A DNA stretch of 64,000 bases from Patescibacteria group bacterium (GTDB lineage Bacteria > Patescibacteriota > Minisyncoccia > Phycocordibacterales > PALSA-1337). Where the stretch lies: assembly GCA_038065395.1 (NCBI GenBank), contig JBBTRB010000004.1, positions 6,042 to 70,041 of the forward strand. Reading direction: 5' to 3'. Below are positions 1 through 64,000 of the stretch, piece after piece (within the stretch, counting starts at the first letter, position 1; each line of letters opens with the position of its first letter). Under the pieces are notes generated by a model. That model searched no databases. It had not been told where the DNA came from and worked only from the letters and a program-made list of their open reading frames with translations. The position numbers and the translations under genes are program-made.

Positions 1-29
1 CCATCACCATAGGAAGTGCTTTTAGAGAT

Positions 30-3000
30 TTGGAAATACAGACTCGAGACGTCATCTTCTCAACTGGAGTGGGTGCAGCCACTGAAGCAATGCGTCTTTT
101 GAATACCGGTAACCTCGGTGTGGGTACATCTTCTCCATACGCCAAACTCTCCGTAGTGGGTGAGATCGTCGGTGCATACTTCACTGCTACCACCACAGCT
201 ACATCAACATTCGGGGGTTCACTGGCAGTGACCGAAGCAAACGCAACCTCTACCTTCGCAGGAGGTATTGATCTCTCTGATGGATGTTTCGCTCTCGATG
301 GTGTGTGTATTGGGGCGGGTAGTGGTGCTGGCACAGTCAACTCTGGAACCCTCGGCCAAGTAGCATTCTATGCAGCGAACGGTACTGCAGTCTCTGGTAC
401 CTCGACACTCATTCTCCTCGATGAGAAGGTGGGTATTGGAACTTCATCTCCATGGGCCACCCTCGCAGTCAACCCAGTAGCAGGCCTTGCCGCTAACCAA
501 TTCGTCATAGGTTCATCTACCGCAACTGCTTTCATTGTTAACAATAGTGGGAATGTGGGGGTTGGTACGTCGAGTATAAAGAGTAAGCTCGCTATTCAGA
601 GAACGGATGGAAGTCACGTGGAAGTTTTCCCTAATTCTGGCGATTTACTCGAAATATATCAGGCTGCCGATGAAATTCGCGCTCTTCATATTGATTCGGA
701 TGGTAATACTACCATTGCAAATAGTGTCGGAAACATGTTCACTTCATCTGGTTCATCGGTCTCACTTGCGGCAGTCAATGGAATAGCACGTTTCTTCATT
801 GATACTACAAGCAACGTCGGCATCGGCACCACCTCCCCATACGCCAAACTCTCCGTAGTGGGTGAGATCGTCGGTGCATACTTCACAGCCACAACCACAG
901 CTACATCAACATTCGGGGGTTCACTGGCAGTGACCGAAGCAAACGCAACCTCTACCTTCGCAGGAGGTATTGATCTCTCTGATGGATGTTTCGCTCTCGA
1001 TGGTGTGTGTATTGGGGCGGGTGCAGGATCGGGGACTGTCAATACAGGAACAGCAGGATACTTTGCATACTATCCAGCATCCAACACTACTGTAGATGAT
1101 CAAACAGTTCTCAATATTTCAGGATCTAATATAGGTATTGGTACATCGTCGCCATATGCAACATTGTCAGTCGTAGGTCAAGTTGTCGCATCACATTTCA
1201 ATGCTACATCAACTACAGCAACTTCAACGATCGCCAACGCATTGATTATTGGCAATTCGAACAATCTTAATGCTGATACGATCCCTCTCAGGATCAATAG
1301 TAATCAAACGAGCTTGGAATGGTGGACAGAATTCTCTGGAACTTCAGATGATCAGATCAAGATAGGTCGTGATGCGGCTACGGGACATGCGAAGATCCAG
1401 GCATTCAGAGACAACTCAGTCCACTCTCTCCTCCTCAACCCTGCTGGCGGTAGAGTCGGAGTCGCTACCACATCTCCTTTTGCCCGCTTCGCCATCAACC
1501 CACTCGCAGGAGACCTCTTTGCTTTCGCTATCGGTTCATCCACAAAGTCGCTTCTTGCTGTGTCCACTGAAGGATTTGGCACAACTACTCTTGCGGGTCT
1601 CAATATCTCAGGTCAAGCAACATCCACCTCGAACGTTGGATTCAATATCTCAGCGGGATGTTTTGCTATCAACGGCACCTGTATATCAGGTGGTGGTGCA
1701 GGATCTGGAACAGTCAACTCTGGTACTATCGGTCAAGTAGCCTTCTACTCAGCAAACGGCACTGCAGTATCTGGAACTTCTACCCTTATCCTTCTTGATG
1801 AGAAGGTGGGTATTGGTACGTCGTCACCATACGCAAAGCTCTCTGTTGTCGGGGAAGTTGTAGCACGTAACTTCACTGCTACGTCGACTACGGCGACCAC
1901 GACACTCGCAGGAGGCTTGCATGTGAACTCGGGTGCATTGGTAACAAACTTCTCGACAGGAGTTACTACCATCAGTACTCTTGAAGCCGGTAACTTCAAC
2001 TTCGAGGATAATGCAGGTATCAATAGTTGGGCAGATCTGACAGTCACATCTTCTGCTCCGGTTGATACTCCGCAGGGTTACATCGCATTCCTTGATGGTA
2101 ATCCTATGTTCTCGATATACGGAGAGTCGAATGGTACAGGTGTAGTGAAGAAGACTGCGGTGGGTATTGGAACATCGACTCCGTTCGCGCTCCTCTCTGT
2201 GCAAAATAATGCATTTGCTGCTTCTAGTACGTACAGTGTCTTCATTGCCTCATCAACTGCTGCATTTGCTACAACTACACATTTTGCGATCACAAATACA
2301 GGTAATGTCGGATTCGGTACATCTTCCCCATGGGCAACTCTCGCAGTTAACCCATCTGCAGGCTTTTCCTCTAACCAATTCGTCATCGGCTCATCAACAG
2401 CAACCAGCTTCCTCGTCACCAACAGAGGATTCGTAGGAGTAGGTACAACCTCACCATCTGCCCGCTTCGCCATCAACCCACTTGCAGGTGACCTCTTCGC
2501 CTTCGCTATCGGCTCATCTACCAAATCACTTTTGTCAGTATCAACCGAAGGATTTGGCACAACCACTCTCGCAGGGCTTGATATCTCTGGTCAAGCAACA
2601 TCTACCTCTAACGTTGGATTCAATATCTCAGCGGGATGTTTTGCTATCAACGGCACCTGTATATCAGGTGGTGGTGCAGGATCTGGAACAGTCAACTCTG
2701 GTACTATCGGTCAAGTAGCCTTCTACTCAGCAAACGGCACTGCAGTATCTGGAACTTCTACCCTTATCCTTCTTGATGAGAAGGTGGGTATTGGTACGTC
2801 GTCACCATACGCAAAGCTCTCTGTTGTCGGGGAAGTTGTAGCACGTAACTTCACTGCTACGTCGACTACGGCGACGAGTACGTTTGCAGCTACGACAACC
2901 GTGACTAATCTCCTTGCTAACAAGTTCGTAGATACCAACCAGAGTCGCTGGTTGTCATTGGCAGAGCTCGGTGGTAACCGTGGCTTCGGTCGATTTACCC

Positions 3001-6000
3001 AGTACAACCCAACAGTTGCGACTACCTCGTTCCATGCACCGACGAACTATTATCTCGCCACATCGACATTGAATTTGAGTTCATCTCGCTCGACGAACGA
3101 TTCGGGTGCCACATACAACCCTGTCAACAACTCGATCCTGATGATCAACAATAGTAACCTCATTTACGAGCATGATCTCGATGGTAAACTCCTCCGTACT
3201 ATCACCCTCGTCGGATTTGCTGATACAGAGTCTCTTGTCTGGATGTATGATGATATGTTTGCGATCGGCGAAGAATCGGCAGGTATGGGTATCAACTTTG
3301 GCCTCCGTATTCCGAATGGTACAACGACGATCAATAGAAACCTTGCTACACGTATAGACCTTACAGGTACGTTCGGTACTTCGAACCAAGGTGTCGAAGG
3401 TCTAGCATACGATCTCGATCGAGATGTCTTCTATATCGGTATCGAAGGCACAGGAGATACCATGAGTGTCTACACAGTTACTCGTTCAGGTGCGGTATCC
3501 GTAACGTTCTCAACATCAACATGGGCAGCTGCCGACATTGGTGATATTTCGGATCTCTACTATGACCGCAATACCGGACATATGTTCGCCGGAGTTGACC
3601 AGTGTAATGGTGAAGCCAACGGACCAGCATCGACGTTGTGTGACGGTATGATCGAGATCGATATGACGACAGGTGCGATCATCGACAAGATACATGCCCC
3701 TGCTGGCTTTAGTCAGGTTGAGGGTATCGGCTTTACTCCAGATGGACGTCTGATGTTCATGACCAGTGAAGGAGACATGTTCGCCAAATACATCGCCCAA
3801 GACCGTGGCACACCATTCTCCTTCGTCCAGTTCGCATCATCCACACCAGTCAACCTCAGTGTTCTCACTAACATCGGAGTAGGAACATCTACACCAGAAT
3901 ACGGCATCACAATCGCCACATCTACCAAGTCACAACTGGCCCTCTCTGCAGGTGCAGGTATCGCACAATGGGCATTCCGTAATGCAGGAGGTAATCTCTA
4001 TCTCAGTACCACTACTGTACTTGGTACAGCTACTACCTCTATCTCTGCCCTTGAAATCGCAGGAGATGGCTTCGGTACTACTACCCTTCGAGGTCTCAGT
4101 ATTCTCGGTCAAGCTACCTCTACCTCTAACGTCGGCTTCAATATCACGTCTGGCTGTTATGCAGTCAACGGTACTTGTGTCGGTGGTGGAGGTGTCGGTG
4201 GTGGATACTCAACCGTTCAAGATGAAGGCTCAGGTCTTGCTGCTCGATCCATCCTCAACTTCCTTGGCACTGGGGTGAGTTGCGTGGATGACGGTGTTGA
4301 TTCCACTGACTGTACGATCACTGCCGGTGCAGGATCGATGGCAATCGGTTCATCGGTGACAAGTGGAACGTCAGGTTCAGTCTTGTTCGTTGATAGTGGT
4401 GGTTTATTGGCTCAAGACAACAGTCATTTCTTCTGGGATGAGACGAACAACCGTCTCGGCCTCGGTACTACCTCGCCATACGCCAAACTCTCAGTGGTTG
4501 GTGAAGTCGTAGCCTCACACTTTACAGCAACATCTACCACTGCTACGAGTACATTCGCAGCTACGACAACAGTTCGCAATATAGTCTTCAATGGCAAACT
4601 AGTAGACACCAACCAGAGTCGCTGGTTGTCATTGGCAGAACTTGGTGGTAACCGTGGTTTCGGTCGCTTCACTCAGTACAACCCGACAGTTGCAACTACG
4701 ACATTCCACCCACCAACGAACTATTATCTCGCAACGTCTACGCTCAATTTGAGTTCTGTGACAGCCTCTAACAACTCTGGTGTCACCTATAACCCTGTTA
4801 ACAATAGCTTGTTCTTCATAAACAACAGTAACTTCATCTACGAACACGACCTTGATGGTAAGCATATACGTACTATTACCCTGGCAAACTTTACCGACAC
4901 GGAAGCATTGGCTTGGATGTATGATGATATGTTCGTGATCGGGGATGAGCAAGGAGGTCGCATAACGTATCTCCGTCTCCCGAATGGCACAACGACAGTC
5001 AACCGCAACGTAGGTACTACCATCTCCACATCAGCGACTTTTGGTGTGGGCAACTCGACTATCGAAGGCGTCACCTACGACCTCGATCGAGATGTCTTCT
5101 ATATCGGTATCGAGGGTTCTGGAACTGGTGCAGGAGTATATACGGTCACGCGTTCGGGTACGATCACGGCGACATTCTCTACCTCAACCTGGCAGACTGC
5201 CAACATTGGAGATGTATCAGACCTCTACTATGACCGCAACACTGGACATATGTTCGCCTCCGTTGACCAGTGTTACGGTGAGTCCAACGGTGTTGCGTCT
5301 ACGCTCTGTGACGGATTCATTGAGATCGATATGACAACAGGCGCGATTATTGACAAGATCAGTGCGCCATCAGGATTCTTCCAGGTCGAAGGTATCGGAT
5401 TCACTCCAGATGGACGACTCATGTTCTTGGATGGAGAAAACGACATGTTCGCCAAATACATCGCCCAAGACCGTGGCACACCATTCTCCTTCGTCCAGTT
5501 CGCATCATCCACACCAGTCAACCTCAGTGTTCTCACTAACATCGGAGTAGGAACATCTACACCAGAATACGGCATCACAATCGCCACATCTACCAAGTCA
5601 CAACTGGCCCTCTCTGCAGGTGCAGGTATCGCACAATGGGCATTCCGTAATGCAGGAGGTAATCTCTATCTCAGTACCACTACTGTACTTGGTACAGCTA
5701 CTACCTCTATCTCTGCCCTTGAAATCGCAGGAGATGGCTTCGGTACTACTACCCTTCGAGGTCTCAGTATTCTCGGTCAAGCTACCTCTACCTCTAACGT
5801 CGGCTTCAATATCACGTCTGGCTGTTATGCAGTCAACGGTACTTGTGTCGGTGGTGGAGGTGTCGGTGGTGGATACTCAACCGTTCAAGATGAAGGCTCA
5901 GGTCTTGCTGCTCGATCCATCCTCAACTTCCTTGGCACTGGGGTGAGTTGTATCGATGATGGGGTAGACTCTACCGATTGTACGATCAATACGTCTGCAG

Positions 6001-8753
6001 CATCTCTCTCCATCGGATCTGCTATCACCGGTGGCACACCAGGATCTGTCCTCTTCGTCGATGCAGGAGGTCTTATGGCACAGGACAATGCTGCGTTCTT
6101 TTGGGATTACACCAACGACAGACTCGGTCTCGGTAGCTCGACTCCATACGCAGCACTCTCGGTCGTCGCAAACGGTACCGCACCAAAATTCGTAGTCGCA
6201 ACATCAACTACTGGGGACAACCAACCACTCCTCTTCGTCAACGGTACAACGACAGGGGCACTCGACTGGGCACGTGTAGCGATCGGTACCACTACGACAT
6301 GGGGTGCAGAGTCGGGCCTCCGTGACCAGTTCACCGTGGCAGGCCGTATATATAGTACCTGGCGTGAGATGAGGTGTGACTTCCCGGGAGCGAGTTTGAC
6401 TGCACAGATAACTGCGACTACACCGAACTTCTGTGGAGGGTTCGCTTATCAGCCTGATACCTCGGGTCGCATGGAAAGTCCAGTGACTGTACAGGGAAAT
6501 GCAAACTATTCTCACAACCCACACGTGTTGCGTCTCATCTCCGGTGGAACAACAGACGCCTCTGCTTCGGGCGCTGGTGCCGCTATACGTTCGATCACTA
6601 CATTCTTTGCAGCCTCTTCGAGTCCAACGTTCGAGGTAGTTTCTCGCCTCGGCACATCGACTCAGGCATCGTTCTGGACAATGGCTTCTAGTTCTATTTA
6701 CATGATCGGTTTCCATAACATAACTGCAGGTACGGGTGGTGATGTATCTGTTATTCCTACAAATGCCATTATGTTCGTGGCAACCACGACAACCAACTGG
6801 ATAGCCCTCGTGCGTAATAACAGTACGTATACTTCATATGTCAACACAGGTGTCCCTACCACCACCTCACCAAACATTGCATTCAATCGTTTTCGTATTG
6901 AGGCGAATCAGAATGATGTCACGTTCGTGATCAATGGTAAGGTCGTGTCAAAGCTTGTAAGTAATGGCTCAAATATCCCAAGTACAAACCTCGGATACAT
7001 CATATCTGCCGGATCAACGGCTGCTGGTCGTGGCAAGACCATGGAAATCTCGCAGATACGTCTCTGGGTTGACGATCCGACTGGCGGAGGGATCTCAGAA
7101 GGTTTGCTCGCTGCTGCAAGTGACATGTCGGTCAAGAAAGAAGAAGACGAAGTCACCTTCGAAGATGTGCTGGGGGGATATAATTCTTCTGCAGAATCCG
7201 CCAATAGCATAGAGTATATGGCGAGAGACGCGCGTATGCTCGGTGAAGGAACTCTCGTGTCACTATCCACAACTACGGGTGAAGTAGTACAGAGGGCCCA
7301 AGGCACATACGATCCGTCACTATTCGGTGTAGTGAATATCTCGAGTGTACAGACGTTGGGACATATCAACGAACATACGGTAAAAGTTGCAACGGCCGGA
7401 AGAACGTACGTGCGCGTTAATACCGAAAACGGGCCAATAGTACCAGGAGATTACCTCACTTCTTCTTCTGTAGATGGAGTCGCTATGAAGGCGACAGGTG
7501 CAGGTCAGGTCATCGGACGAGCTATCGAAAAGTTCGACAAGGTTGGTGAGGAAGGACTCATCGTAACAACAGTTGAGCCATCCTATTATGTAGGTAATAC
7601 ATTCGCACTCAACTCTCTTGGCAACATGACAGCGCAGTCGTTCGCTTCACTCACTTCAAAATCTTTCGTAAAGGATGTTGAATATCTCACCGCATCGAGT
7701 ACCGAGACATTGGTAGGTGGTCTCGTTAGTATCAAGGTGTCATATTATAGAGATGTATCCGCAGCTTCGACGTCACCATTGCAGCTCGGTCTGATCACCG
7801 AAGATGTTCCATCTGAGATCAGAACCGCAGATGGGAAGCAGGTAGATCTGCTCAAGCTCTCGGCACTGATCGTGGCTGGACTCCAAGAGCAGAAAAAGAA
7901 GCTTGATGGTCTCCATATAGATACGGTTAACAATGAGCTCGTACTGAGCAAAGCTCTACGAGTAACCAGTATGGCCACATTCGGCGGAGGGCTCACGGTC
8001 GACAGTATCAGTTCTATCGGCACCAGTCTCACATTCAACAACGATACCGTATTCTTTGGCCGACCATACTTCAACACTGACACTGCAGGATTCGCAGTCA
8101 TCGGAGAGGGTGCACGAGATGTAGAAGTAGTATTCGATAGTGAGTATCTCGAACAGCCGATCGTCAACGCATCTATCGCACTCGATGATATAGGTGACGA
8201 AGATCAGGTTGCTGCAGTTTCCGAAGCATTGTTCGATCAAGATATCAGATTCCTGATCACCAAGAAGAGTGTCAAAGGATTCACGATCATCCTCAACAAG
8301 CCGGCACCACGAGATGTTCAGTTCAGTTGGATAGCCTTGGCAGTCAAAGGGGCACGAACTGCAACATCGAGTCAAGTTCAGAATCTACCTGTAGAGGAAG
8401 ACGAACAGGATCCTCAGGTTCCTGAGATCGAGATCGTCCCAGATCCAGATACACAGCCAATAGACGACACTCCGCCTCCTTCAGAAGAGGCGACGACAAC
8501 CATATCAAATGGGGAAGATGATCTTGTGACACCGCCCGTAGCAGAAGAAGAGTCGACTCAGGGAGATCAGACAGGATCGTCCCAAACAGAGGAAGAAGTA
8601 CCACAACCTGAGCCTGTTATAGAAACAGAAGATGCTCCTGAGCCAGAGGTGCAACAGACACCAGAAACATCTCAGGACTCATCAGCTGAAGATACTCCTG
8701 TGGCGTCTGATGATACAGGAGACTCGGATGAGAACGAACCAACCAATCCTTGA
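30..8753 (+). CDS. Giant (2907 aa or longer) Gly/Thr/Ser-rich repetitive surface fibre protein. The reading frame is open to nt 1, so the gene may start upstream of the window; the track uses a TTG start at 30. Contains many VGIGTSSPYAKLSVVGE-type repeats, two ~330-aa beta-propeller-like modules, an S74-intramolecular-chaperone-like domain (nt ~7600-7910) and an acidic Pro/Glu/Asp-rich C-terminal tail.
   Basis: Single uninterrupted frame. Large intragenic near-identical repeats at 136-320/838-1020, 1631-1880/2612-2877, ~2880-3900/~4555-5560 and 3781-4275/5449-5943. The motif GLITEDVPSEIRTADGKQVDLLKLSALIVAGLQEQKKKLDGL resembles the Peptidase_S74/endosialidase chaperone domain of phage tail fibres. 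Confidence 0.75.
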   Translation: MEIQTRDVIFSTGVGAATEAMRLLNTGNLGVGTSSPYAKLSVVGEIVGAYFTATTTATSTFGGSLAVTEANATSTFAGGIDLSDGCFALDGVCIGAGSGAGTVNSGTLGQVAFYAANGTAVSGTSTLILLDEKVGIGTSSPWATLAVNPVAGLAANQFVIGSSTATAFIVNNSGNVGVGTSSIKSKLAIQRTDGSHVEVFPNSGDLLEIYQAADEIRALHIDSDGNTTIANSVGNMFTSSGSSVSLAAVNGIARFFIDTTSNVGIGTTSPYAKLSVVGEIVGAYFTATTTATSTFGGSLAVTEANATSTFAGGIDLSDGCFALDGVCIGAGAGSGTVNTGTAGYFAYYPASNTTVDDQTVLNISGSNIGIGTSSPYATLSVVGQVVASHFNATSTTATSTIANALIIGNSNNLNADTIPLRINSNQTSLEWWTEFSGTSDDQIKIGRDAATGHAKIQAFRDNSVHSLLLNPAGGRVGVATTSPFARFAINPLAGDLFAFAIGSSTKSLLAVSTEGFGTTTLAGLNISGQATSTSNVGFNISAGCFAINGTCISGGGAGSGTVNSGTIGQVAFYSANGTAVSGTSTLILLDEKVGIGTSSPYAKLSVVGEVVARNFTATSTTATTTLAGGLHVNSGALVTNFSTGVTTISTLEAGNFNFEDNAGINSWADLTVTSSAPVDTPQGYIAFLDGNPMFSIYGESNGTGVVKKTAVGIGTSTPFALLSVQNNAFAASSTYSVFIASSTAAFATTTHFAITNTGNVGFGTSSPWATLAVNPSAGFSSNQFVIGSSTATSFLVTNRGFVGVGTTSPSARFAINPLAGDLFAFAIGSSTKSLLSVSTEGFGTTTLAGLDISGQATSTSNVGFNISAGCFAINGTCISGGGAGSGTVNSGTIGQVAFYSANGTAVSGTSTLILLDEKVGIGTSSPYAKLSVVGEVVARNFTATSTTATSTFAATTTVTNLLANKFVDTNQSRWLSLAELGGNRGFGRFTQYNPTVATTSFHAPTNYYLATSTLNLSSSRSTNDSGATYNPVNNSILMINNSNLIYEHDLDGKLLRTITLVGFADTESLVWMYDDMFAIGEESAGMGINFGLRIPNGTTTINRNLATRIDLTGTFGTSNQGVEGLAYDLDRDVFYIGIEGTGDTMSVYTVTRSGAVSVTFSTSTWAAADIGDISDLYYDRNTGHMFAGVDQCNGEANGPASTLCDGMIEIDMTTGAIIDKIHAPAGFSQVEGIGFTPDGRLMFMTSEGDMFAKYIAQDRGTPFSFVQFASSTPVNLSVLTNIGVGTSTPEYGITIATSTKSQLALSAGAGIAQWAFRNAGGNLYLSTTTVLGTATTSISALEIAGDGFGTTTLRGLSILGQATSTSNVGFNITSGCYAVNGTCVGGGGVGGGYSTVQDEGSGLAARSILNFLGTGVSCVDDGVDSTDCTITAGAGSMAIGSSVTSGTSGSVLFVDSGGLLAQDNSHFFWDETNNRLGLGTTSPYAKLSVVGEVVASHFTATSTTATSTFAATTTVRNIVFNGKLVDTNQSRWLSLAELGGNRGFGRFTQYNPTVATTTFHPPTNYYLATSTLNLSSVTASNNSGVTYNPVNNSLFFINNSNFIYEHDLDGKHIRTITLANFTDTEALAWMYDDMFVIGDEQGGRITYLRLPNGTTTVNRNVGTTISTSATFGVGNSTIEGVTYDLDRDVFYIGIEGSGTGAGVYTVTRSGTITATFSTSTWQTANIGDVSDLYYDRNTGHMFASVDQCYGESNGVASTLCDGFIEIDMTTGAIIDKISAPSGFFQVEGIGFTPDGRLMFLDGENDMFAKYIAQDRGTPFSFVQFASSTPVNLSVLTNIGVGTSTPEYGITIATSTKSQLALSAGAGIAQWAFRNAGGNLYLSTTTVLGTATTSISALEIAGDGFGTTTLRGLSILGQATSTSNVGFNITSGCYAVNGTCVGGGGVGGGYSTVQDEGSGLAARSILNFLGTGVSCIDDGVDSTDCTINTSAASLSIGSAITGGTPGSVLFVDAGGLMAQDNAAFFWDYTNDRLGLGSSTPYAALSVVANGTAPKFVVATSTTGDNQPLLFVNGTTTGALDWARVAIGTTTTWGAESGLRDQFTVAGRIYSTWREMRCDFPGASLTAQITATTPNFCGGFAYQPDTSGRMESPVTVQGNANYSHNPHVLRLISGGTTDASASGAGAAIRSITTFFAASSSPTFEVVSRLGTSTQASFWTMASSSIYMIGFHNITAGTGGDVSVIPTNAIMFVATTTTNWIALVRNNSTYTSYVNTGVPTTTSPNIAFNRFRIEANQNDVTFVINGKVVSKLVSNGSNIPSTNLGYIISAGSTAAGRGKTMEISQIRLWVDDPTGGGISEGLLAAASDMSVKKEEDEVTFEDVLGGYNSSAESANSIEYMARDARMLGEGTLVSLSTTTGEVVQRAQGTYDPSLFGVVNISSVQTLGHINEHTVKVATAGRTYVRVNTENGPIVPGDYLTSSSVDGVAMKATGAGQVIGRAIEKFDKVGEEGLIVTTVEPSYYVGNTFALNSLGNMTAQSFASLTSKSFVKDVEYLTASSTETLVGGLVSIKVSYYRDVSAASTSPLQLGLITEDVPSEIRTADGKQVDLLKLSALIVAGLQEQKKKLDGLHIDTVNNELVLSKALRVTSMATFGGGLTVDSISSIGTSLTFNNDTVFFGRPYFNTDTAGFAVIGEGARDVEVVFDSEYLEQPIVNASIALDDIGDEDQVAAVSEALFDQDIRFLITKKSVKGFTIILNKPAPRDVQFSWIALAVKGARTATSSQVQNLPVEEDEQDPQVPEIEIVPDPDTQPIDDTPPPSEEATTTISNGEDDLVTPPVAEEESTQGDQTGSSQTEEEVPQPEPVIETEDAPEPEVQQTPETSQDSSAEDTPVASDDTGDSDENEPTNP

Positions 8754-8766
8754 TGCCCAAGAAATA

Positions 8767-9777
8767 TTATTTTAGGGCACTTACTTGTTTGAGGGCTTCT
8801 TGATATACGACTTTTGAGAGGAGACTTGCAACATCGGACGCCTTATCCATATCTGTGCCACGTGTCATGATACAGATGAGATATGGGTGATAGGGGAGGT
8901 ATACGATACCGCAATCATGAAATTGTTTAATGTTGGAGGAGTCTGAATATCGTTCGCCAAACTTGTGTGAGACAACAGTGTCTCGAGGTAGATATTTCGT
9001 GATGCCTTTGTCGAACTCTGTCTCCGAAAGGGTAGACAGTAGCTCCTCGGAATTATGCTTACTCAGATATGATGCATTGAACAATACACGGAAAAAAGTC
9101 GCATAGTCTCTCACGTTCATAAAGTCCGCATCGCTACTCTGGGGCAGAGAAAGATGAAGATCCTCGAGTAACTTCCTGAAGCCGTCTTTCTCTGTAGCAA
9201 AAACCAGGGCTTCGGCCGCTTTGTTGTCTGAGTGTTTGATGCTGGCTTCGAGGAGTTTACGGATAGTGTGTGCCTTCGTGAGGTCGATGGATTGGGATGG
9301 TTTGAAATGCTGTTCAAAATCGATAGTCTGTAGGTCTTTGTTCGGAGGAATGATCGAGTCAAGGAGACCAGGTATTTCCTCTGATCTCTTGTAAAAATAC
9401 ATTGCAAGGGGAACTTTCATGAGCGAAGCGGGGAAGAAGTTTTCCTTCTCATTGATACCGAGCCACGGGCCGTTGTTGAGGTCACGATAATACACAGATG
9501 CATGAGTAATATCACGAGATGCCACTTTCTCCGTGATGACCTTCTCTAAAACTTCTTTGGAGGGACGTATGGTGTTTTGGGCGATGTAGTCTTGGCCGAA
9601 ACTGCATTCGAGCAATGGGTTCGTGAAAGAGGATTCAAGCGGATTCTCGCGAGATTCGTTGTAGGAACTGTATTCGCCGATAGAGTTCCTGAGCGCATGG
9701 CCTCTCCCTAGATAGAAAGCACCAATACCAACCAGGATAGGTAATACGACGAGAATAATGCGTGTATTCATGGTCAT
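8767..9777 (-). CDS. Membrane-anchored serine hydrolase, class A beta-lactamase-like fold (possible DD-peptidase or beta-lactamase-related protein)
   Basis: N-terminal TM helix; S-x-x-K (ASLMKV), S-D-N (HSDNKAA) and K-x-G (HKFGE) motifs with class-A-like spacing. Confidence 0.5.
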   Translation of the reverse strand: MTMNTRIILVVLPILVGIGAFYLGRGHALRNSIGEYSSYNESRENPLESSFTNPLLECSFGQDYIAQNTIRPSKEVLEKVITEKVASRDITHASVYYRDLNNGPWLGINEKENFFPASLMKVPLAMYFYKRSEEIPGLLDSIIPPNKDLQTIDFEQHFKPSQSIDLTKAHTIRKLLEASIKHSDNKAAEALVFATEKDGFRKLLEDLHLSLPQSSDADFMNVRDYATFFRVLFNASYLSKHNSEELLSTLSETEFDKGITKYLPRDTVVSHKFGERYSDSSNIKQFHDCGIVYLPYHPYLICIMTRGTDMDKASDVASLLSKVVYQEALKQVSALK

Positions 9778-9827
9778 CGAGTAGTATACTGTATAATGTA
9801 TTCATATACTATAATAATGTGAAGCTT

Positions 9828-10202
9828 ATGAAAAGCCCTGCATACACAAGAGGTTTCGTTGTTCCAATGCTCATCTTTGCCATTGTCGTTGTTTCTGGTA
9901 TCTCTTTTTATTTTTATCAGAGAGCGAGCAGAGACCCGCAGACTCGAGTCAAACAAGATGCGAGCAAACTCCTGGCAGAAATAGGTGCCATTGTGCTGTT
10001 GCCAACAGATGAGGAGCCGACCATCGCGACCATCACTGACCCAGAGAAACTCAAGGATCAAGTATTTTTCGCCAATGCCAAGCCTGGCTACAAGGTGCTG
10101 ATCTATGCCAAAGCTCGTAAAGTGTTTTTGTACGACCCTGTAGGCAAGAGGTTGATCGATGCTGCCCCTCTCTATTTTGGAGACGAGCCACTCGATAGCT
10201 AA
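9828..10202 (+). CDS. Small membrane-anchored protein, paralog 1 (N-terminal TM plus conserved C-terminal domain TVATITDPEKLKDQ.FFANAK.G.KVLIY..ARK.FLYD)
   Basis: Track ORF 9762-10202 trimmed to the Met before the TM segment (MKSPAYTRG...) to avoid overlap with the convergent gene. Near-duplicate of the next gene. Confidence 0.5.
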   Translation: MKSPAYTRGFVVPMLIFAIVVVSGISFYFYQRASRDPQTRVKQDASKLLAEIGAIVLLPTDEEPTIATITDPEKLKDQVFFANAKPGYKVLIYAKARKVFLYDPVGKRLIDAAPLYFGDEPLDS

Positions 10203-10257
10203 CAACCCCTATTGATTTGTATTGGCATGGTGTATAATAGTTCCAATATTAAGAATA

Positions 10258-10662
10258 ATGAGTAACATAATGAATAACAAGAAAATCATAGGCATTGTAG
10301 TAGCGGTCATAGTCATTGCTATTATCGGATTCCTCGTATACAAGAAAGCGCCAGCTTCAACTCCTGCAGACCCAAATACCGCAGAAGCTCAAGCTGAGAT
10401 GGAGGCGATCGTCGCAAAAGTCGGCAAGCTCATCGACCTCCCAACGGGCGAGAACCCAACGGTTGCAACTATTACCGACCCAGAGAAGCTCAAAGATCAG
10501 CCATTCTTCGCCAACGCAAAGTCTGGCCACAAAGTCTTGATCTATCCTACCGCTCGCAAGGCGTTCTTGTACGACGAGTCTAGGAACAAGCTCATCGAAG
10601 TTGCTCCACTTATCCTCGGTAACCCAGACCAGTTGACTAATACTCCTACATCAACCCAATAA
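10258..10662 (+). CDS. Small membrane-anchored protein, paralog 2 of the preceding gene
   Basis: Shares TVATITDPEKLKDQpFFANAKsGhKVLIYptARKaFLYDe...LIEVAPL with paralog 1. Start taken at MSNIMNNKK inside track ORF 10222-10662. Confidence 0.5.
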   Translation: MSNIMNNKKIIGIVVAVIVIAIIGFLVYKKAPASTPADPNTAEAQAEMEAIVAKVGKLIDLPTGENPTVATITDPEKLKDQPFFANAKSGHKVLIYPTARKAFLYDESRNKLIEVAPLILGNPDQLTNTPTSTQ

Positions 10663-10678
10663 GAGTTGATACTCTTGC

Positions 10679-11464
10679 ATGTATAGAGCCTTCCTCATCA
10701 TCATATCTCTCGTGGTTATGGTGCCGCACGGTAGTTTTGTCCATGCGGAGGAATACACTTCTTCGAGCTATACAGTATTGCATCCCGTGCTCACGCCAGC
10801 AGGGTTCGGCACCTCAGGTTTGTATCGGATGTGGGGGAGTCTGACCGAGATCGCTATCGGTACCAGTACAGCCACAGATTATAGTGTACAGTCAGGCTTT
10901 CTCTACTACCCAGAAGTGACCGTGCCAGTCGTATCTCCTACGGCCGGCGATGCCCAAGTGACCCTTTCGTGGACTGCCGCGCAAGGGTTTTTGGGTTGGA
11001 CAGCGACCTCATATAGAGTAGGTCAGTCGACTGTCTCTGGAGGCCCGTATATCTATACTTCTGTAGGAGGGGTACTTTCTTCGATACGAACAAGTTTGAC
11101 CAACGGAACTCCTTATTATTTCGTCATTGTGGTCAACGATGCATATGGTAGTCCGATCGGCACATCGACCGAAGTCACCTCAACTCCTGTAGCAGGCACA
11201 ACACCTACTCCTGGAGACGGAGGGGGTGGTGGAGGTAGTACCTCTTATTTCGACTACATACTCGGTACCAACGTGTTCTGTTCGATTGAGGGTGACGGGG
11301 AGCATAGAGGCGCTGATCTCAACCGTGACGGAAGGGTGAACCTTGTTGATCTCAGTATCTTGCTCTACCATCTCGGCAGATTTGATCCACGATATGATTG
11401 TAATTCTGACGATAAGGTCGACTTCGTAGATATTTCTATCATGTTCTATCATTGGACAGAATAA
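10679..11464 (+). CDS. Secreted protein with an FN3-like middle domain and a C-terminal type-I dockerin (two calcium-binding repeats, nt ~11315-11443)
   Basis: Signal peptide. ADLNRDGRVNLVD and DCNSDDKVDFVD match the dockerin D-x-N-x-D-G-x-V-N-x-x-D repeat. Confidence 0.6.
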   Translation: MYRAFLIIISLVVMVPHGSFVHAEEYTSSSYTVLHPVLTPAGFGTSGLYRMWGSLTEIAIGTSTATDYSVQSGFLYYPEVTVPVVSPTAGDAQVTLSWTAAQGFLGWTATSYRVGQSTVSGGPYIYTSVGGVLSSIRTSLTNGTPYYFVIVVNDAYGSPIGTSTEVTSTPVAGTTPTPGDGGGGGGSTSYFDYILGTNVFCSIEGDGEHRGADLNRDGRVNLVDLSILLYHLGRFDPRYDCNSDDKVDFVDISIMFYHWTE

Positions 11465-11472
11465 ATACTCTC

Positions 11473-12366
11473 ATGAATATTCACAAAATCACTACATCTA
11501 TACTCTTGCTCGTAAGTGTATTGGTGCCCATTCATACACTGAGCGCGCAGGCCAATGCCAACACGTCTCCTCGAATATACATAGAAGCACCTACGCGAGT
11601 TTCTGTGGGTTCAGAGTTCGTGGTGAAAGTATTGGTTGATAGTGAATCGCCGATCAATGCTATGGAGATAGCACTCACCTATCCGGGAACATTCCTCAAA
11701 CCAAGTGCATTCAACGAGAGCTCGTCGATCATTCAGCTCTGGCAGGACAAAGACTGGAGATCAACACCAGGTAAGATCATGTTGAGTGGCGGCATACCGC
11801 GTGCTTTTGCAGGTAACAAAGGAGAGGTCGGACGTCTGACATTCAAAGCTGTTGCGCCAGGAGACGTCACTGTGTCATTTACCGTTGCGGATACCTATTA
11901 TGCTGATGGGTTAGGAACTCGTACTACTGCCCGTACGTCCCCTGTACGCTTGAGTGTTTTTGCTGTTACTCCAGGTTCACCACAGGTAATAACTACCACT
12001 GTGGTACAAGATGAGGCATTGAATTCAGATACGCAACCCCCAGTATTCGGCCTCACTGACACTCTACGTAACCCTTCCAAAGGCAATCATCTGGCTATTT
12101 TCGAAGTGAAGGATACTGGTTCCGGTATTGCCAAGGTGGAAATACGTACCAACTCTCTGGTGTCCTGGAGTGATTGGCATGAAGTGACCAATCCAGCCGA
12201 AGTCCGATCTGGAACTTTCAAGTATCAGTTGCGTGCCACTGACAACACGGGGAATATCACCGTCGAAACATTCTATATCCGTTCAAAACTCATCTTGATA
12301 CTGAGCATTGTTATACTCAGTTTTGCCTTCCTTGCTGGTGCAATATACTTTATAATTAAACGGTGA
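11473..12366 (+). CDS. Cohesin-domain protein with a C-terminal TM anchor
   Basis: Signal peptide, then VGSEFVVKVLVDSESPINAMEIALTYPGTFL...GEVGRLTFKAVAPGDVTVSF (cohesin-like beta-sandwich signature). C-terminal hydrophobic helix LILILSIVILSFAFLAGAIYFII. Start trimmed from track 11452. Confidence 0.55.
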   Translation: MNIHKITTSILLLVSVLVPIHTLSAQANANTSPRIYIEAPTRVSVGSEFVVKVLVDSESPINAMEIALTYPGTFLKPSAFNESSSIIQLWQDKDWRSTPGKIMLSGGIPRAFAGNKGEVGRLTFKAVAPGDVTVSFTVADTYYADGLGTRTTARTSPVRLSVFAVTPGSPQVITTTVVQDEALNSDTQPPVFGLTDTLRNPSKGNHLAIFEVKDTGSGIAKVEIRTNSLVSWSDWHEVTNPAEVRSGTFKYQLRATDNTGNITVETFYIRSKLILILSIVILSFAFLAGAIYFIIKR

Positions 12367-14387
12367 ACCTTCTCATCAAAGGCTATATAGTTTTTGTGGC
12401 AGTCTGTGCCATCTTCGTTGTCTCAGCTCTTCCTGTATCTGCGGCGCAACTTATCTTGTCACCAGCGAGTGGAACTTTCACGGTAGGGAGCACATTCGAT
12501 GTGTCGATATTCCTCGATAGTGAAGATCAGTCTGTCAATGTTGTCAATGCTGAGATTTTGTTCCCTCCAGACAAACTCCAGCTCGTTTCGCCTACAACTG
12601 GCCAGTCGATCATCAGTGTGTGGACTGCACAGCCTGTATTCAATAATAAAGATGGACTTATCCAGCTCACCGGCGGTATCCCTGGTGGGATCAAGGTTAG
12701 TCGAGGTCTGATCACGACATTGACATTCCGGGTCAAGCAAACAGGCAATCCTGTCCTTGTCCGTTTCTCCGACAAATCCACCGTACTTGCCAATGACGGC
12801 AAAGGCACTGCGGTTCTCAGTGGTTTCCAGAACGGTATCGTCAATCTGATATTGCCACCACCTGCTGGGCCAGTGGTTTCTTCGGAGACGCACCCTGACC
12901 AGTCAGAATGGTATTCCAACAAAAATGTCATCCTGCGTTGGGCAAGCGTCAATGCTGTAGAAAAATACAGCTATGTTATCGATAAGAATCCTGTAGGTAT
13001 TCCAGATAACATCGCCGATGGTGACAATGGTAGTGTGGTATACAAAGACCTAGAGAATGGTATTCATTATTTCCATATAAAGTCCCTTCGTGATGGAGCG
13101 TGGGGAGGTGTAACTCATTTCGGTATCAACATAGACGCCGAAGCACCTGCAGAATTCCCTGTAGAAGTCATCCCTTCGAGTCGTACATCGAGTAAAAACC
13201 AGATCATCAACTTCCTAACCACAGACTCTCTGTCTGGTATCGCATACTATGAAGTCAAAACCATACCTCTGAGTCAAGGCTCATCAGGTGAGCAATTGTT
13301 CGTAGAGACGATGAGTCCTCATCAGTCTGCACTCGATCTTGGTTCCTATGATGTCATTATTCGAGCGTATGACAATGCGGGCAACTATAGAGATGTGCAA
13401 CAACGCATCAAGATTGTTGCGCCGTTCCTCGAATTTGTAACGGATCAAGGTGTTCGTATCATTGGCGGGGCTATCATACCGTGGATGTGGGTGTGGATAT
13501 TGATACTCATTTTCATTCTCATCACAGCATTTCTGGCATGGTCTACTCGACGATGGCACCATGATATACACTCCAATCGCCAAAAGAGGATTTTGCCAGA
13601 CGCCCTGAAATCCCAACTTTCAGAATTGCAAAAATACAAACAAAAGTATGGCAGTCTGGCGATCCTGCTTGCTGTCGGAGTGTTGTCTTTGTTCGGCGGC
13701 AACGTGGCAGATGCTCAACAGAAGATAGAGCTTGCACCACCTTCGGTCTCCACAGTCTCACGTGATATTTCCAATGAAGAGATCTTCTATATCGGTGGTA
13801 ACACATTGTCACCACTTACCGAAGTCGTGATCTATCTGCAAAACATGCAAACTGGGGAGGCGGTCAGTGAGACCGTCACTTCTGACAAAACCGGCGAATG
13901 GTTCTATCGTCATCCGCGTTTCCTCTCTCCAGGCAACTACGTCTTGTGGACTCAAGGGAGATCCGGCGAGATCATGAGTCCTCCTGGTCCACAGATCGAG
14001 CTCAAAGTAGTTCAGACGGCGATACAGTTCGGTGGATCCCGCTTGAGCTATGAGACACTCTATCTCGGTCTTACTCTCATTTTGCTGTTCATCGTGATCC
14101 TCCTGGGCACCTTCATCATCTATCACGCGTATCATGGCAGGAAGAAACACAAGCTCTTCTGGAAAGAAGTCCGTGAAGCCGAAGAAGCCGTACGCAGAGG
14201 TTTTGCAGTGCTCAAGCGTGACATCGAAGCCGAGCTCTCTATCGTGCGCAAAGCCAAGCTCAGCCCATCGGTCCGCGAAGAGATCAAACAGCGAGAGATG
14301 CAACTTCTCGGCGATCTCGAGACGGTTCGTGGTCATATTGGCAAGGAGGTGTGGGATATTGGGCAGATCGAGCAGTCGTCGATGTAG
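12363..14387 (+). CDS. Large multi-TM protein with an N-terminal cohesin-like domain, FN3/Ig-like modules and a C-terminal cytoplasmic coiled-coil
   Basis: GTG start overlapping the upstream stop (GTGA). TFTVGSTFDVSIFLDSEDQSVNVVNAEILFPPDKL...GLITTLTFRVKQTG cohesin-like. Three predicted TM helices. Confidence 0.55.
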   Translation: MNLLIKGYIVFVAVCAIFVVSALPVSAAQLILSPASGTFTVGSTFDVSIFLDSEDQSVNVVNAEILFPPDKLQLVSPTTGQSIISVWTAQPVFNNKDGLIQLTGGIPGGIKVSRGLITTLTFRVKQTGNPVLVRFSDKSTVLANDGKGTAVLSGFQNGIVNLILPPPAGPVVSSETHPDQSEWYSNKNVILRWASVNAVEKYSYVIDKNPVGIPDNIADGDNGSVVYKDLENGIHYFHIKSLRDGAWGGVTHFGINIDAEAPAEFPVEVIPSSRTSSKNQIINFLTTDSLSGIAYYEVKTIPLSQGSSGEQLFVETMSPHQSALDLGSYDVIIRAYDNAGNYRDVQQRIKIVAPFLEFVTDQGVRIIGGAIIPWMWVWILILIFILITAFLAWSTRRWHHDIHSNRQKRILPDALKSQLSELQKYKQKYGSLAILLAVGVLSLFGGNVADAQQKIELAPPSVSTVSRDISNEEIFYIGGNTLSPLTEVVIYLQNMQTGEAVSETVTSDKTGEWFYRHPRFLSPGNYVLWTQGRSGEIMSPPGPQIELKVVQTAIQFGGSRLSYETLYLGLTLILLFIVILLGTFIIYHAYHGRKKHKLFWKEVREAEEAVRRGFAVLKRDIEAELSIVRKAKLSPSVREEIKQREMQLLGDLETVRGHIGKEVWDIGQIEQSSM

Positions 14388-14411
14388 AAAATAATAAATA
14401 TAGTAAAAAAT

Positions 14412-14789
14412 ATGAAAATATCACATTCTATATTTATCTCAGTTTACTCATTAATCTTATTAGGCTCGATTATTTTTGGGGTGAATTTAGTTTTCAATAA
14501 GGGTGTCAGACCTGATGATTTTACAGAATTATTACTCGCAGCCGGTTATCTATTGGGTTTGATTTTCTCTATTTTTTTACATGTGAGAAGTCTCAAAAGA
14601 TTGGCTAATGTTGAGCAGAAATTATTCCTCGGAGTCTCTTATCTGAATCTCGCGGTATTTGTCGTTGGAATTTTCATGAGCTTAACCTGTAGAGATGCGG
14701 GTTGTATGGTAGTGTTTATCCCCATGCTCATTGTTATCTCATTATGGTTATTTAGTTTTCTTGCTGGAATAATTGCGCTGAAGAGATAA
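14412..14789 (+). CDS. Hypothetical small integral membrane protein (AT-rich gene)
   Basis: ORF with 3-4 hydrophobic helices; GC content much lower than neighbouring genes. Confidence 0.4.
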   Translation: MKISHSIFISVYSLILLGSIIFGVNLVFNKGVRPDDFTELLLAAGYLLGLIFSIFLHVRSLKRLANVEQKLFLGVSYLNLAVFVVGIFMSLTCRDAGCMVVFIPMLIVISLWLFSFLAGIIALKR

Positions 14790-14813
14790 GATTATTCGTG
14801 TTAGAATACTCCC

Positions 14814-16154
14814 ATGTCTCGCCCTCATATTGTCATACTCGGAGCAGGTTTCGGTGGAGTGTATGTTGCCCGTAAGCTTGCCCGCGCCGTCAAAAAAGGT
14901 ACCGTTGATGTCACTATCATCAACCGTACAAACTACTTTCTCTTCACGCCGCTTCTTCATGAAGTTGCAACCGGAGGTTTGAGTCCACGTAGTGTCGCCG
15001 AGCCACTCCGTGAAGTATTCGCAGGCACAGGCATCCGTGTCATACAGGCTGATATCGAAAAGATAGACACGACCGCACGTACTGCGTCTCTCAAAGGCCA
15101 TATCAATACCTGTTCGATCTCCTACGACCGGCTCATCATCGCCACCGGTGCAGAGACCAACTACTACGGTATTCCTGGTGCCGAGATGCATACCATGGCG
15201 TTGAAAAACCTTCAGGACGCGTATCTCATCCGCAACAAAGTCATCGACCTTTTCGAACAGGCAGTTCTCGAACGTGACACACTCAAGCGTCGTGAGCTTC
15301 TCGCGTTCACGGTAGTCGGAGGTGGCGCAACGGGTGTAGAGGTCGCAGCCGAGCTCAAAGAGTTCATCGATGGCATGGTGCGCCGATACTATCGAGACAC
15401 CGAAGGGCAAGATGTCGATGGGTCTCGACCAGATGATACGAAACAGTGTCATCCAGAAGAACCAAGTATGACACTTGTCCATGGCGGCAAGGAACTCTTG
15501 GAACAATTCTCTCCAGGATTGCGCAAAGCAGCCTCTGAACGTCTACAGAAAAACGGCATTACCATAAAATCCGGCAGTACCGTAGCGACAGTTACGAAAA
15601 GCGGCATCACTCTTGCTGACGGTTCTTCGGTCCCATCTTCGCTCATCGTATGGGCCGCTGGTGTCAAACCGATCATTCCGGCTTTCGCTCGTGCAGAGTC
15701 TGTGACTGCCGGAGGTGGACGTCTGGCAGTTGATGAATATTTCCGCCTTCTCAAACACAAAGATATTTTTGCGCTCGGAGATGTGTCAGGATATATCGAT
15801 CAGGATGCTCATGCTGCTCCACAAGATCCGACCAAACCTCCTCGACCACTGCCGATGTTGGCGCAAGTCGCGGTCTCACAGGCACGCATAGTCTCTACGA
15901 ACGTCCTCAAGTCTCTCGATGACGATGCGACACTTTCTCGGTTCCATTATCATTCCAAAGGCAGCATGGTCTCGGTCGGTCAATGGTTTGCGATCGGCGA
16001 GATCTTCTCCTTCAAGATTGCCGGCAAGATCACTTGGTGGATGTGGCGTACAGTCTATCTCTTCAAATTCTCCTCATGGCCAAAACGCATTCAGATCGTC
16101 TTCGAATGGACTCTGGCCATATTCTATCCGAGGGATATTACGAAGTTGAGTTAG
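14814..16154 (+). CDS. ndh: Type II NADH dehydrogenase (NDH-2), FAD-dependent pyridine nucleotide-disulfide oxidoreductase
   Basis: N-terminal Rossmann motif IVILGAGFGGVY and a second GGGATGVE dinucleotide-binding motif; size 446 aa. Confidence 0.8.
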   Translation: MSRPHIVILGAGFGGVYVARKLARAVKKGTVDVTIINRTNYFLFTPLLHEVATGGLSPRSVAEPLREVFAGTGIRVIQADIEKIDTTARTASLKGHINTCSISYDRLIIATGAETNYYGIPGAEMHTMALKNLQDAYLIRNKVIDLFEQAVLERDTLKRRELLAFTVVGGGATGVEVAAELKEFIDGMVRRYYRDTEGQDVDGSRPDDTKQCHPEEPSMTLVHGGKELLEQFSPGLRKAASERLQKNGITIKSGSTVATVTKSGITLADGSSVPSSLIVWAAGVKPIIPAFARAESVTAGGGRLAVDEYFRLLKHKDIFALGDVSGYIDQDAHAAPQDPTKPPRPLPMLAQVAVSQARIVSTNVLKSLDDDATLSRFHYHSKGSMVSVGQWFAIGEIFSFKIAGKITWWMWRTVYLFKFSSWPKRIQIVFEWTLAIFYPRDITKLS

Positions 16155-16276
16155 AGAGCTAGTCCACAATCTCCATCTACTTCGTTACTTTCTACGCTCA
16201 AACTATCACCGTATACACGATACGGCTCAAGTTTTCGCTTGAAAGTGCCTCGCATATGGAGATTCTGGATACGCTC
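16155..16276 (+). repeat. Structured intergenic repeat, copy A (directly after the ndh stop codon)
   Basis: Shares ~85-90% identity with 23842-23964 and 31112-31234. Conserved hairpins CCGTAT-n5-ATACGG and TCAAG-TTTTCG-CTTGA. Confidence 0.6.
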
Positions 16277-16338
16277 TTGAAAGCGCTCTCGCATGGTATA
16301 CTCAAGTAAGAGATTATTGGTAGTAACTTCCAATCACT

Positions 16339-16695
16339 ATGAATATCATATTTCACTGGATCGTATCTGCTCTGGCTATTATCATTGCAGCGTATCTCTT
16401 GCCGGGTGTGGCGATATCAGGACTCATAGCGGCTCTGATCGTGGCCGTAGTTCTCGGTATTATCAATGTTTTTATAAAGCCGATCATCATACTTCTGACA
16501 CTTCCGATCAATATTCTCACCCTCGGGCTCTTCACACTCGTTATCAATGCGGCACTTATCATGCTTGCGAGTTCTATCGTCCCAGGATTTGTCGTAGATG
16601 GCTTCTGGTGGGCATTTGTCTTCGCGATCGTTCTCTGGATGATCAACTCAGTCTTTCATTCGATGGGCAGCACGTCTGATCCGGTTACCAATTAG
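16339..16695 (+). CDS. Small membrane protein, phage-holin-4 (YvlD/PF04020)-like family
   Basis: 118 aa with four hydrophobic segments; the LPGV..SG...ALI.A.VLGI.N..IKPII..LTLP pattern is typical of that family. Confidence 0.5.
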   Translation: MNIIFHWIVSALAIIIAAYLLPGVAISGLIAALIVAVVLGIINVFIKPIIILLTLPINILTLGLFTLVINAALIMLASSIVPGFVVDGFWWAFVFAIVLWMINSVFHSMGSTSDPVTN

Positions 16696-16716
16696 TCCCT
16701 AAAAACTACTCACTAT

Positions 16717-17112
16717 ATGACCATATCAATTCTTTTTATTGTTGGGCGCATCATCTTTGGCCTGTACTGGCTCCGTCAAGCATACAATCATCTCTTCCAC
16801 TCAGCAGGTATGATCGGTTACGCGCAGTCAAAAGGTGTTCCTCAACCAAAACTGGCCGTACTAGGAACGGGAGTGCTCATTGCTATCGGTGGTCTCTCTA
16901 TCCTTTCGGGTATGTGGATCACCATCGGACTCTCTGCTATCGCCATCTTCCTGGTCGGAGTGACTTTCACCATGCATGCATATTGGAAGGATACAGACCC
17001 TATGAGCAAGATGGGCAACGAGATCAACTTTTGGAAAAATCTGGCATTGCTCGGCGCGGTTCTGATGATGTTTGCGTTTTCTGGTTCGTGGGGGGTGGTA
17101 GGACAGAAGTAG
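16717..17112 (+). CDS. DoxX family membrane protein
   Basis: 131 aa, 4 TM; GRIIFGLYWL..AYNHL motif typical of DoxX. Confidence 0.55.
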   Translation: MTISILFIVGRIIFGLYWLRQAYNHLFHSAGMIGYAQSKGVPQPKLAVLGTGVLIAIGGLSILSGMWITIGLSAIAIFLVGVTFTMHAYWKDTDPMSKMGNEINFWKNLALLGAVLMMFAFSGSWGVVGQK

Positions 17113-17175
17113 AGAAGGTTATATAAAAGAATTCGCCCTAGCAGTAATGCTAGGGCGGGGAAATTTCGAGCAGAC

Positions 17176-17565
17176 TCACCCTATCTTTCTGAGTTCTCGC
17201 TCCAAATCCTTGGAGTGAACACACTGCAAAAAGTAGAATTGATGTTCAGACACACGCGGATCATGAGGACTTTCCTCGTGAGAGAGTTCTCCTGTGCCAA
17301 TAATCGGGCTTCGATTATTTCGCAAAGTTTCAGGATCTTTTCCCAGAGCCCGGAGATAGATCCCAACGCTCGTGGCCGCCTCCACATGGTAATCAGAACA
17401 CTTCAGGCAGCAAGTACAACCTTTTTTCTGCAGATCATGCAAAAGTTTGATAATTTGAGTTTTTAAGTCCACTTTGGGATATTTGGGTTTTTTGTTCGGA
17501 CTACCCAGGCTCCTTTCTAAAGCCAGTCCGTAATTCAATGTGCTTACCTGAATATTATACACCAT
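17176..17565 (-). CDS. Hypothetical protein with a Cys cluster (CTCCLKC)
   Basis: ORF only; no confident family assignment. Confidence 0.35.
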   Translation of the reverse strand: MVYNIQVSTLNYGLALERSLGSPNKKPKYPKVDLKTQIIKLLHDLQKKGCTCCLKCSDYHVEAATSVGIYLRALGKDPETLRNNRSPIIGTGELSHEESPHDPRVSEHQFYFLQCVHSKDLERELRKIG

Positions 17566-17645
17566 AAGTACCAGTTAAGTCAATACCCCGCAAAACACCC
17601 AAAATACGTCTTATTAGAAGAGTCTGTCATGCTATAATTTCCTCC

Positions 17646-19286
17646 ATGAATACTATTTCCGACCTGCAGAATCTCATACAAGGTTCAGTCGACACGACAC
17701 CAGAAACCCTTACCAAAGCCAGTCATGATGCAAGTATCTTCGAGATTCGCCCAGAGGCAGTCATCTCTCCGAAAAATGTCGAAGATATCAAGAAGCTTGT
17801 CATCTATGCGAGCGAGCATCCAGGAGTGACTCTTACTGCACGTTCGGGCGGTACATGTATGAGTGGAGGGTCTCTGACCAACTCTCTGGTGCTAGATATG
17901 ACTCGTCATTTCAACCAGATCAAGGAAGTGGGGGAGGGCTACGCGGTGACGCAACCCGGTGTGTACTACCGAGATTTCGACAAGGCCACTATGGACAAGG
18001 GTGGTCAGATCATGCCGAGCTTCCCGGCATCACGTGAACTCTGTACCGTAGGGGGAATGGTGGCGAACAATGCTGGTGGCGAGAAGACACTCACGTATGG
18101 CAAGACTGAACGTTATGTACGCAGACTCAAGGCAGTTTTTGCTGACGGTAACGAATACGAGATCAAACCTTTGTCTTTGGGTGAACTCGAGGAGAAGAAA
18201 AAGTTCAGCACATTCGAAGGGGAAGTGTATAGAAACATGCACGAACTCATTTCGACCAACTATGACGCTATCATGCAAGCCAAGCCGATCGTTACGAAAA
18301 ATTCCTGCGGCTATTCGCTATGGAATGTATGGAACAAAGAGAAGGATACATTTGATCTGACTCAACTCATCGTTGGTTCGCAGGGAACGTTAGGTCTCAT
18401 CACCGAGATCGAGTTTGGGTTGGTAAGACCAAAAGCATATTCACATCTCCTGGTAGTCTTTCTAACAGATCTCCAGCAACTGGGCGAAACAGCTGCACGT
18501 ATTTTGCAATTCAACCCAGAGAGTTTCGAATCCTATGACGATCAGACGCTCAAAGTTGCGTTCAAGTTTCTGCCACAGCTCATGAAACAGATGGGGGGAA
18601 ATCTCATCACGCTTGGTCTACAGTTTGTCCCGGAGATGATAGCGGTCCTCGAAGGGGGCATTCCGAAACTCGTACTTATGGCAGAGTTCACTGCAAATAC
18701 CGACGAAGAAGCACTCCGCATGGCAACCGAAGCTCAGGCCTCCATCAAGGATCTTCATGAGAAGTCTCGTGTCACCAAGACCGAACAAGATGAGAAGAAA
18801 TACTGGACGATCCGTCGTGAGAGTTTCAATATGCTGCGCAAACATGTTCACGGAGTACGCACGGCACCGTTCATCGACGACTTCGTGGTGCCTGCTCAGC
18901 GTCTACAAGAATTTTTGCCACGATTGTATACCATCCTCGGAGAATACAAGAAAGACCTGACCTATACTGTGGCGGGCCACGTGGGAGATGGTAACCTCCA
19001 CATCATTCCGCTTATGGATTTCCACAAAGACGAGGTTCGACATATCATCGAAGATTTGTCAGTCAAAGTCTATGCACTTGTCCATGAATTCAAAGGCTCG
19101 ATCACAGGGGAACACAATGACGGCATCATCCGTACTCCGTTCGTGAAGATGCAATATGGTGAAGAGGTCTATGGACTTCTCGAACAAACCAAGAAGATCT
19201 GGGATCCAAAGGGTATTTTCAACCCTGGCAAGAAGGTTGGTGGTACGCTCGAGTATGCCTTCAAGCATATCGTGAAGGAGTCATAA
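17646..19286 (+). CDS. FAD-binding oxidoreductase (FAD-linked oxidase, GlcD/D-lactate dehydrogenase-like)
   Basis: PCMH-type FAD-binding signature ...LTARSGGTCMSGGS...; 546 aa with the C-terminal FAD-oxidase domain. Confidence 0.75.
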   Translation: MNTISDLQNLIQGSVDTTPETLTKASHDASIFEIRPEAVISPKNVEDIKKLVIYASEHPGVTLTARSGGTCMSGGSLTNSLVLDMTRHFNQIKEVGEGYAVTQPGVYYRDFDKATMDKGGQIMPSFPASRELCTVGGMVANNAGGEKTLTYGKTERYVRRLKAVFADGNEYEIKPLSLGELEEKKKFSTFEGEVYRNMHELISTNYDAIMQAKPIVTKNSCGYSLWNVWNKEKDTFDLTQLIVGSQGTLGLITEIEFGLVRPKAYSHLLVVFLTDLQQLGETAARILQFNPESFESYDDQTLKVAFKFLPQLMKQMGGNLITLGLQFVPEMIAVLEGGIPKLVLMAEFTANTDEEALRMATEAQASIKDLHEKSRVTKTEQDEKKYWTIRRESFNMLRKHVHGVRTAPFIDDFVVPAQRLQEFLPRLYTILGEYKKDLTYTVAGHVGDGNLHIIPLMDFHKDEVRHIIEDLSVKVYALVHEFKGSITGEHNDGIIRTPFVKMQYGEEVYGLLEQTKKIWDPKGIFNPGKKVGGTLEYAFKHIVKES

Positions 19287-19326
19287 TGTTGATATCTCCT
19301 CAGAGTCGATAGGGTATAATTACCTC

Positions 19327-19785
19327 ATGACCCTCAACACTATCGACATTCACATCATCAACTTCTTCAGACGGTCATCTCTGGTTGTGGCACGTCTCGG
19401 ACTTTTTATCGTGTTCTTCTGGTTCGGTATCTTGAAAGTCTTCGACATGAGTCCTGCCAGTCCTCTGGTCCAGGCGTTGTTCGAAGCTACGATATCATTC
19501 ATGGATTTTCCTACATTCCTTTTTCTTTTTGGTATCTTCGAATGCATCATCGGTATCATGTTCCTGTTACCCAAAGTTGAACGTATCGTCATACCACTTC
19601 TTGCATTCCATCTCATCACGACGATGATGCCACTCTTCCTCCTTACAGAGGCAACATGGACAGCGCCTTTCGTGCCAACACTCGAAGGTCAGTACATCAT
19701 CAAGAACGTACTGATCGTTGCAACTGCTATATTCGTAGCCGCTCACGTACATCCGTGGTCACGTCGTAAGCTTTCACCATTATAA
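19327..19785 (+). CDS. DUF417 (YkgB/RclC)-like membrane protein
   Basis: ARLGLFIVFFWFGILKVF...SPASP matches the DUF417 N-terminal motif; 4 TM. Confidence 0.45.
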   Translation: MTLNTIDIHIINFFRRSSLVVARLGLFIVFFWFGILKVFDMSPASPLVQALFEATISFMDFPTFLFLFGIFECIIGIMFLLPKVERIVIPLLAFHLITTMMPLFLLTEATWTAPFVPTLEGQYIIKNVLIVATAIFVAAHVHPWSRRKLSPL

Positions 19786-19789
19786 ACAT

Positions 19790-20125
19790 ATGAACATATT
19801 TTCTATGATCACTTCTGAGCAGATCGAACTTGTCCTCATTTTCGGTGCGACGATCGTCGGGGTGGTCTCGGCCGCATACTTCTACTCATCAACAGATATT
19901 TTCATCCGTCTGATCGGACGACCATTCCGGTTCATCGCTTCGGGAGTGCTCCTGATCATGATCGGCGTCCTCATCGCTGCATTCATCTCGTACGCTGACC
20001 GTCTCGGAGTCCTGATACTTTTCTACGAGTTGCCGCTCCAAGTATTTTTCTATATTCTCTACATCAGCGGATCACTCCTCATCGTCCATGGTGCAAAAAC
20101 ATTTTCTCGGAATGTTTCGCAATAA
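19790..20125 (+). CDS. Hypothetical small membrane protein
   Basis: ORF, 3 TM helices. Confidence 0.4.
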   Translation: MNIFSMITSEQIELVLIFGATIVGVVSAAYFYSSTDIFIRLIGRPFRFIASGVLLIMIGVLIAAFISYADRLGVLILFYELPLQVFFYILYISGSLLIVHGAKTFSRNVSQ

Positions 20126-20255
20126 TTTTTTCCAAAAAGTTATACACACATTTTGTTTTTTCTGCTCGCATTCGTACGCACATGACCTATAATGAATACA
20201 GGTCGAAAATAATATCTGAATGTTAATTTAATTTTACTTCTCTCTATTTATTTTT

Positions 20256-20372
20256 ATGGCAAAAAGACAATCATCGCAAGGCAAGGCGTCTCGTTCTCGC
20301 AAGACCAAGAAGCGTCTCGCGGTCAAGCACACGAAGAAGTCTAAGGCAAAGAAGACCAAGAAGCGAAAATAG
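20256..20372 (+). CDS. 38-aa extremely basic peptide (MAKRQSSQGKASRSRKTKKRLAVKHTKKSKAKKTKKRK)
   Basis: Not in the track (under 60 aa). ATG 20256, TAG 20370-20372. Consensus TATAAT at ~20198 upstream and a perfect intrinsic terminator immediately downstream. Confidence 0.35.
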   Translation: MAKRQSSQGKASRSRKTKKRLAVKHTKKSKAKKTKKRK

Positions 20373-20401
20373 TTCGCACTTCTTCTCATCGAATTTCAAA
20401 A

Positions 20402-20424
20402 ATGCCCCATACTGGGGCATTTTT
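20402..20424 (+). terminator. Rho-independent terminator (ATGCCCC-ATACT-GGGGCAT followed by TTTT)
   Basis: 7-bp perfect GC-rich stem plus T-tract directly after the small basic ORF. Confidence 0.6.
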
Positions 20425-20440
20425 GTTGTATAATGAGTTT

Positions 20441-20752
20441 ATGAATAAAAAATATTGGCTGAGAGGATTGATGAGCGGGTTAGTCCTAGGTATTCTTGTG
20501 GTCATTGCGCACGAAAATGCATCTGAAATTTTTAGTTTATTTAATATTCATATTCCCTCGAATCCAGCTTCAGGAGATACACCACTTATCTATTTTAAAT
20601 ACACTTTCGTCGTCCAATATTTCTATAATATAGGACTATTTCCATGGTTCTTTTTGTCATACCTGTTGACGGAATTACAATACTTTCTTGTTCCCGTTAC
20701 CTATGGAATTGTAGGAGGTCTAGCAAGTTTCCTTTACGGTCAGACTCGATGA
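20441..20752 (+). CDS. Hypothetical membrane protein
   Basis: Track ORF 20402-20752 begins inside the terminator hairpin; start moved to MNKKYWLRGL. Confidence 0.35.
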   Translation: MNKKYWLRGLMSGLVLGILVVIAHENASEIFSLFNIHIPSNPASGDTPLIYFKYTFVVQYFYNIGLFPWFFLSYLLTELQYFLVPVTYGIVGGLASFLYGQTR

Positions 20753-20775
20753 TTAAAGTGAATTAAATATTCTCT

Positions 20776-21315
20776 ATGCCCACCACCCTACACACGGCCG
20801 TCTTTGGAGGAGGATGCTTCTGGTGCACAGAGGCGACTTTTCAGATGTTGAAAGGGGTACACAAAGTGACGTCGGGGTATGCGGGAGGTACGACTCAAAA
20901 TCCTACCTATGAGCAAGTCTCCAGTGGCACAACTGGCCATGCAGAAGTCATCAAGATAGACTTTGACCCGAGTGTCATATCTTTCTCGGATCTGCTGACA
21001 GTCTTTTTCAATACCCACGACCCGACAACCGTGAACCGTCAGGGTGCAGATGTGGGTACGCAGTATCGATCAGCGATATTTTATTCTAGTCCAGAGCAGA
21101 GAGAGGTTGCAGAGAAACTCATCACTGAGCTTAATAGTTCAAAAGCCTATGAGAACCCGGTAGTGACCGAAGTTGCGCCACTCGGAGAGTTCTACGAAGC
21201 AGAGGAATATCACAAGGATTACTACAAGAACAATTCTAGTCAGGCGTACTGTCAGCTGGTGATCGCTCCGAAACTTGAGAAGATGCAAAAGAGATTTGCG
21301 GAACTTTTGGCATAA
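20776..21315 (+). CDS. msrA: Peptide methionine sulfoxide reductase MsrA
   Basis: GGGCFWC active-site motif; 179 aa. Confidence 0.85.
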   Translation: MPTTLHTAVFGGGCFWCTEATFQMLKGVHKVTSGYAGGTTQNPTYEQVSSGTTGHAEVIKIDFDPSVISFSDLLTVFFNTHDPTTVNRQGADVGTQYRSAIFYSSPEQREVAEKLITELNSSKAYENPVVTEVAPLGEFYEAEEYHKDYYKNNSSQAYCQLVIAPKLEKMQKRFAELLA

Positions 21316-21421
21316 AACACAAAACCCGCCGAAGCGGATTTGCCAGCTTACCATCTGGGTATTTATAGTATACAATTTAATGGTTATATAGTTCAATAGT
21401 TAAATCTTTAAATAACTTTCC

Positions 21422-21820
21422 ATGACCGAAGATGATATAAAAAAGAAACTCACACCCGAAGAGTATGCCGTACTCAGGCAGAAGGGCACCGAAGCACCTT
21501 TTTCAGGGAGGTTGCTCCGTGAGAAGAGATCGGGAACTTATAATTGCAAAGTCTGCAACACCCCGCTCTTCTCTTCTGAGGCGAAGTTCGACTCGGGGAC
21601 GGGGTGGCCAAGCTTCGACCAGGCACTCCCAGGAGCAGTCAAAAGTATTACCGATACGTCACATGGTATGGCGCGCACAGAGATCGTCTGTGCAACGTGT
21701 GATTCTCATTTGGGACATGTATTCGACGATGGTCCGACACCTACAGGCAAAAGGTATTGTCTCAATTCGGTGTGTTTGGATCTGGATCCGCAAGGGAGTG
21801 AGAATAAAAGTTCCTCCTAG
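21422..21820 (+). CDS. msrB: Peptide methionine sulfoxide reductase MsrB
   Basis: Two CxxC zinc motifs ([21 protein letters not shown]) and RYCLNS catalytic region. Confidence 0.85.
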
Positions 21821-21904
21821 GTGAGCATTGACGGAGTGTTGCAAACGTCGTGAAAAGATGTATGATGGAGGAAGAGAAAGTGCAACTTCAAAGAAAGGAT
21901 TATT

Positions 21905-22357
21905 GTGCCCACGTTCGTTCAAAACACCCTTGCTAGTCAATTCCCACATCTTCCATTTGCGTTCGAAGCAGACCTGTTCGTTGGAGAAGTTTCAGGAAAG
22001 TCTGTATTTACCCAGATTGCATCTCGCAAAATCGGATTCGTTACCATCATTCAACCAAAGAAAGATCCAGAAAAGAGAGGTTCCGAAAAGGTTGAACCGA
22101 ACAGTCTCCAGGTTGAAAGTAACGGAAAGTTCGATGTTCACTTATTCGGAGATTTTTGCAACGATGGCGATCTGTTAAGGGCCTTCGGGTACCAGCTTGC
22201 TTGCACCTTCGAGTACGAACTGTCAGTGAATCCTCCACGAAAACTCACCTTCGAAGGTCAGGAAAATGAATTCCATCATTTTTGCGAAGCGTTTTGTGAA
22301 CGGTGGGTTCAGCAAGTTCCTATGGCAGAAGCAATTCGGGTGATACGGAACTTCTAA
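21905..22357 (+). CDS. Hypothetical protein
   Basis: ORF followed by a plus-strand hairpin and T-tract at ~22372-22406, which supports a real transcription unit. Confidence 0.4.
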   Translation: MPTFVQNTLASQFPHLPFAFEADLFVGEVSGKSVFTQIASRKIGFVTIIQPKKDPEKRGSEKVEPNSLQVESNGKFDVHLFGDFCNDGDLLRAFGYQLACTFEYELSVNPPRKLTFEGQENEFHHFCEAFCERWVQQVPMAEAIRVIRNF

Positions 22358-22421
22358 GAGAAATTCTCGACACACAAGCCGTCTCCTGACACGAGCGGCT
22401 TTTTTTATTTACCACACAGCC

Positions 22422-23819
22422 CTATTTTTTCTTCTTGATCTCAATACCCAACTCTCGGAGTTGTCTATCTGCAATACTCGAAGGTGAACTCATCATCAGG
22501 TCTTTGCCTTCACCAGTTTTGGCGAATGCGATGACTTCACGGATGGAGGTCTCGTTGCGGAGGAGGGTGACGAGACGGTCGAGACCCCAGGCGATGCCAC
22601 CATGTGGAGGTGTGCCTGACGCGAATGCACGGAGCATATGGCCAAAATTGGCCTCGATTTGTTCGGTAGGGTAGCCCATGATCTCGAAAACCTTCTTGAG
22701 AGCTTCAGGGTTATGGTTGCGGATACTGCCGCCACCGATCTCGAAGCCGTTGAGCACGATGTCGTACTGAGTAGTGAGGATCTCGCCGATCTTCTCTTTG
22801 TTCATGATCCAGGATTCATGTTCTGTCTGTGCACGAGAGAAAGGGTTGTGCGTAAATGTCCAACCACCTTCCTCGGTCTTTTCGAAGAAAGGAAAGTCGA
22901 TCACCCAGCAGAATGCCAAGAGATTCACATCGTCCTTGTCGGTACGGATATCTGGGCGGTCGTTGCCGTATTTCTCCATGGCCTCCTTGTAGGTGATACG
23001 AGGGAAAGGTGTCTGCTGGATCTTCTTCTCAGGGAAGAGGGTCGCCACGATCTCGATCAGCATTTTTTCATTCAAGGCCATGACATCTTCACGGTCGACG
23101 AAACTCATCTCCATGTCCATCTGTGTGAACTCGGGCTGACGATCCGAACGAGTGTCTTCATCACGGAAACAACGCGCGATCTGGAAGTATTTTTCGAAGC
23201 CAGCAGTCATCAGGAGTTGTTTGTATTGCTGGGGTGACTGAGGAAGAGCATAGAAATGACCTTGTTCGAGTCGAGAAGGTACAACATAGTCGCGCGCACC
23301 TTCGGGAGTGGACTTGGTAAGGATCGGGGTTTCGATCTCGGTGAAGCCTTCGACGTCGAGCATGTCTCGAACATGTTTGATGATCTTGTGACGGATGCGG
23401 ATGTTGTCTTGCATACGAGGACGACGGAGGTCGAGGTATCTATGAGCCAGGCGTGTTTCTTCGTTGATCTCTGTGCCTGCGCCACGAACGTCGAAAGCGG
23501 GGGTTTCGGCTTCATTGAGGACGGTCATAGACTTGAGTTCGAGCTCGATCTCGCCGTTAGCCTCATTCTTGGAGATCATGCGCTCGGGACGTTTGTTGAC
23601 GATGCCGGTAGCGGTGACCACCCATTCGGAGCGGACACGGCCTGCAACCTCGTGTGCCTCCTTGTTGTTCGGAAGTGCCACAGACTGTACTTTGCCGGTC
23701 ATATCGCGGATATCTATGAAGATGAGTTTGCCATGGTCACGACGGATATCGATCCAGCCGGAGATAGAAACTTCTGTTCCGATATGGTCTTTGAGGTCTT
23801 TGATATAGGTTCTTTTCAT
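22422..23819 (-). CDS. aspS: Aspartate--tRNA ligase, bacterial-type catalytic core but lacking the GAD insertion domain (466 aa)
   Basis: FYALPQSPQQYKQLLMTAGFEKYFQIARCFRDEDTRSDRQPEFTQMDMEMSF is almost identical to the E. coli AspRS motif 2 region. The track N-terminus (MRGTFKRKLEPYRAYG...) is an artefact of reading through repeat copy B; start set to MKRTYIKDL. Confidence 0.85.
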   Translation of the reverse strand: MKRTYIKDLKDHIGTEVSISGWIDIRRDHGKLIFIDIRDMTGKVQSVALPNNKEAHEVAGRVRSEWVVTATGIVNKRPERMISKNEANGEIELELKSMTVLNEAETPAFDVRGAGTEINEETRLAHRYLDLRRPRMQDNIRIRHKIIKHVRDMLDVEGFTEIETPILTKSTPEGARDYVVPSRLEQGHFYALPQSPQQYKQLLMTAGFEKYFQIARCFRDEDTRSDRQPEFTQMDMEMSFVDREDVMALNEKMLIEIVATLFPEKKIQQTPFPRITYKEAMEKYGNDRPDIRTDKDDVNLLAFCWVIDFPFFEKTEEGGWTFTHNPFSRAQTEHESWIMNKEKIGEILTTQYDIVLNGFEIGGGSIRNHNPEALKKVFEIMGYPTEQIEANFGHMLRAFASGTPPHGGIAWGLDRLVTLLRNETSIREVIAFAKTGEGKDLMMSSPSSIADRQLRELGIEIKKKK

Positions 23820-23841
23820 GGGGATTACTATAGCACAACTA

Positions 23842-23964
23842 AGAGCTAGTCCACTATCTTCATCTGCTTCGTTACTTTCTACGCTCAAACTCTCACCGTA
23901 TGCTCGATACGGCTCGAGTTTTCGCTTGAAAGTGCCTCGCATATGAAAGATAGTGGATACGCTC
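23842..23964 (+). repeat. Structured intergenic repeat, copy B (between divergent aspS and nrnA)
   Basis: Same element as 16155-16276; the loop of hairpin 1 differs (gctcg vs acacg) while the stem is conserved. Confidence 0.6.
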
Positions 23965-24008
23965 TCCTGCTTTTACGTTTCAATTATTGCGTGCTACGAT
24001 GAACATAT

Positions 24009-25028
24009 ATGATGACTGACATCTCACCTCTCGTCACCGAAAAAGCCCCGCTGATCCTGGCGGAGATACATAAGGCCAACAGTATCCTTTTGCATTGCCA
24101 TCCATCACCAGATCCGGACTCGGTAGGGTCGGCGTTGGCGATGAAGTTCGCGTTGGAACAACTGGGCAAGAAAGTCACCGTCATCCGTGGTGACTCCCAA
24201 ATTCCTGTGGCATTTTCGCACTTTCCGGGGGTAGGCGATATCGTGCAGAAAAACTTCTTTGAGATTGACCCCCAGGATTTTGACCTTTTTATTGTTCAGG
24301 ACTCCGGTTCTCCTGAGATGGTCTCTCGACTCCAACCTATCCCCGTGCCTGTTCCGATCAAGACGATTGTCATCGATCATCATGCCTCGAACACAGGCTA
24401 TGGCGATCTCAACCTGATCGAACCAAAGTATCCGGCTACCGCACAAATGCTATTCGATCTTTTGTTGCTATGGAATGTGAAGTTGGATGTGAATATTGCC
24501 TCGAATCTGTTTATTGGCGTCTACACTGATACCGGAGGGTTCAAGTATGCAGGTACCACTACCAGAACGTTTCGTATTGCCAGTGAACTCATCAAATACG
24601 TTCCTGATTTTGCCAATCTCATTTCACAGATGGAGAATTCCAACACCCCTGCCGATGTTGCATTCCAGGCACTCGCATTGTCATCCATCGAAACCTTCTT
24701 CGAAGGCAAACTGGCGCTTTCGGTCGTATCTCATGCATCTATCGTGGAGAAGGCTATACCTCTCGAAGATGCCCAGGCACACGCCATCTCACCAGCATTG
24801 CGTCGTGTGCGCCAATGGATGATCACTGGTGTACTCGTCGAACAAGTCCCTGGTACGATCAAACTGAGTTTCCGTAGCAAAGACGGCACCACGATCGATG
24901 TCTCACGACTGGCTGTTGCACTTGGTGGCGGTGGACATAAAGCTGCTGCAGGTTCGGTATTCAAGGGTTCGATCGAGGATGCAAAGGAACTAGTTGTCGC
25001 CAAAGCCAAGGAACTGTATAATCTCTAA
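24009..25028 (+). CDS. nrnA: DHH/DHHA1 phosphoesterase (NrnA-like oligoribonuclease/pAp phosphatase)
   Basis: HCHPSPDPDSVGSALAM, VIDHHA and GGGH motifs. Confidence 0.7.
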   Translation: MMTDISPLVTEKAPLILAEIHKANSILLHCHPSPDPDSVGSALAMKFALEQLGKKVTVIRGDSQIPVAFSHFPGVGDIVQKNFFEIDPQDFDLFIVQDSGSPEMVSRLQPIPVPVPIKTIVIDHHASNTGYGDLNLIEPKYPATAQMLFDLLLLWNVKLDVNIASNLFIGVYTDTGGFKYAGTTTRTFRIASELIKYVPDFANLISQMENSNTPADVAFQALALSSIETFFEGKLALSVVSHASIVEKAIPLEDAQAHAISPALRRVRQWMITGVLVEQVPGTIKLSFRSKDGTTIDVSRLAVALGGGGHKAAAGSVFKGSIEDAKELVVAKAKELYNL

Positions 25029-25032
25029 CCAT

Positions 25033-25707
25033 ATGAATTCAACACATATCATCGCACTTGGAGCACTTATTATCATTGCAGGTGCCTGGTTTACGTTCGA
25101 TCGCAAAGCTGCACCAGTATCCATTCAGACGACAGAGAGTTACTCGACCGAACAGCTAGCATCTTCGATAATTGCTACAACATCGAGTACTACGAGCACT
25201 ATTACTACTTCATCATCTACACCAACATCCATGAATACCATCACTATAGAAACAACCAAGGGTACGATTGTTTTTGAAACCTTCAACAGTGACGCTCCTA
25301 AGACTGTAGAGAATTTTATTACTTTGGCTAATGACGGCTTTTACAATGGCGTCATCTTCCACCGTGTGATCAGTGGCTTCATGATCCAGGGCGGTGATCC
25401 GACAGGCACCGGCATGGGAGGTCCGGGATACAAGTTCGCTGATGAGCTCAACTCAGCAACCGAATCCTACAAGCGTGGCTATGTCCGTGGCACCGTTGCG
25501 ATGGCCAACTCTGGTCCCAACACCAACGGCAGTCAGTTCTTCATCATGCACAAAGACACGCCATTGCCGAATGCCTACACCATCTTCGGTCGCGTGATCT
25601 CGGGTATGGAGGTCGTCGATGCGATCGCTGCATCGGAAGTCAACAGTAGTGATCGTCCGCTGGTGGATGTAGTTATGAAAAAGGTGACCGTAGGGGAGAA
25701 GAAGTAA
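25033..25707 (+). CDS. ppiB: Cyclophilin-type peptidyl-prolyl cis-trans isomerase with N-terminal TM/linker
   Basis: FHRVISGFMIQGGDPTGTGMGGPGYKFADE...NGSQFFI cyclophilin signature. Start at MNSTHII. Confidence 0.8.
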   Translation: MNSTHIIALGALIIIAGAWFTFDRKAAPVSIQTTESYSTEQLASSIIATTSSTTSTITTSSSTPTSMNTITIETTKGTIVFETFNSDAPKTVENFITLANDGFYNGVIFHRVISGFMIQGGDPTGTGMGGPGYKFADELNSATESYKRGYVRGTVAMANSGPNTNGSQFFIMHKDTPLPNAYTIFGRVISGMEVVDAIAASEVNSSDRPLVDVVMKKVTVGEKK

Positions 25708-25740
25708 GAAAGAAAAAAAGTGATTAGTAACTAGAAAAGT

Positions 25741-25777
25741 AAATCTGCCATTGACACATGGCGGATTTACTTTTTTG
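25741..25777 (+). terminator. Intrinsic terminator (AAATCTGCCAT-tgacac-ATGGCGGATTT followed by acTTTTTT)
   Basis: 11-bp stem plus T-tract after ppiB. Confidence 0.55.
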
Positions 25778-25833
25778 ATATTGAGGTGTAGGATAGTGAC
25801 TAGACAAAAACCCATAAAGAGAAGGATTGATCC

Positions 25834-26343
25834 ATGTCAGAAAACACAAACGAAGTAAAGGTTTCAAAGTTTTTTGTCGAACCTTTTGGTGAGACAAACG
25901 AGACCCTTTTCAGGGAAATCGTCGATGATACCTCGGGTAATGGGGAATTCCGACAGCTCAAAGATGTCGAGGGGAATGGTCATAATGTCGTCGAATTGAC
26001 TGTCGAGCAATTTTGCAAATTGTTGCGTCACAAACAACAACGATGCCACCAATTCCACGTATTCATTGAGACAGATGGCGGCCTTCTCCAGAGGATTCAG
26101 GTCATCATCGAGGATGAAGCCACACATCGAACCTTCGATGCGATCCTCCAGGACATCTCTGCGATCATGCCACAGGTGACGCTTCAGGATATGCCCGAAC
26201 TCCTTAGTCGGTCCAAGATCCAGCCAGTCCAAGGCAGATCACCTCACTGGTTCGGGAGTCCAGCCTGGAAGCAGAATAGACGTCCCAGGCACACTCCCGG
26301 GTACATTCGTCGAAGGTTTTCTCGCGGAAGTCATCGGCCATAA
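25834..26343 (+). CDS. Hypothetical protein (ambiguous: overlaps an equally plausible 122-aa ORF on the minus strand, 25864-26232)
   Basis: Two mutually exclusive ORFs; the plus ORF has an odd R/P/G-rich tail, the minus ORF is acidic. Cannot be resolved from sequence alone. Confidence 0.25.
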   Translation: MSENTNEVKVSKFFVEPFGETNETLFREIVDDTSGNGEFRQLKDVEGNGHNVVELTVEQFCKLLRHKQQRCHQFHVFIETDGGLLQRIQVIIEDEATHRTFDAILQDISAIMPQVTLQDMPELLSRSKIQPVQGRSPHWFGSPAWKQNRRPRHTPGYIRRRFSRGSHRP

Positions 26344-26443
26344 GCTTCACGCACATTCACATCGCCTCAAGGAACAGTCCTGGGGCGATTTTTCATACAA
26401 AAAAGCGCTCCGACGAGTATCGGGGCGCGTGAGACGGATCTTC

Positions 26444-27193
26444 TCAGGAGAGCACTTTCTGGTTTCGCTTCGAGCTCTTACCTTTTCTGATTCGCCTTCT
26501 ACTTTGGCTTTTTTTCTCATCTCGAATCTTCGCTCTTCTGTGAGCTTCTGCCTTCTTTTGATCCAAGACGATCAAACACCATTTGATCGTCTGTTCGGTG
26601 AAGAGACATTGACGTCCCTGTACCGTGGTATTTATGCCCCCGAGTACAGGTATCTGTCCAGATTTGACCACATGCGAAATATGGGCCTTGAACGTGTTAG
26701 CAATCGAACCTTCACCCCTTTGGTCCTTGTGGAAAGGGTGGTGTGACCCGACAGGGGTACCTCCGATCTGACGCGACCAATATTCGAATGTGTGCCGGTC
26801 ATTGTTTCTCTTGGACAAAGTCCCTCTGCGGAAGAGTTTTGTTCGATAGAGCTTTTCGTGGGCAGCTCTTCGTGCAGAAGAGTCGTCCCGAGGGATCATG
26901 GTGAGAGTGGCGATGATATCGGTTGCACTGAAGGCCCCATTCACCCGACCATCAGCGAGTGAGATGATCAGATATTCTATCTGTTTAATTCTGAACTGAG
27001 ACAGAGTTCTGAGTACGACTTCGCCACATTCTGCACACTCTCTCACGGTAAAGTAGGCACCGTGAGGATTGTTCGGTTGCGGTTCGAGAACATCATGAGG
27101 AAGTATCACAAAGATTCCTTTCTGTTTGTGTTGTTGGGTTTTGAAAGACCGAAGATTCATCGCTAGTCTATCACATCGGACTTTTTGTTTCAT
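26444..27193 (-). CDS. Hypothetical protein with CxxC motif and a very basic C-terminal tail
   Basis: ORF; start taken at MKQKVRCDR. Hairpin with flanking A/T runs at ~26395-26430 downstream. Confidence 0.4.
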   Translation of the reverse strand: MKQKVRCDRLAMNLRSFKTQQHKQKGIFVILPHDVLEPQPNNPHGAYFTVRECAECGEVVLRTLSQFRIKQIEYLIISLADGRVNGAFSATDIIATLTMIPRDDSSARRAAHEKLYRTKLFRRGTLSKRNNDRHTFEYWSRQIGGTPVGSHHPFHKDQRGEGSIANTFKAHISHVVKSGQIPVLGGINTTVQGRQCLFTEQTIKWCLIVLDQKKAEAHRRAKIRDEKKSQSRRRIRKGKSSKRNQKVLS

Positions 27194-27207
27194 GGTATTA
27201 TTCTCCC

Positions 27208-27972
27208 ATGTCCGAATACTACAAACCTCACCGAACACGCAATATATTCGACCCACAGAGCACTGACACCTTCCGTGTGAGTCGTTCCAAGATCGATTTG
27301 TTCATGAATTGTCCGCTCTGCTTCTATCTCGACGCACGACTCGGGGTAGGGAGACCGCCAGGGTTCCCTTTTGCGCTCAACTCTGCCGTGGACTCATTAC
27401 TCAAAAAAGAGTTTGACATTCATCGTGCCAAGAAGCGTCCTCATCCGTTGATGGGTGCATATGGCCTGACCGATGTCGTCCCTTATGCCCATGAAGACAT
27501 GGATCTGTGGCGTACCAACTTCAAGGGTATAACCCATGTCCACGAACCGACCAACTTTCTCGTAACTGGCGCGATCGATGATATTTGGATCAATAGTGCA
27601 GGTGAGTTGATCATCGTCGACTACAAGTCAACCAGCAAAGAAGAGAAGGTCACCCTCGACAAAGAATGGCAAATCGGCTACAAACGTCAGATGGAAGTGT
27701 ACCAGTGGCTTTTCCGGAGGAATGATTTCACGGTGTCTTCGACAGGGTATTTTGTCTACTGCAACGGCAAGACTGACCGAGAGGCCTTCGATGCCAAGCT
27801 GGATTTCGATATCGACCTCATACCCTATACGGGTGACGATGGGTGGGTAGAGCCGGCACTACGAGATATGCGTGCATGCCTGACGCTCGAGAAGCCGCCC
27901 AAGCCTGCTGCAGCATGTGACTACTGTGCCTACCGCAAAGCCGCTCGAGATGTGCAAACGAAGATCAAATGA
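27208..27972 (+). CDS. PD-(D/E)xK nuclease superfamily protein with a Cas4/RecB-like four-cysteine cluster
   Basis: Conserved ...GAIDDIW...IVDYKST (D...D-x-K) motif. N-terminal CPLC and C-terminal CDYCAY cysteines, as in Cas4/AddB-type Fe-S nucleases. No CRISPR nearby. Confidence 0.5.
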   Translation: MSEYYKPHRTRNIFDPQSTDTFRVSRSKIDLFMNCPLCFYLDARLGVGRPPGFPFALNSAVDSLLKKEFDIHRAKKRPHPLMGAYGLTDVVPYAHEDMDLWRTNFKGITHVHEPTNFLVTGAIDDIWINSAGELIIVDYKSTSKEEKVTLDKEWQIGYKRQMEVYQWLFRRNDFTVSSTGYFVYCNGKTDREAFDAKLDFDIDLIPYTGDDGWVEPALRDMRACLTLEKPPKPAAACDYCAYRKAARDVQTKIK

Positions 27973-28037
27973 CAATAGAAGAAGTGAGCTTGAATGTGAT
28001 ACTATAGAGCGACATTTAATCAATAAGCATACATAAT

Positions 28038-28523
28038 ATGAATACAACACGTTTTTCGTCAGCATGGAAAGCAGATCTCGGTATCCTGATCCTTCGCGTC
28101 GGTCTCGGCGTCACCTTCCTCGTACATGGCATAGCTAAGCTCAGTGGCATGGAAGGAACTATCGGATTCTTCGGATCACTGGGACTTCACTCGAGTCTTG
28201 CTTGGGCTGTAGCACTCATTGAGACTATTGGCGGAGCGATGCTCATCCTCGGTGTTTGGACGATGGTACCAGCTCTTCTTCTTGTGGCTGTTATGATCGG
28301 AGCTATTATTACAACCAAGATAGGTAAACCTTTTATGGGGGGTTATGAACTCGACTTCGTACTCCTGATGTCGCTCCTTGCAGCGGCAACTCTCGGGTCT
28401 GGCAAGTATGCCCTGACCAAAGGTTCTTCATGTGACTCGTGTGGCGCATGTGGTTGCAATTGCCACGAAGGCGACAAGCGTTGCGGGGTGGACGGAAAAT
28501 GTGAAGGTTGTACCTGTGCTTAG
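28038..28523 (+). CDS. DoxX family membrane protein fused to a Cys-rich (metallothionein-like) C-terminal tail
   Basis: LILRVGLGVTFLVHGIAKL DoxX motif; the last 33 aa contain 12 Cys (SCDSCGACGCNCHEGDKRCGVDGKCEGCTCA). Confidence 0.55.
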   Translation: MNTTRFSSAWKADLGILILRVGLGVTFLVHGIAKLSGMEGTIGFFGSLGLHSSLAWAVALIETIGGAMLILGVWTMVPALLLVAVMIGAIITTKIGKPFMGGYELDFVLLMSLLAAATLGSGKYALTKGSSCDSCGACGCNCHEGDKRCGVDGKCEGCTCA

Positions 28524-28562
28524 GAGAGCTAGTCCAGCATCTCCATCCGCTCCGTTATTTTC
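28524..28562 (+). repeat. Truncated copy C of the structured repeat (5' ~40 nt only), directly after the stop codon of the DoxX-Cys gene
   Basis: gagagctagtccagcatctccatccgctccgttattttct aligns with the 5' ends of copies A and B, then diverges. Confidence 0.35.
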
Positions 28563-29526
28563 TCGACAATGGAATAACTATCTCACACACCGTGCCGATC
28601 TTCGGCACGTTTGTGATAGAGAGGGTGCCGGCGAGCTCGTCTTCAACGATTGACTTCACGGTCATGAGACCAGTTCCTGTGCCACTTTTCTTGGTGGTGA
28701 AGGGACGTACCAAGATTGTATCGACATGGTGGTCAGGTATACCTGGCCCATTGTCGGTTATGGATATGCGGATACCATGAGCTTCCGTATTTGTAATATC
28801 AATGATCACTTGTTTGTCATCAGGGGAAGGTGTATCAGCATGAGCCTCGACTGCATTGGAAATAGTATTGAGGAATAGTTGCTGCAGACGTACCGAGTGG
28901 ATCGGTACAGTGAAATGATCATGATTCTGAACAGCGATCGTCACACCAGCGATGCGAGCTTTGTAGGCCAGAAGGTCGAGCACGATCGCAAGCTCACGAG
29001 TACTATCTGCATGTACTTCGCCAGGTACAGGTAGCGGATGTTGCATGACGGCACGGATACTTTCCATGAAAGATGCCATCCGACGTGATGCTTCGACTGC
29101 TGTCTGCACCGTCTGGGAAGTCTCGTTGGTTGTAGATGTGTCTGACTTTGTTGCGAGGCGTTCTACTGAGAGTGATACTGCTGATAGTGGTCCGATCAGG
29201 TCATGGAATAATCCTTTGGAGAGCTTACCAAACTCGGCGATACGCTCCAACTCTTGGCGATGTGCCTTTTGCGCATCGACGAGTTCTAGGGTGCGGTTCG
29301 AGATCTTGTATTCCAGGGAGAACCTGTCTGTCTCGAGTGAAGCATCGATTGTATGGATATGTTCTCGAGATCGACGATGTTCTCTGTAGACCAGATAGAG
29401 GATAGTTGCACCACAGAGGACGATGATACCGAGCGTCGAGAAGTCCAAGATACTATCTGCGAGTCCAGGCACGAATACAGCGGGATATACTCTATCCCGC
29501 TGTAGGAGTTGGACTCTGATACCCAT
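28555..29526 (-). CDS. Sensor histidine kinase (single TM, HisKA + HATPase_c)
   Basis: H-box FHDLIGPLSAV, N/G boxes (NAVEAH, DNGPGI, GTGTGL). Track start 29601 is probably too far upstream. Confidence 0.7.
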   Translation of the reverse strand: MGIRVQLLQRDRVYPAVFVPGLADSILDFSTLGIIVLCGATILYLVYREHRRSREHIHTIDASLETDRFSLEYKISNRTLELVDAQKAHRQELERIAEFGKLSKGLFHDLIGPLSAVSLSVERLATKSDTSTTNETSQTVQTAVEASRRMASFMESIRAVMQHPLPVPGEVHADSTRELAIVLDLLAYKARIAGVTIAVQNHDHFTVPIHSVRLQQLFLNTISNAVEAHADTPSPDDKQVIIDITNTEAHGIRISITDNGPGIPDHHVDTILVRPFTTKKSGTGTGLMTVKSIVEDELAGTLSITNVPKIGTVCEIVIPLSRK

Positions 29527-29757
29527 ATACAACCGTGTCGCTACGCACCTGCCAGGATGGTATGACTCTAGAGGAGTTGTATGTGCAGAGAATGGAGTCA
29601 TATGAGCTCACGTTCAAGGATACCTCTATCCCCGAACAGGAAGATCGTGAGCCTATGATACTGAAAATAATGATTATGTCGACTCATAATCCTTGATACG
29701 TTAGCCTGGCGAGATAAAATCCGTATGAATTTTGTCTCAAAAAAGGATAAAAATACA

Positions 29758-30447
29758 TTAAAATTTTGATAAATTTTCCGGTGTATCGATGACATAGCCT
29801 CGTCCAGGGAGGTTAATGATGAGATCTGCATGCCCATGTGCAGTGAGCTTTTTGCGGACATTGCGTATATGAGCCTCTACGGTGTTGGAATATGGGTCAC
29901 TCTCGGCAGTCCATACATGTTCCATGATGAGCGACCGTGACATGACGACGCCTGCATGGTGCATGAGGTAGGAGAGCAGGTTGAACTCTTTGCGAGTCAG
30001 GTGGAGTGGGGTACCACCGCGTTCGACGGTCTGGGTTTCGGTATTGAGGTTGACGTTGTCTACGGTGATGATCGGGGACTTGATCTGTGGTGATCTGCGA
30101 GCCATGGCGTCGAGTCGAGCCGAGAGCTCGATCATCGAGAATGGTTTGGTGACATAGTCGTCGGCTCCTTCCTCGAATGCACGGACTTTGGTGTCAGTAT
30201 CGCCGATCACCGAGAGGAAGAGTATCGGTGTAGACTTGCCAGAAGCACGGATCTCTCTACATACGGTCAGGCCATCTTTCTTGGGGAGTGCATGGTCGAG
30301 TATGATAGCGTCGTACGGATAGCTTCTTCCCATGAATGAGCCATCGGCACCGTTGGTCGCCACGTCGACGATATGAGATTTTGCCCCAAGACCCAACCGC
30401 ACATTCTCTGCGAGTGCCTGATCATCCTCTACGATGAGAACTTTCAT
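29758..30447 (-). CDS. OmpR-family response regulator (REC + winged-helix)
   Basis: MKVLIVEDD..., conserved Asp in LDHALPKKDG, C-terminal trans_reg_C. Confidence 0.8.
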   Translation of the reverse strand: MKVLIVEDDQALAENVRLGLGAKSHIVDVATNGADGSFMGRSYPYDAIILDHALPKKDGLTVCREIRASGKSTPILFLSVIGDTDTKVRAFEEGADDYVTKPFSMIELSARLDAMARRSPQIKSPIITVDNVNLNTETQTVERGGTPLHLTRKEFNLLSYLMHHAGVVMSRSLIMEHVWTAESDPYSNTVEAHIRNVRKKLTAHGHADLIINLPGRGYVIDTPENLSKF

Positions 30448-30540
30448 AATGTCGGCAGTATAGCAGAGTTAGCAAAAAGAAGTCTATAGAGTGCGCAGGC
30501 ACTGTGCTCTCGGGCACACTCGATCACTGCGTTCTCTCGG

Positions 30541-30612
30541 TGCCCTCGGCAGGAATCGAACCTGCATCTATTCCTTAGGACGGAACTGTTCTATCCATTG
30601 AACTACAAGGGC
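30541..30612 (-). tRNA. tRNA-Arg (anticodon CCT)
   Basis: Reverse complement folds as a cloverleaf: acceptor GCCCTTG/CGAGGGC, T-arm GCAGG-TTCGATT-CCTGC, anticodon loop GTCCTAA. Confidence 0.7.
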
Positions 30613-30694
30613 GGAAAAGTAAGCTCGTACCTTTCAACTCTACACCAAACAATAGACTCTCGCCATCTGAGCCATGATTTGCTATAGTAGCGCC

Positions 30695-30961
30695 ATGACG
30701 CCCGAAGAACGTTCTTTGCTCGAACGAACCCATAAACTCGCCGAAGAGAACAACGCTCTTCTACGCAGTATGCGACGCATGTCACGCATATCGGGTGCCT
30801 TACGCATTCTCTACTGGGTCGTCATATTGGGAGTCGGTTTCGGTACATTCTATGTCATTCAGCCGTACGTAGAGTCCTTGCTCACTGTCTTTGGAGATAT
30901 CCAGGCAGCTAGCGGACAGTCTCCCGGAACAGCCAGCTTATTCCTGGATTTGCTCAAGTAG
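30695..30961 (+). CDS. Hypothetical small membrane protein between two tRNAs
   Basis: ORF with a coiled-coil N-terminus and one TM. Confidence 0.35.
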   Translation: MTPEERSLLERTHKLAEENNALLRSMRRMSRISGALRILYWVVILGVGFGTFYVIQPYVESLLTVFGDIQAASGQSPGTASLFLDLLK

Positions 30962-30970
30962 CGTTTGGTC

Positions 30971-31000
30971 ACCAATTCGCCAAGGTAGCTGTCTTGGTAG
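30971..31000 (+). repeat. Partial duplicate of the tRNA-Phe 5' region (accaattcgccaaggtagctgtcttggtag)
   Basis: 26/30 identical to 31029-31058, which spans the start of tRNA-Phe. Confidence 0.4.
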
Positions 31001-31035
31001 GTAACATGATAGATTGAAAATAGCATAACCAATTT

Positions 31036-31111
31036 GCCAAGGTAGCTCAGTTGGTAGAGCATTCCCCTGAAGAGGGAAGGGTCACCAGTTCGATCCTGGT
31101 CCTTGGCACCA
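31036..31111 (+). tRNA. tRNA-Phe (anticodon GAA) with encoded CCA
   Basis: GCCAAGGTAGCTCAGTTGGTAGAGCATTCCCCTGAAGAGGGAAGGGTCACCAGTTCGATCCTGGTCCTTGGCACCA; canonical cloverleaf. Confidence 0.9.
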
Positions 31112-31234
31112 CAGAGCACCTCTATAATCTTCACCTGCTTCGTTATTTTCTACGCTCAAACTCTCACCATATACTTGATATGGCTCGAGTTTTCGCTTGA
31201 AAATGCCTCGTATATGAAAATCGTGGATACGCTC
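31112..31234 (+). repeat. Structured intergenic repeat, copy D (directly after tRNA-Phe)
   Basis: Same element; hairpin 1 carries a compensatory double change (CCATAT...ATATGG vs CCGTAT...ATACGG). Confidence 0.6.
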
Positions 31235-31355
31235 ATATTCTCGGAACGATCCCAAAAACCTAGATTCTACAAGGGTCTGGGTGGGCTTGACATTTCATAT
31301 TAAATGATATAATATACGACTCACGCATATTAACGCGCAATTTCCCCAAAATCCT

Positions 31356-32729
31356 ATGAATAATCCAATCATTTCAGCATACAAAGCCCTGGCGATCGCT
31401 GTGATAGCTATCACGGTAGTATCGATGGTTCCAAGCTCTGCACGCGCATCTGACTTCTTCGATGACCTCGGTCGTATTATCGACCCTGCATGTCTTTTTG
31501 CGTGTGACAACGACTCACCAAAGCGCGTTACCAAGACAGTTACTACAACCAACAACTATACCAACAGCAACAACGTCAACAGTAACATCAACAGTCCTGG
31601 TGCTGTTGTCGTAGATGGCAACGCATACAACCAGACACCAGTATACGCATATGACTATCCGTCATACCCATCATATCCTCAGCAAAACAGTCCTTTGATG
31701 GTCTCTTGTTATCCTATGCCACTTTCTGCCCAAGAAGGCGATCGTGTTCACTGGGTTGCATCTGCCTATGGAGGCAATGGCTCATACAACTACAGTTGGT
31801 CAGGTACCAACGGTCTCTCTGGTAGTGGTGCCGAAGTTACCAAGCGCTACACAAGTTCTGGTTACAAGAACGCCACGATCCGTGTGATCTCTGGCAACCA
31901 AACCAAATCTCAAAACTGTGATGCATCAGTCTATATTAGTGGTGATTATGATGACGACTATGATTACGACTATCCTCATTATCCCAACTACCCTCAGCAG
32001 TACCCACTCTCGGTCTATTGTTCAGTGAACACTACCTTCGTACAGGCTGGTGGAACAGCTACCTGGACAGCATATGCGTCTGGTGGCAACGGTTCATATC
32101 GTTATAGTTGGTCTGGAACAGATGGTCTCTATGGTTCTGGTCAGAGTATCTATAACCGTTATTACAATACTGGTACCAAGTACGGCACCGTGACCGTTCA
32201 TTCTGACGGACAGAGTGTTACTCGTAGTTGTAACAATGTCTTGAATGTGGGTGTCCCTGTCACCGGGTACAATCCATATCCTCAGGGCAACAACCTCGAG
32301 CTTGATGTTGCATGTTATGCAGATCCTGTCAGTCCTCGTATCAACCAGCCGATCACCTGGACAGTAGAAGTCGTCGGTGGTCAGTCTCCATACACCTATT
32401 CATGGTCTGGAACAGATGGTCTTTCGGGTACCCAGAGTTCTGTAGTCAAATACTACGCTACAACAGGGGAGAAGAGTGCGATCATCGCGATCACCTCTGC
32501 TGATGGACGCAGTACCACACGTGCATGTAGTCATGCGGTATCTGTTCGCGGAGCGGCTTCAACAGTCCAGCCTGCACCACAGGCCCCGGTTAACACCGAA
32601 GATACCAGTCTCTCCGCGGCATCACTCTTCTCTTTGAAGAACGTGCCATGGGGCTTGGTAGCGATACTCGTTATTCTTGTCCTTGCAGGAACAGTCTTGT
32701 ACTTGCTCTTGAATAAGAGCAAGATGTAA
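31356..32729 (+). CDS. Secreted, C-terminally membrane-anchored protein with three ~100-aa repeats (GGNGSY.YSWSGT(D/N)GL.GSG, PKD-like) and Tyr/Pro-rich linkers
   Basis: Signal peptide; three-fold internal repeat; C-terminal TM LVAILVILVLAGTVLYLLL. Confidence 0.55.
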   Translation: MNNPIISAYKALAIAVIAITVVSMVPSSARASDFFDDLGRIIDPACLFACDNDSPKRVTKTVTTTNNYTNSNNVNSNINSPGAVVVDGNAYNQTPVYAYDYPSYPSYPQQNSPLMVSCYPMPLSAQEGDRVHWVASAYGGNGSYNYSWSGTNGLSGSGAEVTKRYTSSGYKNATIRVISGNQTKSQNCDASVYISGDYDDDYDYDYPHYPNYPQQYPLSVYCSVNTTFVQAGGTATWTAYASGGNGSYRYSWSGTDGLYGSGQSIYNRYYNTGTKYGTVTVHSDGQSVTRSCNNVLNVGVPVTGYNPYPQGNNLELDVACYADPVSPRINQPITWTVEVVGGQSPYTYSWSGTDGLSGTQSSVVKYYATTGEKSAIIAITSADGRSTTRACSHAVSVRGAASTVQPAPQAPVNTEDTSLSAASLFSLKNVPWGLVAILVILVLAGTVLYLLLNKSKM

Positions 32730-32958
32730 ACGATAGATCGCCTTCGCGGATCTTCAGTGGGTTTACCACGCCGAAGATCCGCTCCGGCGGATCGAAGATC
32801 GAACGAGCGGGCTTGGTCCTCCGAAGCTCTCTGAGCGAAGGAGACTGCGAACTCCAAATACAATAATGTCTACAAAAGGCCCCAGAAATGGGGCTTTTTG
32901 GTGCTATTGACATTGAGTAGTTAAGTATGCTACTATTTATACAGGTAGAAATGATCTT

Positions 32959-33393
32959 ATGACAATCACAACAGAAGAACTACAGGCAACAGCTCCAGCT
33001 GTTCCTGCCAAGGCACAACAGATGTCTGGATTGAAGAATCCTTTTATCTCGTTACAGAGTCTCGAATCTCTGTGCCAAGGGAATGAGACTTTAGAGGAAT
33101 GTCTACGCGACATGGTTACGTATTCGCTTCGATATGCTGAAACAGTCTGTCGATTCGAACAGATCGTAGCCCGTGGACAAGATTCGAACCAGGATGGTGC
33201 ACGTGAAGAAATCGAACGAGTTCGTTCGACTATCCATGATTCAACGATCGATGCAATCAAAATTCTGTCACGGACCATGAGGACTCATGGTAAAGACAAT
33301 GGATGGATTTCGAAGATGCACACGATTGGACGGGCCGGTTACGGCAAGTTTGCAATCCTGATCGCTTTCGAGGTTGTATTGGGAAAGGTGTAA
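32959..33393 (+). CDS. Hypothetical protein
   Basis: ORF only. Confidence 0.35.
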   Translation: MTITTEELQATAPAVPAKAQQMSGLKNPFISLQSLESLCQGNETLEECLRDMVTYSLRYAETVCRFEQIVARGQDSNQDGAREEIERVRSTIHDSTIDAIKILSRTMRTHGKDNGWISKMHTIGRAGYGKFAILIAFEVVLGKV

Positions 33394-33395
33394 CA

Positions 33396-33590
33396 ATGCC
33401 CAACGAACAAAAACAACTTATCCTTCGGTACGCTCAACTGGTTCTCGGTAAAGAAGCCAGAAAAGAGCTGAATGAAACAAATCCTGATCTTGAAAAAGAG
33501 ATGGATACGATTCGTAAGACGCTTGGTGTGGAGCATGAGGCTATCCTCGAGCTTGCGGCCAAAAATGTTGTCGATGAATTCAACTGTTGA
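33396..33590 (+). CDS. Hypothetical small protein
   Basis: ORF starting MPNEQKQLIL, immediately after the upstream stop. Confidence 0.3.
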   Translation: MPNEQKQLILRYAQLVLGKEARKELNETNPDLEKEMDTIRKTLGVEHEAILELAAKNVVDEFNC

Positions 33591-33603
33591 TTTATAACTC
33601 ACA

Positions 33604-33636
33604 TACCCCGCGGACATGTTCCGTGGGGTATTTTTT
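33604..33636 (+). terminator. Intrinsic terminator (TACCCCGCGGA-catgt-TCCGTGGGGTA followed by TTTTTT) between convergent genes
   Basis: 11-bp stem with one G-U pair plus T6. Confidence 0.5.
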
Positions 33637-35391
33637 CTACTTCCTCTCCTTGATCTCTCCCGCCACTTTTTTCAATACTTCTTCTGCACTCATCTGTCCA
33701 ACCTGACCATGATCACGACTTTCGAGAGTGACTTTGTCTACAGCGATGTCTTTGTCACCAATGATGATGAAATACGGGATACGAGCGTTCTTGGCATTGC
33801 GGACTTTTTTGCCGAAGCCGTCGTTGGATAGGTCTACTTCGGAGCGGATCATTTGGTCACGCAAGAGCGTGTTCATCTTCTCTGCTGCAGAGACATGAGC
33901 CTCGCCGATCGGGATGACTTTGACCTGGACCGGAGAGAGCCACAGAGGCAGGTTGCCGGCATAATGTTCGATGAGGAAGCCGATGAAGCGTTCGTGTGTG
34001 CCCAGTGGTGCACGATGGATACAGAGTGGAGTCTTTTTGGTGCCGTCTTTGTCGACGTATTCGAGGTCGAAGCGACGTGTCTGAGCAAAGTCGACTTGGT
34101 TGGTTGCCAGGGTGAATTCTCGGCCGATCGCACTCCATACCTGGACGTCGATCTTCGGTCCATAGAAAGCGGCTTCGTTGGGGATCTCAACAAAAGGGAT
34201 ATTGGACTCGACGAGCACTTTTCGTACCATGTCCTCGGTCTTCTTCCAGAGTTCTGGTTCGTCGACGAACTTGTCACCGAGACGCTTGGGGTCATGGGTG
34301 GAAAAACGCATGACGTACTTGTCGATACCGAAGATCTTGAAGTAGTGGAGATACATGTCGTTGACGGCACGGAACTCTTCTGCGAATTGTTCTTCGGTAC
34401 AGTAGAGGTGGGCATCGTTCATCTGCATCGAGCGTACACGCATGAGACCGAAGAGTTCACCGGATTTCTCATGACGATATACAGTGCCGTATTCGGCCAG
34501 GCGCAAGGGTAGGTCGCGATAACTCTTGGGACGAGCAGCAAAGATCTTGTGATGGTGCGGGCAGTTCATGGCCTTGAGATAGTACTTGCCACCCTCATAC
34601 TCCATCGGAGGGAACATGGAATCTTCGTAGTAAGGGAGATGTCCACTCTTTTTGTACATGGATTCTTTTGCGATATGAGGTGTGTGTACGCGTTCGTAGC
34701 CAGCTTTGAATTCGGTTTCTTTTGCGAGCTTCTCGAGTTCTTCGATGATAGCGCCACCGTTGGGCAACCACAGTGCGAGACCAGGACCTACATCATCATC
34801 AAAATCGAAGATGTCGAGCTCTTTGCCCAGCTTGCGATGGTCGCGCTTCTCGGCTTCTTTCATCATCTGCTCGTATGCATCGAGCTCTTTTTTTGTGTTG
34901 AATGAGAGACCGTAGATACGGGTGAGCTGTGTGTTGTTCTCGTTGCCACGCCAATATGCTCCCGCGATGTGGGTGAGTTTGAATGAGTCGGGTGCAATGT
35001 CTGATGACGGGTTGTCGCTATGTCCACCACGACAGAGGTCGGTGAAGGCGCCAGCAGTATAGAGAGTGATAGGCTCTTTCTTGTCTCCTATTTCGTCGAT
35101 CAACTCTTTTTTGTATTTGTTTCCCTGAAATGCGGTACGTGCTTCGTCAGCTGAAGTTTCTCTACCGGTCATCGCCTTCCATGAAGGGAGGAGTTGGCGC
35201 ATCTTCTTTTCTATTTCTTTGAGGTTCGCGTCGGTGATCGGGGTACTGAACTCGAAGTCGTAATAAAAGCCATTGCCGATAGCGGGACCGATGGTCGGCT
35301 TTGCATCTGGATAGAACTCCAAAACTGCTGCGGCCAATAAATGGGCGAGTGTGTGGCGCTTTGCCTGGAGTTGAGGGTCGGTGGGGTTCAT
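33637..35391 (-). CDS. thrS: Threonine--tRNA ligase (short form without N-terminal TGS domain)
   Basis: HTLAHLLAAAVLEFYPDAKP editing-domain motif, class II motifs, HRAPLGTHERFIGFLIEHYAGNLPLWLSP anticodon-binding region. Confidence 0.9.
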   Translation of the reverse strand: MNPTDPQLQAKRHTLAHLLAAAVLEFYPDAKPTIGPAIGNGFYYDFEFSTPITDANLKEIEKKMRQLLPSWKAMTGRETSADEARTAFQGNKYKKELIDEIGDKKEPITLYTAGAFTDLCRGGHSDNPSSDIAPDSFKLTHIAGAYWRGNENNTQLTRIYGLSFNTKKELDAYEQMMKEAEKRDHRKLGKELDIFDFDDDVGPGLALWLPNGGAIIEELEKLAKETEFKAGYERVHTPHIAKESMYKKSGHLPYYEDSMFPPMEYEGGKYYLKAMNCPHHHKIFAARPKSYRDLPLRLAEYGTVYRHEKSGELFGLMRVRSMQMNDAHLYCTEEQFAEEFRAVNDMYLHYFKIFGIDKYVMRFSTHDPKRLGDKFVDEPELWKKTEDMVRKVLVESNIPFVEIPNEAAFYGPKIDVQVWSAIGREFTLATNQVDFAQTRRFDLEYVDKDGTKKTPLCIHRAPLGTHERFIGFLIEHYAGNLPLWLSPVQVKVIPIGEAHVSAAEKMNTLLRDQMIRSEVDLSNDGFGKKVRNAKNARIPYFIIIGDKDIAVDKVTLESRDHGQVGQMSAEEVLKKVAGEIKERK

Positions 35392-35485
35392 GGATGGTAA
35401 TATAGCATTTTTAGTGTAATTACAACATAGATATAAGGTCCAGGAAATTGTTCAGTGTATATATTAGCATTATAATTAGCAATCT

Positions 35486-35965
35486 ATGGATTTTGACGCT
35501 CTTAAATTCAATAGGATAAAAGAAGAGGCCGAGAGTTTCTATAAATCTCTAGGTGAAATTTACTGTCCGTATTTTAAAGAAAAGGTCTCTTTTAACAGAA
35601 AAGGCTTCGAGCACTTAAAGTTTATTGGAAGAGGTCAAGCACGTTCAGAGAAAGATCAATTTCAGAGATTTAGATTATTACATCTTGCTCCTCAGGTCTT
35701 GGGTTTGACTACTACAATACAAGGGGTCTGGAATACAAGTCATTTCGAAGAGATTAAGAGTAATTCCAGAGTAGAATTTCTACTCAAAAATGTAACTTAC
35801 TACGAATTCATTTCGGTACTTACGTATAAACAAAACTTAAGAAGGGTTAGAATTATAGTTAAGCAAGTAGAAAATAGTTCTAAATACTTTTGGAGTATTA
35901 TTCCAGATTTCAAAAATAAGATAGGTCAAACAAGGGCAATGGGTCTGGAGTTGGAGAATGAGTAA
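35486..35965 (+). CDS. Hypothetical protein encoded in an AT-rich islet
   Basis: ORF with markedly lower GC than its flanks. Bounded by the thrS promoter region and a strong terminator. Confidence 0.4.
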   Translation: MDFDALKFNRIKEEAESFYKSLGEIYCPYFKEKVSFNRKGFEHLKFIGRGQARSEKDQFQRFRLLHLAPQVLGLTTTIQGVWNTSHFEEIKSNSRVEFLLKNVTYYEFISVLTYKQNLRRVRIIVKQVENSSKYFWSIIPDFKNKIGQTRAMGLELENE

Positions 35966-35968
35966 CAA

Positions 35969-35996
35969 AAAACACCACGATGTGGTGTTTTTTGAA
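35969..35996 (+). terminator. Intrinsic terminator (ACACCAC-gat-GTGGTGT followed by TTTTTT)
   Basis: Seen directly after the stop at 35963-35965. Confidence 0.5.
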
Positions 35997-36100
35997 GGCA
36001 CTTGGCTACAGTGTGAATCAAACAAGAACTGTGAGAGGGCCTTAGCCCTTCCAAGTGCTAACTATAGTTTAGTGTATGAGTTATAAAAAATCAAGTTGAC

Positions 36101-37030
36101 TTGAGTGTGTATACGGGGGATCATATACACATGTCCCACCCTCTTTTCAGAAAAGTCATCCCTGCTCTCTCGATAGTAGTCGCACTGGTCGCAGTTAGTG
36201 TTGCGGTATATGCACTGACCGGTAATGCACCAGAACAAAAGCTTGGTATCTTCCTGTATCCAGAGACGATCTTGCCGGGCGATCCGGTGTTCGTGACGAT
36301 ACATGCAACCTCAACTCCCGTAGAAGTATTCGTCGATGGCCAGATAGTCCCGATATTCTTATACCAGGGAGTACCTCATGCACTGTACGCGGTTGATTTT
36401 AACGAAAAGGTCTTGGCACACGAAGTCAAGGTGGTTTTCGAAAGTGGGGAGGTCAGGGAGGTTCCTTTTACCATCACACCACGAGCCAAGATCGAAAGAC
36501 CGATCGGTATCCCAGAGAAGCTCGGTGGCAATACGCCGGTGGCGAGTAAAAACCTGGTGAACAATCTAGCCCGAGAGAATGCAGAGATCGCACGTGTCAC
36601 ATCGAGTGTTACACAGCTATGGGAAGATGCGTTCGTGCTACCTCTCACAAATATTTTCGTAACTGACGACTACGGCTATGACCGGGCAACTGTTGGACAG
36701 ACGATCGTCCACAAGGGCACGGACTTCCGTGCGGCTACGGGCACTCCGGTTGTGGCCATGAATGCGGGTAAGGTAGTTCTCGCCAAAGAATTCACCGTCT
36801 ATGGCAACACGGTCATCGTAGACCACGGTCTCGGTGTCCATACGCTCTACATGCACCTCTCTCATCTCGATGTGAAGGTGGGGGACACGGTCGTGCGAGG
36901 ACAGCTCCTGGGGCAGAGCGGTGTGACTGGATATGCCAACGCTCCACATCTCCATGTCAGTCTAAAAGTAGGAGGAGTATCGATCGATCCGATGGTGTTC
37001 GTGGGGTTTTGGGAGGAGGTTGACCACTGA
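36101..37030 (+). CDS. M23 family metallopeptidase (LytM domain) with N-terminal TM anchor
   Basis: HKGTDFRAATGTPV...VIVDHGLGVHTLYMHLS...GYANAPHLHVSLKV zinc-binding motifs. Start may be at 36131 (MSHPLF). Confidence 0.8.
   Translation: MSVYTGDHIHMSHPLFRKVIPALSIVVALVAVSVAVYALTGNAPEQKLGIFLYPETILPGDPVFVTIHATSTPVEVFVDGQIVPIFLYQGVPHALYAVDFNEKVLAHEVKVVFESGEVREVPFTITPRAKIERPIGIPEKLGGNTPVASKNLVNNLARENAEIARVTSSVTQLWEDAFVLPLTNIFVTDDYGYDRATVGQTIVHKGTDFRAATGTPVVAMNAGKVVLAKEFTVYGNTVIVDHGLGVHTLYMHLSHLDVKVGDTVVRGQLLGQSGVTGYANAPHLHVSLKVGGVSIDPMVFVGFWEEVDH
36986..37017 (+). repeat. Direct repeat 1 (gatccgatggtgttcgtggggttttgggagga) = last codons of the M23 gene
   Basis: Exact 32-nt copy recurs at 39115-39146. 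Confidence 0.7.
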
Positions 37031-37120
37031 TTAAACAAATGTTATTATTTTGACTTAAATCGGATTGCGCTAAGCGCAGTAGCGAAAATTGATCGTTGAA
37101 AACTCAAAAATAAATTCTGA

Positions 37121-38260
37121 ATGAAACAATGTATAGTCAGTATTTGCGTGTATCTTTGTGGTACGTTCGTTTCTCTTGCCGCTGATTTTAGTTTGACATT
37201 TACGCCACATCCAGCAAGGGTCACTTTGGGCTCGAATGTTTTATTGAACACTATCCAATTCTCGTCACGAAACACCTCAGGTGCCCGAGCTGACCTTGTA
37301 TGGATTTTCGATTATCTCCCCGCCCCTGTCTTCCAGACAATTACTGATACTAATGGTGAAGGTCCAGGGTATTGTTTTTGTGGCAGAAGGCAAGACTTCA
37401 ATTTGTTTACGAATTGGAGACTTGTTGATGATCGAGGAATTATTGTTGGCCACGGCTCTGTCATTTTGCCTCATTATCCTGAGACCATGATGGCACGATT
37501 GGTATTTACAAATGTGTCGTTGTCACTAGGAACGAATAAGAACCTGTCATTATCTTTGTTTGCGACCATGGCTTACGATCTTGAAAAAGACATCTCTAGG
37601 GGAATCGTAAGCGGTGATGAAGTGAGAACATCCCTCCTCATGTCTGATCTTAAGATATGGGAAGGAGAAGAACGTCTTTCATTCGAAATGGTTAATAATC
37701 AGCCGGCGCTCGATTATACAATCATTGAGAGGAAACATTATTCAGCGATTGATTTAATAACAGAAGTCGGCGACGAATTGTTGCTTACTGCTCGAGTCGA
37801 ACCTGGTAAACTGTTTAGGCTCGAAGTTGCTGAAAAAATTGACTCGCAAGATAAGTTCAAGAAAGTCTATAGTGGAAGTGAGACTGTTCTTGGGAATGAG
37901 TACGGAGAGATTTTCTTCTTGGTACCCAAATTCTCTGATCGAAACAGATACTTCCGTGTTCGAAGTGTGGAAGATGCAGATATTGATTCGTTCGATCTTG
38001 TCCATATAGGAATTATTCTTCTGGAAAATGGAAGTAATTCTGAAACGGTTCGTGCAGGACAAGTCCTAATTCGTCCGGAAATCAGAACAACAGAACGGGT
38101 TAGGCCGATCGAATACAATTGGTTATCTGATATTGGTGAAACTGGACATCAGGAGAATTTCGCTCCCACTTTCGCGGCAGGAGTACACTGGGTTAGGCTC
38201 TATGTGCGAGGTGCTGCCACTGATGCATTAGCATTTAAGTGGATCATTGTCCGTCCGTAA
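37121..38260 (+). CDS. Hypothetical secreted protein (signal peptide)
   Basis: ORF with N-terminal hydrophobic leader MKQCIVSICVYLCGTFVSLAA. Confidence 0.5.
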   Translation: MKQCIVSICVYLCGTFVSLAADFSLTFTPHPARVTLGSNVLLNTIQFSSRNTSGARADLVWIFDYLPAPVFQTITDTNGEGPGYCFCGRRQDFNLFTNWRLVDDRGIIVGHGSVILPHYPETMMARLVFTNVSLSLGTNKNLSLSLFATMAYDLEKDISRGIVSGDEVRTSLLMSDLKIWEGEERLSFEMVNNQPALDYTIIERKHYSAIDLITEVGDELLLTARVEPGKLFRLEVAEKIDSQDKFKKVYSGSETVLGNEYGEIFFLVPKFSDRNRYFRVRSVEDADIDSFDLVHIGIILLENGSNSETVRAGQVLIRPEIRTTERVRPIEYNWLSDIGETGHQENFAPTFAAGVHWVRLYVRGAATDALAFKWIIVRP

Positions 38261-38387
38261 TTGAACGGAATTATTTTATACCACCGTTCGCGTAACAGCG
38301 ACTGGTGGTTTTTTATTTCCCACAACGCTACACCTTCACTCACCCCACCAGAGTATCGATTTACTAATATAACTATACAGATGTATC

Positions 38388-39044
38388 ATGACTATCTATA
38401 AAAAATGGTTACAAAGGGTTGTGCGAGGAGTTGGGGTGATCGTAGTGACAGTACTCGTATCCGGGATATCCGCATCTGTCTTTGCGGCGACGTTGGAGCG
38501 TGAACTAGAGGTAGGCGCAACAGGGACTGATGTATCTGCACTGCAGACATTTCTCGCACAAGACTCGACGATATATCCGCAAGGTCTCGTTACCGGATAC
38601 TTCGGCTTTCTTACTAAGGCAGCAGTCTCGAATTTCCAAAGTCGCAATGATATCCCTACCGTGGGTCGTGTCGGACCTTTGACCTTGAGAATACTCAACA
38701 GTCAGATGTCGGGACCTATTGTGGGTAGCAGCGGTGTTGCACCGACTATATCCAATGCCTCCATAAGTACCGGCAGGAACAGTGTGAATCTCAACTGGAA
38801 TACCAACGAGTACGCAAGTGGTGTTGTGTACTACAGTGAGAATCCTCTTATATTGAGAGAACAATTCAACTCTGTCGATGTGTCAGGGAACTTCTCTACA
38901 GCTAACGCTGGTTCAGGTACGTCACTGAATGCAGTGATCTCCGGATTATCATCGGATACACGATATTACTACATGGTCTATGTGACAGATCAAACAGGCA
39001 ATGTCAGTGTCATGTGGCCGTCTACCTTCCAAACAACAAACTAA
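38388..39044 (+). CDS. Peptidoglycan-binding (PG_binding_1) domain protein with C-terminal FN3-like domain
   Basis: GTDVSALQTFLAQ...GYFGFLTKAAVSNFQSRNDIPTVGRVGPLTL matches the PG-binding repeat. N-terminal TM. Confidence 0.6.
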   Translation: MTIYKKWLQRVVRGVGVIVVTVLVSGISASVFAATLERELEVGATGTDVSALQTFLAQDSTIYPQGLVTGYFGFLTKAAVSNFQSRNDIPTVGRVGPLTLRILNSQMSGPIVGSSGVAPTISNASISTGRNSVNLNWNTNEYASGVVYYSENPLILREQFNSVDVSGNFSTANAGSGTSLNAVISGLSSDTRYYYMVYVTDQTGNVSVMWPSTFQTTN

Positions 39045-39068
39045 TCTATATACAATTTGGAAGAACAT

Positions 39069-39100
39069 GAAACCGTTTCATCATATATGAACGGTTTTTG
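39069..39100 (+). terminator. Terminator-like hairpin (AACCGTT-n-AACGGTT followed by TTTTG)
   Basis: Located after the stop of 38388-39044. Confidence 0.4.
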
Positions 39101-39114
39101 TGTGTGGGGAGATA

Positions 39115-39146
39115 GATCCGATGGTGTTCGTGGGGTTTTGGGAGGA
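39115..39146 (+). repeat. Direct repeat 2, exact copy of 36986-37017
   Basis: 32/32 identity, extends to ~35/36 with flanking bases. Confidence 0.7.
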
Positions 39147-39286
39147 ATACATTTACAGCAGGTAAGATTACATAGGATTGGACTATCGGATACTTTTATG
39201 GTATCTATATTTTAGAAACTATACTGGAAAACACCCAGAATAACGCACCTTTACAGTTAAGGTGACGAACAACCTGAAAGGATGAT

Positions 39287-41563
39287 ATGGACTTGCCAAT
39301 CATTGCCAAGAAAGCAGAAATCATCAGTGCAGTTACGGACAACAAGGTAGTCATCGTTACGGGGGAAACTGGGTGCGGAAAAACTTCGCAACTTCCAGTA
39401 ATTCTCCATGAAATGGGACTATCCCAACGAGGTCCGATAGTGGTTGCAGAACCACGTCGGGCTGCAGCGATTGCGACCGCAGAATACGTCGCTTCGCAGA
39501 TCGGCTCGGAACTCGGGGAACGTGTCGGATACCATGTTCGCTTTGGCAACGTCAGTGTTGCGGGCACAGCGATCAAATTCGTGACCAACGGAATACTCCT
39601 TCGGGAAATGTTCTCTGGTTCCTTGTTTGAGCGATACAGTGCTGTGATCATTGATGAAGCCCACGAGCGTAGCTTGGAAATCGACCTCCTTCTTGGACTT
39701 GCCAAACGTGCAGCCCGAATAAGGAATAATTTCCGAGTTATCATCGCTTCGGCCACACTCAATGCTGAAGCCTTGTCAAAATACTTCGAAGGAGCTCCAG
39801 TCATCAATGTTCCAGGAAGGCAGTTTCCTGTGACTATCTCATACCATCGTCGCACTCTCCCTCGCATAGAGTGGGTCGTGCGCGCGGTGGCAAAGAAAAT
39901 CATGGCGATACTTGCAGACACAAAAGAAGGCGATATCCTAGCGTTCATGCCAGGACGTGACAGCATTGAAGCGGTCATTGCCGAGATTTGGAGTCAGGAA
40001 GGGGGACGAATTGTAACCCTGCCATTCCACAAGGACATGGAGGCAACTGAATATCATCGCATCTTCGAGGAATTTCCTGGGATGCGGAAGGTAATCATCG
40101 CCACCAATATTGCTGAAACATCCCTGACATTGCCTACGGTGAAATTTGTCTTGGATAGCGGCCTCATCAAGGAAGTCGACTACTGTTCAGAAACAGGAAT
40201 TGAAAGCCTTGCGATCGCGCCTCACTCACAAAGTGGGTGCATCCAACGAAGTGGCCGAGTAGGGAGAGTGTCGGAAGGGACGTGTCACAGGCTTTATCCT
40301 GAACCGTCCTTTGAGCTCCGACCTCCATATACCAAGCCTGAAATTCTTCGGCGAAAGCTAGATATCACACTCCTCTACCTCAGAACTCTGGGATTTGAGG
40401 GTCCTGGCGCATTCGAGTTTGTCGATAAGCCTGATGAGAAGGTATTCACCCAGGCAAAAGAGGAACTCGTTAAATTGGGGGCGTTCTCATCAACTAATGG
40501 GGATCTCACCAATGCCGGGAAACTCATGGTGGCTCTGCCACTTGTTCCTCGAGTGGGACGTCTCGTTGTTGAGGCTGCCAAACGAGGTTGCGTGCGCGAG
40601 ATACTGTCATACGCCTCCTTCCTTGCTTCGCCTGCCGTTTTCCTTCGCCCTTGGGGTAATGAGAAAAAGGCACGCTCGGTTCAATCGCAATTCTTTGTTC
40701 CGCATTCAGACGTTTTAACATTTCTGAAGGTGTGGCAAGGATACGCCGATTCAGGTCAGTCAAAGGCTTGGTGTGAAGAACACTTCCTTTGTCCGCACGC
40801 TCTCGGCGAGGTTGCACTTGCCAGAGAGCAGCTCTCACGCATCCTCCTTGATCGCAATATCGGAATGAGCAGTAATTCGTCAGAGGATGTTTTGGTCCAG
40901 ACGATTGCCGCTTCATTGCACGCCTATCTCTTGAAGCACGAGGGAAAAGGAAATTATGTCGGAGTGTTCCATGACTTCGGGAAGGTACGCATCCATCCTG
41001 GGTCGGCATTGTGGGGTACAACACCGGATCATATCGTTGCGACAAGCATCGTAAAGGTCTGGCATCCATATGCCGCACAATGCACGGCAGTTAACAGGGA
41101 AATTATGGCGAAAGTCTTTCCCCAGTTGTTGCCGAAACCTGCTCAGGAAATTCCGAGGGAAAAAGTGGTTGAAAGACCACCTGCTCCTGAAGTTACTGCA
41201 ACCATCGTTAAAGTTTCAGAAAAATTTGTCGTTGATGAAAAAGTCACGCTGGTTTTTGTGAAGCATAAAAACGAGTTGGTCGCCTTGTATCGAGGAGCAC
41301 TGCTTCAGCAGTTAGAAAGAGGATCAATCGTACCGATCCCTGGTAGGCTCTACGCCTGTTCAGTCTTTTCCGAAGGGGGGAAGCTGACTCTGAAACTCCA
41401 CAAGGAGATTCTTCCAGGAGAGAAAAATGGGACGAAAGATTCACATCGAATTGTTGGGGATGTGCTTAAAAGCAAAATCGATCGAAGACTTGAGGTTACC
41501 GAGGAGACTGCCGATTTAGCACATGACCTGGCTACTTCATGGCAGTGCCGTCTCGATGATTGA
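39287..41563 (+). CDS. hrpA: ATP-dependent DEAH-box RNA helicase (HrpA/HrpB family)
   Basis: GETGCGKTSQLP Walker A, IIDEAHERS motif II, HA2/OB C-terminal region; 758 aa. Confidence 0.8.
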   Translation: MDLPIIAKKAEIISAVTDNKVVIVTGETGCGKTSQLPVILHEMGLSQRGPIVVAEPRRAAAIATAEYVASQIGSELGERVGYHVRFGNVSVAGTAIKFVTNGILLREMFSGSLFERYSAVIIDEAHERSLEIDLLLGLAKRAARIRNNFRVIIASATLNAEALSKYFEGAPVINVPGRQFPVTISYHRRTLPRIEWVVRAVAKKIMAILADTKEGDILAFMPGRDSIEAVIAEIWSQEGGRIVTLPFHKDMEATEYHRIFEEFPGMRKVIIATNIAETSLTLPTVKFVLDSGLIKEVDYCSETGIESLAIAPHSQSGCIQRSGRVGRVSEGTCHRLYPEPSFELRPPYTKPEILRRKLDITLLYLRTLGFEGPGAFEFVDKPDEKVFTQAKEELVKLGAFSSTNGDLTNAGKLMVALPLVPRVGRLVVEAAKRGCVREILSYASFLASPAVFLRPWGNEKKARSVQSQFFVPHSDVLTFLKVWQGYADSGQSKAWCEEHFLCPHALGEVALAREQLSRILLDRNIGMSSNSSEDVLVQTIAASLHAYLLKHEGKGNYVGVFHDFGKVRIHPGSALWGTTPDHIVATSIVKVWHPYAAQCTAVNREIMAKVFPQLLPKPAQEIPREKVVERPPAPEVTATIVKVSEKFVVDEKVTLVFVKHKNELVALYRGALLQQLERGSIVPIPGRLYACSVFSEGGKLTLKLHKEILPGEKNGTKDSHRIVGDVLKSKIDRRLEVTEETADLAHDLATSWQCRLDD

Positions 41564-41585
41564 AAAGTTTTTGAAAAAAATAAAA

Positions 41586-41614
41586 GCCGGAGTGGAAACA
41601 CTCCGGCCTTTTTG
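41586..41614. terminator. Bidirectional intrinsic terminator (GCCGGAGTG-gaaa-CACTCCGGC flanked by A-run and T-run)
   Basis: Sits between convergent hrpA and the 41633-42349 gene. Confidence 0.55.
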
Positions 41615-41632
41615 TATATGTTGCTCGGCTTA

Positions 41633-42349
41633 TTAAGCCGGTGAGTAGGCGCCTCGGGCTGCCTTGAGTTTTTTCTTGAGTTCGCTCCCATCTTCTTTCA
41701 AACAGACCGATATCCTTCCGATTGCTCGGTAGAGGCCGTCTTGATCGAGATGGAACGCACTCAGTATTTCGGGCAAGGGGATTTTTGGAAAATCATCCCA
41801 GACCAGAAACACCACTGCGTCTTTTGCAAGCATGACTTCGGCGGCGGGATCACGGCTTTGCAGAAGATCAGCACCCAGGAAAACCCCAGTGACCGCTTTC
41901 TGCACATTTCCGATGACTTGCGCTGTGTTCCCAGAAGCAATGATCGGTGTGGTCTCGGTTTTCGTCGGTCCTTTTGCACTGAGCGGTGTTGATTGAGGTG
42001 ATGGACTGGCGGGCGCAGAAGGGGAACTGGTCCCACTCGGCATGGCTGCGATCATAAGAGCCTCGGTTTTGATTTCTTCAATCAATGAAGCCAAGGTCGC
42101 ATCGGCTTTCAGTAACGTTTTGACCTTTTTGACTGCCTGATAGACGTCAGGATTATGTTTCCTTCCGACGACTTCTCTCGAAGCCTTGAGTGATGCACCG
42201 AGCTCTTCCCTGAGGGTGTACATTACCACCTTCTTGGCCACCAGATCACCCTTGTCGCCTCTGAGGATTTCAGGCGTGGTCTTGTAGTGAACTGCAACCA
42301 TCGCGAGTACTTTTTGAACGATTCGAGGGTCTTGGGTCTTCGCTTTCAT
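41633..42349 (-). CDS. Protein with an N-terminal DnaA-C-terminal-like helix-turn-helix domain and a C-terminal domain of unknown function
   Basis: PRIVQKVLAMVAVHYKTTPEIL...AKKVVMYTLREELGASLKASREVVGRKHNPDVYQAVKKV parallels DnaA domain IV (...RQMAMALAKELT..SL.EIG..FGGRDHTTVLHA.RKI). Confidence 0.5.
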   Translation of the reverse strand: MKAKTQDPRIVQKVLAMVAVHYKTTPEILRGDKGDLVAKKVVMYTLREELGASLKASREVVGRKHNPDVYQAVKKVKTLLKADATLASLIEEIKTEALMIAAMPSGTSSPSAPASPSPQSTPLSAKGPTKTETTPIIASGNTAQVIGNVQKAVTGVFLGADLLQSRDPAAEVMLAKDAVVFLVWDDFPKIPLPEILSAFHLDQDGLYRAIGRISVCLKEDGSELKKKLKAARGAYSPA

Positions 42350-42449
42350 AATTCCTCTCTTTTGTTAAGGTTCATATGCATTTACCGAAATCTTTGACTC
42401 TGATTACAATACTACACGATTTTGGAATCTTGTAAAGGGGTAATAAAAA

Positions 42450-42473
42450 GGCCATCCGTCTTTGCGGATGGCC
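42450..42473 (-). terminator. Intrinsic terminator of the sigma-factor gene (GGCCATCCG-caaagac-CGGATGGCC followed by T-run on the minus strand)
   Basis: 9-bp perfect stem; A5 on the plus strand gives T5 after the hairpin on the minus strand. Confidence 0.5.
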
Positions 42474-42493
42474 ATGTGCTCGATGCTTTCGCA

Positions 42494-45400
42494 TCAAAGA
42501 TTCTGTAATTCAACCACGAGGCGAACTTTCTCAAACTCTTGGGTATAACCCACCATCAGATCCGCGTCCGACGGATCTAAAGTCAGAGTCAATCGTTCCA
42601 TGGTCGTGACGAGAATCTGTTGCACTCGGGAACGAGTGATATTGTAGGTTTGTCCTAAGGCTTCATACGTCGGAGTTTCTTTTGTTGGGTCTCCTCCGAA
42701 ACGAAGCCGGAGGATATCCTTGTGGCGGTCTGGCACATCTAGTGCGTCGAGCTTGGCGTGGAGTCGTTGAACTTTTGCTTGGAAAGGTTTTACAATTTTT
42801 TCCACAATGCTTTTTAGTTCCTCAACCTGTTTAGGGAAAAGGATCTTCTGGCATTGTTTTATTTGTTGCAAATCTCCTCCATAAACATCCAGGCTATACT
42901 GACCTCGTATGAGTTTCAGTTTTGCTTGAAGGTCTGCATCAGTCTTCATTTCTTCCGCCATGCCACTGCAAATTACGGAAGCGCGACTATAATCACCGAA
43001 TCCGAAGATTTGCGCTACTTCCTGACACTGGACGTTGAAGTCAGTGCGCAGAACGTGCATCGCAAAACTTTTTGCACGAATCCGATATTTTTCCGGGTCG
43101 TCGGGTCTTGTATGTGACCTGGCGAACAGTTTCGACTTCTCGACGTCGAATGCTTGGCTCGTGAGAGTAAGGACTTGATCGACAATCGGAGAAGCTGCTT
43201 TTAATGCAGACTCTGCGGCCAGAGCAACTTGTTCAGGGTCAACTTGTTTTTCCTGTCGAAAACCGCACAAGGCGATGATTTTTTCGATCTCATCGGCAAG
43301 GGCAGTGTCCCTCTCAATCGCTTGTTTGAGCGACCGATGTCCATGCATGGCCGTCGTGTGGTCAGCGTAGTGGAGAGCCTGTCCAATTCCCACAAAAGAG
43401 GATTTGAGTTCCTCCCTCATGATATATGTGCAGACCCATCTTACCCAAACAACTTCGTTCGGGCGAGATTCACCGAGTATTATCTCTGGTGTTTTCCCAT
43501 AAACATCGCCGACAACTCGGATAATGTCTTCTGGTGTAGGCGTTCCTGGCTTGACCTCTGCGAGTTTGGCTTGAGGACGTCTTGGGGTAATTGTCACCCC
43601 TGGAATCATCTCTCCGCCACTTCTCTCGGCATCATCCTGGAATACGATTGAGACTTCATCCAAGATCAAGGCTTCGGCTGGAGTGGACAGATCGGCTTCA
43701 GCACATACGATGTTTTCAAGATCGTGGACGCGCTTAAGCTCCTCATTAAGTTTCTCTCGAGTCATTGCGATTCCGTGTTTCGCCAACTCCTGCCAGACCT
43801 TATCTTCCATTTGCTGAATTCGTGAGCGAGTCACTCCTCCCATTGCGGGGCGAATTGACTCGTGTGTATGATCTTCGGGATAACCCTCAAGGCCCCAGAA
43901 CATTTTGAATACCGTCTTGCAACGATCACTGATTGGCAGCGCTTTAATCGCCGCTAACAATGTTCTGATGTTCCGAGAGGCTATCTCCAAATCCTCCTTT
44001 GCTTCGAGAGCAGTAGAGGCAGAAGGGAAGCAGTTGTCCATGATGTGATCGCCGATGGTGACATCGCTGTCTTTCGACGAGGCACTGTAAGCCAACTCCT
44101 CCAAAGACACGACGGGAACTTTGAGTTGATGGAGAATCTTCTTCACCTTATCAACGTCTAGCTCCGCTCGAGCTGCCACTTCTTCAAGCGTCGGTTCGCG
44201 TTGCAGTTCCAATCCGAGCTCGCACGTTATCTTGAGGACCTTGTTGAGAGCCTCAATTGCGTGAACTGGCATCCGGATGATGTTCGTGAAGTTTTGGATC
44301 GCACGAGCGATATAGGATCTGATCCACCATGTCGCATACGTAGAGAAGTGAAATCCCTTTTCAGGGTCAAATCTCTCCGCTGCGACCATGAGACCCATAT
44401 TTCCTTCCTGAACAAGGTCGTCGTAGTCCAAACCTCGACCCATATAGTGCGCGGCGATTTTCATCGACAAGCGCAAGTTATGAACCACGATGGTGTTGCG
44501 GGCTTCGTAGTCGGCGTGCATGTGCCATCGGCGTGCCAATTCTAGTAGGTCCTGATGCTTCAGAAACTTATGGTTTTTGACGGCACTATAGTAAGGATTG
44601 CTGACTCCTGATTCACGATCGAAGATGAACTTCGGTATGAATTCTCCGTTCGGATCAGCATGCTCGCTTTCCTCGCCATCAGTTTCCTTATTCTCTTCCA
44701 GTTCGAGCAAAGCCTCTTTTGAAGGCTCTTCCGAAACAGTTTCGCTAATACCGGTTGAGTTGAACAAAGCCGGTAGCTTACCCCTGTTGGAGGATGGTGA
44801 TTCGGGGCGACGAGAGTAGGACGTCTCGGGACTGTGTGAATCTGGTTTTTTGTAATGAACCTCACCAATCACAATCTTGACATCGATGGCTCCCAGCAAC
44901 TGGGTGATCCAACGCATTGTTGTTCGTAACTTTGCATTGTCCTGCGAAATTTCCGCAGGGATGAGAGTTCCGATTTGCTGTGGCGAGATATGACCTTTCG
45001 CTTTGGCTGCCAGAAGAATTCCGAGAGAGTCAGGCACAAGGCCTTGCTCGCGCAAAATTTTGGCATTCAAGAAAGACGACTCGTGTCCTTCTCCTGCGTA
45101 TTGTGGTCCCTTAGCAGGAGCTAAGGGAGGAACAGTCTGTTCCTTGACCTTCGGTTGCGGTTTCGGCTTGATAGTCGGAACTGCAGAGGATTGGACAACA
45201 TGGTTATGTACGACGTTAAACGTGACGCTAATGTTGAGATTTTGCAGTATTTTTTTAATTTCCTGCAACACCCCTGCCATCTTGTTTCGGTCTTTCGCTA
45301 ACGCCGTGGAAATCATCTCACTGATTTCCTGAGGGGTGATGGTACCTCGTTCCTTGGCTCGGTTGAGAGTGTCCTTGGCAGTGGGCTTTAAACCCCATCT

Positions 45401-45502
45401 TTCAAGTACAGCATCATCAAAGCCGCTAAATGAGGGGTCGATTCTTTCGATCATTTTTGCTCCAGTGGTTGAATTGTTAATGTGCGAAGACTGAAAGTAC
45501 AC
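42494..45502 (-). CDS. rpoD: RpoD-like sigma-70 factor (1002 aa) with duplicated region-1.1-like N-terminus, regions 2-3-4, two DnaA-C-like HTH domains and a second C-terminal region-4 copy
   Basis: DLVQEGNMGLMVAAERFDPEKGFHFSTYATWWIRSYIARAI (region 2), IRMPVHAIEALNKV (region 3), two region-4.2-like segments (GGVTRSRIQQMEDKV and YNITRSRVQQILVTTMERL), and HYADHTTAMHGHRSL (DnaA_C-like). Confidence 0.75.
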   Translation of the reverse strand: MYFQSSHINNSTTGAKMIERIDPSFSGFDDAVLERWGLKPTAKDTLNRAKERGTITPQEISEMISTALAKDRNKMAGVLQEIKKILQNLNISVTFNVVHNHVVQSSAVPTIKPKPQPKVKEQTVPPLAPAKGPQYAGEGHESSFLNAKILREQGLVPDSLGILLAAKAKGHISPQQIGTLIPAEISQDNAKLRTTMRWITQLLGAIDVKIVIGEVHYKKPDSHSPETSYSRRPESPSSNRGKLPALFNSTGISETVSEEPSKEALLELEENKETDGEESEHADPNGEFIPKFIFDRESGVSNPYYSAVKNHKFLKHQDLLELARRWHMHADYEARNTIVVHNLRLSMKIAAHYMGRGLDYDDLVQEGNMGLMVAAERFDPEKGFHFSTYATWWIRSYIARAIQNFTNIIRMPVHAIEALNKVLKITCELGLELQREPTLEEVAARAELDVDKVKKILHQLKVPVVSLEELAYSASSKDSDVTIGDHIMDNCFPSASTALEAKEDLEIASRNIRTLLAAIKALPISDRCKTVFKMFWGLEGYPEDHTHESIRPAMGGVTRSRIQQMEDKVWQELAKHGIAMTREKLNEELKRVHDLENIVCAEADLSTPAEALILDEVSIVFQDDAERSGGEMIPGVTITPRRPQAKLAEVKPGTPTPEDIIRVVGDVYGKTPEIILGESRPNEVVWVRWVCTYIMREELKSSFVGIGQALHYADHTTAMHGHRSLKQAIERDTALADEIEKIIALCGFRQEKQVDPEQVALAAESALKAASPIVDQVLTLTSQAFDVEKSKLFARSHTRPDDPEKYRIRAKSFAMHVLRTDFNVQCQEVAQIFGFGDYSRASVICSGMAEEMKTDADLQAKLKLIRGQYSLDVYGGDLQQIKQCQKILFPKQVEELKSIVEKIVKPFQAKVQRLHAKLDALDVPDRHKDILRLRFGGDPTKETPTYEALGQTYNITRSRVQQILVTTMERLTLTLDPSDADLMVGYTQEFEKVRLVVELQNL

Positions 45503-45598
45503 TACCTTAATTATAGTGACTTGTCCAGTACTTTCTTAAAGTAAAAACACACCACCACTCGCTAGGTGATTGGTGGTTTTTTCTTACCTGGGGAAGAT

Positions 45599-48500
45599 CT
45601 ACAACCCTTTGACCCTCTCGACAATAAAACTCCTTTCACCGTTACGGGTGGTCACGGTGGCTTTGAGAGCGACACAGCGGTCAGGGGTGATGAGGTTCTT
45701 GAATTCGGTGTAGGTGCGAGGGAAGACGACGGCTTCGGTTGTGCCGGTAAGGTCAGAGATGGCGAGGAAGGCCATGGTGTCGTTCTTCTTGGTTTGGATC
45801 GGGCGGACGCTGTCGATCATGGCAACACAGACGAACGAAGCGCCGTCCTTCTCGGTTTCGAGAACCTTTTTTATATTGACGTCTCTCTTCTCCATGATCT
45901 CTCGGAATCGTTCCAGTGGATGTCCTGAGATGTAGAGACCGAGGAGCTCTTTCTCCCAAGCCAGTCGGTCGCGCATATCTACTGGAGGAGCATCGACGAG
46001 GCGGAGTGTCGGAGCGCTCGAGGCATCTGACATCATGCTAAAGAGAGAGTCTTGGTCACTATGCTGATCGCCCTTCTCTTTGTTGTAGGCGAGACAAAGA
46101 TCTATATTAGCGAGCAAGAGTCCGCGTTCATGACCGAAGAGGTCGAGCGCACCGGCTTTGATCAGGGCTTCGAGAGACTTTTTGTTCAGGTTACGATCTT
46201 TGACACGGTCGAGGAAGTTGGCGAGGGAGGTGAAGGGGCCGTTCTTCTTTCGTTCTTCGATGATCGAAGTCGAAATACCCTGCCCGAAGTTCTTGATCGT
46301 GACCAGCCCAAAGCGGATACGATATTTGTTTGCTGTGTCATCCCCGTGAAAACGGGGATCCAGGGTATTGTTACTGTCTGTGGTTTGATCCTGGATTCCC
46401 GCTTGCGCCTTCGCTTCGCTTCGGCTTGCGGGAATGACAACAGAGGTTGGTCCCTTGACCACCGTAAACTGACTATAACTTTCATTCACATCCGGAGGTA
46501 GCACCGGAATATTCATACGCTTACATTCAGCGATCGTTTCGGCCACTTTTTCTACTTCGCCAGATTCTGAGGAGAGTACCGCCGAGAGATATATTGCAGG
46601 GAAATGTGCCTTGAGATACGCCGTGAGGTAGGCGATACGTCCATATGATACCGAGTGTGCTTTGTTGAAACCATACGATGCGAACGGCTCGATCCACTTC
46701 CAGACTTCTTTGGCTTTCTTCTCGCCCCACTTGCTATGCGTGACACAGCCTTTGATGAACTTCTCTTTTTGCTCCGCCATTTCCTCGGGGATTTTCTTGC
46801 CAACCGCTTTGCGAAATTTGTCCACCTCGCCCCAGCTGTATCCGGCGAGTTCGTGAGCCATCATCAACAAGTCGTCTTGGTAGACCAGGATGCCGTTGGT
46901 CTTCTTGAGGATCTTTTCGAGGCTTGGGTCCAGGTAGCTGATGAGTGACGGGTCATGTTTGCGGGCGATGTATTCTGGGATGAACTGCAGGGGTCCAGGA
47001 CGATAGAGCGCCACCATGGCGTTGATATCGTGGATACTGGTCGGTCGGAGGTCTTTGAGGAACCTGGTCATGCCGTCGCCGTTGAGTTGGAAGAGGTCGG
47101 CGGTCTCACCACGAGCGAGCATCTCGAATGTCGGCACATCGTCGATCGGTATCGTGTCGGCATCGAGTTTGACTCCAGCGATCTTCTCTACACGAGAGAT
47201 CGTATCGGCGATGATGGTGAGGTTCTTGAGACCCAGGAAGTCGAACTTCAGGAGTCCTGCTTCCTCGATCGAATACATGTCGTACTGCGTGATGATCTTG
47301 CCTTCGCCTTTGGGGTCGAACTGGAGTGGAGTGAAGTCCGTCAATGCACTCGGAGAGATCACCACTCCTGCCGCATGGACACCGATGTGGCGCGAACAAC
47401 CTTCGATCTTGCGTGCCATATCGATGATCGTACGCACGTCTTGCTCGGACTGGTATATCTGTTTGAGTTCGGCGACTTCTTCGAGTGCCCGGTCGATCGT
47501 CATCGGGAATCCTTGTGCACCCATGGGAACGAGTTTGGAAATACGGTCACCGAGATCGTAGGGGAATCCCATGGCACGAGCGACGTCACGGATCGAGCCA
47601 CGTGCCATCATCGTACCGAAGGTTCCGATCTGAGCTACTCGGTCATGGCCATACTTCTCTCGTACGTAGGCGATCATGTCGTCACGACGATCGTCGGCAT
47701 AGTCCATGTCGATATCGGGAGCAGAGGGACGTTCTGGGTTGAGGAAGCGCTCGAAAGGGATCTCGTATTCGATCGGGTTGATATTGGTGATACCTGCGAG
47801 GTACGTGACCATCGAGCCAGAGACCGATCCGCGGATGTTAGACAAGATGCCGTTGGCACGAGCGAAGTTCAGGAGGTCTGCCACCACCAAGAAGTATGGT
47901 GCATAGCCTTTGTCGCGGATGACCTTGAGCTCGTATTCGGCACGAGTTTCGTATTCGACGGTTTTCTCGACATTTCTCTTGGCGAATCCTTCGAAGACCA
48001 GACGACGGAGTTCTTCGTCTGCAGTGAGACCACTCTCGATCGTGAGCGCAGGGAACACCCATTTGCCCAAGGTCATCTGGAAGGTGCATCGGTCGGTGAT
48101 CTTCTGAGTATTCTCGAGTGCTTCGGGCATATCGCGAAAGAGTTCCTCAGCACGTTCGGTAGAGATGAAGGAGAAGTCGTCTTCATCATTATCTGATACA
48201 CGCTCGGAATTGTCACCGTGACTGTTGACGCGTACCAGCGTCTCACGAGCCAGACGGTCTTCAGGTTTGAGATAGTAGACATCGTGTGCGGCGCAGACAG
48301 AGATACCCTCGGCGTCGGCGAAGGCCTTGAGAGCCTTCATCGACGTCTCGTGGTTGTCGATCTCGGGATGATGCGTGATCTCGATATAGAGTCGCGGGCC
48401 AGTCTCGTCGGGAGTGAAGACGTTCTTATAAAAGAGTGCTGCTTCGCGAGCCTTGTCCTGGTTCCGACTCTTGAGTGAGAGTGCGATCTCGCCACTGAAG

Positions 48501-48916
48501 GAAGGCGAGATGGCGATCAGTCCCTCATGATATTTCTGGATGAGTTCATGGTCGATACGAGGTTTGTAGTAGAAGCCTTCGAGATGGGAGAGTGTCACGA
48601 GCTGGACGAGGTTGCGGTAGCCGGTCTCATTCATGGCGAGGAGTACCAGGCGAGAGCGTTTGTTGTCTATACCGGCCTGCATGTCTTTGCGTGAACGAGT
48701 GGCCACGAAGAAATCCACTCCGATGATCGGCCTGATGCCTTTTTTCTGGCAGGCTTTGTAGAACTCTATGGCGCCATAGAGGTTGCCGTTGTCGGTCAGG
48801 GCGAGCGCCGTCATGCCAGACTTCTTGGCCTCTGCGACGAGATCGTCGATCTTGGGGAGAGCGGTGAGCAGTGAGTAGTGGGAGTGGGTATGGAGGTGAG
48901 TGAACGGGACGGACAT
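45599..48916 (-). CDS. dnaE: DNA polymerase III alpha subunit
   Basis: N-terminal PHP motif MSVPFTHLHTHSHYSLL, polymerase core, OB-fold C-terminus; 1105 aa. Confidence 0.9.
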   Translation of the reverse strand: MSVPFTHLHTHSHYSLLTALPKIDDLVAEAKKSGMTALALTDNGNLYGAIEFYKACQKKGIRPIIGVDFFVATRSRKDMQAGIDNKRSRLVLLAMNETGYRNLVQLVTLSHLEGFYYKPRIDHELIQKYHEGLIAISPSFSGEIALSLKSRNQDKAREAALFYKNVFTPDETGPRLYIEITHHPEIDNHETSMKALKAFADAEGISVCAAHDVYYLKPEDRLARETLVRVNSHGDNSERVSDNDEDDFSFISTERAEELFRDMPEALENTQKITDRCTFQMTLGKWVFPALTIESGLTADEELRRLVFEGFAKRNVEKTVEYETRAEYELKVIRDKGYAPYFLVVADLLNFARANGILSNIRGSVSGSMVTYLAGITNINPIEYEIPFERFLNPERPSAPDIDMDYADDRRDDMIAYVREKYGHDRVAQIGTFGTMMARGSIRDVARAMGFPYDLGDRISKLVPMGAQGFPMTIDRALEEVAELKQIYQSEQDVRTIIDMARKIEGCSRHIGVHAAGVVISPSALTDFTPLQFDPKGEGKIITQYDMYSIEEAGLLKFDFLGLKNLTIIADTISRVEKIAGVKLDADTIPIDDVPTFEMLARGETADLFQLNGDGMTRFLKDLRPTSIHDINAMVALYRPGPLQFIPEYIARKHDPSLISYLDPSLEKILKKTNGILVYQDDLLMMAHELAGYSWGEVDKFRKAVGKKIPEEMAEQKEKFIKGCVTHSKWGEKKAKEVWKWIEPFASYGFNKAHSVSYGRIAYLTAYLKAHFPAIYLSAVLSSESGEVEKVAETIAECKRMNIPVLPPDVNESYSQFTVVKGPTSVVIPASRSEAKAQAGIQDQTTDSNNTLDPRFHGDDTANKYRIRFGLVTIKNFGQGISTSIIEERKKNGPFTSLANFLDRVKDRNLNKKSLEALIKAGALDLFGHERGLLLANIDLCLAYNKEKGDQHSDQDSLFSMMSDASSAPTLRLVDAPPVDMRDRLAWEKELLGLYISGHPLERFREIMEKRDVNIKKVLETEKDGASFVCVAMIDSVRPIQTKKNDTMAFLAISDLTGTTEAVVFPRTYTEFKNLITPDRCVALKATVTTRNGERSFIVERVKGL

Positions 48917-48982
48917 AGAGGTAGTTTACCGTTTGTATATCCAAATGGAAAGTTCAACGTATTTTGCTATGATCAGTATCAT

Positions 48983-49606
48983 ATGAAGATGTATTCCATA
49001 GGTATTGATGAAGTCGGTCGTGGACCTATCGCAGGCCCTGTGGCGGTTGGTGCTTTGGTATTTCTCAAACCTGAAGCCAGAAGACTTTTTCGTGGCGTGA
49101 AGGAATCGAAACAATTGACTGAAATAAAAAGAGAACAGTGGTTTCGGATTATCGAATTGGCGCAGAAGTCGGGACATGTAGATTTCAAGGTCACGTTTCA
49201 GAGTCAGAGAATAATTGATACCAAAGGTCTGTCATATGCTATCCGTACTGCATTGGCGCTTTCGTTGAATGGTTTGAAAGTCGAACGTCGCAAAGCGCAT
49301 GTTCTCTTGGATGGTGGACTCAAGGCGCCAGTGGAATATCTACATCAAAAGACGATCATAAAGGGAGATGAGAAAGAAGTGGTGATCGCCTTGGCATCTA
49401 TCTGCGCAAAAGTATTGCGCGACAGGAAGATGAACCTATTGGCCAAGAAGCATCCTGAATACGGCTTCGAAAAACACAAAGGGTATGGAACCAAGAGGCA
49501 TCATGAGGCGATCAGGAAACATGGTCTGCTCGAGGTGCATCGTCGAAGTTTTTGTCACGATATAAGAAAATTTGTTGTGCCCGGGGTGGGAGTCGAACCC
49601 ACATGA
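48983..49606 (+). CDS. rnhB: Ribonuclease HII
   Basis: GIDEVGRGPIAGPVAVGA N-terminal motif and HRRSF C-terminal motif. The last ~13 codons overlap the antisense tRNA-Leu. Confidence 0.8.
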   Translation: MKMYSIGIDEVGRGPIAGPVAVGALVFLKPEARRLFRGVKESKQLTEIKREQWFRIIELAQKSGHVDFKVTFQSQRIIDTKGLSYAIRTALALSLNGLKVERRKAHVLLDGGLKAPVEYLHQKTIIKGDEKEVVIALASICAKVLRDRKMNLLAKKHPEYGFEKHKGYGTKRHHEAIRKHGLLEVHRRSFCHDIRKFVVPGVGVEPT

Positions 49607-49651
49607 TCTTGCGATCGGCAAATTTTAAGTCTGCTGCGTAAACCAATTCCG
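49568..49651 (-). tRNA. tRNA-Leu (anticodon TAA), long variable arm
   Basis: Reverse complement GCCCGGGTGGCGGAATTGG...ACTTAAAATTTGC...GGGTTCGACTCCCACCCCGGGCA folds as a type II tRNA. Confidence 0.8.
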
Positions 49652-49752
49652 CCACCCGGGCATGGGTACACGATATCATGTATGTATAAGGGATTCCAAT
49701 ATATAAAAAACCCCACCGCGTCAGTTGCGGTGGGGGGGTGTTGTCGGTCTCG

Positions 49753-50037
49753 TCACTTTTGCAATCTTGATAAGATCCGAGAACCAACACAAAAGAGGGT
49801 AATCATCATTCCTACAATTAAGTAAAGGATTACCGCAGCCGAGGGGGACAAGTGAAAGATCGCGCCAGCAAAGGAAGAGAGGGAAAACATGAGTGATCCG
49901 AAAAATTGCGTAGCTGAGACCCAGAAGCCTTTGATGGCAAAAAAGATCCCGAATGATCCGATAAGAACAAGGATAATGTGAAATGTTCCAATGTTTTCGA
50001 ACATACCAACTCCTGTGGTTGAAGGTTGTAAGAGCAA
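49753..50037 (-). CDS. Hypothetical small membrane protein
   Basis: ORF with 3 TM helices. Hairpin CCCCACCGC-n-GCGGTGGGG with T6 on the minus strand at ~49708-49742 downstream. Confidence 0.35.
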   Translation of the reverse strand: MLLQPSTTGVGMFENIGTFHIILVLIGSFGIFFAIKGFWVSATQFFGSLMFSLSSFAGAIFHLSPSAAVILYLIVGMMITLFCVGSRILSRLQK

Positions 50038-50260
50038 AAAAGACCAGACAATACTCTACCAATTTTGAATGATATCGTCAAACACTTGAATAATGAGGCC
50101 ACGGCGAGATCGGTCCTTACAGGACCAGTACAGGCTTCGCGTCTCATTTCGTTCCTCGGCAAGCTCGGAACTCATTGCGACATGCTCAGCCTTTTCGATT
50201 CTCGCACGCAAAGCCCGCAGAGGCTTTGCTCTCTGAGGTAGACTGCTAAAGTTCGTAGTG

Positions 50261-50332
50261 AGGCCACGGCGAGAATCGAACTCGCGTATAGCGGTTTTGC
50301 AGACCGCCGAATTACCACTTTTCTACGTGGCC
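50261..50332 (-). tRNA. tRNA-Cys (anticodon GCA)
   Basis: Acceptor GGCCACG/CGTGGCC, anticodon arm GCGGT-CTGCAAA-ACCGC, T-arm GCGAG-TTCGATT-CTCGC, discriminator U. Confidence 0.7.
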
Positions 50333-50396
50333 AGGGAAACTCAAGAAATTAGAAAAAAGAGATTAGAGATTGGAAAAATCTGTGATTTTCTAATAT

Positions 50397-50762
50397 CTAA
50401 TTACTAATCTCTTGTGACTTAGTATCTCCTATCTTACCTATTTCGTCCATCCTCTGTCGGTTCTTCTCGCCACTATCGATACGCACTTCGAAGAAAGGTA
50501 CACGTTGGACACGTGAATTTTTCATAACATATTCTCGGAACTCGGAGAGCTGACGCTTGGCGAACTCGAGTGCCGCTTGCTCCTTGTCCTCAGGAAGCAC
50601 CGTGATCAAGATGATCGCTTTGGAGGCACGATTGCGTAGGTCGATATTGGTGACCGTGATCAGGGATTGGCGGTTCGACTCGCGTGAGAAATAATCCGCT
50701 GCCAGTGCTCGGATGATCTCTTTGAGTTTGTCGTCTTTTTGATTCATGGGAGTGTGCGTCAT
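50397..50762 (-). CDS. rbfA: Ribosome-binding factor A
   Basis: 121 aa, KH-like RbfA pattern (LITVTNIDL...ASKAIILITVL...RVPFFEVRID), located directly downstream of infB. Confidence 0.7.
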   Translation of the reverse strand: MTHTPMNQKDDKLKEIIRALAADYFSRESNRQSLITVTNIDLRNRASKAIILITVLPEDKEQAALEFAKRQLSEFREYVMKNSRVQRVPFFEVRIDSGEKNRQRMDEIGKIGDTKSQEISN

Positions 50763-50794
50763 CCCCTCGAAGGAGGGGATCTACGCTTTGGTAT

Positions 50795-52375
<1,581 letters not shown>

Positions 52376-52449
52376 AGAGAGAAATCCAGTCTAGCAGGAA
52401 AAGCGTTTATTGACAACAAAAACTTTGAATGATGGAGTGAATATGCTTT

Positions 52450-52932
52450 TTATTTCCCCAACCCGGTCTTTGCATTCTCCAGCGACTCTACTTCTTCGTC
52501 TGATAGCTCGTGTTCCGTAACGTGTCTCTTGAGAGGTTTGGCGAAGACGCTGACATGGTCGCGAGAATAGAGACTAGAGAGGATCACACCATCACCTTCT
52601 TCGTTGATGAGTGTGGTCGCGAAGCTCTGGTTGCTACCGCCACCAGTACCCTTGAAGGGGTTGAAGCGGATCGTGTGTACCGACTGGATACTCTTGCGCA
52701 GGCGTTTCTCGACACCAGAGAGATAGGTTTCGAGCTCTGCTCGGAATGAGTGGAGGTTTTTGAGGTCACTGGAGACAGATGCGAGTGAGTCAGTGATCGT
52801 GTCTGAGTCTACATTGACCAGAAATTTCTTGAGTTTGGTGTGGAGCATCGTAACCCAGATGATAAGGACGACTACCAAGACAAAGAGGATGATCACGGCA
52901 ACAGCGAGTGGGTTTTCAAAAATAGAATTCAT
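52450..52932 (-). CDS. Hypothetical membrane-anchored protein (N-terminal TM, coiled-coil, FNPFKGTGGGSNQSF motif)
   Basis: Start moved to MNSIFENPL inside track ORF 52450-53100. Confidence 0.45.
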   Translation of the reverse strand: MNSIFENPLAVAVIILFVLVVVLIIWVTMLHTKLKKFLVNVDSDTITDSLASVSSDLKNLHSFRAELETYLSGVEKRLRKSIQSVHTIRFNPFKGTGGGSNQSFATTLINEEGDGVILSSLYSRDHVSVFAKPLKRHVTEHELSDEEVESLENAKTGLGK

Positions 52933-53278
52933 ACATCTATTATACCTATACAAGAGGTTCTTGCACCTTTTGTCTGGAGGGTGTACGCTTGTTGTCAGTG
53001 CACATTTTATATGGATTGTTAGTGGTACTTGCATCCGCAAGTTACCAGGGAACACTCGATGAAGGTCGTCGAGCAGATCTTCTTGTGCTTGCCGCTGCAC
53101 AGGATACGATCCAAGAACAAACTCTTTGGTTTGTACAGAATGACACCACTGTCGAATGGTCGCATCGAGATGAACTCTCTTTCGCTACCGTCTTCGGTTC
53201 TGACATTTTTACGAAAAGCCAGATTGTCTTTTGCCCCGATATTTCGGCACGCGATCCTCCGCTTACAGTGAGGCGGGT

Positions 53279-53406
53279 GATAGAGGTCTCACAGCGACCT
53301 CTATCGTCCCGATCTCATTACAACTCAAGACACTCTTGAGGAATTGGCTAGCTTTTAACTCAAACAATTATCCCGCCATGTGCCGAACATGGCGGATTTT
53401 TATTTT
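53279..53406 (+). promoter_or_regulatory. Candidate structured leader/attenuator (or small RNA): three hairpins ending in an intrinsic terminator (CCGCCATGT-gccga-ACATGGCGG followed by ATTTTTTATTTT at 53373-53406) only ~19 nt before the cysteine desulfurase start
   Basis: Perfect 10-bp hairpin GATAGAGGTC-tcacagc-GACCTCTATC (53279-53305), 7-bp hairpin CTCAAGA-cac-TCTTGAG (53324-53340), and the terminator hairpin. Confidence 0.35.
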
Positions 53407-53424
53407 CTACGCTATATTGACAAT

Positions 53425-54663
53425 ATGAGACGTATATATCTTGATTATGCTTCGCTCACGCCGGTTGATCCGCGTGTAACGGCAGAAATAAAGAAGTATT
53501 CAACCCAAGAATACGCCAACTCTTCTTCTTTGTACAAAGAGGGTGTATCTGCACGTACCGTCATTGAAAGTAGTCGCAAAAAGGTCTCTGACATGCTCCA
53601 TGCATTGCCAGATGAGATAGTCTTCACCTCTGGTGGCACCGAGGCCAATGGTCTCGCACTCGAAGGTGTGGGACGAGCAGCACATAGGAATGGCTTTACG
53701 AAACCACACCTTATCATTTCTGATATTGAACATTCATCCATCAGAGAATATGCCGCTATGATGGAAAAGCACGGCGTCGAAGTCACCCGTGTCGCGGTAG
53801 GTGCTGACGGTATTGTTTCTGCCGAAGATATCAAAAAGGCCATTCGACCCGAGACGTTCCTGGTATCAATCATGTACGTCAACAATGAGATCGGCACAGT
53901 CCAGCCAATACGTGAGATCGCAAAAGTGATCCGTCAGGCACGCAAAGAATTTTCAAAAGAAGGGGAAGATCGTCGATATCCGCTTTTCCATACTGACGCA
54001 TGTCAGGCACCACTCCATCTGGATATGAACGTTTCTCAACTTGGTGTCGACATGATCACGCTCGATGGAGGTAAGGTCTATGGTCCACGAGGTGTCGGAT
54101 GTCTCTATGTGCGAAGAGGAACTCCGATCGAGCCGATCATGTATGGTGGTGGTCAGGAGAGAGGTCTTCGCTCGGGTACCGAGAACGTCGCTGGTATTGC
54201 GGGCTTCGCTCGGGCTTTAGAATTGGCGACCATCATGAAAGAAAAAGAATCGCAGCGAATAGGGGAGTTGAGAGACTTTTTCATTGAAGAGTTACAAAAA
54301 ATAAAACCAGGTATTACGGTGAATCCAAGAGTTTTTTCAAATTCAGACAGGGGGGTGGAGGATAAAGATTTCTCAAAAATAGCAAAAATGGCTGAAGTGA
54401 CAAGAAAAGTTGTCACTTCGCCCCATATTCTCAATGTTTCAATTCCGGGCATCGATAACGAGTTTCTCCTCTTCCAGCTCGACGCGGGAGGAGTCGCTGT
54501 CTCGACCAAGAGCTCGTGTCTCCGTGATGAGGACGAGTCATACGTCCTGAAGGCGCTCGGTGCAGATACCACAACCTCCATCCGATTCTCTTTCGGCAGA
54601 TGGACCAAGAAAGGCCATATCTGCTCCACCCTTAAGATAGTAAAGAAGTTGCTGAATAAGTAG
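53425..54663 (+). CDS. iscS: Cysteine desulfurase (class V aminotransferase, NifS/IscS-like)
   Basis: IYLDYASLTPVDPRV N-terminus, PLP-binding region (HTDACQA...), catalytic SSCLRDEDES loop. Confidence 0.85.
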   Translation: MRRIYLDYASLTPVDPRVTAEIKKYSTQEYANSSSLYKEGVSARTVIESSRKKVSDMLHALPDEIVFTSGGTEANGLALEGVGRAAHRNGFTKPHLIISDIEHSSIREYAAMMEKHGVEVTRVAVGADGIVSAEDIKKAIRPETFLVSIMYVNNEIGTVQPIREIAKVIRQARKEFSKEGEDRRYPLFHTDACQAPLHLDMNVSQLGVDMITLDGGKVYGPRGVGCLYVRRGTPIEPIMYGGGQERGLRSGTENVAGIAGFARALELATIMKEKESQRIGELRDFFIEELQKIKPGITVNPRVFSNSDRGVEDKDFSKIAKMAEVTRKVVTSPHILNVSIPGIDNEFLLFQLDAGGVAVSTKSSCLRDEDESYVLKALGADTTTSIRFSFGRWTKKGHICSTLKIVKKLLNK

Positions 54664-54862
54664 CCACAGATAAAGGTATCGGAATCAAAATAAGGCGAGC
54701 AGAACATGTATCGAGAAGTGCCCTGCGAGCGCGACTGGCGCGAGCACGAGGAATTTTTCAGCAGAAAAATATCCGTGCACTTCGAGATATATGTTCTGGG
54801 AGCCGTACCAGCTTCAGACTAACCTTGCAATATATAGCCCATTCTGTTACTATCTCTCCCAC

Positions 54863-55228
54863 ATGTTAATGATCCGCCTACAACGCACAGGACGCAACCA
54901 CGAACCAACATTCCGTGTTGTATTGACCGAGTCCAAGAACGGCCCTCGCAGTGGCAAATATCTCGAGAATCTCGGCTGGTATGATACCCGCATCCAGAAC
55001 AAGCTCGAACAGCTCGATGTCGAGAAGATCAAGTACTGGATGTCTCAGGGTGTCAAACTCTCGTTGACCCTCCACAACTTCCTCGTCTCCAACAAGGCGA
55101 TCGCTGGCAAGAAGCTCAACGCATTGCCAAAGAAGACCGTCATCAAGAAAGACGCTCCTGCCGAGGCGGCTCCTGTCGCAGAAGCTGCTCCAGTTCCTAC
55201 CGAAGCTCCTGCAGTTGCAACAGCCTAA
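54863..55228 (+). CDS. rpsP: 30S ribosomal protein S16 with Ala/Pro/Glu-rich C-terminal extension
   Basis: MLMIRLQRTGRNHEPTFRVVLTESKNGPRSGKYLENLGWYDTR matches the S16 N-terminal consensus. Confidence 0.8.
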   Translation: MLMIRLQRTGRNHEPTFRVVLTESKNGPRSGKYLENLGWYDTRIQNKLEQLDVEKIKYWMSQGVKLSLTLHNFLVSNKAIAGKKLNALPKKTVIKKDAPAEAAPVAEAAPVPTEAPAVATA

Positions 55229-55333
55229 CTTTTCTTTTACCCACATATGCCTTGCGTGGCATGTTGCATTTGTTACACTTATCGCAGTACAGATCTCTGT
55301 ACCTCTTACTAATTATCTTCTAACACGACGATT

Positions 55334-55663
55334 ATGCAGCCAGATCAGCAATTTCTAGAATACGTTATCAAGGCTTTGGTAGATGCTCCAGATCAAGTAA
55401 AGGTCAACCGTACCGTAGATGAGATGGGAGTACTCCTTACGCTTGAAGTCGGCGCAGCAGATATGGGCAAGATCATCGGCCGACAGGGCAATACTGCCAA
55501 GGCAGTTCGCACACTCTTGCGCGTCGTGGGTATGAAGAACAACTCTCGTGTTAACCTCAAGATCAACGAGCCAGTCGGTGGTCTCAAGTCAGCAGAACGT
55601 ATGGCTGGATCTCCAACCGCAAAGACGATCGAAGAGGCTATGGCGGATCTCAAGCTCGAGTAA
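55334..55663 (+). CDS. KH-domain RNA-binding protein (UPF0109/YlqC-like)
   Basis: GKIIGRQGNTAKAVRTLLRV GXXG KH motif; conserved position after rpsP. Confidence 0.75.
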   Translation: MQPDQQFLEYVIKALVDAPDQVKVNRTVDEMGVLLTLEVGAADMGKIIGRQGNTAKAVRTLLRVVGMKNNSRVNLKINEPVGGLKSAERMAGSPTAKTIEEAMADLKLE

Positions 55664-55687
55664 AGAAGCAACAAGAAAAAAGCAAAA

Positions 55688-55721
55688 ATCACCCCGAGTA
55701 ACGTCGAAGGGTGATTTTTTG
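55688..55721 (+). terminator. Intrinsic terminator (ATCACCC-n14-GGGTGAT followed by TTTTTTG)
   Basis: Seen right after the KH-protein stop. Confidence 0.5.
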
Positions 55722-55760
55722 TTACGAAGATGCTACCTTGGTTGTAGAAAGGTTTTTTAC

Positions 55761-56009
55761 ATGAAAACAAAAAGAACATTTGGACAGTGGCGCAAATTGT
55801 ATTTTGGAGCACTTCGGAAAAGTGATGAGGCGCTCGATTTGTTTCAGGAGATGCTCATGGTGGCCAAATTCAAGGAAGAATTTCAAGAACTCCTGAGAAT
55901 CATATGGAGCGATGATCTGCTTCCTTTGGGTCATCCGGTGATCGGTTTCTGTACAACAGGGGTATGTGTTGCGACCATGTATTCTGTGCCGGAGAAATCC
56001 CCTCGCTGA
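55761..56009 (+). CDS. Hypothetical small protein
   Basis: ORF starting MKTKRTFGQW; weak support. Confidence 0.3.
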   Translation: MKTKRTFGQWRKLYFGALRKSDEALDLFQEMLMVAKFKEEFQELLRIIWSDDLLPLGHPVIGFCTTGVCVATMYSVPEKSPR

Positions 56010-56044
56010 CAGGTTTGCAAGAAACAATTAACCAGGAGTATTCC

Positions 56045-56509
56045 ATGAATCATGTACACTACCAGTGTCATGTCAAAGTCAAGAAGTATAAAGTGCAGTA
56101 TGTCGGTGCCATTGCATTATGGGAATCGGGAGGAGGGCGACAAATCTTGTATTTCGATTCCAATAACCTCAATAAGCGAACGAAGGCCGAAATAACTTTC
56201 TTCACTGATTGTGCGTGTTCAAATATGTTTGCACACATGAAGCATTCAGCAGCTAAAGAACTTCGAAGACCTCGTCAAGCTGAATTACCCGTCTTCGCAT
56301 TCGGAGATTGTAATCGGTTTCAGCGGATTATTCTCATACCAGTCTTCACTGGCATAGAATTGACCCTCCACACAAATAAGGCTGTCCTAAAAGAACGTGG
56401 CTCTTGTACCTTGGTAAGTGGTGGGCAAATGCAGATCGAATTTTCAGAGGTTGATGAGTGGTGTCTGCAGCATATCCTGAGAAGACCGCTCGAGGCATTC
56501 ATCCAGTGA
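56045..56509 (+). CDS. Hypothetical protein
   Basis: ORF starting MNHVHYQCHV; several Cys/His residues; no family recognised. Confidence 0.35.
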   Translation: MNHVHYQCHVKVKKYKVQYVGAIALWESGGGRQILYFDSNNLNKRTKAEITFFTDCACSNMFAHMKHSAAKELRRPRQAELPVFAFGDCNRFQRIILIPVFTGIELTLHTNKAVLKERGSCTLVSGGQMQIEFSEVDEWCLQHILRRPLEAFIQ

Positions 56510-56568
56510 CAAACTCACTCATTCGTGGTACAGTTAGTATCACGATTTTTTGTTGCACAGATATTGCC

Positions 56569-57288
56569 ATGACCACCTTCCACGTCATAACTTTGTTTCC
56601 AGAGAGCCTCGATTCGTATGTGAATACGTCTATTTTGAAACGCGCCCAAGAGAAAGGCCTTATTTCTATACAGTATTACAATCCTCGCGACTTTGTGGAG
56701 GTTCCCAAAGGCAAGATTCCTTCATATGCAGATCGTAGAGTAGACAATCGTCCTTATGGTGGTGGTCCAGGGATGGTGATAGAAGCACTTCCGGTGATAA
56801 AGGCGATTGAAGAAGCATTGAAGCATTCAACAATTAAACAATCCGAAAAAGGTAAAAGCAAGAAGTCTATGGCGCAGGTTAAAATAATTTTCTTTTCACC
56901 AGCCGGAGAACAATTCACCAACAAAGTCGCAGAGAAGTTCAAGAAATACACTGACATCGTCATGGTTTGTGGCCGTTATGAGGGTATCGATGCCCGTATC
57001 AAGAAAGCATTCCCCATGATCGACATCTCAGTTGGTCCATATGTGCTCACTGGTGGCGAACTTCCGGCTATGATCATCATCGACACCATTACTCGTCGTA
57101 TTCCAGGTGTTCTCGGTGATATCCAGTCACTAGAAGAAGAACGCATAGCAAGCCCTGATGTCTACACTCGTCCTGAAGTCATCGAGTACAAGGGCAAAAA
57201 GCTTCGTGTTCCCAAGATCCTGCTCTCAGGGCACCATAAGGAAATGGAAAAATGGAAGGAAGAAAGAAAAGGAAAAGGGAAGAAGTAA
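56569..57288 (+). CDS. trmD: tRNA (guanine37-N1)-methyltransferase with an internal Lys-rich insertion and Lys-rich C-tail
   Basis: MTTFHVITLFPE N-terminus, RPYGGGPGMV SAM-binding knot motif, GRYEGIDAR, VLTGGELPAM. Confidence 0.8.
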   Translation: MTTFHVITLFPESLDSYVNTSILKRAQEKGLISIQYYNPRDFVEVPKGKIPSYADRRVDNRPYGGGPGMVIEALPVIKAIEEALKHSTIKQSEKGKSKKSMAQVKIIFFSPAGEQFTNKVAEKFKKYTDIVMVCGRYEGIDARIKKAFPMIDISVGPYVLTGGELPAMIIIDTITRRIPGVLGDIQSLEEERIASPDVYTRPEVIEYKGKKLRVPKILLSGHHKEMEKWKEERKGKGKK

Positions 57289-57436
57289 TCCGACAACATT
57301 TTCTGCGGTCTGCACACTTGTGTACTACGCGGGTAAATATCTATAATTAGCACATACATCAACAGTTCAGGTTGCAACCGAATTCTCCATAAGCGCGGTT
57401 GTATGTGGCTTCTTATCCATATAAATACGAACATAT

Positions 57437-57766
57437 ATGAATCAAAAGATACTTTCACCTATGCAACATGATTATGTAACAAAGAAAGAGTTCAACGAAT
57501 TCAGAGACGAGATGTATGAATTCAGAACTGATATGGCTATTCGGTTCGATAACGTCGAAAAGAGCATTCGAGACCTCAGATCATACGTCGATGAGGGTTT
57601 TAGTAAGATGGAAGAATATATCAATAACAGTTTTATGGCCTTTGGTAGCGAGATAGATATAAAACTCGATAAACACAAAAAGGAGATACTGGAGGAGGTG
57701 CCAGGGATCATAGCGGTCGAAGTCCGCAAGGTGTTCCAAGAGTATTTCCCTAATCCACGAACATAA
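57437..57766 (+). CDS. Hypothetical protein (AT-rich gene, predicted coiled-coil)
   Basis: ORF only; low GC. Confidence 0.4.
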   Translation: MNQKILSPMQHDYVTKKEFNEFRDEMYEFRTDMAIRFDNVEKSIRDLRSYVDEGFSKMEEYINNSFMAFGSEIDIKLDKHKKEILEEVPGIIAVEVRKVFQEYFPNPRT

Positions 57767-58111
57767 CTATGGGTAAGTCCCTCTATCCACTTGACACATA
57801 CGTTTCTATTTGCTAGCCTCAACCTAACTTCGCAGATTGAGTTCTGCTGTGCCATACCGAAGTTCCGATGCGCATCGGAACGAAGGTTGGCCATAAAGCG
57901 GAGGATTACAAGGCTCAAAATTGATCCTACCTGTGCATATATTACTCTAACGTGACATCGAGACACCACTCCATTTACCTGGCGGTGGATTTTTGCGTCT
58001 TTACATGTCCGTAGAAAAGGGGAGATATTCACAAGGTTTCCACAGGTTAATATGAGAGAGATGTGATACGCATTGAGTTCGGTTTTATTTTAATAATCCT
58101 TTACTATACCC

Positions 58112-61100
58112 ATGTCGAATACTACCTCTGTACGCCCGAAGAAATATTTTAGTCGATACCAAGTGCCGTTGGCAGAGATGCCTAACTTCGTAGAGTCACA
58201 GAATGCCTCCTTCACCTGGCTCGTCGAGCAAGGTCTCTCCAACCTGCTCAAAGACTTCTCTCCGATCAAAGACTATGCGGAGAAGAAGTTCGAACTTTCG
58301 ATCAGTGATGCCGAACTCATCCTGCCAAAGTTCGACGAACACTATGCCAAGCTCAACAAGCTCAACTACGAAGGTCAGATCAAAGTCCGCGTAACCCTCA
58401 AGAATAAATCTTTGAATGTGGTCAAAGAACAAGAGATGTTCCTGGCTGACTTCCCAGTCATGACCGATCATGGCACCTTCATCATCAACGGTGTCGAGCG
58501 CGTGATCGCACCTCAACTTGCTCGTTCATTCGGCATTTTCTTTACCTCGAATGAGCTCAAAGGCAAGACCTTTTTTGGAGCCAAGATTATCCCTGCACGT
58601 GGAGTATGGATGGAGATCGAGATGGATTCAGACGGCGTCATCTACTGCCGTATCGACCGCAAGCGCAAATTCCCGGTAACATCTCTCCTCCGTATCCTCG
58701 GTGCAGAGAGCAACGAGAAGATCGAAGATCTCTTCAAGGGCAACCCAGATCTCAAGAAGATCATCGAGATGACTATCGCCAAGGATCATGCAAAGACAAC
58801 CGACGATGCATACATCGAGATCCACAAGCGTCTCCGTGACGGAGATCTTGCGACTCCTGAGAATGCTCGTTCATTCATCCAGGCCCTTCTCAAGGCTGAC
58901 CGCTATGACATCTCTCGTGTCGGACGTTTTCGTTTTAACAAGCGTTTCGGCAAGTCTATGGAAGAGAAAGAGCTAGAACGTCGCACGTTGTCACTCGATG
59001 ATGTTGCTACTACGATCGCACACATCGTGACTCTGTCGCTCGATCCAGAGATGCAGGCTGACGATATCGACCACCTCGGTTCACGCCGTGTACGTTATGT
59101 CGGTGAACTCCTCGAACAACGTATCCGTCTCGGTCTCACCCAGATGAAGCGTAATATCCAGGACAAGATGTCGACCGTCGAACCAGACGTGACTCTCCCT
59201 GTTTCATTCATCTATCCACGCCCACTCCAGGCTCGTATCAAAGAATTCTTCACAACTAACCAGTTGTCACAATTCATGGCGCAGGAGAACGTCCTGGCCG
59301 AAGTCGAACATCTCCGTACGCTCACTGCACTCGGTCCCGGCGGTCTTTCTCGTGAACGTGCAGGATTCGAAGTCCGCGACGTGCACCCATCTCACTACGG
59401 CCGTCTCTGCCCGATCCATACTCCAGAAGGTCCGAACATCGGTCTGGTGCTTCGTCTGACAACCTATGCTCGTATCAATGATTTTGGCATGATCGAAACT
59501 CCGTACGCCAAGGTCAAGAACGGCAAAGTCACCAAAGAGATCGTCTATCTCAACGCGCTCGAAGAAGAGAACTTCCGTATCGCTCACGCCGCAACTCCAT
59601 ATGACAAAGATGGCGTCATCACTGACGATGAGGCCGAAGTTCGCCGCAATGGCAAACCAGAGCTCGCCAAGAAAAACGAGATCGACTACATCGACGTTGC
59701 AACCAACCAGGCATTCTCGATCGCCACGTCCCTCATTCCGTTCCTTAACCATGACGATGCGAACCGTGCGTTGATGGGATCGAACATGCAAAAGCAGGCA
59801 ACGCCATGTCTCGTACCTGAGGCACCATTCGTTGCAACTGGCATGGAAAGCAAAGCAGTCCTCGATACTGGTCGCATAGTTGTTGCCCCAGAAGATGGCG
59901 AGATCACTCATCTCGATGCCAAGAGTCTGACATTCAAGTCCAAGAAAACAGGCAAGAGTACTACATACAATCTCGTACTCTTCTCACGAACCAACGGCTT
60001 CACCGTATTCCATCAGCGTCCGATCGTCTCTCTCGGCGACACTGTCAAGAAGGGTGATGTCCTCGTTGACACCTCAACATCTGACAAGGGACAGATCGCA
60101 CTCGGTCACAACGCACTTGTCGCCTTCATGTCATGGTCTGGATCCAACTACGAAGACGCGATCATCCTCTCTGAACGTGTGGTCAAGAATGCAAAGTGGA
60201 GTTCTATCCATATCGAAGAGTTCGTAGTCAACGTCCGTGACACCAAGCTCGGTCCCGAAGTCACGACCTGTGATATCCCGAACGTTGCTGAGGCCAAGCT
60301 CAAGAACCTGACCGAAGAAGGTATCGTCCGCATCGGTGCAGAAGTTCGTCCAGGCGACATCCTCGTCGGCAAGATCTCTCCGAAAGGCGAGACACAGCTG
60401 ACTCCAGAAGAGCGCCTGCTCCGTTCTATCTTCGGTGAGAAAGCCCGCGATGTGAAAGACACCTCCAAGCGCATGGAGAACGGCAAGCGTGGTCGCGTGA
60501 TCTCAGTCAAAGTATTCTCACGTGAACGTGGTAACAAGCTCGAGTCAGGCATCATCAAGAAGATCTACATCGAAGTTGCCCAAGTCCGTAACGTCTCTGT
60601 CGGTGACAAGATGGCCGGACGTCACGGTAACAAAGGTGTTATCTCACGTATCCTCCCAGAAGAAGATATGCCATACATGGAAGACGGTACACCTGTTGAC
60701 GTGATCCTCACACCACTCGGCGTGCCTTCACGTATGAACCTCGGTCAGATCTTGGAACTCCACCTCGGACTTGCGGCAAGTGCTCTCGGATATCAGGCGA
60801 TCGTCCCACCATTTGTGGGAGCTACCGACGCTGAGATCAAAGAAGAGCTCGTGAAAGCTGGCTATGACAAGTCAGGCAAGATGCTCCTGCGCGATGGTCG
60901 CACCGGTGAACACTTCGACCAGCCAGTTGCAGTCGGATACATGTACATCCTCAAGCTGCACCACATGGTGGAAGACAAGATCCACATGCGCTCTATCGGT
61001 CCGTACTCTCTCATCACGCAACAGCCACTCGGCGGTAAGGCACAAGGTGGAGGTCAGCGTTTTGGAGAAATGGAAGTCTGGGCACTCCTCGGTCACGGTG

Positions 61101-61300
61101 CCGCTCATACTCTCCGTGAGATCCTCACGGTCAAGTCTGACGATATCGTCGGTCGTTCACAAACCTTCGACTCTATCGTCAAAGGCGAAGAGCTCAAGGC
61201 TCCGAACCTGCCTGCTTCGTTCAACGTACTCCTCAAGACACTCCGTGGTTTGGCACTCAACGTCGAATTACTCAAGAACTCACCAGTTGTAGAAGAGTAG
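58112..61300 (+). CDS. rpoB: DNA-directed RNA polymerase subunit beta
   Basis: Full-length 1062-aa RpoB with hallmark motifs ([45 protein letters not shown]). Confidence 0.95.
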   Translation: [1062 protein letters not shown]

Positions 61301-61318
61301 AATTTAACAAAGAAACAA

Positions 61319-62191
61319 TTGAACCATAAAACAATTAAAGCTATGAAAAATTCTATTCAACTCAATACATTCGACAGGCTCAGTACAAGTAAAGGCTTCG
61401 GCATTGTGCAGATCATTGCGATCGTCGCAGTTCTCGTTCTTGGTGGTGTCTATGTTGCACAAAAGGGAAGTAAGACTACTGATGTAGCGGCTCCTACGAT
61501 CACTCTCGTCTCTCCGAATGGTGGTGAGGCTCTGATCATCGGCTCTTCTACTCCAGTTTCATTCACAACTACCGGTGAGATCAAAGATGGTTACCAGGTA
61601 GTTATCTGGCTCGAAGAAGGCGCTGCACCACTTGCGACTATCGGCGCTACAACAACTTCATACTCACTCACCATTCCAGAGTCAGTCCTGATCGGTGGCG
61701 ATGCAGTTGCACCACTTGAAGCCGGTTCTTATAAGATCCGCGTGGCTCTCTATGACGGAGTTCCTTGTACAGGACATTGTCTTCCTACGGACGTGAAGGA
61801 ACTTGCGAGTGATAGTTCGGATGGGGAAGTAAAGATTGGTACGAGTTCGACCGCAGCACTTAAACTTTCGATGAAGGATTGGAAAATTTATACTGATACA
61901 AAAAATAAATTTTCTTTTAAGTATCCATCCGATTACACGGCAGCAGAAAATGATGGTGATGGAAGTTCTCCGGAAATAACATGGATTCATGTTTATTGTT
62001 CAGAAGTTTCGCCTGTCTGTGCCGGAAAAAGCATGAGCATTTACGTTTTTGCTGCAAATAGTGCACGTAATAATGTTCAAGCAAATAAGCTTCTTCAAAA
62101 TAACGGATTGAAGTATGAATTCAACTACATTGCGCCGTTTGATAAAAATATCGGAGATAGTATTGTTTCGAGTGTAACTTTTACCAATTAA
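61319..62191 (+). CDS. Hypothetical membrane-anchored extracellular protein inserted between rpoB and rpoC (likely start 61343, MKNSIQL)
   Basis: N-terminal TM (IVQIIAIVAVLVLGGVYV), Gly/Thr-rich beta-like body, AT-rich 3' third. Confidence 0.5.
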   Translation: MNHKTIKAMKNSIQLNTFDRLSTSKGFGIVQIIAIVAVLVLGGVYVAQKGSKTTDVAAPTITLVSPNGGEALIIGSSTPVSFTTTGEIKDGYQVVIWLEEGAAPLATIGATTTSYSLTIPESVLIGGDAVAPLEAGSYKIRVALYDGVPCTGHCLPTDVKELASDSSDGEVKIGTSSTAALKLSMKDWKIYTDTKNKFSFKYPSDYTAAENDGDGSSPEITWIHVYCSEVSPVCAGKSMSIYVFAANSARNNVQANKLLQNNGLKYEFNYIAPFDKNIGDSIVSSVTFTN

Positions 62192-62215
62192 GACCATTCA
62201 TTTAATAAAAAAACC

Positions 62216-64000
62216 ATGTCAAACGCAAATACACAACACGTCACCATCACCACGAAGAAGTCGACTGACCCACAGGATTTCGACTTTGTGAAGCTTTCCC
62301 TGACTTCTCCAGAGAAGATCATGGAATGGTCATACGGTGAGATCACCAAGCCTGAGACCATCAACTACCGCACCCAGCGCTCCGAGAAGAGTGGTCTCTT
62401 CGACGAACGTATCTTCGGTCCAGACCGTGACTATGAATGTTACTGCGGCAAATATCGCGGTATCCGTTACAAGGGTATTGTCTGTGAAAAGTGTGGAGTC
62501 GAGATCACTCGCTCGATCGTTCGCCGTGAACGCATGGGTCATATCGAACTGGCATCTCCAGTGTCACACATCTGGTTCCTCCGCTCGGTGCCATCTCGCA
62601 TCGGTCTCATTCTGGGGATGACAACTGCAGACCTCGAGAAGGTTGTGTACTTCGCAGGGTACATGGTCACCGTTGTTCATGAGAACGAGAAGGAGAGTTT
62701 CCTCAAGGAGCTCGACGCTGAATACAAGAACAAGGTCAAGACTGCCCAAGACGACAAGACCAAAGATGCTCTCAAAGAACTCCTTTTGAATGCTCGCAAA
62801 GAGATCGAGAGTATCGTCCCAGGACTCGTCATCGACGAAATGACGTATCACAAGTACGCCATGCGCTATAGTTCTATCTTCGAAGCGCTCATCGGTGCCG
62901 AAGCGATCTACGACCTCCTCAAGAAGATCGACCTGCCAAAGCTCAAGCTCGAGCTCGAGAAGGCCAACGAAAGTGCTGGTGCTGCTGACCGCGAGAAGCT
63001 CGCCAAGCGCATCGCACTGGTCAAACAGATGATCAAGGCCAAGCTCCGTCCAGAGTGGATGTTCCTCGTACGTCTACCAGTGATCCCGCCAGGTTTGCGC
63101 CCGATGGTCGCCCTCGAAGGAGGTCGCTATGCAACCTCTGACGTCAACGACCTCTATCGTCGTGTCATCAATCGCAACAATCGCCTTTTGAAACTCAAAG
63201 AGATCGGCGCCCCAGAAGTCATCCTCCGCAACGAAAAGCGTATCCTCCAAGAAGCTGTAGATGCACTGATCGATAACTCGATCCGTCACGCATCATCTGC
63301 TGGTGCAGCCGCAGCGGCCGCACAGAAGCGCGCACTCAAGTCTCTGTCAGACAGTCTCAAGTCCAAGCGCGGTCTTTTCCGTCAGAACCTCCTCGGTAAG
63401 CGCGTAGACTATTCTGGTCGTTCTGTCATCGTCGTCGGACCTGAGCTCAAGCTCGATGAATGTGGTCTGCCAAAGCACATGGCATTGGAACTCTTCCGCC
63501 CATTCGTGATCTCAGGACTTCTCAAGCGTGAGCTCGCCTACAACATCCGCGGAGCCAATCGTCTGATCGACGATGGTGCCAAAGAAGTTTGGGAGATCCT
63601 CGAAGAAGTCATCCGCGGCAAATACGTACTCCTCAACCGCGCACCGACATTGCACCGCCTCGGTATCCAGGCATTCCGCCCAATCCTGATCGAAGGCAAC
63701 GCGATCCAAGTTCACCCACTCGTCTGTACTGCTTTCAACGCTGACTTCGACGGAGACCAGATGGCTGTTCACGTACCGTTGTCAGAAGAGGCTCAGATGG
63801 AAGCTCGCGAGATCATGGCCGCAGACAAGAACATCCTCAAGCCGGGTAACAACGAACCAACCGTCGTTGCAAAAATGCTTGATATCGTTCTTGGATGTTT
63901 CTGGGTTACCAAGATGATCGAAGCCGGCAAGGGTGAAGGCAAAGTCTTTGAGACTCCTGATGCTGCGATCTTGGCTCAGAATTTCGGCGATATCAATCTC
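62216..64000 (+). CDS. rpoC: DNA-directed RNA polymerase subunit beta' (5' partial; continues beyond the window)
   Basis: Zn-finger [55 protein letters not shown] catalytic loop; frame open to nt 64000. Confidence 0.9.

Follow-up and report, generated by a model that had tools for sequence, protein, structure and literature searches.

Among the described systems closest to the protein analysed here are the phage endosialidases, tail spikes and tail fibres (endoNF, 3gw6; 8hqz), in which the Peptidase_S74 domain, an intramolecular chaperone, sits at the extreme C-terminus; the catalytic dyad of endoNF is S911/K916. A second is MyRF, a eukaryotic membrane-bound transcription factor with a C-terminal transmembrane anchor, in which the ICA domain is likewise internal and parts a released N-terminal trimer from the anchored C-terminal portion (PMC8326128, PMC3742443). 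MyRF cleavage is abolished by S587A or K592A, with contributions from Y615/Y617, and the coiled-coil helix that follows the ICA drives its trimerisation (PMC8326128), matching a long helix predicted in our protein. Nearer to the organism, Patescibacteria and Parcubacteria proteins are deposited as 'phage tail fiber-like' or 'Peptidase S74 domain-containing' (KKW10390.1, OGZ32702.1, MDO8521160.1); like our protein they have a repeat stalk and an S74 domain in the interior, beyond which come a coiled coil, a globular module that varies and a tail rich in Pro, but most keep the dyad and carry DUF5011 instead of a lectin, and the two propellers are found only in our protein. No specific account of giant S74 or tail-fibre-like proteins from Patescibacteria came up in literature searches.

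The window, as we call the whole 64,000-nt stretch of DNA that was analysed, opens inside a single forward-strand frame of 2,916 codons, in which no stop occurs from nt 3 until 8751-8753 and the first in-window start candidate is at nt 30. The original prediction had suspected that this frame might extend upstream, and it does: the source contig adds 1,233 in-frame nt, and public gene calls for the protein run to 3,615 aa. Beyond the called gene, across a 100-N scaffold gap at L004:5698-5797 whose true length is not fixed, lies an ORF (L004:3912-5801) that bears the same repeats and starts MANHYITTRRYRKLWLILAVIMMSSLFAHSFAFA followed by ASG, a putative signal peptide judged by eye; if this ORF belongs to the gene, a full protein of ~4,300 aa is implied. 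On that reading the window holds the C-terminal two-thirds of the giant protein. Apart from 4 residues the window protein equals P0059 and P0209, and the same protein is already deposited as MEK7646376.1 ('SdiA-regulated domain-containing protein'). Its composition (T 12.8%, G 11.6%, S 10.6%) bears out its description as Gly/Thr/Ser-rich. A pseudogene or non-coding stretch is ruled out by 8.7 kb without a stop and by dN/dS ~0.1 between paralogous modules.

With a little more belief than doubt, we read the gene, from a Parcubacteria-type Patescibacteria of Hainich groundwater, as encoding a homotrimeric surface fibre of ~4,300 residues that is secreted by the Sec route and in which the S74 domain would act as a non-cutting trimer hub. 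From N- to C-terminus the architecture comprises the signal peptide (upstream, by eye), the repeat stalk, two propellers each followed by a stalk segment, a globular region, a beta-barrel, the S74 domain with its coiled-coil helix, an H-type-lectin-like domain and an acidic tail. The gene and the parts that precede the S74 domain are as follows.

3..8753, forward strand: giant gene, C-terminal 2,916 codons plus stop (open frame; upstream continuation in L001 and L004)
3..2920, forward strand: tail-fibre-like Gly/Thr/Ser repeat region with [VIL]G[VI]GT[ST]SP...L[SA]V motifs and 'GCFA.NG.C' Cys pairs (motif scan, PHROG)
2921..3773, forward strand: SdiA-regulated/YjiK-like beta-propeller 1 (PF06977, paralogue alignment)
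4595..5441, forward strand: SdiA-regulated/YjiK-like beta-propeller 2 (PF06977, best stretch residues 1588-1752; 3qqz)
6300..7172, forward strand: globular region, possibly and weakly a concanavalin-like beta-sandwich (sub-threshold Pfam 3keto-disac_hyd, E 0.04-0.17)
7200..7592, forward strand: beta-barrel before S74, residues 2400-2530 (AF2 pLDDT mostly >90)

The stalk repeats match the PHROG tail-fibre families phrog_9942 (E 4.9e-9) and phrog_18345 (E 2.5e-8) and are common to 96 of the 149 S74-family representatives; the motif scan counted 14 VGIGTSSP-type repeats in the window, where dozens had been claimed. PF06977 was matched in two stretches (E 1.3e-46, 159 bits against a cut-off of 21) and the PDB entry for YjiK, 3qqz, at E 6.3e-5, so that the two propeller-like modules first described as ~330 aa long are indeed propellers, set in a repeat unit of 556 aa (1,668 nt). 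The E. coli YjiK/SdiA-regulated family (PF06977, 3qqz) is thus represented by two clear domain copies, although YjiK is a stand-alone protein and the window propellers are beads embedded in a fibre. A PDB sequence search with region 6150-7199 gave chance or low-complexity matches only. Foldseek matched the barrel, a domain common to 38 of the 149 representatives, to phage capsid decoration proteins, the phi29 gp8.5 base and a C-terminal fragment of phi29 gp12.

The C-terminal part of the protein is built from the following elements.

7653..7913, forward strand: divergent Peptidase_S74/intramolecular chaperone, residues 2551-2637 (homology, AF2)
7848..7958, forward strand: long alpha-helix closing S74, presumed trimeric coiled coil, residues 2616-2652 (AF2 positions 85-121, pLDDT ~90)
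7944..8372, forward strand: divergent H-type-lectin-like domain, residues 2648-2790 (AF2 pLDDT >90, Foldseek)
8373..8750, forward strand: acidic Pro/Thr/Glu-rich low-complexity tail of 126 residues, followed by the stop 8751-8753 (translation)

Searched as the whole protein or as segments of 122-517 aa, the window sequence gave no match to PF13884 at E<=10, and PDB sequence searches with the C-terminal 517 aa or a 59-sequence profile returned chance or low-complexity matches only. Since the window S74 falls below every Pfam threshold, its membership of the family rests on transitive homology and predicted fold. A phmmer search of 1.84 billion representative proteins recovered 315 relatives at E<=1e-3, with S74 relatives of the window segment at E 1e-16 to 1e-7, and when the window segment was aligned with 42 relatives, 41 of these 43 sequences matched PF13884, the best at E 6e-9. 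The S74-family profile matched the phage T5-type L-shaped tail fibre 8hqz (E 8e-6), and the segment itself matched tail-protein C-termini in PHROG (E 4e-4). A first AF2 model, in which two sequences covered the S74 part at pLDDT 40-70, was replaced by one built on the family alignment (pLDDT 90.1), which has an S74/ICA fold ending in the long helix. The best PDB fold match of this model was MyRF ICA 7dc3 (probability ~1, TM 0.5-0.65), with 3gw6 also listed, and its best BFVD matches were S74/ICA tail-fibre proteins (E 5e-5, TM up to 0.79). The assignment of the segment to the Peptidase_S74/intramolecular-chaperone superfamily is supported by this homology and by the modelled fold, and the S74-type chaperone originally proposed near the C-terminus holds. 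Like the phage S74 domains, to which it is homologous, the window domain follows fibre repeats and ends in a long helix; unlike them, it lies in a cellular chromosome, is internal, escapes direct Pfam detection and has the dyad and one active-site Tyr replaced by T/V/D.

Across 149 aligned S74-family domains the catalytic Ser is retained in 147, the Lys in 145 and each of two Tyr in 145. These columns read T/V/Y/D in the window, with Thr2551 (nt 7653-7655) in place of Ser, Val2556 (nt 7668-7670) in place of Lys and Asp2584 in place of the second conserved Tyr, and at these family columns the window domain lacks the Ser-Lys dyad. The closest relative, P0001, reads V/V/Y/D, and other near-invariant S74 positions are altered in the window as well (A68T, G82Q and Y86L, segment numbering). 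Because residues that are 97-99% conserved in the family have become Thr, Val and Asp, self-cleavage, which had been ascribed to the domain, is doubtful; MyRF, in contrast, keeps Ser587/Lys592 and cleaves. The Ser-x4-Lys spacing is kept one residue on, in SKSFVK, and a dyad shifted by +1 (Ser2552/Lys2557) is possible. In each of the 4 members without the family Lys, both Ser and Lys are found at +1, compared with Ser at +1 in 8 of the 145 remaining members; Lys at +1 occurs in 93 of 149 overall.

Unlike its counterparts in phage tail spikes, the S74 domain does not end the protein: 279 residues (2638-2916) come after it, made up of the coiled coil, a divergent domain of the H-type lectin kind and a tail that is acidic and rich in Pro; such a tail had been foreseen, at the end of a longer stretch of ~400 residues. 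The internal position had been called unusual, yet a median of 237 residues follows the domain across the 149 family representatives, making it the norm. Most relatives carry a small Cys-containing domain and a DUF5011 Ig-like domain after S74, and the window-type lectin-like domain occurs in only 2 of the 149. Foldseek paired this domain with 2ccv, 4q56, 3wmp, 2ce6 and discoidins (probability ~1, target-normalised TM 0.55-0.57), partners that include Helix pomatia/aspersa agglutinin, SLL-2 and discoidin. PF09458 gave no match above cut-off to the window C-terminal domain; over the equivalent region it matched the homologue P0057 (E 2.9e-9, 37 bits against a cut-off of 24) and, below threshold, four other lectin-domain homologues. 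From the model and these alignments a divergent H-type lectin fold is predicted for the C-terminal domain. Window residues ~2690-2790 share the predicted fold of the H-type lectins (Helix pomatia agglutinin 2ccv, SLL-2, discoidin; PF09458), but the window sequence lacks a PF09458 match, the domain is fused to a giant fibre and its sugar binding is putative. Its 58 homologues are mostly from Patescibacteria, and tails comparable to that of the window terminate almost all homologues. The same lectin-plus-tail module stands at the C-terminus of a prepilin-type protein, P0007, which fits an exposed binding module. Neither translation nor Pfam revealed a transmembrane segment, a sortase signal or a known wall-binding domain after S74, and no cell-anchoring element was identified in the giant protein.

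The giant fibre gene sits in a Patescibacteria chromosome among housekeeping genes, outside any prophage. Its neighbours encode DnaE, RpoB, IF-2, a class II aaRS (G/H/P/S/T group), a class IIb aaRS and tRNAs, together with a LexA-like S24 peptidase, a PemK toxin, a class A beta-lactamase-like gene product and oxidoreductases. Phage structural, packaging or lysis genes were absent from the called genes in the 6 kb upstream (L004) and from the large ORFs in the 55 kb downstream, so that the gene lies outside any phage structural gene cluster of the kind that holds phage or tailocin virion fibres. None of 50,697 phage records was matched by the S74-plus-lectin region in tblastn, and relatives occur on contigs of up to 0.76 Mb.

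Several blocks within the gene are identical or nearly so at the DNA level.

132..320, forward strand: near-identical repeat, 98% to 834-1022
834..1022, forward strand: near-identical repeat, 98% to 132-320
1632..1897, forward strand: exact 266-nt repeat, copy 1 (9 substitutions relative to the other assembly within a 56-nt patch, 1694-1749)
2610..2875, forward strand: exact 266-nt repeat, copy 2 (identical 9 substitutions mirrored at 2672-2727)
3774..4282, forward strand: exact 509-nt block, copy 1, stalk segment after propeller 1 (seen in L002, an independent sample, and L004)
5442..5950, forward strand: exact 509-nt block, copy 2 (also in other assemblies)

These blocks had been noticed in the original prediction with somewhat different limits: the identity of 3781-4275 and 5449-5943 is exact and extends from 495 to 509 nt; that of 1631-1880 and 2612-2877 is likewise exact, over 266 nt, with the second pair of coordinates out of register; and the pair 136-320 and 838-1020 is a repeat at 98% identity, not 100%. 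The duplications themselves had been thought very recent. Outside the exact block, however, the paralogous 556-aa modules have pS 0.69, dS ~1.9 and dN/dS ~0.1, with synonymous sites near saturation, and the flanks of the 509-nt block are 56-80% identical in 90-nt windows. Recent duplication is ruled out by this dS; from the codon comparison, the intragenic repeats are old tandem duplications under purifying selection, within which the identical blocks appear to be patches of gene conversion or homogenisation. Repeat-number differences, which had been anticipated as size variation, were absent among the available assemblies. Two assemblies compared across 14.7 kb differ solely by the 9 substitutions at 1694-1749, mirrored exactly at 2672-2727, and each assembly carries one and the same variant in both 266-nt copies. 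The substitutions are mostly synonymous and at third codon positions, with 2 amino-acid changes, and the variant is partly shared, as mosaic similarity, with a third paralogous copy. These properties, along with the placement of both copies in the coding strand, exclude a diversity-generating retroelement as the source of the patch.

That the block identity is in part a product of assembly, with true copies a few percent apart and the number of 1,668-nt or 978-nt units possibly wrong, is a plausible account towards which we are nevertheless more sceptical than not. A consensus node used twice would fit the mirroring of the 9 substitutions between assemblies that are otherwise identical, with the same variant in both copies of each; the 100-N gap falls in a repeat of the same gene, and the contigs from low-coverage samples, L002 and L003, break within or beside it. 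Given the mirrored patch, assembler collapse may add to the identity, and collapse of a de Bruijn graph may contribute to part of the apparent 100%. The 509-nt block, on the other hand, is variant-free in all assemblies, and the divergence around it (56-80%, dS ~1.9) is too great for an assembler to make identical, so strong homogenisation is real regardless; the assembled order would also be the only linear path through all unique flanks.

Turning from the repeats to the S74 domain, we think it unlikely that the domain is active through the shifted Ser2552/Lys2557 dyad and, once the trimer has folded, cuts off a ~365-residue fragment of S74, coiled coil, lectin and tail. The S74 fold and homology favour such activity, as do the preserved spacing in SKSFVK and the presence of Ser and Lys at +1 in 4 of 4 Lys-lacking members; moreover the dyad is kept in ~97% of the family, which makes cleavage probably the ancestral function. 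Yet both dyad columns and one active-site Tyr were replaced together, three further near-invariant positions changed besides, Lys at +1 is so frequent that it is weak evidence of compensation, and throwing away a conserved lectin domain seems wasteful. Less credible still is a MyRF-like switch in which the lectin and acidic Pro-rich tail sit at the envelope and S74 controls release or maturation of the giant N-terminal fibre: an internal S74 with ~240 residues after it is the rule in the family, Pro-rich tails terminate nearly all homologues and MyRF provides a precedent (PMC8326128, PMC3742443), but the part that would anchor is devoid of transmembrane segments, sortase signals and known wall-binding domains where MyRF has its membrane anchor, the dyad is lost, and on the pilin-like protein the C-terminal lectin module would be exposed rather than anchoring. 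We consider it very improbable that the gene belongs to a prophage, a tailocin or some other particle of phage origin and encodes its tail fibre; the PHROG matches of the repeats and S74 segment and the phage-like barrel and S74 folds would suit a virion, but the genes called in the 6 kb upstream and the large ORFs of the 55 kb downstream are housekeeping genes or surface-protein candidates, a putative Sec-type signal peptide stands at the N-terminus, and both the empty tblastn search and the long contigs of the relatives point to a cellular gene.

In the surface-fibre reading that we favour, the S74 domain and its helix would nucleate trimerisation and keep all three chains in register, the part they play in phage tail spikes and in MyRF. 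Since Thr, Val and Asp stand where the catalytic Ser, Lys and one Tyr belong, the domain has probably lost the ability to cut itself and would stay in place as a permanent trimer hub, and the downstream H-type lectin, a kind of lectin that is typically trimeric, would remain on the fibre as a module for binding. The tandem repeats were duplicated long ago, and stretches of them would since have been homogenised by gene conversion among paralogous copies. The giant fibre is most likely an adhesin for another cell or a glycan-coated surface.

The wider family comprises >300 clusters at 50% identity with proteins of up to 7,920 aa, and we tentatively propose, with rather more doubt than conviction, that these giant fibres of Patescibacteria form a large family not yet described, in which S74 is an internal junction between the tail-fibre-like stalk and an exchangeable C-terminal module, be it an H-type lectin, a DUF5011 Ig-like domain or another, with a dyad that mostly cuts and is here disabled or slid. 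If this were true, an intact dyad would cut the parts from each other after trimer assembly, a bacterial analogue of the MyRF release switch, and the disabled or one-residue-slid dyad of the window lineage would leave a permanent hub with the lectin kept on the fibre. The protein was already deposited and relatives were already labelled tail-fibre-like or S74, so the gain lies in interpretation and not in a new system. For short-read metagenome assemblies in general, the 9-substitution patch mirrored in both copies is a warning to treat intragenic repeats that are '100% identical' with caution. An S74 domain that has its dyad intact in hundreds of relatives and disabled here offers a natural experiment on whether the trimer-nucleating and self-cutting functions are separable. 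Patescibacteria are presumed to live on the surface of other cells, to which they attach, and the main attachment factor studied in them so far is the type IV pilus; a secreted fibre of this size, trimeric and bearing propellers and a lectin at its tip, would be a concrete candidate adhesin for host attachment.

The fiber gene occupies frame 3 without interruption from nt 3 to a stop codon at 8751-8753 (2,916 codons, + strand), and Thr (12.8%), Gly (11.6%) and Ser (10.6%) are abundant in the encoded protein. The first start in a mechanical ORF listing is a TTG at nt 30, and the frame runs past the window edge. A look-up of the neighboring beta-lactamase-like protein puts the window on a 249.6-kb ENA contig from Hainich groundwater, Hain_H41_01um_R2_15 (coverage 62), on which all of the 1,233 available upstream bases stay in frame with the giant gene; the publicly called product is 3,615 aa. 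The original prediction of one ~8.7-kb frame that might be longer is thereby borne out, including its upstream continuation. The same gene is found in NCBI GCA_964357315.1 (contig CAYHKE010000001.1, 761.7 kb; L004), and one protein of its cluster has the accession MEK7646376.1 and the title 'SdiA-regulated domain-containing protein [Patescibacteria group bacterium]'. Within L004, the 2.2 kb 5' of the called start hold an ORF (3912-5801) that begins MANHYITTRRYRKLWLILAVIMMSSLFAHSFAFAASG, judged by eye to be a candidate Sec signal peptide, carries the same fiber repeats as the giant gene and extends into a scaffold gap of 100 N (5698-5797) located in a repeated segment. Relative to window nt 1, these two L004 intervals lie ~4.2 to 2.3 kb upstream. 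From this ORF we conclude that the true gene very probably comprises ~4,300 codons and starts ~4.2 kb upstream of nt 1, the public call being shorter because the gap sits in a repeat of the gene.

The remaining window encodes DnaE, RpoB, IF-2, a sigma-70 factor, four tRNAs and two class II aminoacyl-tRNA synthetases (one of D/K/N type, one of G/H/P/S/T type), and a LexA-like peptidase and a PemK toxin lie upstream of the giant gene in L004. Thus, the locus is bacterial chromosome, not prophage. A class A beta-lactamase-family gene (8767-9777, − strand) is convergent with the giant gene, their stop codons 13 nt apart; our look-up of this neighbor covered the best 3 of 7 places, from three samples. 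Past it (9762-14387, + strand) runs a series of small to medium ORFs, which may encode further surface proteins; ORF 10679-11464 has a dockerin-type match, and a 674-aa protein (12363-14387) has sub-threshold matches only, to Ig-like (Big_13) and membrane-protein-family (VTT) domains. Farther along, residues 339-466 of a 1,002-aa ORF (42494-45502, − strand) match sigma-70 regions 2 and 3 and residues 924-971 match region 4, with a DnaA C-terminal helix-turn-helix domain (residues 657-723) between them; the ORF's sequence suggests an unusually long, interrupted sigma factor, possibly through insertion or fusion.

An S74-like architecture had been proposed near the C-terminus of the giant protein, with a search against PF13884 as its check. 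That search returned no match at E ≤ 10 for any segment of the protein (Pfam), and the region is likewise without a PDB sequence match. The homology shows through its relatives. A first indication came from PHROGs, in which the 130-aa segment aligns with the very ends of tail proteins on the C-terminal side (phrog_372 positions 655-739 of 743, E 4e-4; phrog_18983, E 8e-4). Residues 2540-2645 retrieve 315 proteins at E ≤ 1e-3, 50 of them at E ≤ 1e-10, among 1.84 billion cluster representatives (phmmer). In an alignment of the window segment with 42 of these relatives (A3), PF13884 is matched by 41 of the 43 sequences, at best with E 6e-9, and not by the window's own segment. The A3 profile matches an L-shaped tail fiber chain in the PDB (8hqz_d, E 8e-6) and, weakly, MyRF (7dc3). 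AlphaFold2 on A3 gave a model with pLDDT 90.1, pTM 0.72 and a terminal helix of ~37 residues, whose best PDB fold matches are three MyRF intramolecular chaperone auto-processing (ICA) chains (probability ~1, TM up to 0.65), with the endoNF chaperone 3gw6 lower down. Its best viral fold matches (E down to 5e-5, TM up to 0.79) are annotated 'Peptidase S74 domain-containing', 'Intramolecular chaperone auto-processing domain' and 'Chaperone of endosialidase'. The structure-prediction check therefore upholds the proposed architecture, and we conclude that this is a genuine but divergent S74/ICA domain. The ICA domain is trimeric (PMC8326128).

An internal S74 domain, initially regarded as unusual, is the family norm: in the best 149 representatives a median of 237 residues lies C-terminal to it, with <60 in only 5. 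Named relatives are Parcubacteria/Patescibacteria 'phage tail fiber-like', 'tail fiber domain-containing' and 'Peptidase S74 domain-containing' proteins. In typical relatives a coiled coil comes after S74, then a small domain containing Cys, an Ig-like DUF5011 domain and a tail rich in Pro/Thr. In the window protein 279 residues follow, rather than the ~400 first estimated, comprising the helix end and linker, a conserved ~140-aa domain and, as predicted, an acidic Pro-rich tail (126 residues). Directly before S74, residues 2400-2530 (window 7200-7592) form a confidently predicted beta-barrel (AlphaFold2), common to 38 of the 149 representatives, which resembles phage capsid decoration/cement proteins, the phi29 head-fiber base and the phi29 gp12 C-terminal auto-chaperone fragment 3gqh; the model suggests a second phage 'assembly' fold unrelated to the adjoining S74. 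Residues ~2100-2390 give a concanavalin-type match at sub-threshold level only.

The ~140-aa domain (window 7944-8372) has 58 homologs at E ≤ 1e-3, mostly from Patescibacteria and including the prepilin-type P0007 and DUF5011 proteins. Its AlphaFold2 model (pLDDT above 90) resembles H-type lectins, namely Helix pomatia and H. aspersa agglutinins, SLL-2 and discoidins (Foldseek; probability ~1, target-normalized TM ~0.55). The window's own domain has no match to PF09458; in the homolog P0057, precisely the equivalent region scores above the PF09458 threshold, and four further homologs have sub-threshold matches there. Among the lectin-domain homologs aligned in A1, only the window protein and P0001 carry the S74 segment, which points to module shuffling. 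In other Patescibacteria the lectin-like domain and Pro-rich tail also form the C-terminus of P0007 (394 aa, N_methyl) and of Ig-like surface proteins with DUF5011, and P0018, P0023, P0027 and P0040 are homologs of window 7944-8372; domain and tail together appear to be a shuffled surface-binding cassette.

Upstream, the giant protein contains two copies of the SdiA-regulated PF06977 beta-propeller (Pfam, E 1.3e-46), in agreement with the two propeller-like modules foreseen, and E. coli YjiK (3qqz) is the sole PDB sequence relative of the whole protein. A motif scan of the window for [VIL]G[VIFL][GA]T[STP][STN][PI] counts 14 'VGIGTSSPYAKLSV'-type repeats, not dozens. Self-comparison of the DNA corrected the coordinates of three reportedly identical block pairs, two of which proved exact.

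Repeated blocks within the giant gene (self-comparison)
3774-4282 = 5442-5950: exact repeat, 509 nt
1632-1897 = 2610-2875: exact repeat, 266 nt
132-320 versus 834-1022: near-identical repeat, 98%

The 509-nt block is nested in a 1.7-kb tandem duplication (2793-4483 versus 4464-6151; unit 1,668 nt, 556 aa) of 81% overall identity. In a codon alignment of the two modules, identity is 0.56-0.80 ahead of nt 3774, becomes 1.00 there and drops back to ~0.62 past 4282; outside the exact block pS is 0.69 (dS ~1.9) and dN 0.18 (dN/dS ~0.1). Therefore the duplication is old and under purifying selection, not very recent as first supposed, and the 509-nt block is a recent homogenization (gene-conversion) patch. 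Window 3377-12000, both 509-nt copies included, recurs with a single mismatch in L002, a contig from another sample (coverage 4). Over 14.7 kb, L004 and the window disagree at just 18 positions: 9 substitutions at 1694-1749 and the identical 9 at 2672-2727, in both 266-nt copies. This alternative patch is mostly synonymous and partially matches a third paralogous copy (window ~303-393); at the protein level, both copies read I/S, as in the window, in P0209 and P0208, and L/A in P0059. The mirrored pattern fits concerted evolution in two strains and also a collapsed repeat node from which each assembly took one of two real variants, alternatives between which short-read contigs do not discriminate. 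We give a substantial, if minority, chance to assembler collapse as a partial source of the exact identity. Repeat number did not differ among the assemblies compared, contrary to the size variation envisaged.

Self-cleavage is the part of the S74 proposal that fared less well than the homology. The MyRF residues S587/K592 are the counterparts of endoNF S911/K916, cleavage occurs N-terminal to the Ser, and in MyRF it is abolished by S587A or K592A, with a contribution from Y615/Y617 (PMC8326128). Of 149 aligned family domains, 147 have the Ser at the matching column, 145 the Lys and 145 each of the two Tyr, whereas the window protein has Thr2551, Val2556, Tyr2582 and Asp2584; V, V, Y and D occupy these columns in P0001, its nearest relative. 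Further near-invariant positions are altered (A to T, G to Q, Y to L). With the Ser, Lys and one Tyr replaced, self-cleavage appears doubtful. All 4 Lys-less family members have Ser and Lys at the +1 position, and the dyad may possibly have slipped by one residue, to Ser2552/Lys2557; that such a shifted dyad is active and supports classical cleavage seems unlikely. A MyRF-like release switch anchored by the C-terminal module is, with cleavage itself in doubt, less probable still. Least credible is a phage or tailocin fiber, which the chromosomal setting opposes. Separately, the 1,854-aa P0062, a relative of window 7620-7937, has three S74 domains (813-906, 1233-1315 and 1632-1713), all with intact Ser and Lys, in repeated ~400-aa modules; if all three cut, it would be a self-fragmenting polyprotein. 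The original observation was real and its S74 idea right in kind, with revised details: a dead or shifted dyad, an internal position that is normal for the family, a lectin-type tip, and duplications that are old but contain conversion patches.

Decoration proteins and H-type lectins are typically trimeric. Since the barrel, S74, coiled coil and H-type lectin are all trimeric in known relatives, we propose that trimerization would proceed from the C-terminal end. Taking as established the architecture, S74 homology, lost dyad residues, lectin-like fold, chromosomal context and old duplications with homogenized patches, we envisage that the giant protein would be exported by Sec to yield a long fiber with two propeller 'beads', in which the disabled dyad would make the S74 domain a permanent trimer hub and the lectin-like domain would be retained on the fiber as a putative binding module. 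The protein and its relatives are already public under generic names, and our literature search found no paper describing an S74 giant-fiber family of Patescibacteria. The fiber would likely serve in adhesion to a host cell or glycan surface, a role that would agree with the episymbiotic lifestyle described for cultivated Patescibacteria.

Follow-up and report, generated by a model that had tools for sequence, protein, structure and literature searches.

Bacterial MITEs are defined as non-coding elements of less than 200 bp with terminal inverted repeats (TIRs), 5'-TA-3' termini, a target-site duplication and transcripts that form long stem-loops, often with one open frame (Delihas 2008, PMC2229807). 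Two described kinds, Correia and ERIC, have effects at the RNA level (PMC10969869), and in Yersinia the orientation of ERIC matters for mRNA stability (PMC2229807; PMC10969869). A full-text literature search retrieved no paper describing MITEs in Patescibacteria (CPR). Genomes of these bacteria are tiny and streamlined, and a MITE family among them would show that selfish DNA persists in such genomes and is tolerated there.

Here we analyse repeats in a stretch of 64,000 nt (the window) from an uncultured groundwater Patescibacteria MAG, near Ca. Taylorbacteria. These repeats are probably copies of a non-autonomous MITE of ~124 bp. The element is shorter than 200 bp and non-coding, possesses TIRs, a long stem-loop and TA termini, and occurs as dispersed copies with presence/absence differences. 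It is best read as a new family within a familiar type of element, to which Correia, ERIC and RUP belong.

Copies, neighbours and empty sites

Repeat search located three full copies and one 40-nt fragment in the window, all on the + strand, at coordinates that a previous sequence-only reading had given correctly to within 1 nt. Copy A (16155..16277, +; 147 bits) is a full element, a long imperfect palindrome that adjoins the TAG stop of ndh (16152..16154, +) and is followed after 62 nt by the next + strand gene (start 16339). Copy B (23842..23965, +; 151.5 bits), also full, occupies the spacer between divergent aspS (start 23819, - strand) and nrnA (start 24009, + strand). Copy C (28524..28563, +) adjoins the TAG stop of the DoxX-Cys gene (28521..28523, +), upstream of a terminator hairpin common to this gene and a convergent histidine-kinase gene. 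It had been described as 5'-truncated; since it consists of the first ~40 nt of the element and its 5' end is kept, it is in fact 3'-truncated. Full copy D (31113..31235, +; 133 bits) lies directly 3' of the encoded CCA end of tRNA-Phe(GAA) (31036..31111, +; tRNA match). Direct placement after a gene or tRNA, previously ascribed to the family, can be seen in the sequence for A, C and D and does not apply to B. Housekeeping genes are the neighbours, with a spacing of about 2.5-7.7 kb.

The repeat search itself delimits the full copies as 16155-16276, 23842-23963 and 31113-31234 and places 28524-28563 in a 40-nt family. Copies B and D are 82-83% identical to copy A in its ungapped matches, and the 5' terminal 22-mer of the element occurs three times (0.02 expected). 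A search of related metagenomes, suggested by the sequence-only reading, yielded five further copies from Hainich H41 and JGI groundwater metagenomes, each at a different locus, so that the element is known from nine loci in total. Pairwise identity among copies is 72-94%, and at such values there is no sign of recent activity. Copy B is 91% identical to A, 86% to D and 94% to L009, which is found at another locus on another contig; that its closest match lies elsewhere fits several rounds of spread. In six of the seven cases in which a copy abuts a gene, the 5' end of the element meets this gene in sense direction.

Corresponding sites in relatives are empty. The distance from the ndh stop to the next gene is 25-29 nt in L012 and L013, both without the element, and the aspS-nrnA spacer lacks it in L010, L012 and L013. 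In L010, stop codon and terminator of the DoxX gene are the same as in the window, without the copy C fragment. The C-terminus of ndh (YPRDITKLS/T*) and its stop position are kept in all three relatives, and the DoxX-Cys orthologue of L010 ends at the same position as in the window. Since C-termini and stop positions are conserved in both genes, the element lies exactly after native stops. Relatives with empty sites share ~74% ndh identity, and their flanks are too diverged for base-by-base alignment of the TA duplication. In 1.2 Mb around aspS from 80 related species no copy was found, one distant relative excepted. The presence or absence of the element might serve to track strains in groundwater populations.

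TA flanks the element ends in 13 of 16 cases, seven of eight on the left and six of eight on the right (p about 5e-8 for a 5-nt search window with a 0.176 chance of TA; p 6e-4 for right ends alone). The TA sits 2-5 purines from a conserved GC, with register slop of 1-2 nt. It is absent on the right of copies A and B and on the left of copy D; sequences 3' of the element read GAAAGCG (A), CCTGCTT (B) and ATATTCT (D). In six cases the flanking TA is that of a neighbouring gene's stop codon, and several copies begin or end exactly at such a native stop. In copies A and C, the TA on the left is part of a native stop codon.

Palindromic fold and the minus-strand frame

The element forms one end-to-end imperfect palindrome of ~124 nt, with 43 pairs and 93.2% of the consensus paired. 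Eleven consensus pairs display compensatory double changes. None of 500 shuffles reached this. Two separate conserved hairpins had been proposed earlier. The first of them is only the apex of the long palindrome, and the double substitution noted there is confirmed (columns 61/73: G-C in four copies, A-U in four). The second shows no covariation, with four of its five pairs invariant, and competes with helix 3 of the long hairpin.

Minimum free energy folds of the copies have z-scores from -3.8 to -9.3 on either strand. Copy A folds with -42.4 kcal/mol on the + strand and -54.9 on the - strand (z -6.2/-7.9), copy D with -30.6 (+) and -39.7 (-) kcal/mol, its outer stem being weakened by divergence of its 5' terminal ~15 nt. 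The consensus fold likewise reaches -49.5 kcal/mol on the minus strand vs -42.8 on the plus strand, and single-sided changes specific to individual copies leave the minus strand with more G-U pairs than the plus strand. The argument that G-U pairs point to a plus-strand RNA therefore fails.

The most conserved parts are an asymmetric internal loop (CTGCTTCGTT / GCCTCGCAT) and the centre, where conservation is partly forced by the pattern used to search for further copies; the termini vary, with compensation. Compensatory changes would maintain the palindrome, either by selection on the hairpin (as RNA or single-stranded DNA) or by arm-to-arm correction at the DNA level. In palindromes such changes can come from DNA-level quasi-palindrome template switching, without selection on RNA.

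On the minus strand a frame is open in all eight copies, two of which are called as proteins (44 and 64 aa) in public data. Both facts would suit a small protein gene (MRGTFKRKLEPYRxYGESLSVExNE...), to which we nevertheless give almost no credence. Variable columns are distributed 12/13/14 over codon positions 1/2/3, with no third-position excess; pairwise comparison counts 345 non-synonymous vs 75 synonymous codon changes, and amino-acid changes track changes of stem pairs. Copy D has ATA where the ATG is expected, and a 1-nt frame-shifting indel lies just upstream. Among 5.8 billion database proteins only two were found to match the peptide. Moreover, ERIC, RPE and Correia-type MITEs are known to carry open frames (PMC2229807). 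The sequence-only reading had already judged coding unlikely, and codon positions and the ATA of copy D agree with it. It was also right about artefacts on this strand: copy A gives rise to a 60-aa ORF (16151-16333), and copy B adds a false N-terminal extension to the public aspS call (506 aa vs 465 aa in relatives). The element accounts in this way for recurrent annotation errors, namely a spurious 44-64-aa "protein" and an aspS start misplaced by 41 codons.

Proposed insertion at stop codons and competing explanations

As a MITE, the element would be inserted at TA dinucleotides by a transposase acting in trans, with duplication of the TA. The TA flanks make an IS630/Tc1-mariner-type DDE enzyme the best guess; RUP and IS630-Spn1 serve as the model for this mechanism. 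The stop TA of ndh (16152-16154) would have been the target of copy A. Promoters and terminators occupy the 25-70 nt spacers of this compact genome, so that a stop codon (TAA/TAG) would offer, with its TA, one of few harmless targets. Both ends of the element begin with a purine, so that a TAG or TAA would be restored at the junction, leaving the upstream protein as it was. This would be a neat example of how a TA-targeting element survives in a genome nearly devoid of spare intergenic DNA: it lands on stop codons and rebuilds them. Copies with a stop codon before them and a terminator or the next gene behind them are probably co-transcribed as a long 3'-UTR hairpin, which could influence mRNA decay or processing, as Correia and ERIC do.

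Several observations count against a MITE. Conserved TIRs are expected of a classical DDE MITE, whereas the termini here vary, and the prevalence of 5' ends next to genes is not predicted by simple TA insertion. ORF domains of the window and 7 kb beyond (71 kb) include no transposase gene of any family, nor was an autonomous element with matching ends found in this region.

These repeats had previously been presented as candidates in two ways, as novel ncRNA or as miniature element. The latter alternative is favoured by dispersed copies, empty sites, a palindrome with terminal inverted repeats, TA ends and one truncated copy. The former suffers from lack of an own promoter or terminator, absence from relatives and absence from Rfam, in which, as had been surmised, no known family matches: only four tRNAs were detected in the window, and 16100-16340 gave 0 matches at E<=10. 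Its strictest form, an independent trans-acting sRNA family with a + strand transcript of ~120 nt, could appeal to the strong covarying fold and to the single orientation of the four window copies. We hold it to be very improbable: no promoter-like site is present upstream of the copies and no terminator downstream, copies start right at a stop codon or tRNA end and so leave no room for a promoter, syntenic relatives are devoid of the element, and the strand argument fails as does comparison with Rfam. An intrinsic (Rho-independent) terminator consists of a GC-rich hairpin and an immediately following T-run, and none of copies A, B and D ends in a terminator-like site on its 3' side.

More weight is due to a selected cis-acting RNA hairpin, a 3'-UTR module whose long stem, after transcription together with the upstream gene or tRNA, would act as RNase III site, 3' exonuclease barrier or protein-binding platform. 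Mobility would then be only the route of arrival, and this explanation overlaps partly with that of a MITE; taken by itself it is unlikely, if by no means negligible. Covarying stems enclose the conserved asymmetric loop, and the preference for sense orientation behind genes is in its favour. Transcription is to be expected of the copies in L002 and L003 and of copy C, each of which has a stop codon on one side and a terminator hairpin on the other. Loop and architecture also persist in a distant Ca. Nomurabacteria relative, where a ~130-nt hairpin has the same asymmetric loop (5'-CUGCUUCGUU / 5'-GCCUCGCAU), apex and TA ends in otherwise different stems. However, the same sites exist in relatives without the element, copy B resides in a divergent promoter region and not in a 3' UTR, and the better fold and additional G-U pairs of the minus strand are opposite to what selection on a sense RNA would produce. 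In addition, the element is followed by no T-run and matches no Rfam family, and compensation in a palindrome can arise at the DNA level. Prompted by the Ca. Nomurabacteria hairpin, a broader and likewise unlikely proposal sees in the element not just a selfish MITE but part of a Paceibacteria-wide superfamily, with conserved structure, one conserved loop and drifting stem sequence. It might be a functional protein-binding module of RNA or single-stranded DNA at gene ends, for example a signal for 3'-UTR processing or stability that only these streamlined bacteria have, or else a mobile element whose folded shape is recognised by a class of enzymes not so far associated with elements of this sort. 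Only if the conserved internal loop proves functional would a new category of biology be at hand.

Recognition of the folded hairpin and its asymmetric loop, instead of terminal sequences, is also what a REPIN-like hairpin would imply, moved as single-stranded DNA by a Y1/HUH transposase of RAYT or IS200/IS605 type. Conservation of structure and loop rather than termini agrees with this, as does the extragenic position of copies adjoining gene ends. Both arms change together, as they reportedly do in REPINs according to Bertels and Rainey in 2011. On the other hand, TA at both ends is typical of TA-duplicating DDE elements, and HUH elements make no target duplication. The arms are ~60 nt long and do not resolve into two recognisable REP units of ~25 nt, and the 71 kb searched yielded no Y1_Tnp/RAYT gene. 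We therefore consider a REPIN-like origin doubtful. An integron attC site was rejected. Such sites have R''/R' core sites (RYYYAAC ... GTTRRRY) at their ends and occur in cassette arrays, both of which would be required; ends of the element read AGAGCTAGTCC ... GGATACGCTCT and its neighbours are housekeeping genes. Searches of plasmids and phages with the element returned nothing.

Comparison with described elements

Among palindromic elements, REPs and REPINs with their RAYTs resemble the element in being extragenic hairpins by gene ends, with co-varying arms that keep the hairpin. REP units measure 20-40 nt and have a conserved 5' tetranucleotide, and the RAYT gene is flanked by REPs. The window element differs in its ~60-nt arms and TA ends, and no RAYT was found in 71 kb. 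A comparison of copy B with 5,426 complete E. coli genomes (blastn, word 11) gave no match, and thus no sequence similarity to ERIC, REP or other E. coli repeat families.

In architecture, ERIC (127 bp) is nevertheless close: it is of near-equal size, is imperfectly palindromic from end to end, has TA termini and an open reading frame (PMC2229807), and is found in transcribed regions at 3' ends of genes (PMC2229807; PMC10969869). The host lineage of the window element is a different one. Correia (NEMIS) repeats of Neisseria share a length of about 100-155 bp, a non-coding nature, inverted repeats, a long-hairpin transcript and TA termini; they also have many intergenic copies beside genes, are co-transcribed and have an open frame in some size classes (PMC2229807; PMC10969869). 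Set against this description, they are distinguished by well conserved TIRs of their own (24-26 bp), an IHF site and outward promoters, whereas the termini of the window element vary and its conserved part is the asymmetric internal loop and centre; the phylum differs too.

RUP of Streptococcus pneumoniae is 107 bp long and has TA as its insertion site; an IS630-family transposase is believed to mobilise it in trans (PMC2229807). Its TIRs match a known IS, whereas no parent IS or transposase was found here in 71 kb, and RUP has stops in all six frames. Finally, RPEs of Rickettsia are palindromic, 105-146 bp in length and present in a reduced genome, and their open frame can fuse to host genes (PMC2229807). 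Copy B, fused to aspS in the public gene call, may be compared with such fusions. RPEs typically lie in frame inside genes, whereas all window copies are located outside true coding regions.

Copies in the window and the frame on their minus strand

The repeat family proposed in the sequence-only reading was located in the window, with corrections, as three full copies and one fragment, all four on the + strand. Copy A (16155-16277) lies directly 3' of the TAG stop of ndh (14814-16154), and copy D (31113-31235) directly 3' of the CCA of tRNA-Phe (31036-31111). The fragment, copy C (28524-28563), directly follows the TAG of the DoxX-Cys gene (28038-28523). Gene coordinates bear out these three placements. 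The description "directly after genes or a tRNA" fails for copy B (23842-23965), which occupies the spacer separating the divergently oriented genes aspS (- strand, ATG at 23819) and nrnA (+ strand, start at 24009). Copy C comprises the first 40 nt of the element; because the 5' end is retained, it is truncated at the 3' end and not, as had been stated, at the 5' end. For the 5' terminal 22-mer, three occurrences in the window compare with 0.02 expected.

All four copies are found within 15 kb (16155-31235); the remaining 49 kb of the window and 7 kb past its right end contain none. This clustering may reflect chance (p about 0.05), hopping over short distances or an unequal distribution of intergenic space. 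Near copy D, the first 22 nt of tRNA-Phe together with the preceding 8 nt (31028-31057) recur at 87% identity 57 nt further upstream (30971-31000). This partial tandem duplicate may have been left behind by an integration or rearrangement event involving the tRNA.

On the minus strand, the frame MRGxFKRKLExYRxYGESLSVExNE... is open in all copies. Variable columns are spread evenly over codon positions 1, 2 and 3 (12, 13 and 14), pairwise differences are 345 non-synonymous versus 75 synonymous, and amino-acid changes follow changes in stem pairs. In copy D, ATA replaces ATG and a 1-nt indel just upstream shifts the frame. Coding was rejected on these grounds, in agreement with the earlier view of this peptide. 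ERIC, RPE and short Correia elements are likewise known to contain open frames (PMC2229807). The element nevertheless causes annotation errors. The public aspS call (22422-23942, - strand) encodes 506 aa, against 465 aa in relatives; its 41 false N-terminal codons read through copy B, and the true start at ATG 23819 restores 465 aa, which confirms the suspected false extension.

Other features of the window were recorded as well. A 1002-aa sigma-70 protein (42494-45502, - strand) contains regions 2, 3 and 4 and an internal Bac_DnaA_C HTH (E 3e-16); the combination of sigma-70 with the DnaA C-terminal HTH is an unusual sigma-factor architecture. An adjacent 238-aa protein (41633-42349, - strand) has a weak DnaA_C-like HTH at its start. 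A 36-nt repeat (GATCGATCCGATGGTGTTCGTGGGGTTTTGGGAGGA) occurs at 36982-37017, inside the 3' end of an M23 peptidase gene, and at 39111-39146; the two copies are 97% identical and their flanks unrelated. Positions 1-8753 (+ strand) encode part of a giant 3615-aa protein with many diverged internal repeats (42-300-nt families at 100-6200) and Pfam matches to SdiA-regulated and phytase-like domains.

Occurrence outside the window and empty sites in relatives

The window belongs to contig Hain_H41_01um_R2_15 (249.6 kb) from the 0.1 um fraction of Hainich groundwater. Annotation of an NCBI "Patescibacteria group bacterium" MAG includes an identical ndh, and the nearest species-level genomes by aspS (80-83% identity) are Ca. 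Taylorbacteria. No exact match to the element core was found in 185,579 species genomes, nor a match to a relaxed pattern in IMG/VR viral contigs. A pattern scan of metagenomes retrieved three true copies (L002, L003 and L005); L004, L006 and L007 were discarded on inspection as chance matches. When a profile of the minus-strand peptide was run against 5.8 billion proteins, only two matches were obtained, to annotated "proteins" 44 and 64 aa long, and these led to two more copies (L008 and L009). All five added copies come from Hainich well H41 or JGI metagenome Ga0213919.

A covariance model of the element (R1), a check proposed in the sequence-only reading, detected no further or degenerate copy in the window or 7 kb past its right end, and no copy in the syntenic relatives L010, L012 and L013. 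In 1.2 Mb around aspS of 80 related species, its sole match was a distant relative, L047. A regex search of 1.4 Mb for both loop motifs, with up to two mismatches each, retrieved nothing new.

Three syntenic loci (L010, L012 and L013/L014; ndh identity about 74%) were compared at the insertion sites. The ndh stop is separated from the next gene by only 25-29 nt in L012 and L013, no copy occurs between aspS and nrnA in L010, L012 or L013, and in L010 a shared terminator directly follows the DoxX stop. Since the C-termini of ndh (YPRDITKLS/T*) and DoxX and their stop positions are conserved, the element sits exactly after native stops and the genes are not truncated. Given these empty sites, and with L047 as the only further R1 match in the DNA searched, the element is a dispersed, lineage-restricted insertion. 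Searches by tblastn of the GTDB loci for additional ndh and DoxX orthologues yielded no closer empty sites.

Directly after the ndh stop codon of L010 (about 11339-11480; JGI 3300051786) we observed an unrelated, very stable palindromic element of about 135 nt (-66.6 kcal/mol, z -8.6), with an 18-bp outer stem and two inner hairpins, single-copy within 21 kb of L010 sequence. Different hairpin elements may thus colonise one post-stop-codon niche in this clade.

A single long hairpin

Folding reveals that every copy forms a single long imperfect hairpin, end to end, on either strand. Fold energies of copies A, B and D are -42.4, -52.4 and -30.6 kcal/mol for the plus strand and -54.9, -59.4 and -39.7 kcal/mol for the minus strand, with z-scores from -3.8 to -9.3. 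The consensus hairpin derived from eight aligned copies comprises 43 pairs, and 93.2% of the cells are paired. Double-sided changes occur in 11 pairs, a number approached by none of 500 shuffles and by no slid control, among sequences that are related and three of which were found through a pattern. These changes fall in helices 1, 2 and 4. Helix 3 is invariant, partly because the metagenome search pattern forced it. Conservation is highest in the centre and in an asymmetric internal loop (CTGCTTCGTT / GCCTCGCAT) situated about 25 nt from each end; the termini are variable, with compensation.

The two conserved hairpins previously described are not the main architecture: hairpin 1 is merely the apex of the long hairpin. 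Hairpin 2 (TCRAG-N6-CTTGA), a competing local fold that excludes helix 3, displays no covariation, four of its five pairs being invariant; L047 lacks it and retains the long hairpin. A G-U pair had also been taken as a sign of plus-strand RNA. That argument is removed by the copy-specific single-sided changes, which, although few and non-independent, create about 11 G-U cells on the minus strand versus 4 on the plus strand. In the long hairpin, the A-to-G change in question also re-creates a C-G pair (columns 55/79), and the consensus folds better on the minus strand (-49.5 versus -42.8 kcal/mol). DNA-level correction of one arm by the other can also yield compensatory changes in palindromes, and therefore covariation alone is no proof of RNA function.

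Termini, probable mode of insertion and resemblance to known elements

Left ends consist of TA, 2-5 purines and GC, right ends of GC, 2-3 pyrimidines and TA. TA is present at seven of eight left and six of eight right ends (p about 5e-8, with a chance of 0.176 for TA within a 5-nt window; p 6e-4 for right ends alone). One TA is missing in each of copies A, B and D, and the register slips by 1-2 nt. In A, C, L002, L005 and L008 the stop codon of the upstream gene supplies the left TA, and in L009 the right TA belongs to the stop of a convergent gene. Both ends of the element begin with a purine, so that a TA followed by the element again reads TAG or TAA, whichever way round the element lies. 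TAA directly follows the element in L002, L003 and L005, as would be expected if an original TAA stop had been targeted and its TA duplicated. The duplication is putative, given the register slip, the TA missing from A, B and D, and empty sites too diverged to display it.

The most likely mechanism, which we consider fairly probable, is that a non-autonomous palindromic element inserts at TA, that its insertion is tolerated at stop codons, and that copies are carried in 3' UTRs passively or with modest cis effects. Of the two options offered earlier, the miniature element stands and the novel ncRNA gene does not. Readings as attC site, terminator or sRNA gene were rejected on feature tests, and scans for promoters and terminators near copies A, B and D detected no signal above shuffle expectation that is part of the element.

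Several observations do not fit neatly with a miniature inverted-repeat transposable element (MITE). The termini are variable, the 5' end is next to the gene in six of seven gene-abutting cases, and a search of 71 kb (window plus 7 kb past the right end) uncovered no transposase, nor did Pfam and NCBIfam scans of 25 window ORFs. The relative L047 (2238-2371, + strand; Ca. Nomurabacteria UBA11704, DOZK01000002.1) is a further one. This hairpin of about 130 nt aligns end to end with R1 (27 bits, E about 6e-4 over 1.2 Mb). CTGCTTCGTT and GCCTCGCAT (chance about 1e-3 by our own estimate) and the apex CGTA..TACG are common to L047 and the element. L047 also has TA at both ends (TA|AACG...CGTT|TA) and resembles the element in length and long hairpin, its stems being otherwise different. 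An ORF (1843..2250) terminates within the 5' end of L047. Alignment of L047 with the family by MAFFT was not achieved. From this relative one may suspect an older superfamily whose members retain a common shape and one loop. This keeps two other, less likely readings in play: a selected RNA or single-stranded-DNA hairpin, and mobilisation by a shape-recognising (HUH-type) enzyme.

Bacterial MITEs such as Correia/NEMIS, ERIC and RUP are small and non-coding, with a full-length inverted repeat, TA termini, a long stem-loop transcript, one open frame and intergenic positions beside genes (PMC2229807). Mobilisation of RUP, at TA sites, is attributed to an IS630-family transposase (PMC2229807). Co-transcription, effects of RNase III and RNase E, and orientation dependence are documented among these families (PMC10969869). 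The element shows no sequence match to ERIC or other E. coli repeats (blastn against E. coli genomes), and blastn against plasmids and phages retrieved none either; comparison with Rfam was likewise without match, in line with the initial failure to recognise a known RNA family. Its set of features agrees with the published description of Correia/NEMIS, ERIC and RUP (PMC2229807), and together with the lack of matches in Rfam, plasmids, phages and E. coli this points to a new family of a known kind.

Follow-up and report, generated by a model that had tools for sequence, protein, structure and literature searches.

A small repeat-flanked genomic islet at the 3' end of an M23 peptidase gene in a groundwater Patescibacteria genome

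The M23 gene, its repeated end and the two cargo genes

The window, a 64,000-nt stretch from a groundwater Patescibacteria genome, contains a gene for an M23 family peptidoglycan metallopeptidase (36131..37030, plus strand; Pfam PF01551, E 2.6e-30). It is followed on the same strand by two cargo genes and then by a gene for an HrpA-like DEAH helicase (39287..41563). The NCBI call of the M23 protein is 299 aa from 36131, and an alternative TTG start at 36101 would give 309 aa; its NCBIfam matches are Pgp3/MepM-like and fall under the cut-off. A preliminary description of the region had named the gene products as an M23 peptidase, a 379-aa hypothetical protein and a PG-binding/FN3 protein, and these assignments hold by Pfam searches.

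The 32-mer GATCCGATGGTGTTCGTGGGGTTTTGGGAGGA has exactly two copies in the window, which lie on the plus strand at 36986-37017 and 39115-39146. No copies occurred in 100 dinucleotide shuffles, and the chance expectation of a 32-nt repeat in 64 kb is about 1e-10 (analytic). The exact direct repeat that had been reported around the two-gene segment was thus confirmed. The repeat reaches 36 nt when extended leftwards from the exact block to 36982 and 39111, with a single mismatch (ATC versus ATA) that is synonymous, both codons specifying Ile in the M23 frame. The exact 32 nt encode D-P-M-V-F-V-G-F-W-E and run 2 nt into the E codon that follows.

Copy 1 (36982..37017, plus strand, attL-like; 36986-37017 exact, with one mismatch in the other 4 nt) codes for (S)IDPMVFVGFWE(E). 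Orthologous M23 proteins (57–67% identity) terminate in ...GFWE(E/K)*, stopping 0–1 codons beyond WE. Copy 1 therefore ends at the natural end of these proteins, which places the junction at the 3' terminus of the M23 gene with the open reading frame preserved. The repeat had earlier been equated with the last 11 codons of M23. Its derivation from the 3' end was borne out, copy 1 being the conserved C-terminal coding end, but the literal wording was not, since the gene continues through 37018-37030. This new tail (37018..37030, plus strand), drawn from the left end of the insert, consists of the Glu codon's third base followed by V-D-H and a stop, so that the M23 frame is intact with three new codons. 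Preservation of the frame in this way is the pattern of elements that target gene 3' ends.

Copy 2 (39111..39146, plus strand, attR-like) is a non-coding remnant of the M23 3' end and carries the ATA Ile codon, a variant also present in the orthologues L008 and L010. In the sequence that follows it (39147..39164, plus strand) the M23 frame reads (E)YIYSR*, and the first 6 nt, ATACAT, match the stop-codon region ATAAAT of the orthologues L011 and L012 at five of six positions. The ATA variant and these 6 nt together fit a displaced genuine gene end, and 39147..39164 is probably the original end of the M23 gene. Neither the flank after copy 1 nor that after copy 2 shows significant similarity to the DNA downstream of M23 in the relatives, so the choice of the native flank rests on these 6 nt.

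Dyad symmetry within the repeat reaches only 5 of 10 positions at best, with none that is dif-like, and the repeat folds no better than its shuffles (z -0.23); it is accordingly neither attC-like nor dif-like. The M23 3' end was also considered as a conserved att site constrained at the nucleotide level. This was rejected because more distant homologues show free variation at synonymous sites; conservation of the protein accounts for the high DNA identity of the M23 3' end among the four closest relatives. Elsewhere in the window, a 125-nt hairpin-forming repeat is present in four copies at 16–31 kb.

The segment between the exact repeats measures 2,097 nt (37018-39114) and holds two self-contained transcription units. 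A sigma-70-like candidate promoter for the first gene (37020..37048, plus strand; TTGACC-17-(TG)TATTAT, 10 of 12 consensus matches, extended -10 TG) starts 2 nt past repeat copy 1, its -35 box overlapping the V-D-H codons. The product of the first cargo gene (37121..38260, plus strand), 379 aa long, is a secreted all-beta protein. It starts with a signal-like segment, comprises about three beta-sandwich domains and closes with 70 conserved, PKD-like residues. The protein has no match in Pfam, PHROG or NCBIfam, and its family is rare, with only 6 representatives among 1.84 billion proteins. Its AF2 model consists entirely of strands (pLDDT 67), and the Foldseek matches to it were all generic (Ig/PKD/adhesin, TM<0.3); a function from structure was not assigned, the model being of medium confidence and the fold matches generic beta-sandwiches. 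An intrinsic terminator-like hairpin with U-run follows the gene (38280..38315, plus strand; -21.6 kcal/mol, z -3.97).

The second unit begins with a weak promoter-like site (38360..38389, plus strand; 9 of 12 consensus matches). The 218-aa product of its gene (38388..39044, plus strand; Pfam PF01471 and PF16656) combines a signal/TM segment with PG_binding_1 and FN3-like Pur_ac_phosph_N domains, and belongs to a family widespread in Paceibacteria (768 homologues, the best non-self one at about 60% identity). A second terminator-like hairpin with U-run (39068..39099, plus strand; -17.9 kcal/mol, z -2.64) lies 12–16 nt before repeat copy 2, in agreement with the earlier placement of that copy just beyond the terminator of the second gene. 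The insert is thus compact, with a promoter-like site 2 nt inside its left repeat and a terminator 12–16 nt before its right repeat. No Rfam match to a known RNA was found in the region.

Base composition, which had been suggested as a check, gives only a moderate argument. The 379-aa gene is atypical, with a GC of 0.426 and a GC3 of 0.376; GC3 in the window averages 0.503 (SD 0.071), and the gene lies about 1.8 SD lower. The 218-aa gene, with a GC of 0.470, is normal for the window.

Three independent replicate metaSPAdes assemblies (L001-L003) are at least 99.98% identical across both repeats, and this agreement argues that the arrangement is not an assembly artefact. Logan k=31 contigs of two runs (L004, L006, L014) end exactly at the repeats. 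These breaks are expected from a genuine 32-nt repeat, the copies of which cannot be separated in k=31 graphs.

Relatives of the locus and the hrpA flank

Neither cargo gene is present in four relatives that share the thrS-M23 or the M23-dnaE neighbourhood, and each of these has the M23 end only once. L008/L009, L010 and L011 share the upstream thrS, and L012 carries the same M23 as L011. The absence of the cargo genes and the single M23 ends point to a lineage-specific insertion rather than an old tandem-duplication remnant. The preliminary description had set out the opposite outcome, relatives that all have the same arrangement with diverged repeats; this was not seen, and its idea of a discrete insertion stands. 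From these comparisons the 2,097-nt segment is taken to be a lineage-specific insertion. It appears to be recent, because the exact repeats are identical at 32 of 32 positions while the flanking genes differ by 17–30% from those of the relatives. Since M23 identity is no higher than 67% even in the closest relatives, none of them offers a truly isogenic empty site.

An empty site in which M23 is directly followed by hrpA had also been predicted. It was found nowhere, and the DNA after M23 is different in each relative. In L010 and L012 the M23 side continues to dnaE, matching the window from 45599 onward, and 37019-45598 is wholly absent between M23 and dnaE. It therefore appears that the ancestral neighbour of M23 was dnaE and not hrpA, and that hrpA itself, which no relative has next to M23, lies inside an 8.6-kb lineage-specific region. 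A helicase gene downstream of M23 in L008 was examined as a possible hrpA orthologue and rejected, its product being of the ResIII/SNF2 type (BLASTP E 0.035). A search for the empty site through HrpA in GTDB genomes gave only L007, a MAG from the same aquifer. There, 718 nt of hrpA and its promoter (window 39199-39916) recur at 90% identity in an unrelated context, which was uninformative as to the empty site. This recurrence indicates that hrpA DNA does move or recombine in that aquifer.

These observations bear on a by-product of rearrangement as the source of the repeat. The cassette would already have stood beside M23, and a sister-strain fragment, running from the M23 3' end through hrpA, a 238-aa gene and a sigma gene towards dnaE, would have been patched in later by homology-facilitated illegitimate recombination anchored on the right, leaving the 36-nt second copy. 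The donor strain would have had M23 followed by hrpA. The lineage-specific arrival of the hrpA block, implied by the gap between M23 and dnaE in L010 and L012, the hrpA piece in L007 and the ATA allele in copy 2, as if from a different strain or orthologue, are all consistent with this. Two events would be needed, however, and before them the cassette would have had to enter precisely at the gene end without leaving a scar. Neither M23-hrpA nor M23-cassette-dnaE adjacency was found in any strain, and the atypical composition belongs to a cassette gene and not to the hrpA block. Such a rearrangement seems rather unlikely.

The search for other occurrences was extended to M23 loci from other metagenomes (80 fetched, about 60 of them with a recognisable end; about 70 loci tested), where a second M23 end was matched only at chance level, over 11–17 nt. 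The hypothetical M23 protein of the empty site (...EEYIYSR) was absent in an exact look-up among 15 billion proteins. No further copies of the 32-mer or of the element were found in about 98 loci or in IMG/VR, phage or plasmid collections, and no recurrent use of the site at the M23 loci tested. Likewise, the two cargo genes were found nowhere else as neighbours. A conserved cargo pair was rejected on two grounds: a homologue of the 379-aa gene occurs alone in L013 and L098, in chromosomal contexts without repeats, and the 218-aa family follows unrelated ORFs of 187–201 aa in other genomes. Carriage of the cargo by phages or plasmids was rejected as well, there being no IMG/VR, phage or plasmid matches; PHROG matches of the 218-aa protein arise through its PG-binding domain alone.

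Possible routes of insertion

The insert consists of two ORFs without recombinase domains, which confirms the earlier statement that it has no integrase, and no integrase or recombinase was found among the window ORFs tested (about 8.7–56 kb). Its intergenic spaces of 70–127 nt leave no room for integrase remnants, and none were found in the insert, so the suggestion of a degraded island is not favoured. Site-specific integration, also proposed, is one among several mechanisms that give such a scar; here neither an integrase nor a second element copy, a circular junction or recurrent use of the site came to light.

Known target duplications of transposons are 2–15 bp, and a repeat of 32–36 nt is far longer, falling within the range of att identity blocks. 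The insert has no terminal inverted repeats and no transposase, which speaks against a transposon or IS. An integron cassette or a Xer/dif-exploiting element (IMEX) fits poorly with a repeat that lacks both folding and dyad symmetry; for an IMEX the site also lies inside a coding gene, and for an integron no IntI was found among the window ORFs tested. An assembly artefact might be suspected from the breaks of short-k assemblies at the repeats, but both repeats are crossed in the three metaSPAdes assemblies, and the junctions are identical. All of these readings, which would account for a discrete segment between direct repeats, are contradicted by the observations and very improbable.

Template switching (FoSTeS/MMBIR-like or SDSA) requires no recombinase. 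Synthesis would have left the M23 end, copied 2.1 kb elsewhere and re-entered 32–36 nt upstream, duplicating that stretch; the duplication-deletion event raised in the preliminary description is a variant of this. The absence of a recombinase, inverted repeats and att-like symmetry is in keeping with such an event, as are its one-off nature, seen nowhere else, and other small local duplications in the genome, such as a partial tRNA-Phe pseudo-copy at 30967-31002. Against it, the 4 nt to the left of the exact repeat match at three positions with a synonymous difference, so that copy 2 is better explained by another M23 allele than by the resident copy. In addition, the 64-kb window contains no source copy of the 2.1 kb, and the insert boundaries coincide with a promoter and a terminator. 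Template switching is considered unlikely.

In its anatomy the islet resembles the scar that integration through a single crossover would leave, with flanking direct repeats resembling attL and attR, one of them in the target gene's end, and the target ORF preserved. A recent insertion at the M23 end by Campbell-type integration of a circle with a copy of the M23 3' end is given about an even chance. The donor would have been circular DNA of 2,129 bp, with a 32–36-nt copy of the M23 3' end beside the terminator of the second gene. One crossover between this circle and the chromosomal M23 gene, both of which we infer, would have produced one hybrid copy of the shared sequence at each side. M23 would have been kept intact, ending now in the three insert-encoded codons V-D-H, and the old gene end would have been stranded as a non-coding remnant before hrpA. 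Either a site-specific recombinase supplied in trans or the homologous recombination of the host, working on the short homology, may have carried out the crossover. In this way the insert would deliver two transcription units for predicted secreted cell-envelope proteins, without recombination genes.

Comparison with known islands and significance

By analogy, the closest known kind would be an integrase-less, att-flanked islet, either CIME-like or similar to the MccH47 island. Elements at the fda 3' end of Streptococcus thermophilus, with repeats of about 27 bp, are an example of CIMEs. As a class, CIMEs are att-flanked remnants of ICEs or IMEs from which integration and transfer genes have been lost (PMC5704250). 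The islet resembles them in that its direct repeats stem from the 3' terminus of a protein-coding target gene, in its intact target ORF, in its lack of an internal integrase and in the need for a recombinase in trans for any mobility. The correspondence with the definition is structural only: unlike CIMEs, the islet is 2.1 kb in size, has no decayed integrase or transfer-gene remnants and resides in a Patescibacteria host, and there is neither a related integrase-bearing element known at the M23 site nor a second occurrence. An origin by ICE/IME decay is thus unsupported, as neither remnant genes nor a related element were found.

The microcin H47 genomic island of E. coli excises and integrates with the help of host-encoded functions, a behaviour termed a 'parasitic strategy' (PMC3191183). 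Like this island, the islet is small, flanked by direct repeats and devoid of its own recombination genes. The MccH47 island, in contrast, is 13 kb, with long imperfect repeats, att sites widespread among strains and experimentally demonstrated mobility, features that are not known from the islet. A third comparison is offered by dusA-specific islands, which encode an integrase, insert at a protein gene's end and rebuild that gene (PMC4482086). The islet similarly inserts in the terminus of a coding gene, supplies a replacement end and leaves a repeated piece of the gene at its other end. The dusA islands carry a dedicated integrase beside att and recur at dusA in hundreds of genomes; the islet differs in having no integrase, and no duplicated end was found at the other M23 loci tested.

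Judged by its sequence, the islet would be a fairly ordinary small repeat-flanked genomic islet. The locus itself is an unusually clean junction with identical repeats, beside a conserved gene whose flanks vary in every relative, and a different lineage-specific gene directly follows the M23 stop in each of them. It is conceivable, if quite improbable, that the islet is a fresh scar of a process that fills 'ORFan slots' at both sides of M23 in these reduced genomes, either by integrase-independent capture of small circles through one crossover within about 30 nt of shared sequence, or by a minimal cassette moved in trans by a recombinase with the conserved M23 3' end as its target. The gain of lineage-specific surface and cell-wall genes in the small genomes of Patescibacteria (CPR) is little documented. 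If excision or re-integration were found in the Hainich read data, the locus would provide a concrete, testable mechanism of gene gain for these bacteria, and if the ORFan slots at M23 are indeed filled in this manner, Patescibacteria would gain genes by a cassette-type route.

The direct repeat and the segment it brackets

The window contains exactly two occurrences of the 32-mer GATCCGATGGTGTTCGTGGGGTTTTGGGAGGA, at 36986-37017 and at 39115-39146. Both are on the + strand, and a 32-mer match appeared in none of 100 dinucleotide-shuffled controls. When the four preceding bases are counted (GATC versus GATA), the repeat extends to 36 nt with one mismatch. Copy 1 lies within the gene of an M23 peptidase (PF01551, E 2.6e-30) and codes for (S)IDPMVFVGFWE(E). 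The preliminary description located both copies correctly and took copy 1 for the last 11 codons of this gene, which is slightly off, as the gene runs on through the last base of a Glu codon, V-D-H and a stop (37018-37030).

The source of the window is a Patescibacteria MAG from well H41 of the Hainich aquifer. Three replicate metaSPAdes assemblies show 99.98% identity or more over the two repeats, and their six differences from the window all lie outside the repeats. Logan k=31 contigs (L004, L006 and L014) break exactly at the repeats, as expected of a real 32-nt repeat in a k=31 graph. The direct repeat is real.

A strong sigma-70-like site (TTGACC-17-TGnTATTAT, a consensus match) is located 2 nt past copy 1, and its -35 hexamer provides the M23 codons V-D-H. 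Downstream come two ORFs, one of 379 aa with a terminator hairpin behind it (z -3.97) and one of 218 aa that has a weak promoter-like site in front and another terminator behind (z -2.64). Copy 2 begins 12-16 nt past this second terminator. No terminal inverted repeats were found in the insert and no dyad symmetry in the repeat, which folds into no significant structure (z -0.23). With intergenic spaces of 90, 127 and 70 nt, the insert has no room for a decayed integrase.

The 379-aa protein has no match in Pfam, PHROG or NCBIfam, and only six representatives of its family were found in 1.84 billion proteins; the C-terminal 70 residues, which are PKD-like, are conserved in the family alignment. 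An AlphaFold model (pLDDT 67) is all-beta with approximately three sandwich domains, and Foldseek returned only generic Ig/PKD/adhesin-type matches (TM <0.3). The 218-aa protein contains PG_binding_1 and FN3-like domains. Its family is very common in Paceibacteria, and its best matches other than itself share about 60% identity. The two genes were never neighbours in the contexts examined elsewhere. A check of composition proposed in the preliminary description gave a divided result: GC (0.426) and GC3 (0.376; window mean 0.503, SD 0.071) are low in the 379-aa gene, but the 218-aa gene is normal for the window. We infer that both products are secreted cell-envelope or surface proteins; with such putative functions, they would be plausible cargo beside a peptidoglycan peptidase gene.

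The M23 neighbourhood in relatives

The nearest M23 homologues are only 57-67% identical, and none of them therefore represents an isogenic strain. The homologous proteins finish at ...GFWE, ...FWEE or ...FWEK; thus, the repeat stops where the conserved protein stops. The thrS(-)/M23(+) pair is conserved across contexts, and the DNA 3' of the M23 stop is a hypervariable slot: each relative examined has its own lineage-specific gene there. This gene is a helicase in loci L008/L009 (of ResIII/SNF2 type, and rejected as an HrpA orthologue), a 113-aa ORFan in L010, an unrelated 102-aa ORFan in L011/L012 and a convergent gene 44 nt past M23 on the P0004 contig. In L010 and L012, M23 is followed by one small ORFan and then dnaE, the next conserved gene, collinear with the window from 45599 on. 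All of 37019-45598 is therefore specific to the window lineage, which instead has 8.6 kb there, comprising the two cargo genes, the DEAH helicase gene hrpA, a 238-aa gene and the gene of a 1002-aa sigma70/DnaA_C protein. The latter (42494-45502, -) contains sigma-70 regions 2, 3 and 4, with a Bac_DnaA_C helix-turn-helix embedded between regions 3 and 4. The 238-aa gene (41633-42349, -) comes after the sigma gene, and its product has a weak DnaA_C match.

A second copy of the gene's own M23 3' end was found neither in these relatives nor in the further M23 loci tested, drawn from 80 fetched metagenome loci. The condition that would have refuted the preliminary description, a shared arrangement with diverged repeats, is thus not seen in the relatives. 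The comparison therefore gives no support to an old remnant of a tandem duplication, and it supports a recent lineage-specific insertion. The preliminary description is borne out in part: the insertion it proposed stands, with site-specific mobility only putative, but the empty site it predicted, M23 followed directly by hrpA, was not observed in the relatives. An M23 protein constructed for such an empty site had no counterpart in a 15-billion-protein collection.

Copy 2 and its right flank may be the displaced original M23 end, its TAA since turned TAC, in which case the DNA to the right of copy 1 would belong to the insert. This is weakly suggested by three features. The Ile codon is ATA in copy 2 and in the orthologues L008 and L010, and ATC in copy 1; ATACAT, the six bases 3' of copy 2, is similar to the stop region of the orthologues, which reads ATAAAT in L011/L012; and the BLAST match with L011 reaches 39152 at copy 2, while matches with copy 1 end at 37015-37019. 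Longer flank comparisons of both copies with the relatives were not significant.

Between thrS and M23 lies a 159-aa ORFan (35486-35965) of very low GC (0.338) and GC3 (0.319), with its own hairpin terminator (35966-35994) and only a weak 14-nt direct repeat (12/14) in its flanks. It forms a protein cluster of one member, and its position is empty in L008 and L010, where the thrS-M23 gap is 56-93 nt.

Other repeated sequences

A palindromic repeat of about 125 nt is found at 16-31 kb in three full copies (16155-16276, 23842-23963 and 31113-31234) and one truncated copy (28524-28563), in the same orientation and with 82-93% identity. Three of the four begin 1-2 nt after a gene or tRNA on the + strand ends, namely NDH2 (stop 16154), DoxX (28523) and tRNA-Phe (31111). 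The repeat folds into a single long hairpin with 43-45 pairs (-46 to -53 kcal/mol), four of which show compensatory changes when three copies are compared. It is reminiscent of MITEs or of ERIC-like palindromic elements and is absent from Rfam, the syntenic L011, all of about 98 fetched loci and IMG/VR. A partial, permuted tRNA-Phe-like pseudo-copy (30967-31002), GGTCACCAATTCG + CCAAGGTAGCTgtcTTGGTAG, lies 57 nt upstream of the intact tRNA-Phe (31036-31111). In it a T-arm-like piece is fused with the 5' acceptor/D-arm, which could be a scar of duplication or of integration at the tRNA.

L013, a locus where the 379-aa gene has a homologue, contains CCCGAGAGTGAAACTCT as an exact direct repeat of 17 nt at 8488-8504 and 10082-10098, one copy intergenic and the other within the homologue (chance expectation about 0.001 in 7 kb). 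A giant ORF at 30-8753 encodes 2907 aa with internally repeated units and many direct-repeat families (spacings 315-1674 nt), and its product is presumably a repetitive surface protein.

Routes of insertion

If a circle recombined with the chromosome by a single reciprocal crossover inside their common 32-36-nt segment, the layout would be B-O-P' ... P-O-B', and the structure of the insert is the classical product of such a crossover. A length of 32-36 nt suits att identity blocks and far exceeds transposon target duplications; it is also close to the lower limit for RecA-dependent recombination. A transposon, integron, Xer/dif element or assembly artefact is, taken jointly, a very improbable source. 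Replicative template switching as the origin of the bracketed structure is quite doubtful. In a two-step history, a sister-strain fragment carrying the M23 end and the hrpA block would have been patched in by homology-facilitated illegitimate recombination. The lineage specificity of the hrpA block and a stray hrpA fragment in L007 favour this history, which is nevertheless considered unlikely. L007 (CAYIFO010000009.1), from a Hainich MAG labelled Saccharibacteria, has only 718 nt (9913-10630) in common with the window (39199-39916, the hrpA promoter and first 210 codons; 90% identity), in an unrelated context near ftsZ and with the ORF truncated at 235 aa; the piece is a recombined gene fragment, unless the contig is chimeric.

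As an explanation of the structure, rather than of the enzyme involved, Campbell-type integration is rated best, at about even confidence. Against a dedicated site-specific system count the lack of an integrase in the insert or the tested window ORFs (about 8.7-56 kb), of core symmetry in the repeat and of recurrence at the other M23 genes tested. IMG/VR, phage and plasmid collections likewise gave no match to the 32-mer, to the insert segment or to the 379-aa protein. The 218-aa protein had no match in IMG/VR, the sole collection checked for it.

The islet is similar to att-flanked islets that have no recombinase of their own, most closely CIMEs (definition in PMC5704250) and the MccH47 island, which lacks an integrase and moves through host functions (PMC3191183). 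Derivation from a decayed ICE or IME, as in a strict CIME, was tested and not found, and the islet therefore cannot be assigned as a CIME in the strict sense. Assignments as a transposon, integron cassette or IMEX were rejected. The two-gene, repeat-bracketed insertion at the M23 3' end is real and recent. On a distinctly improbable reading, it may be the fresh scar of a cassette-type process of gene gain at the hypervariable M23 flanks in Patescibacteria.
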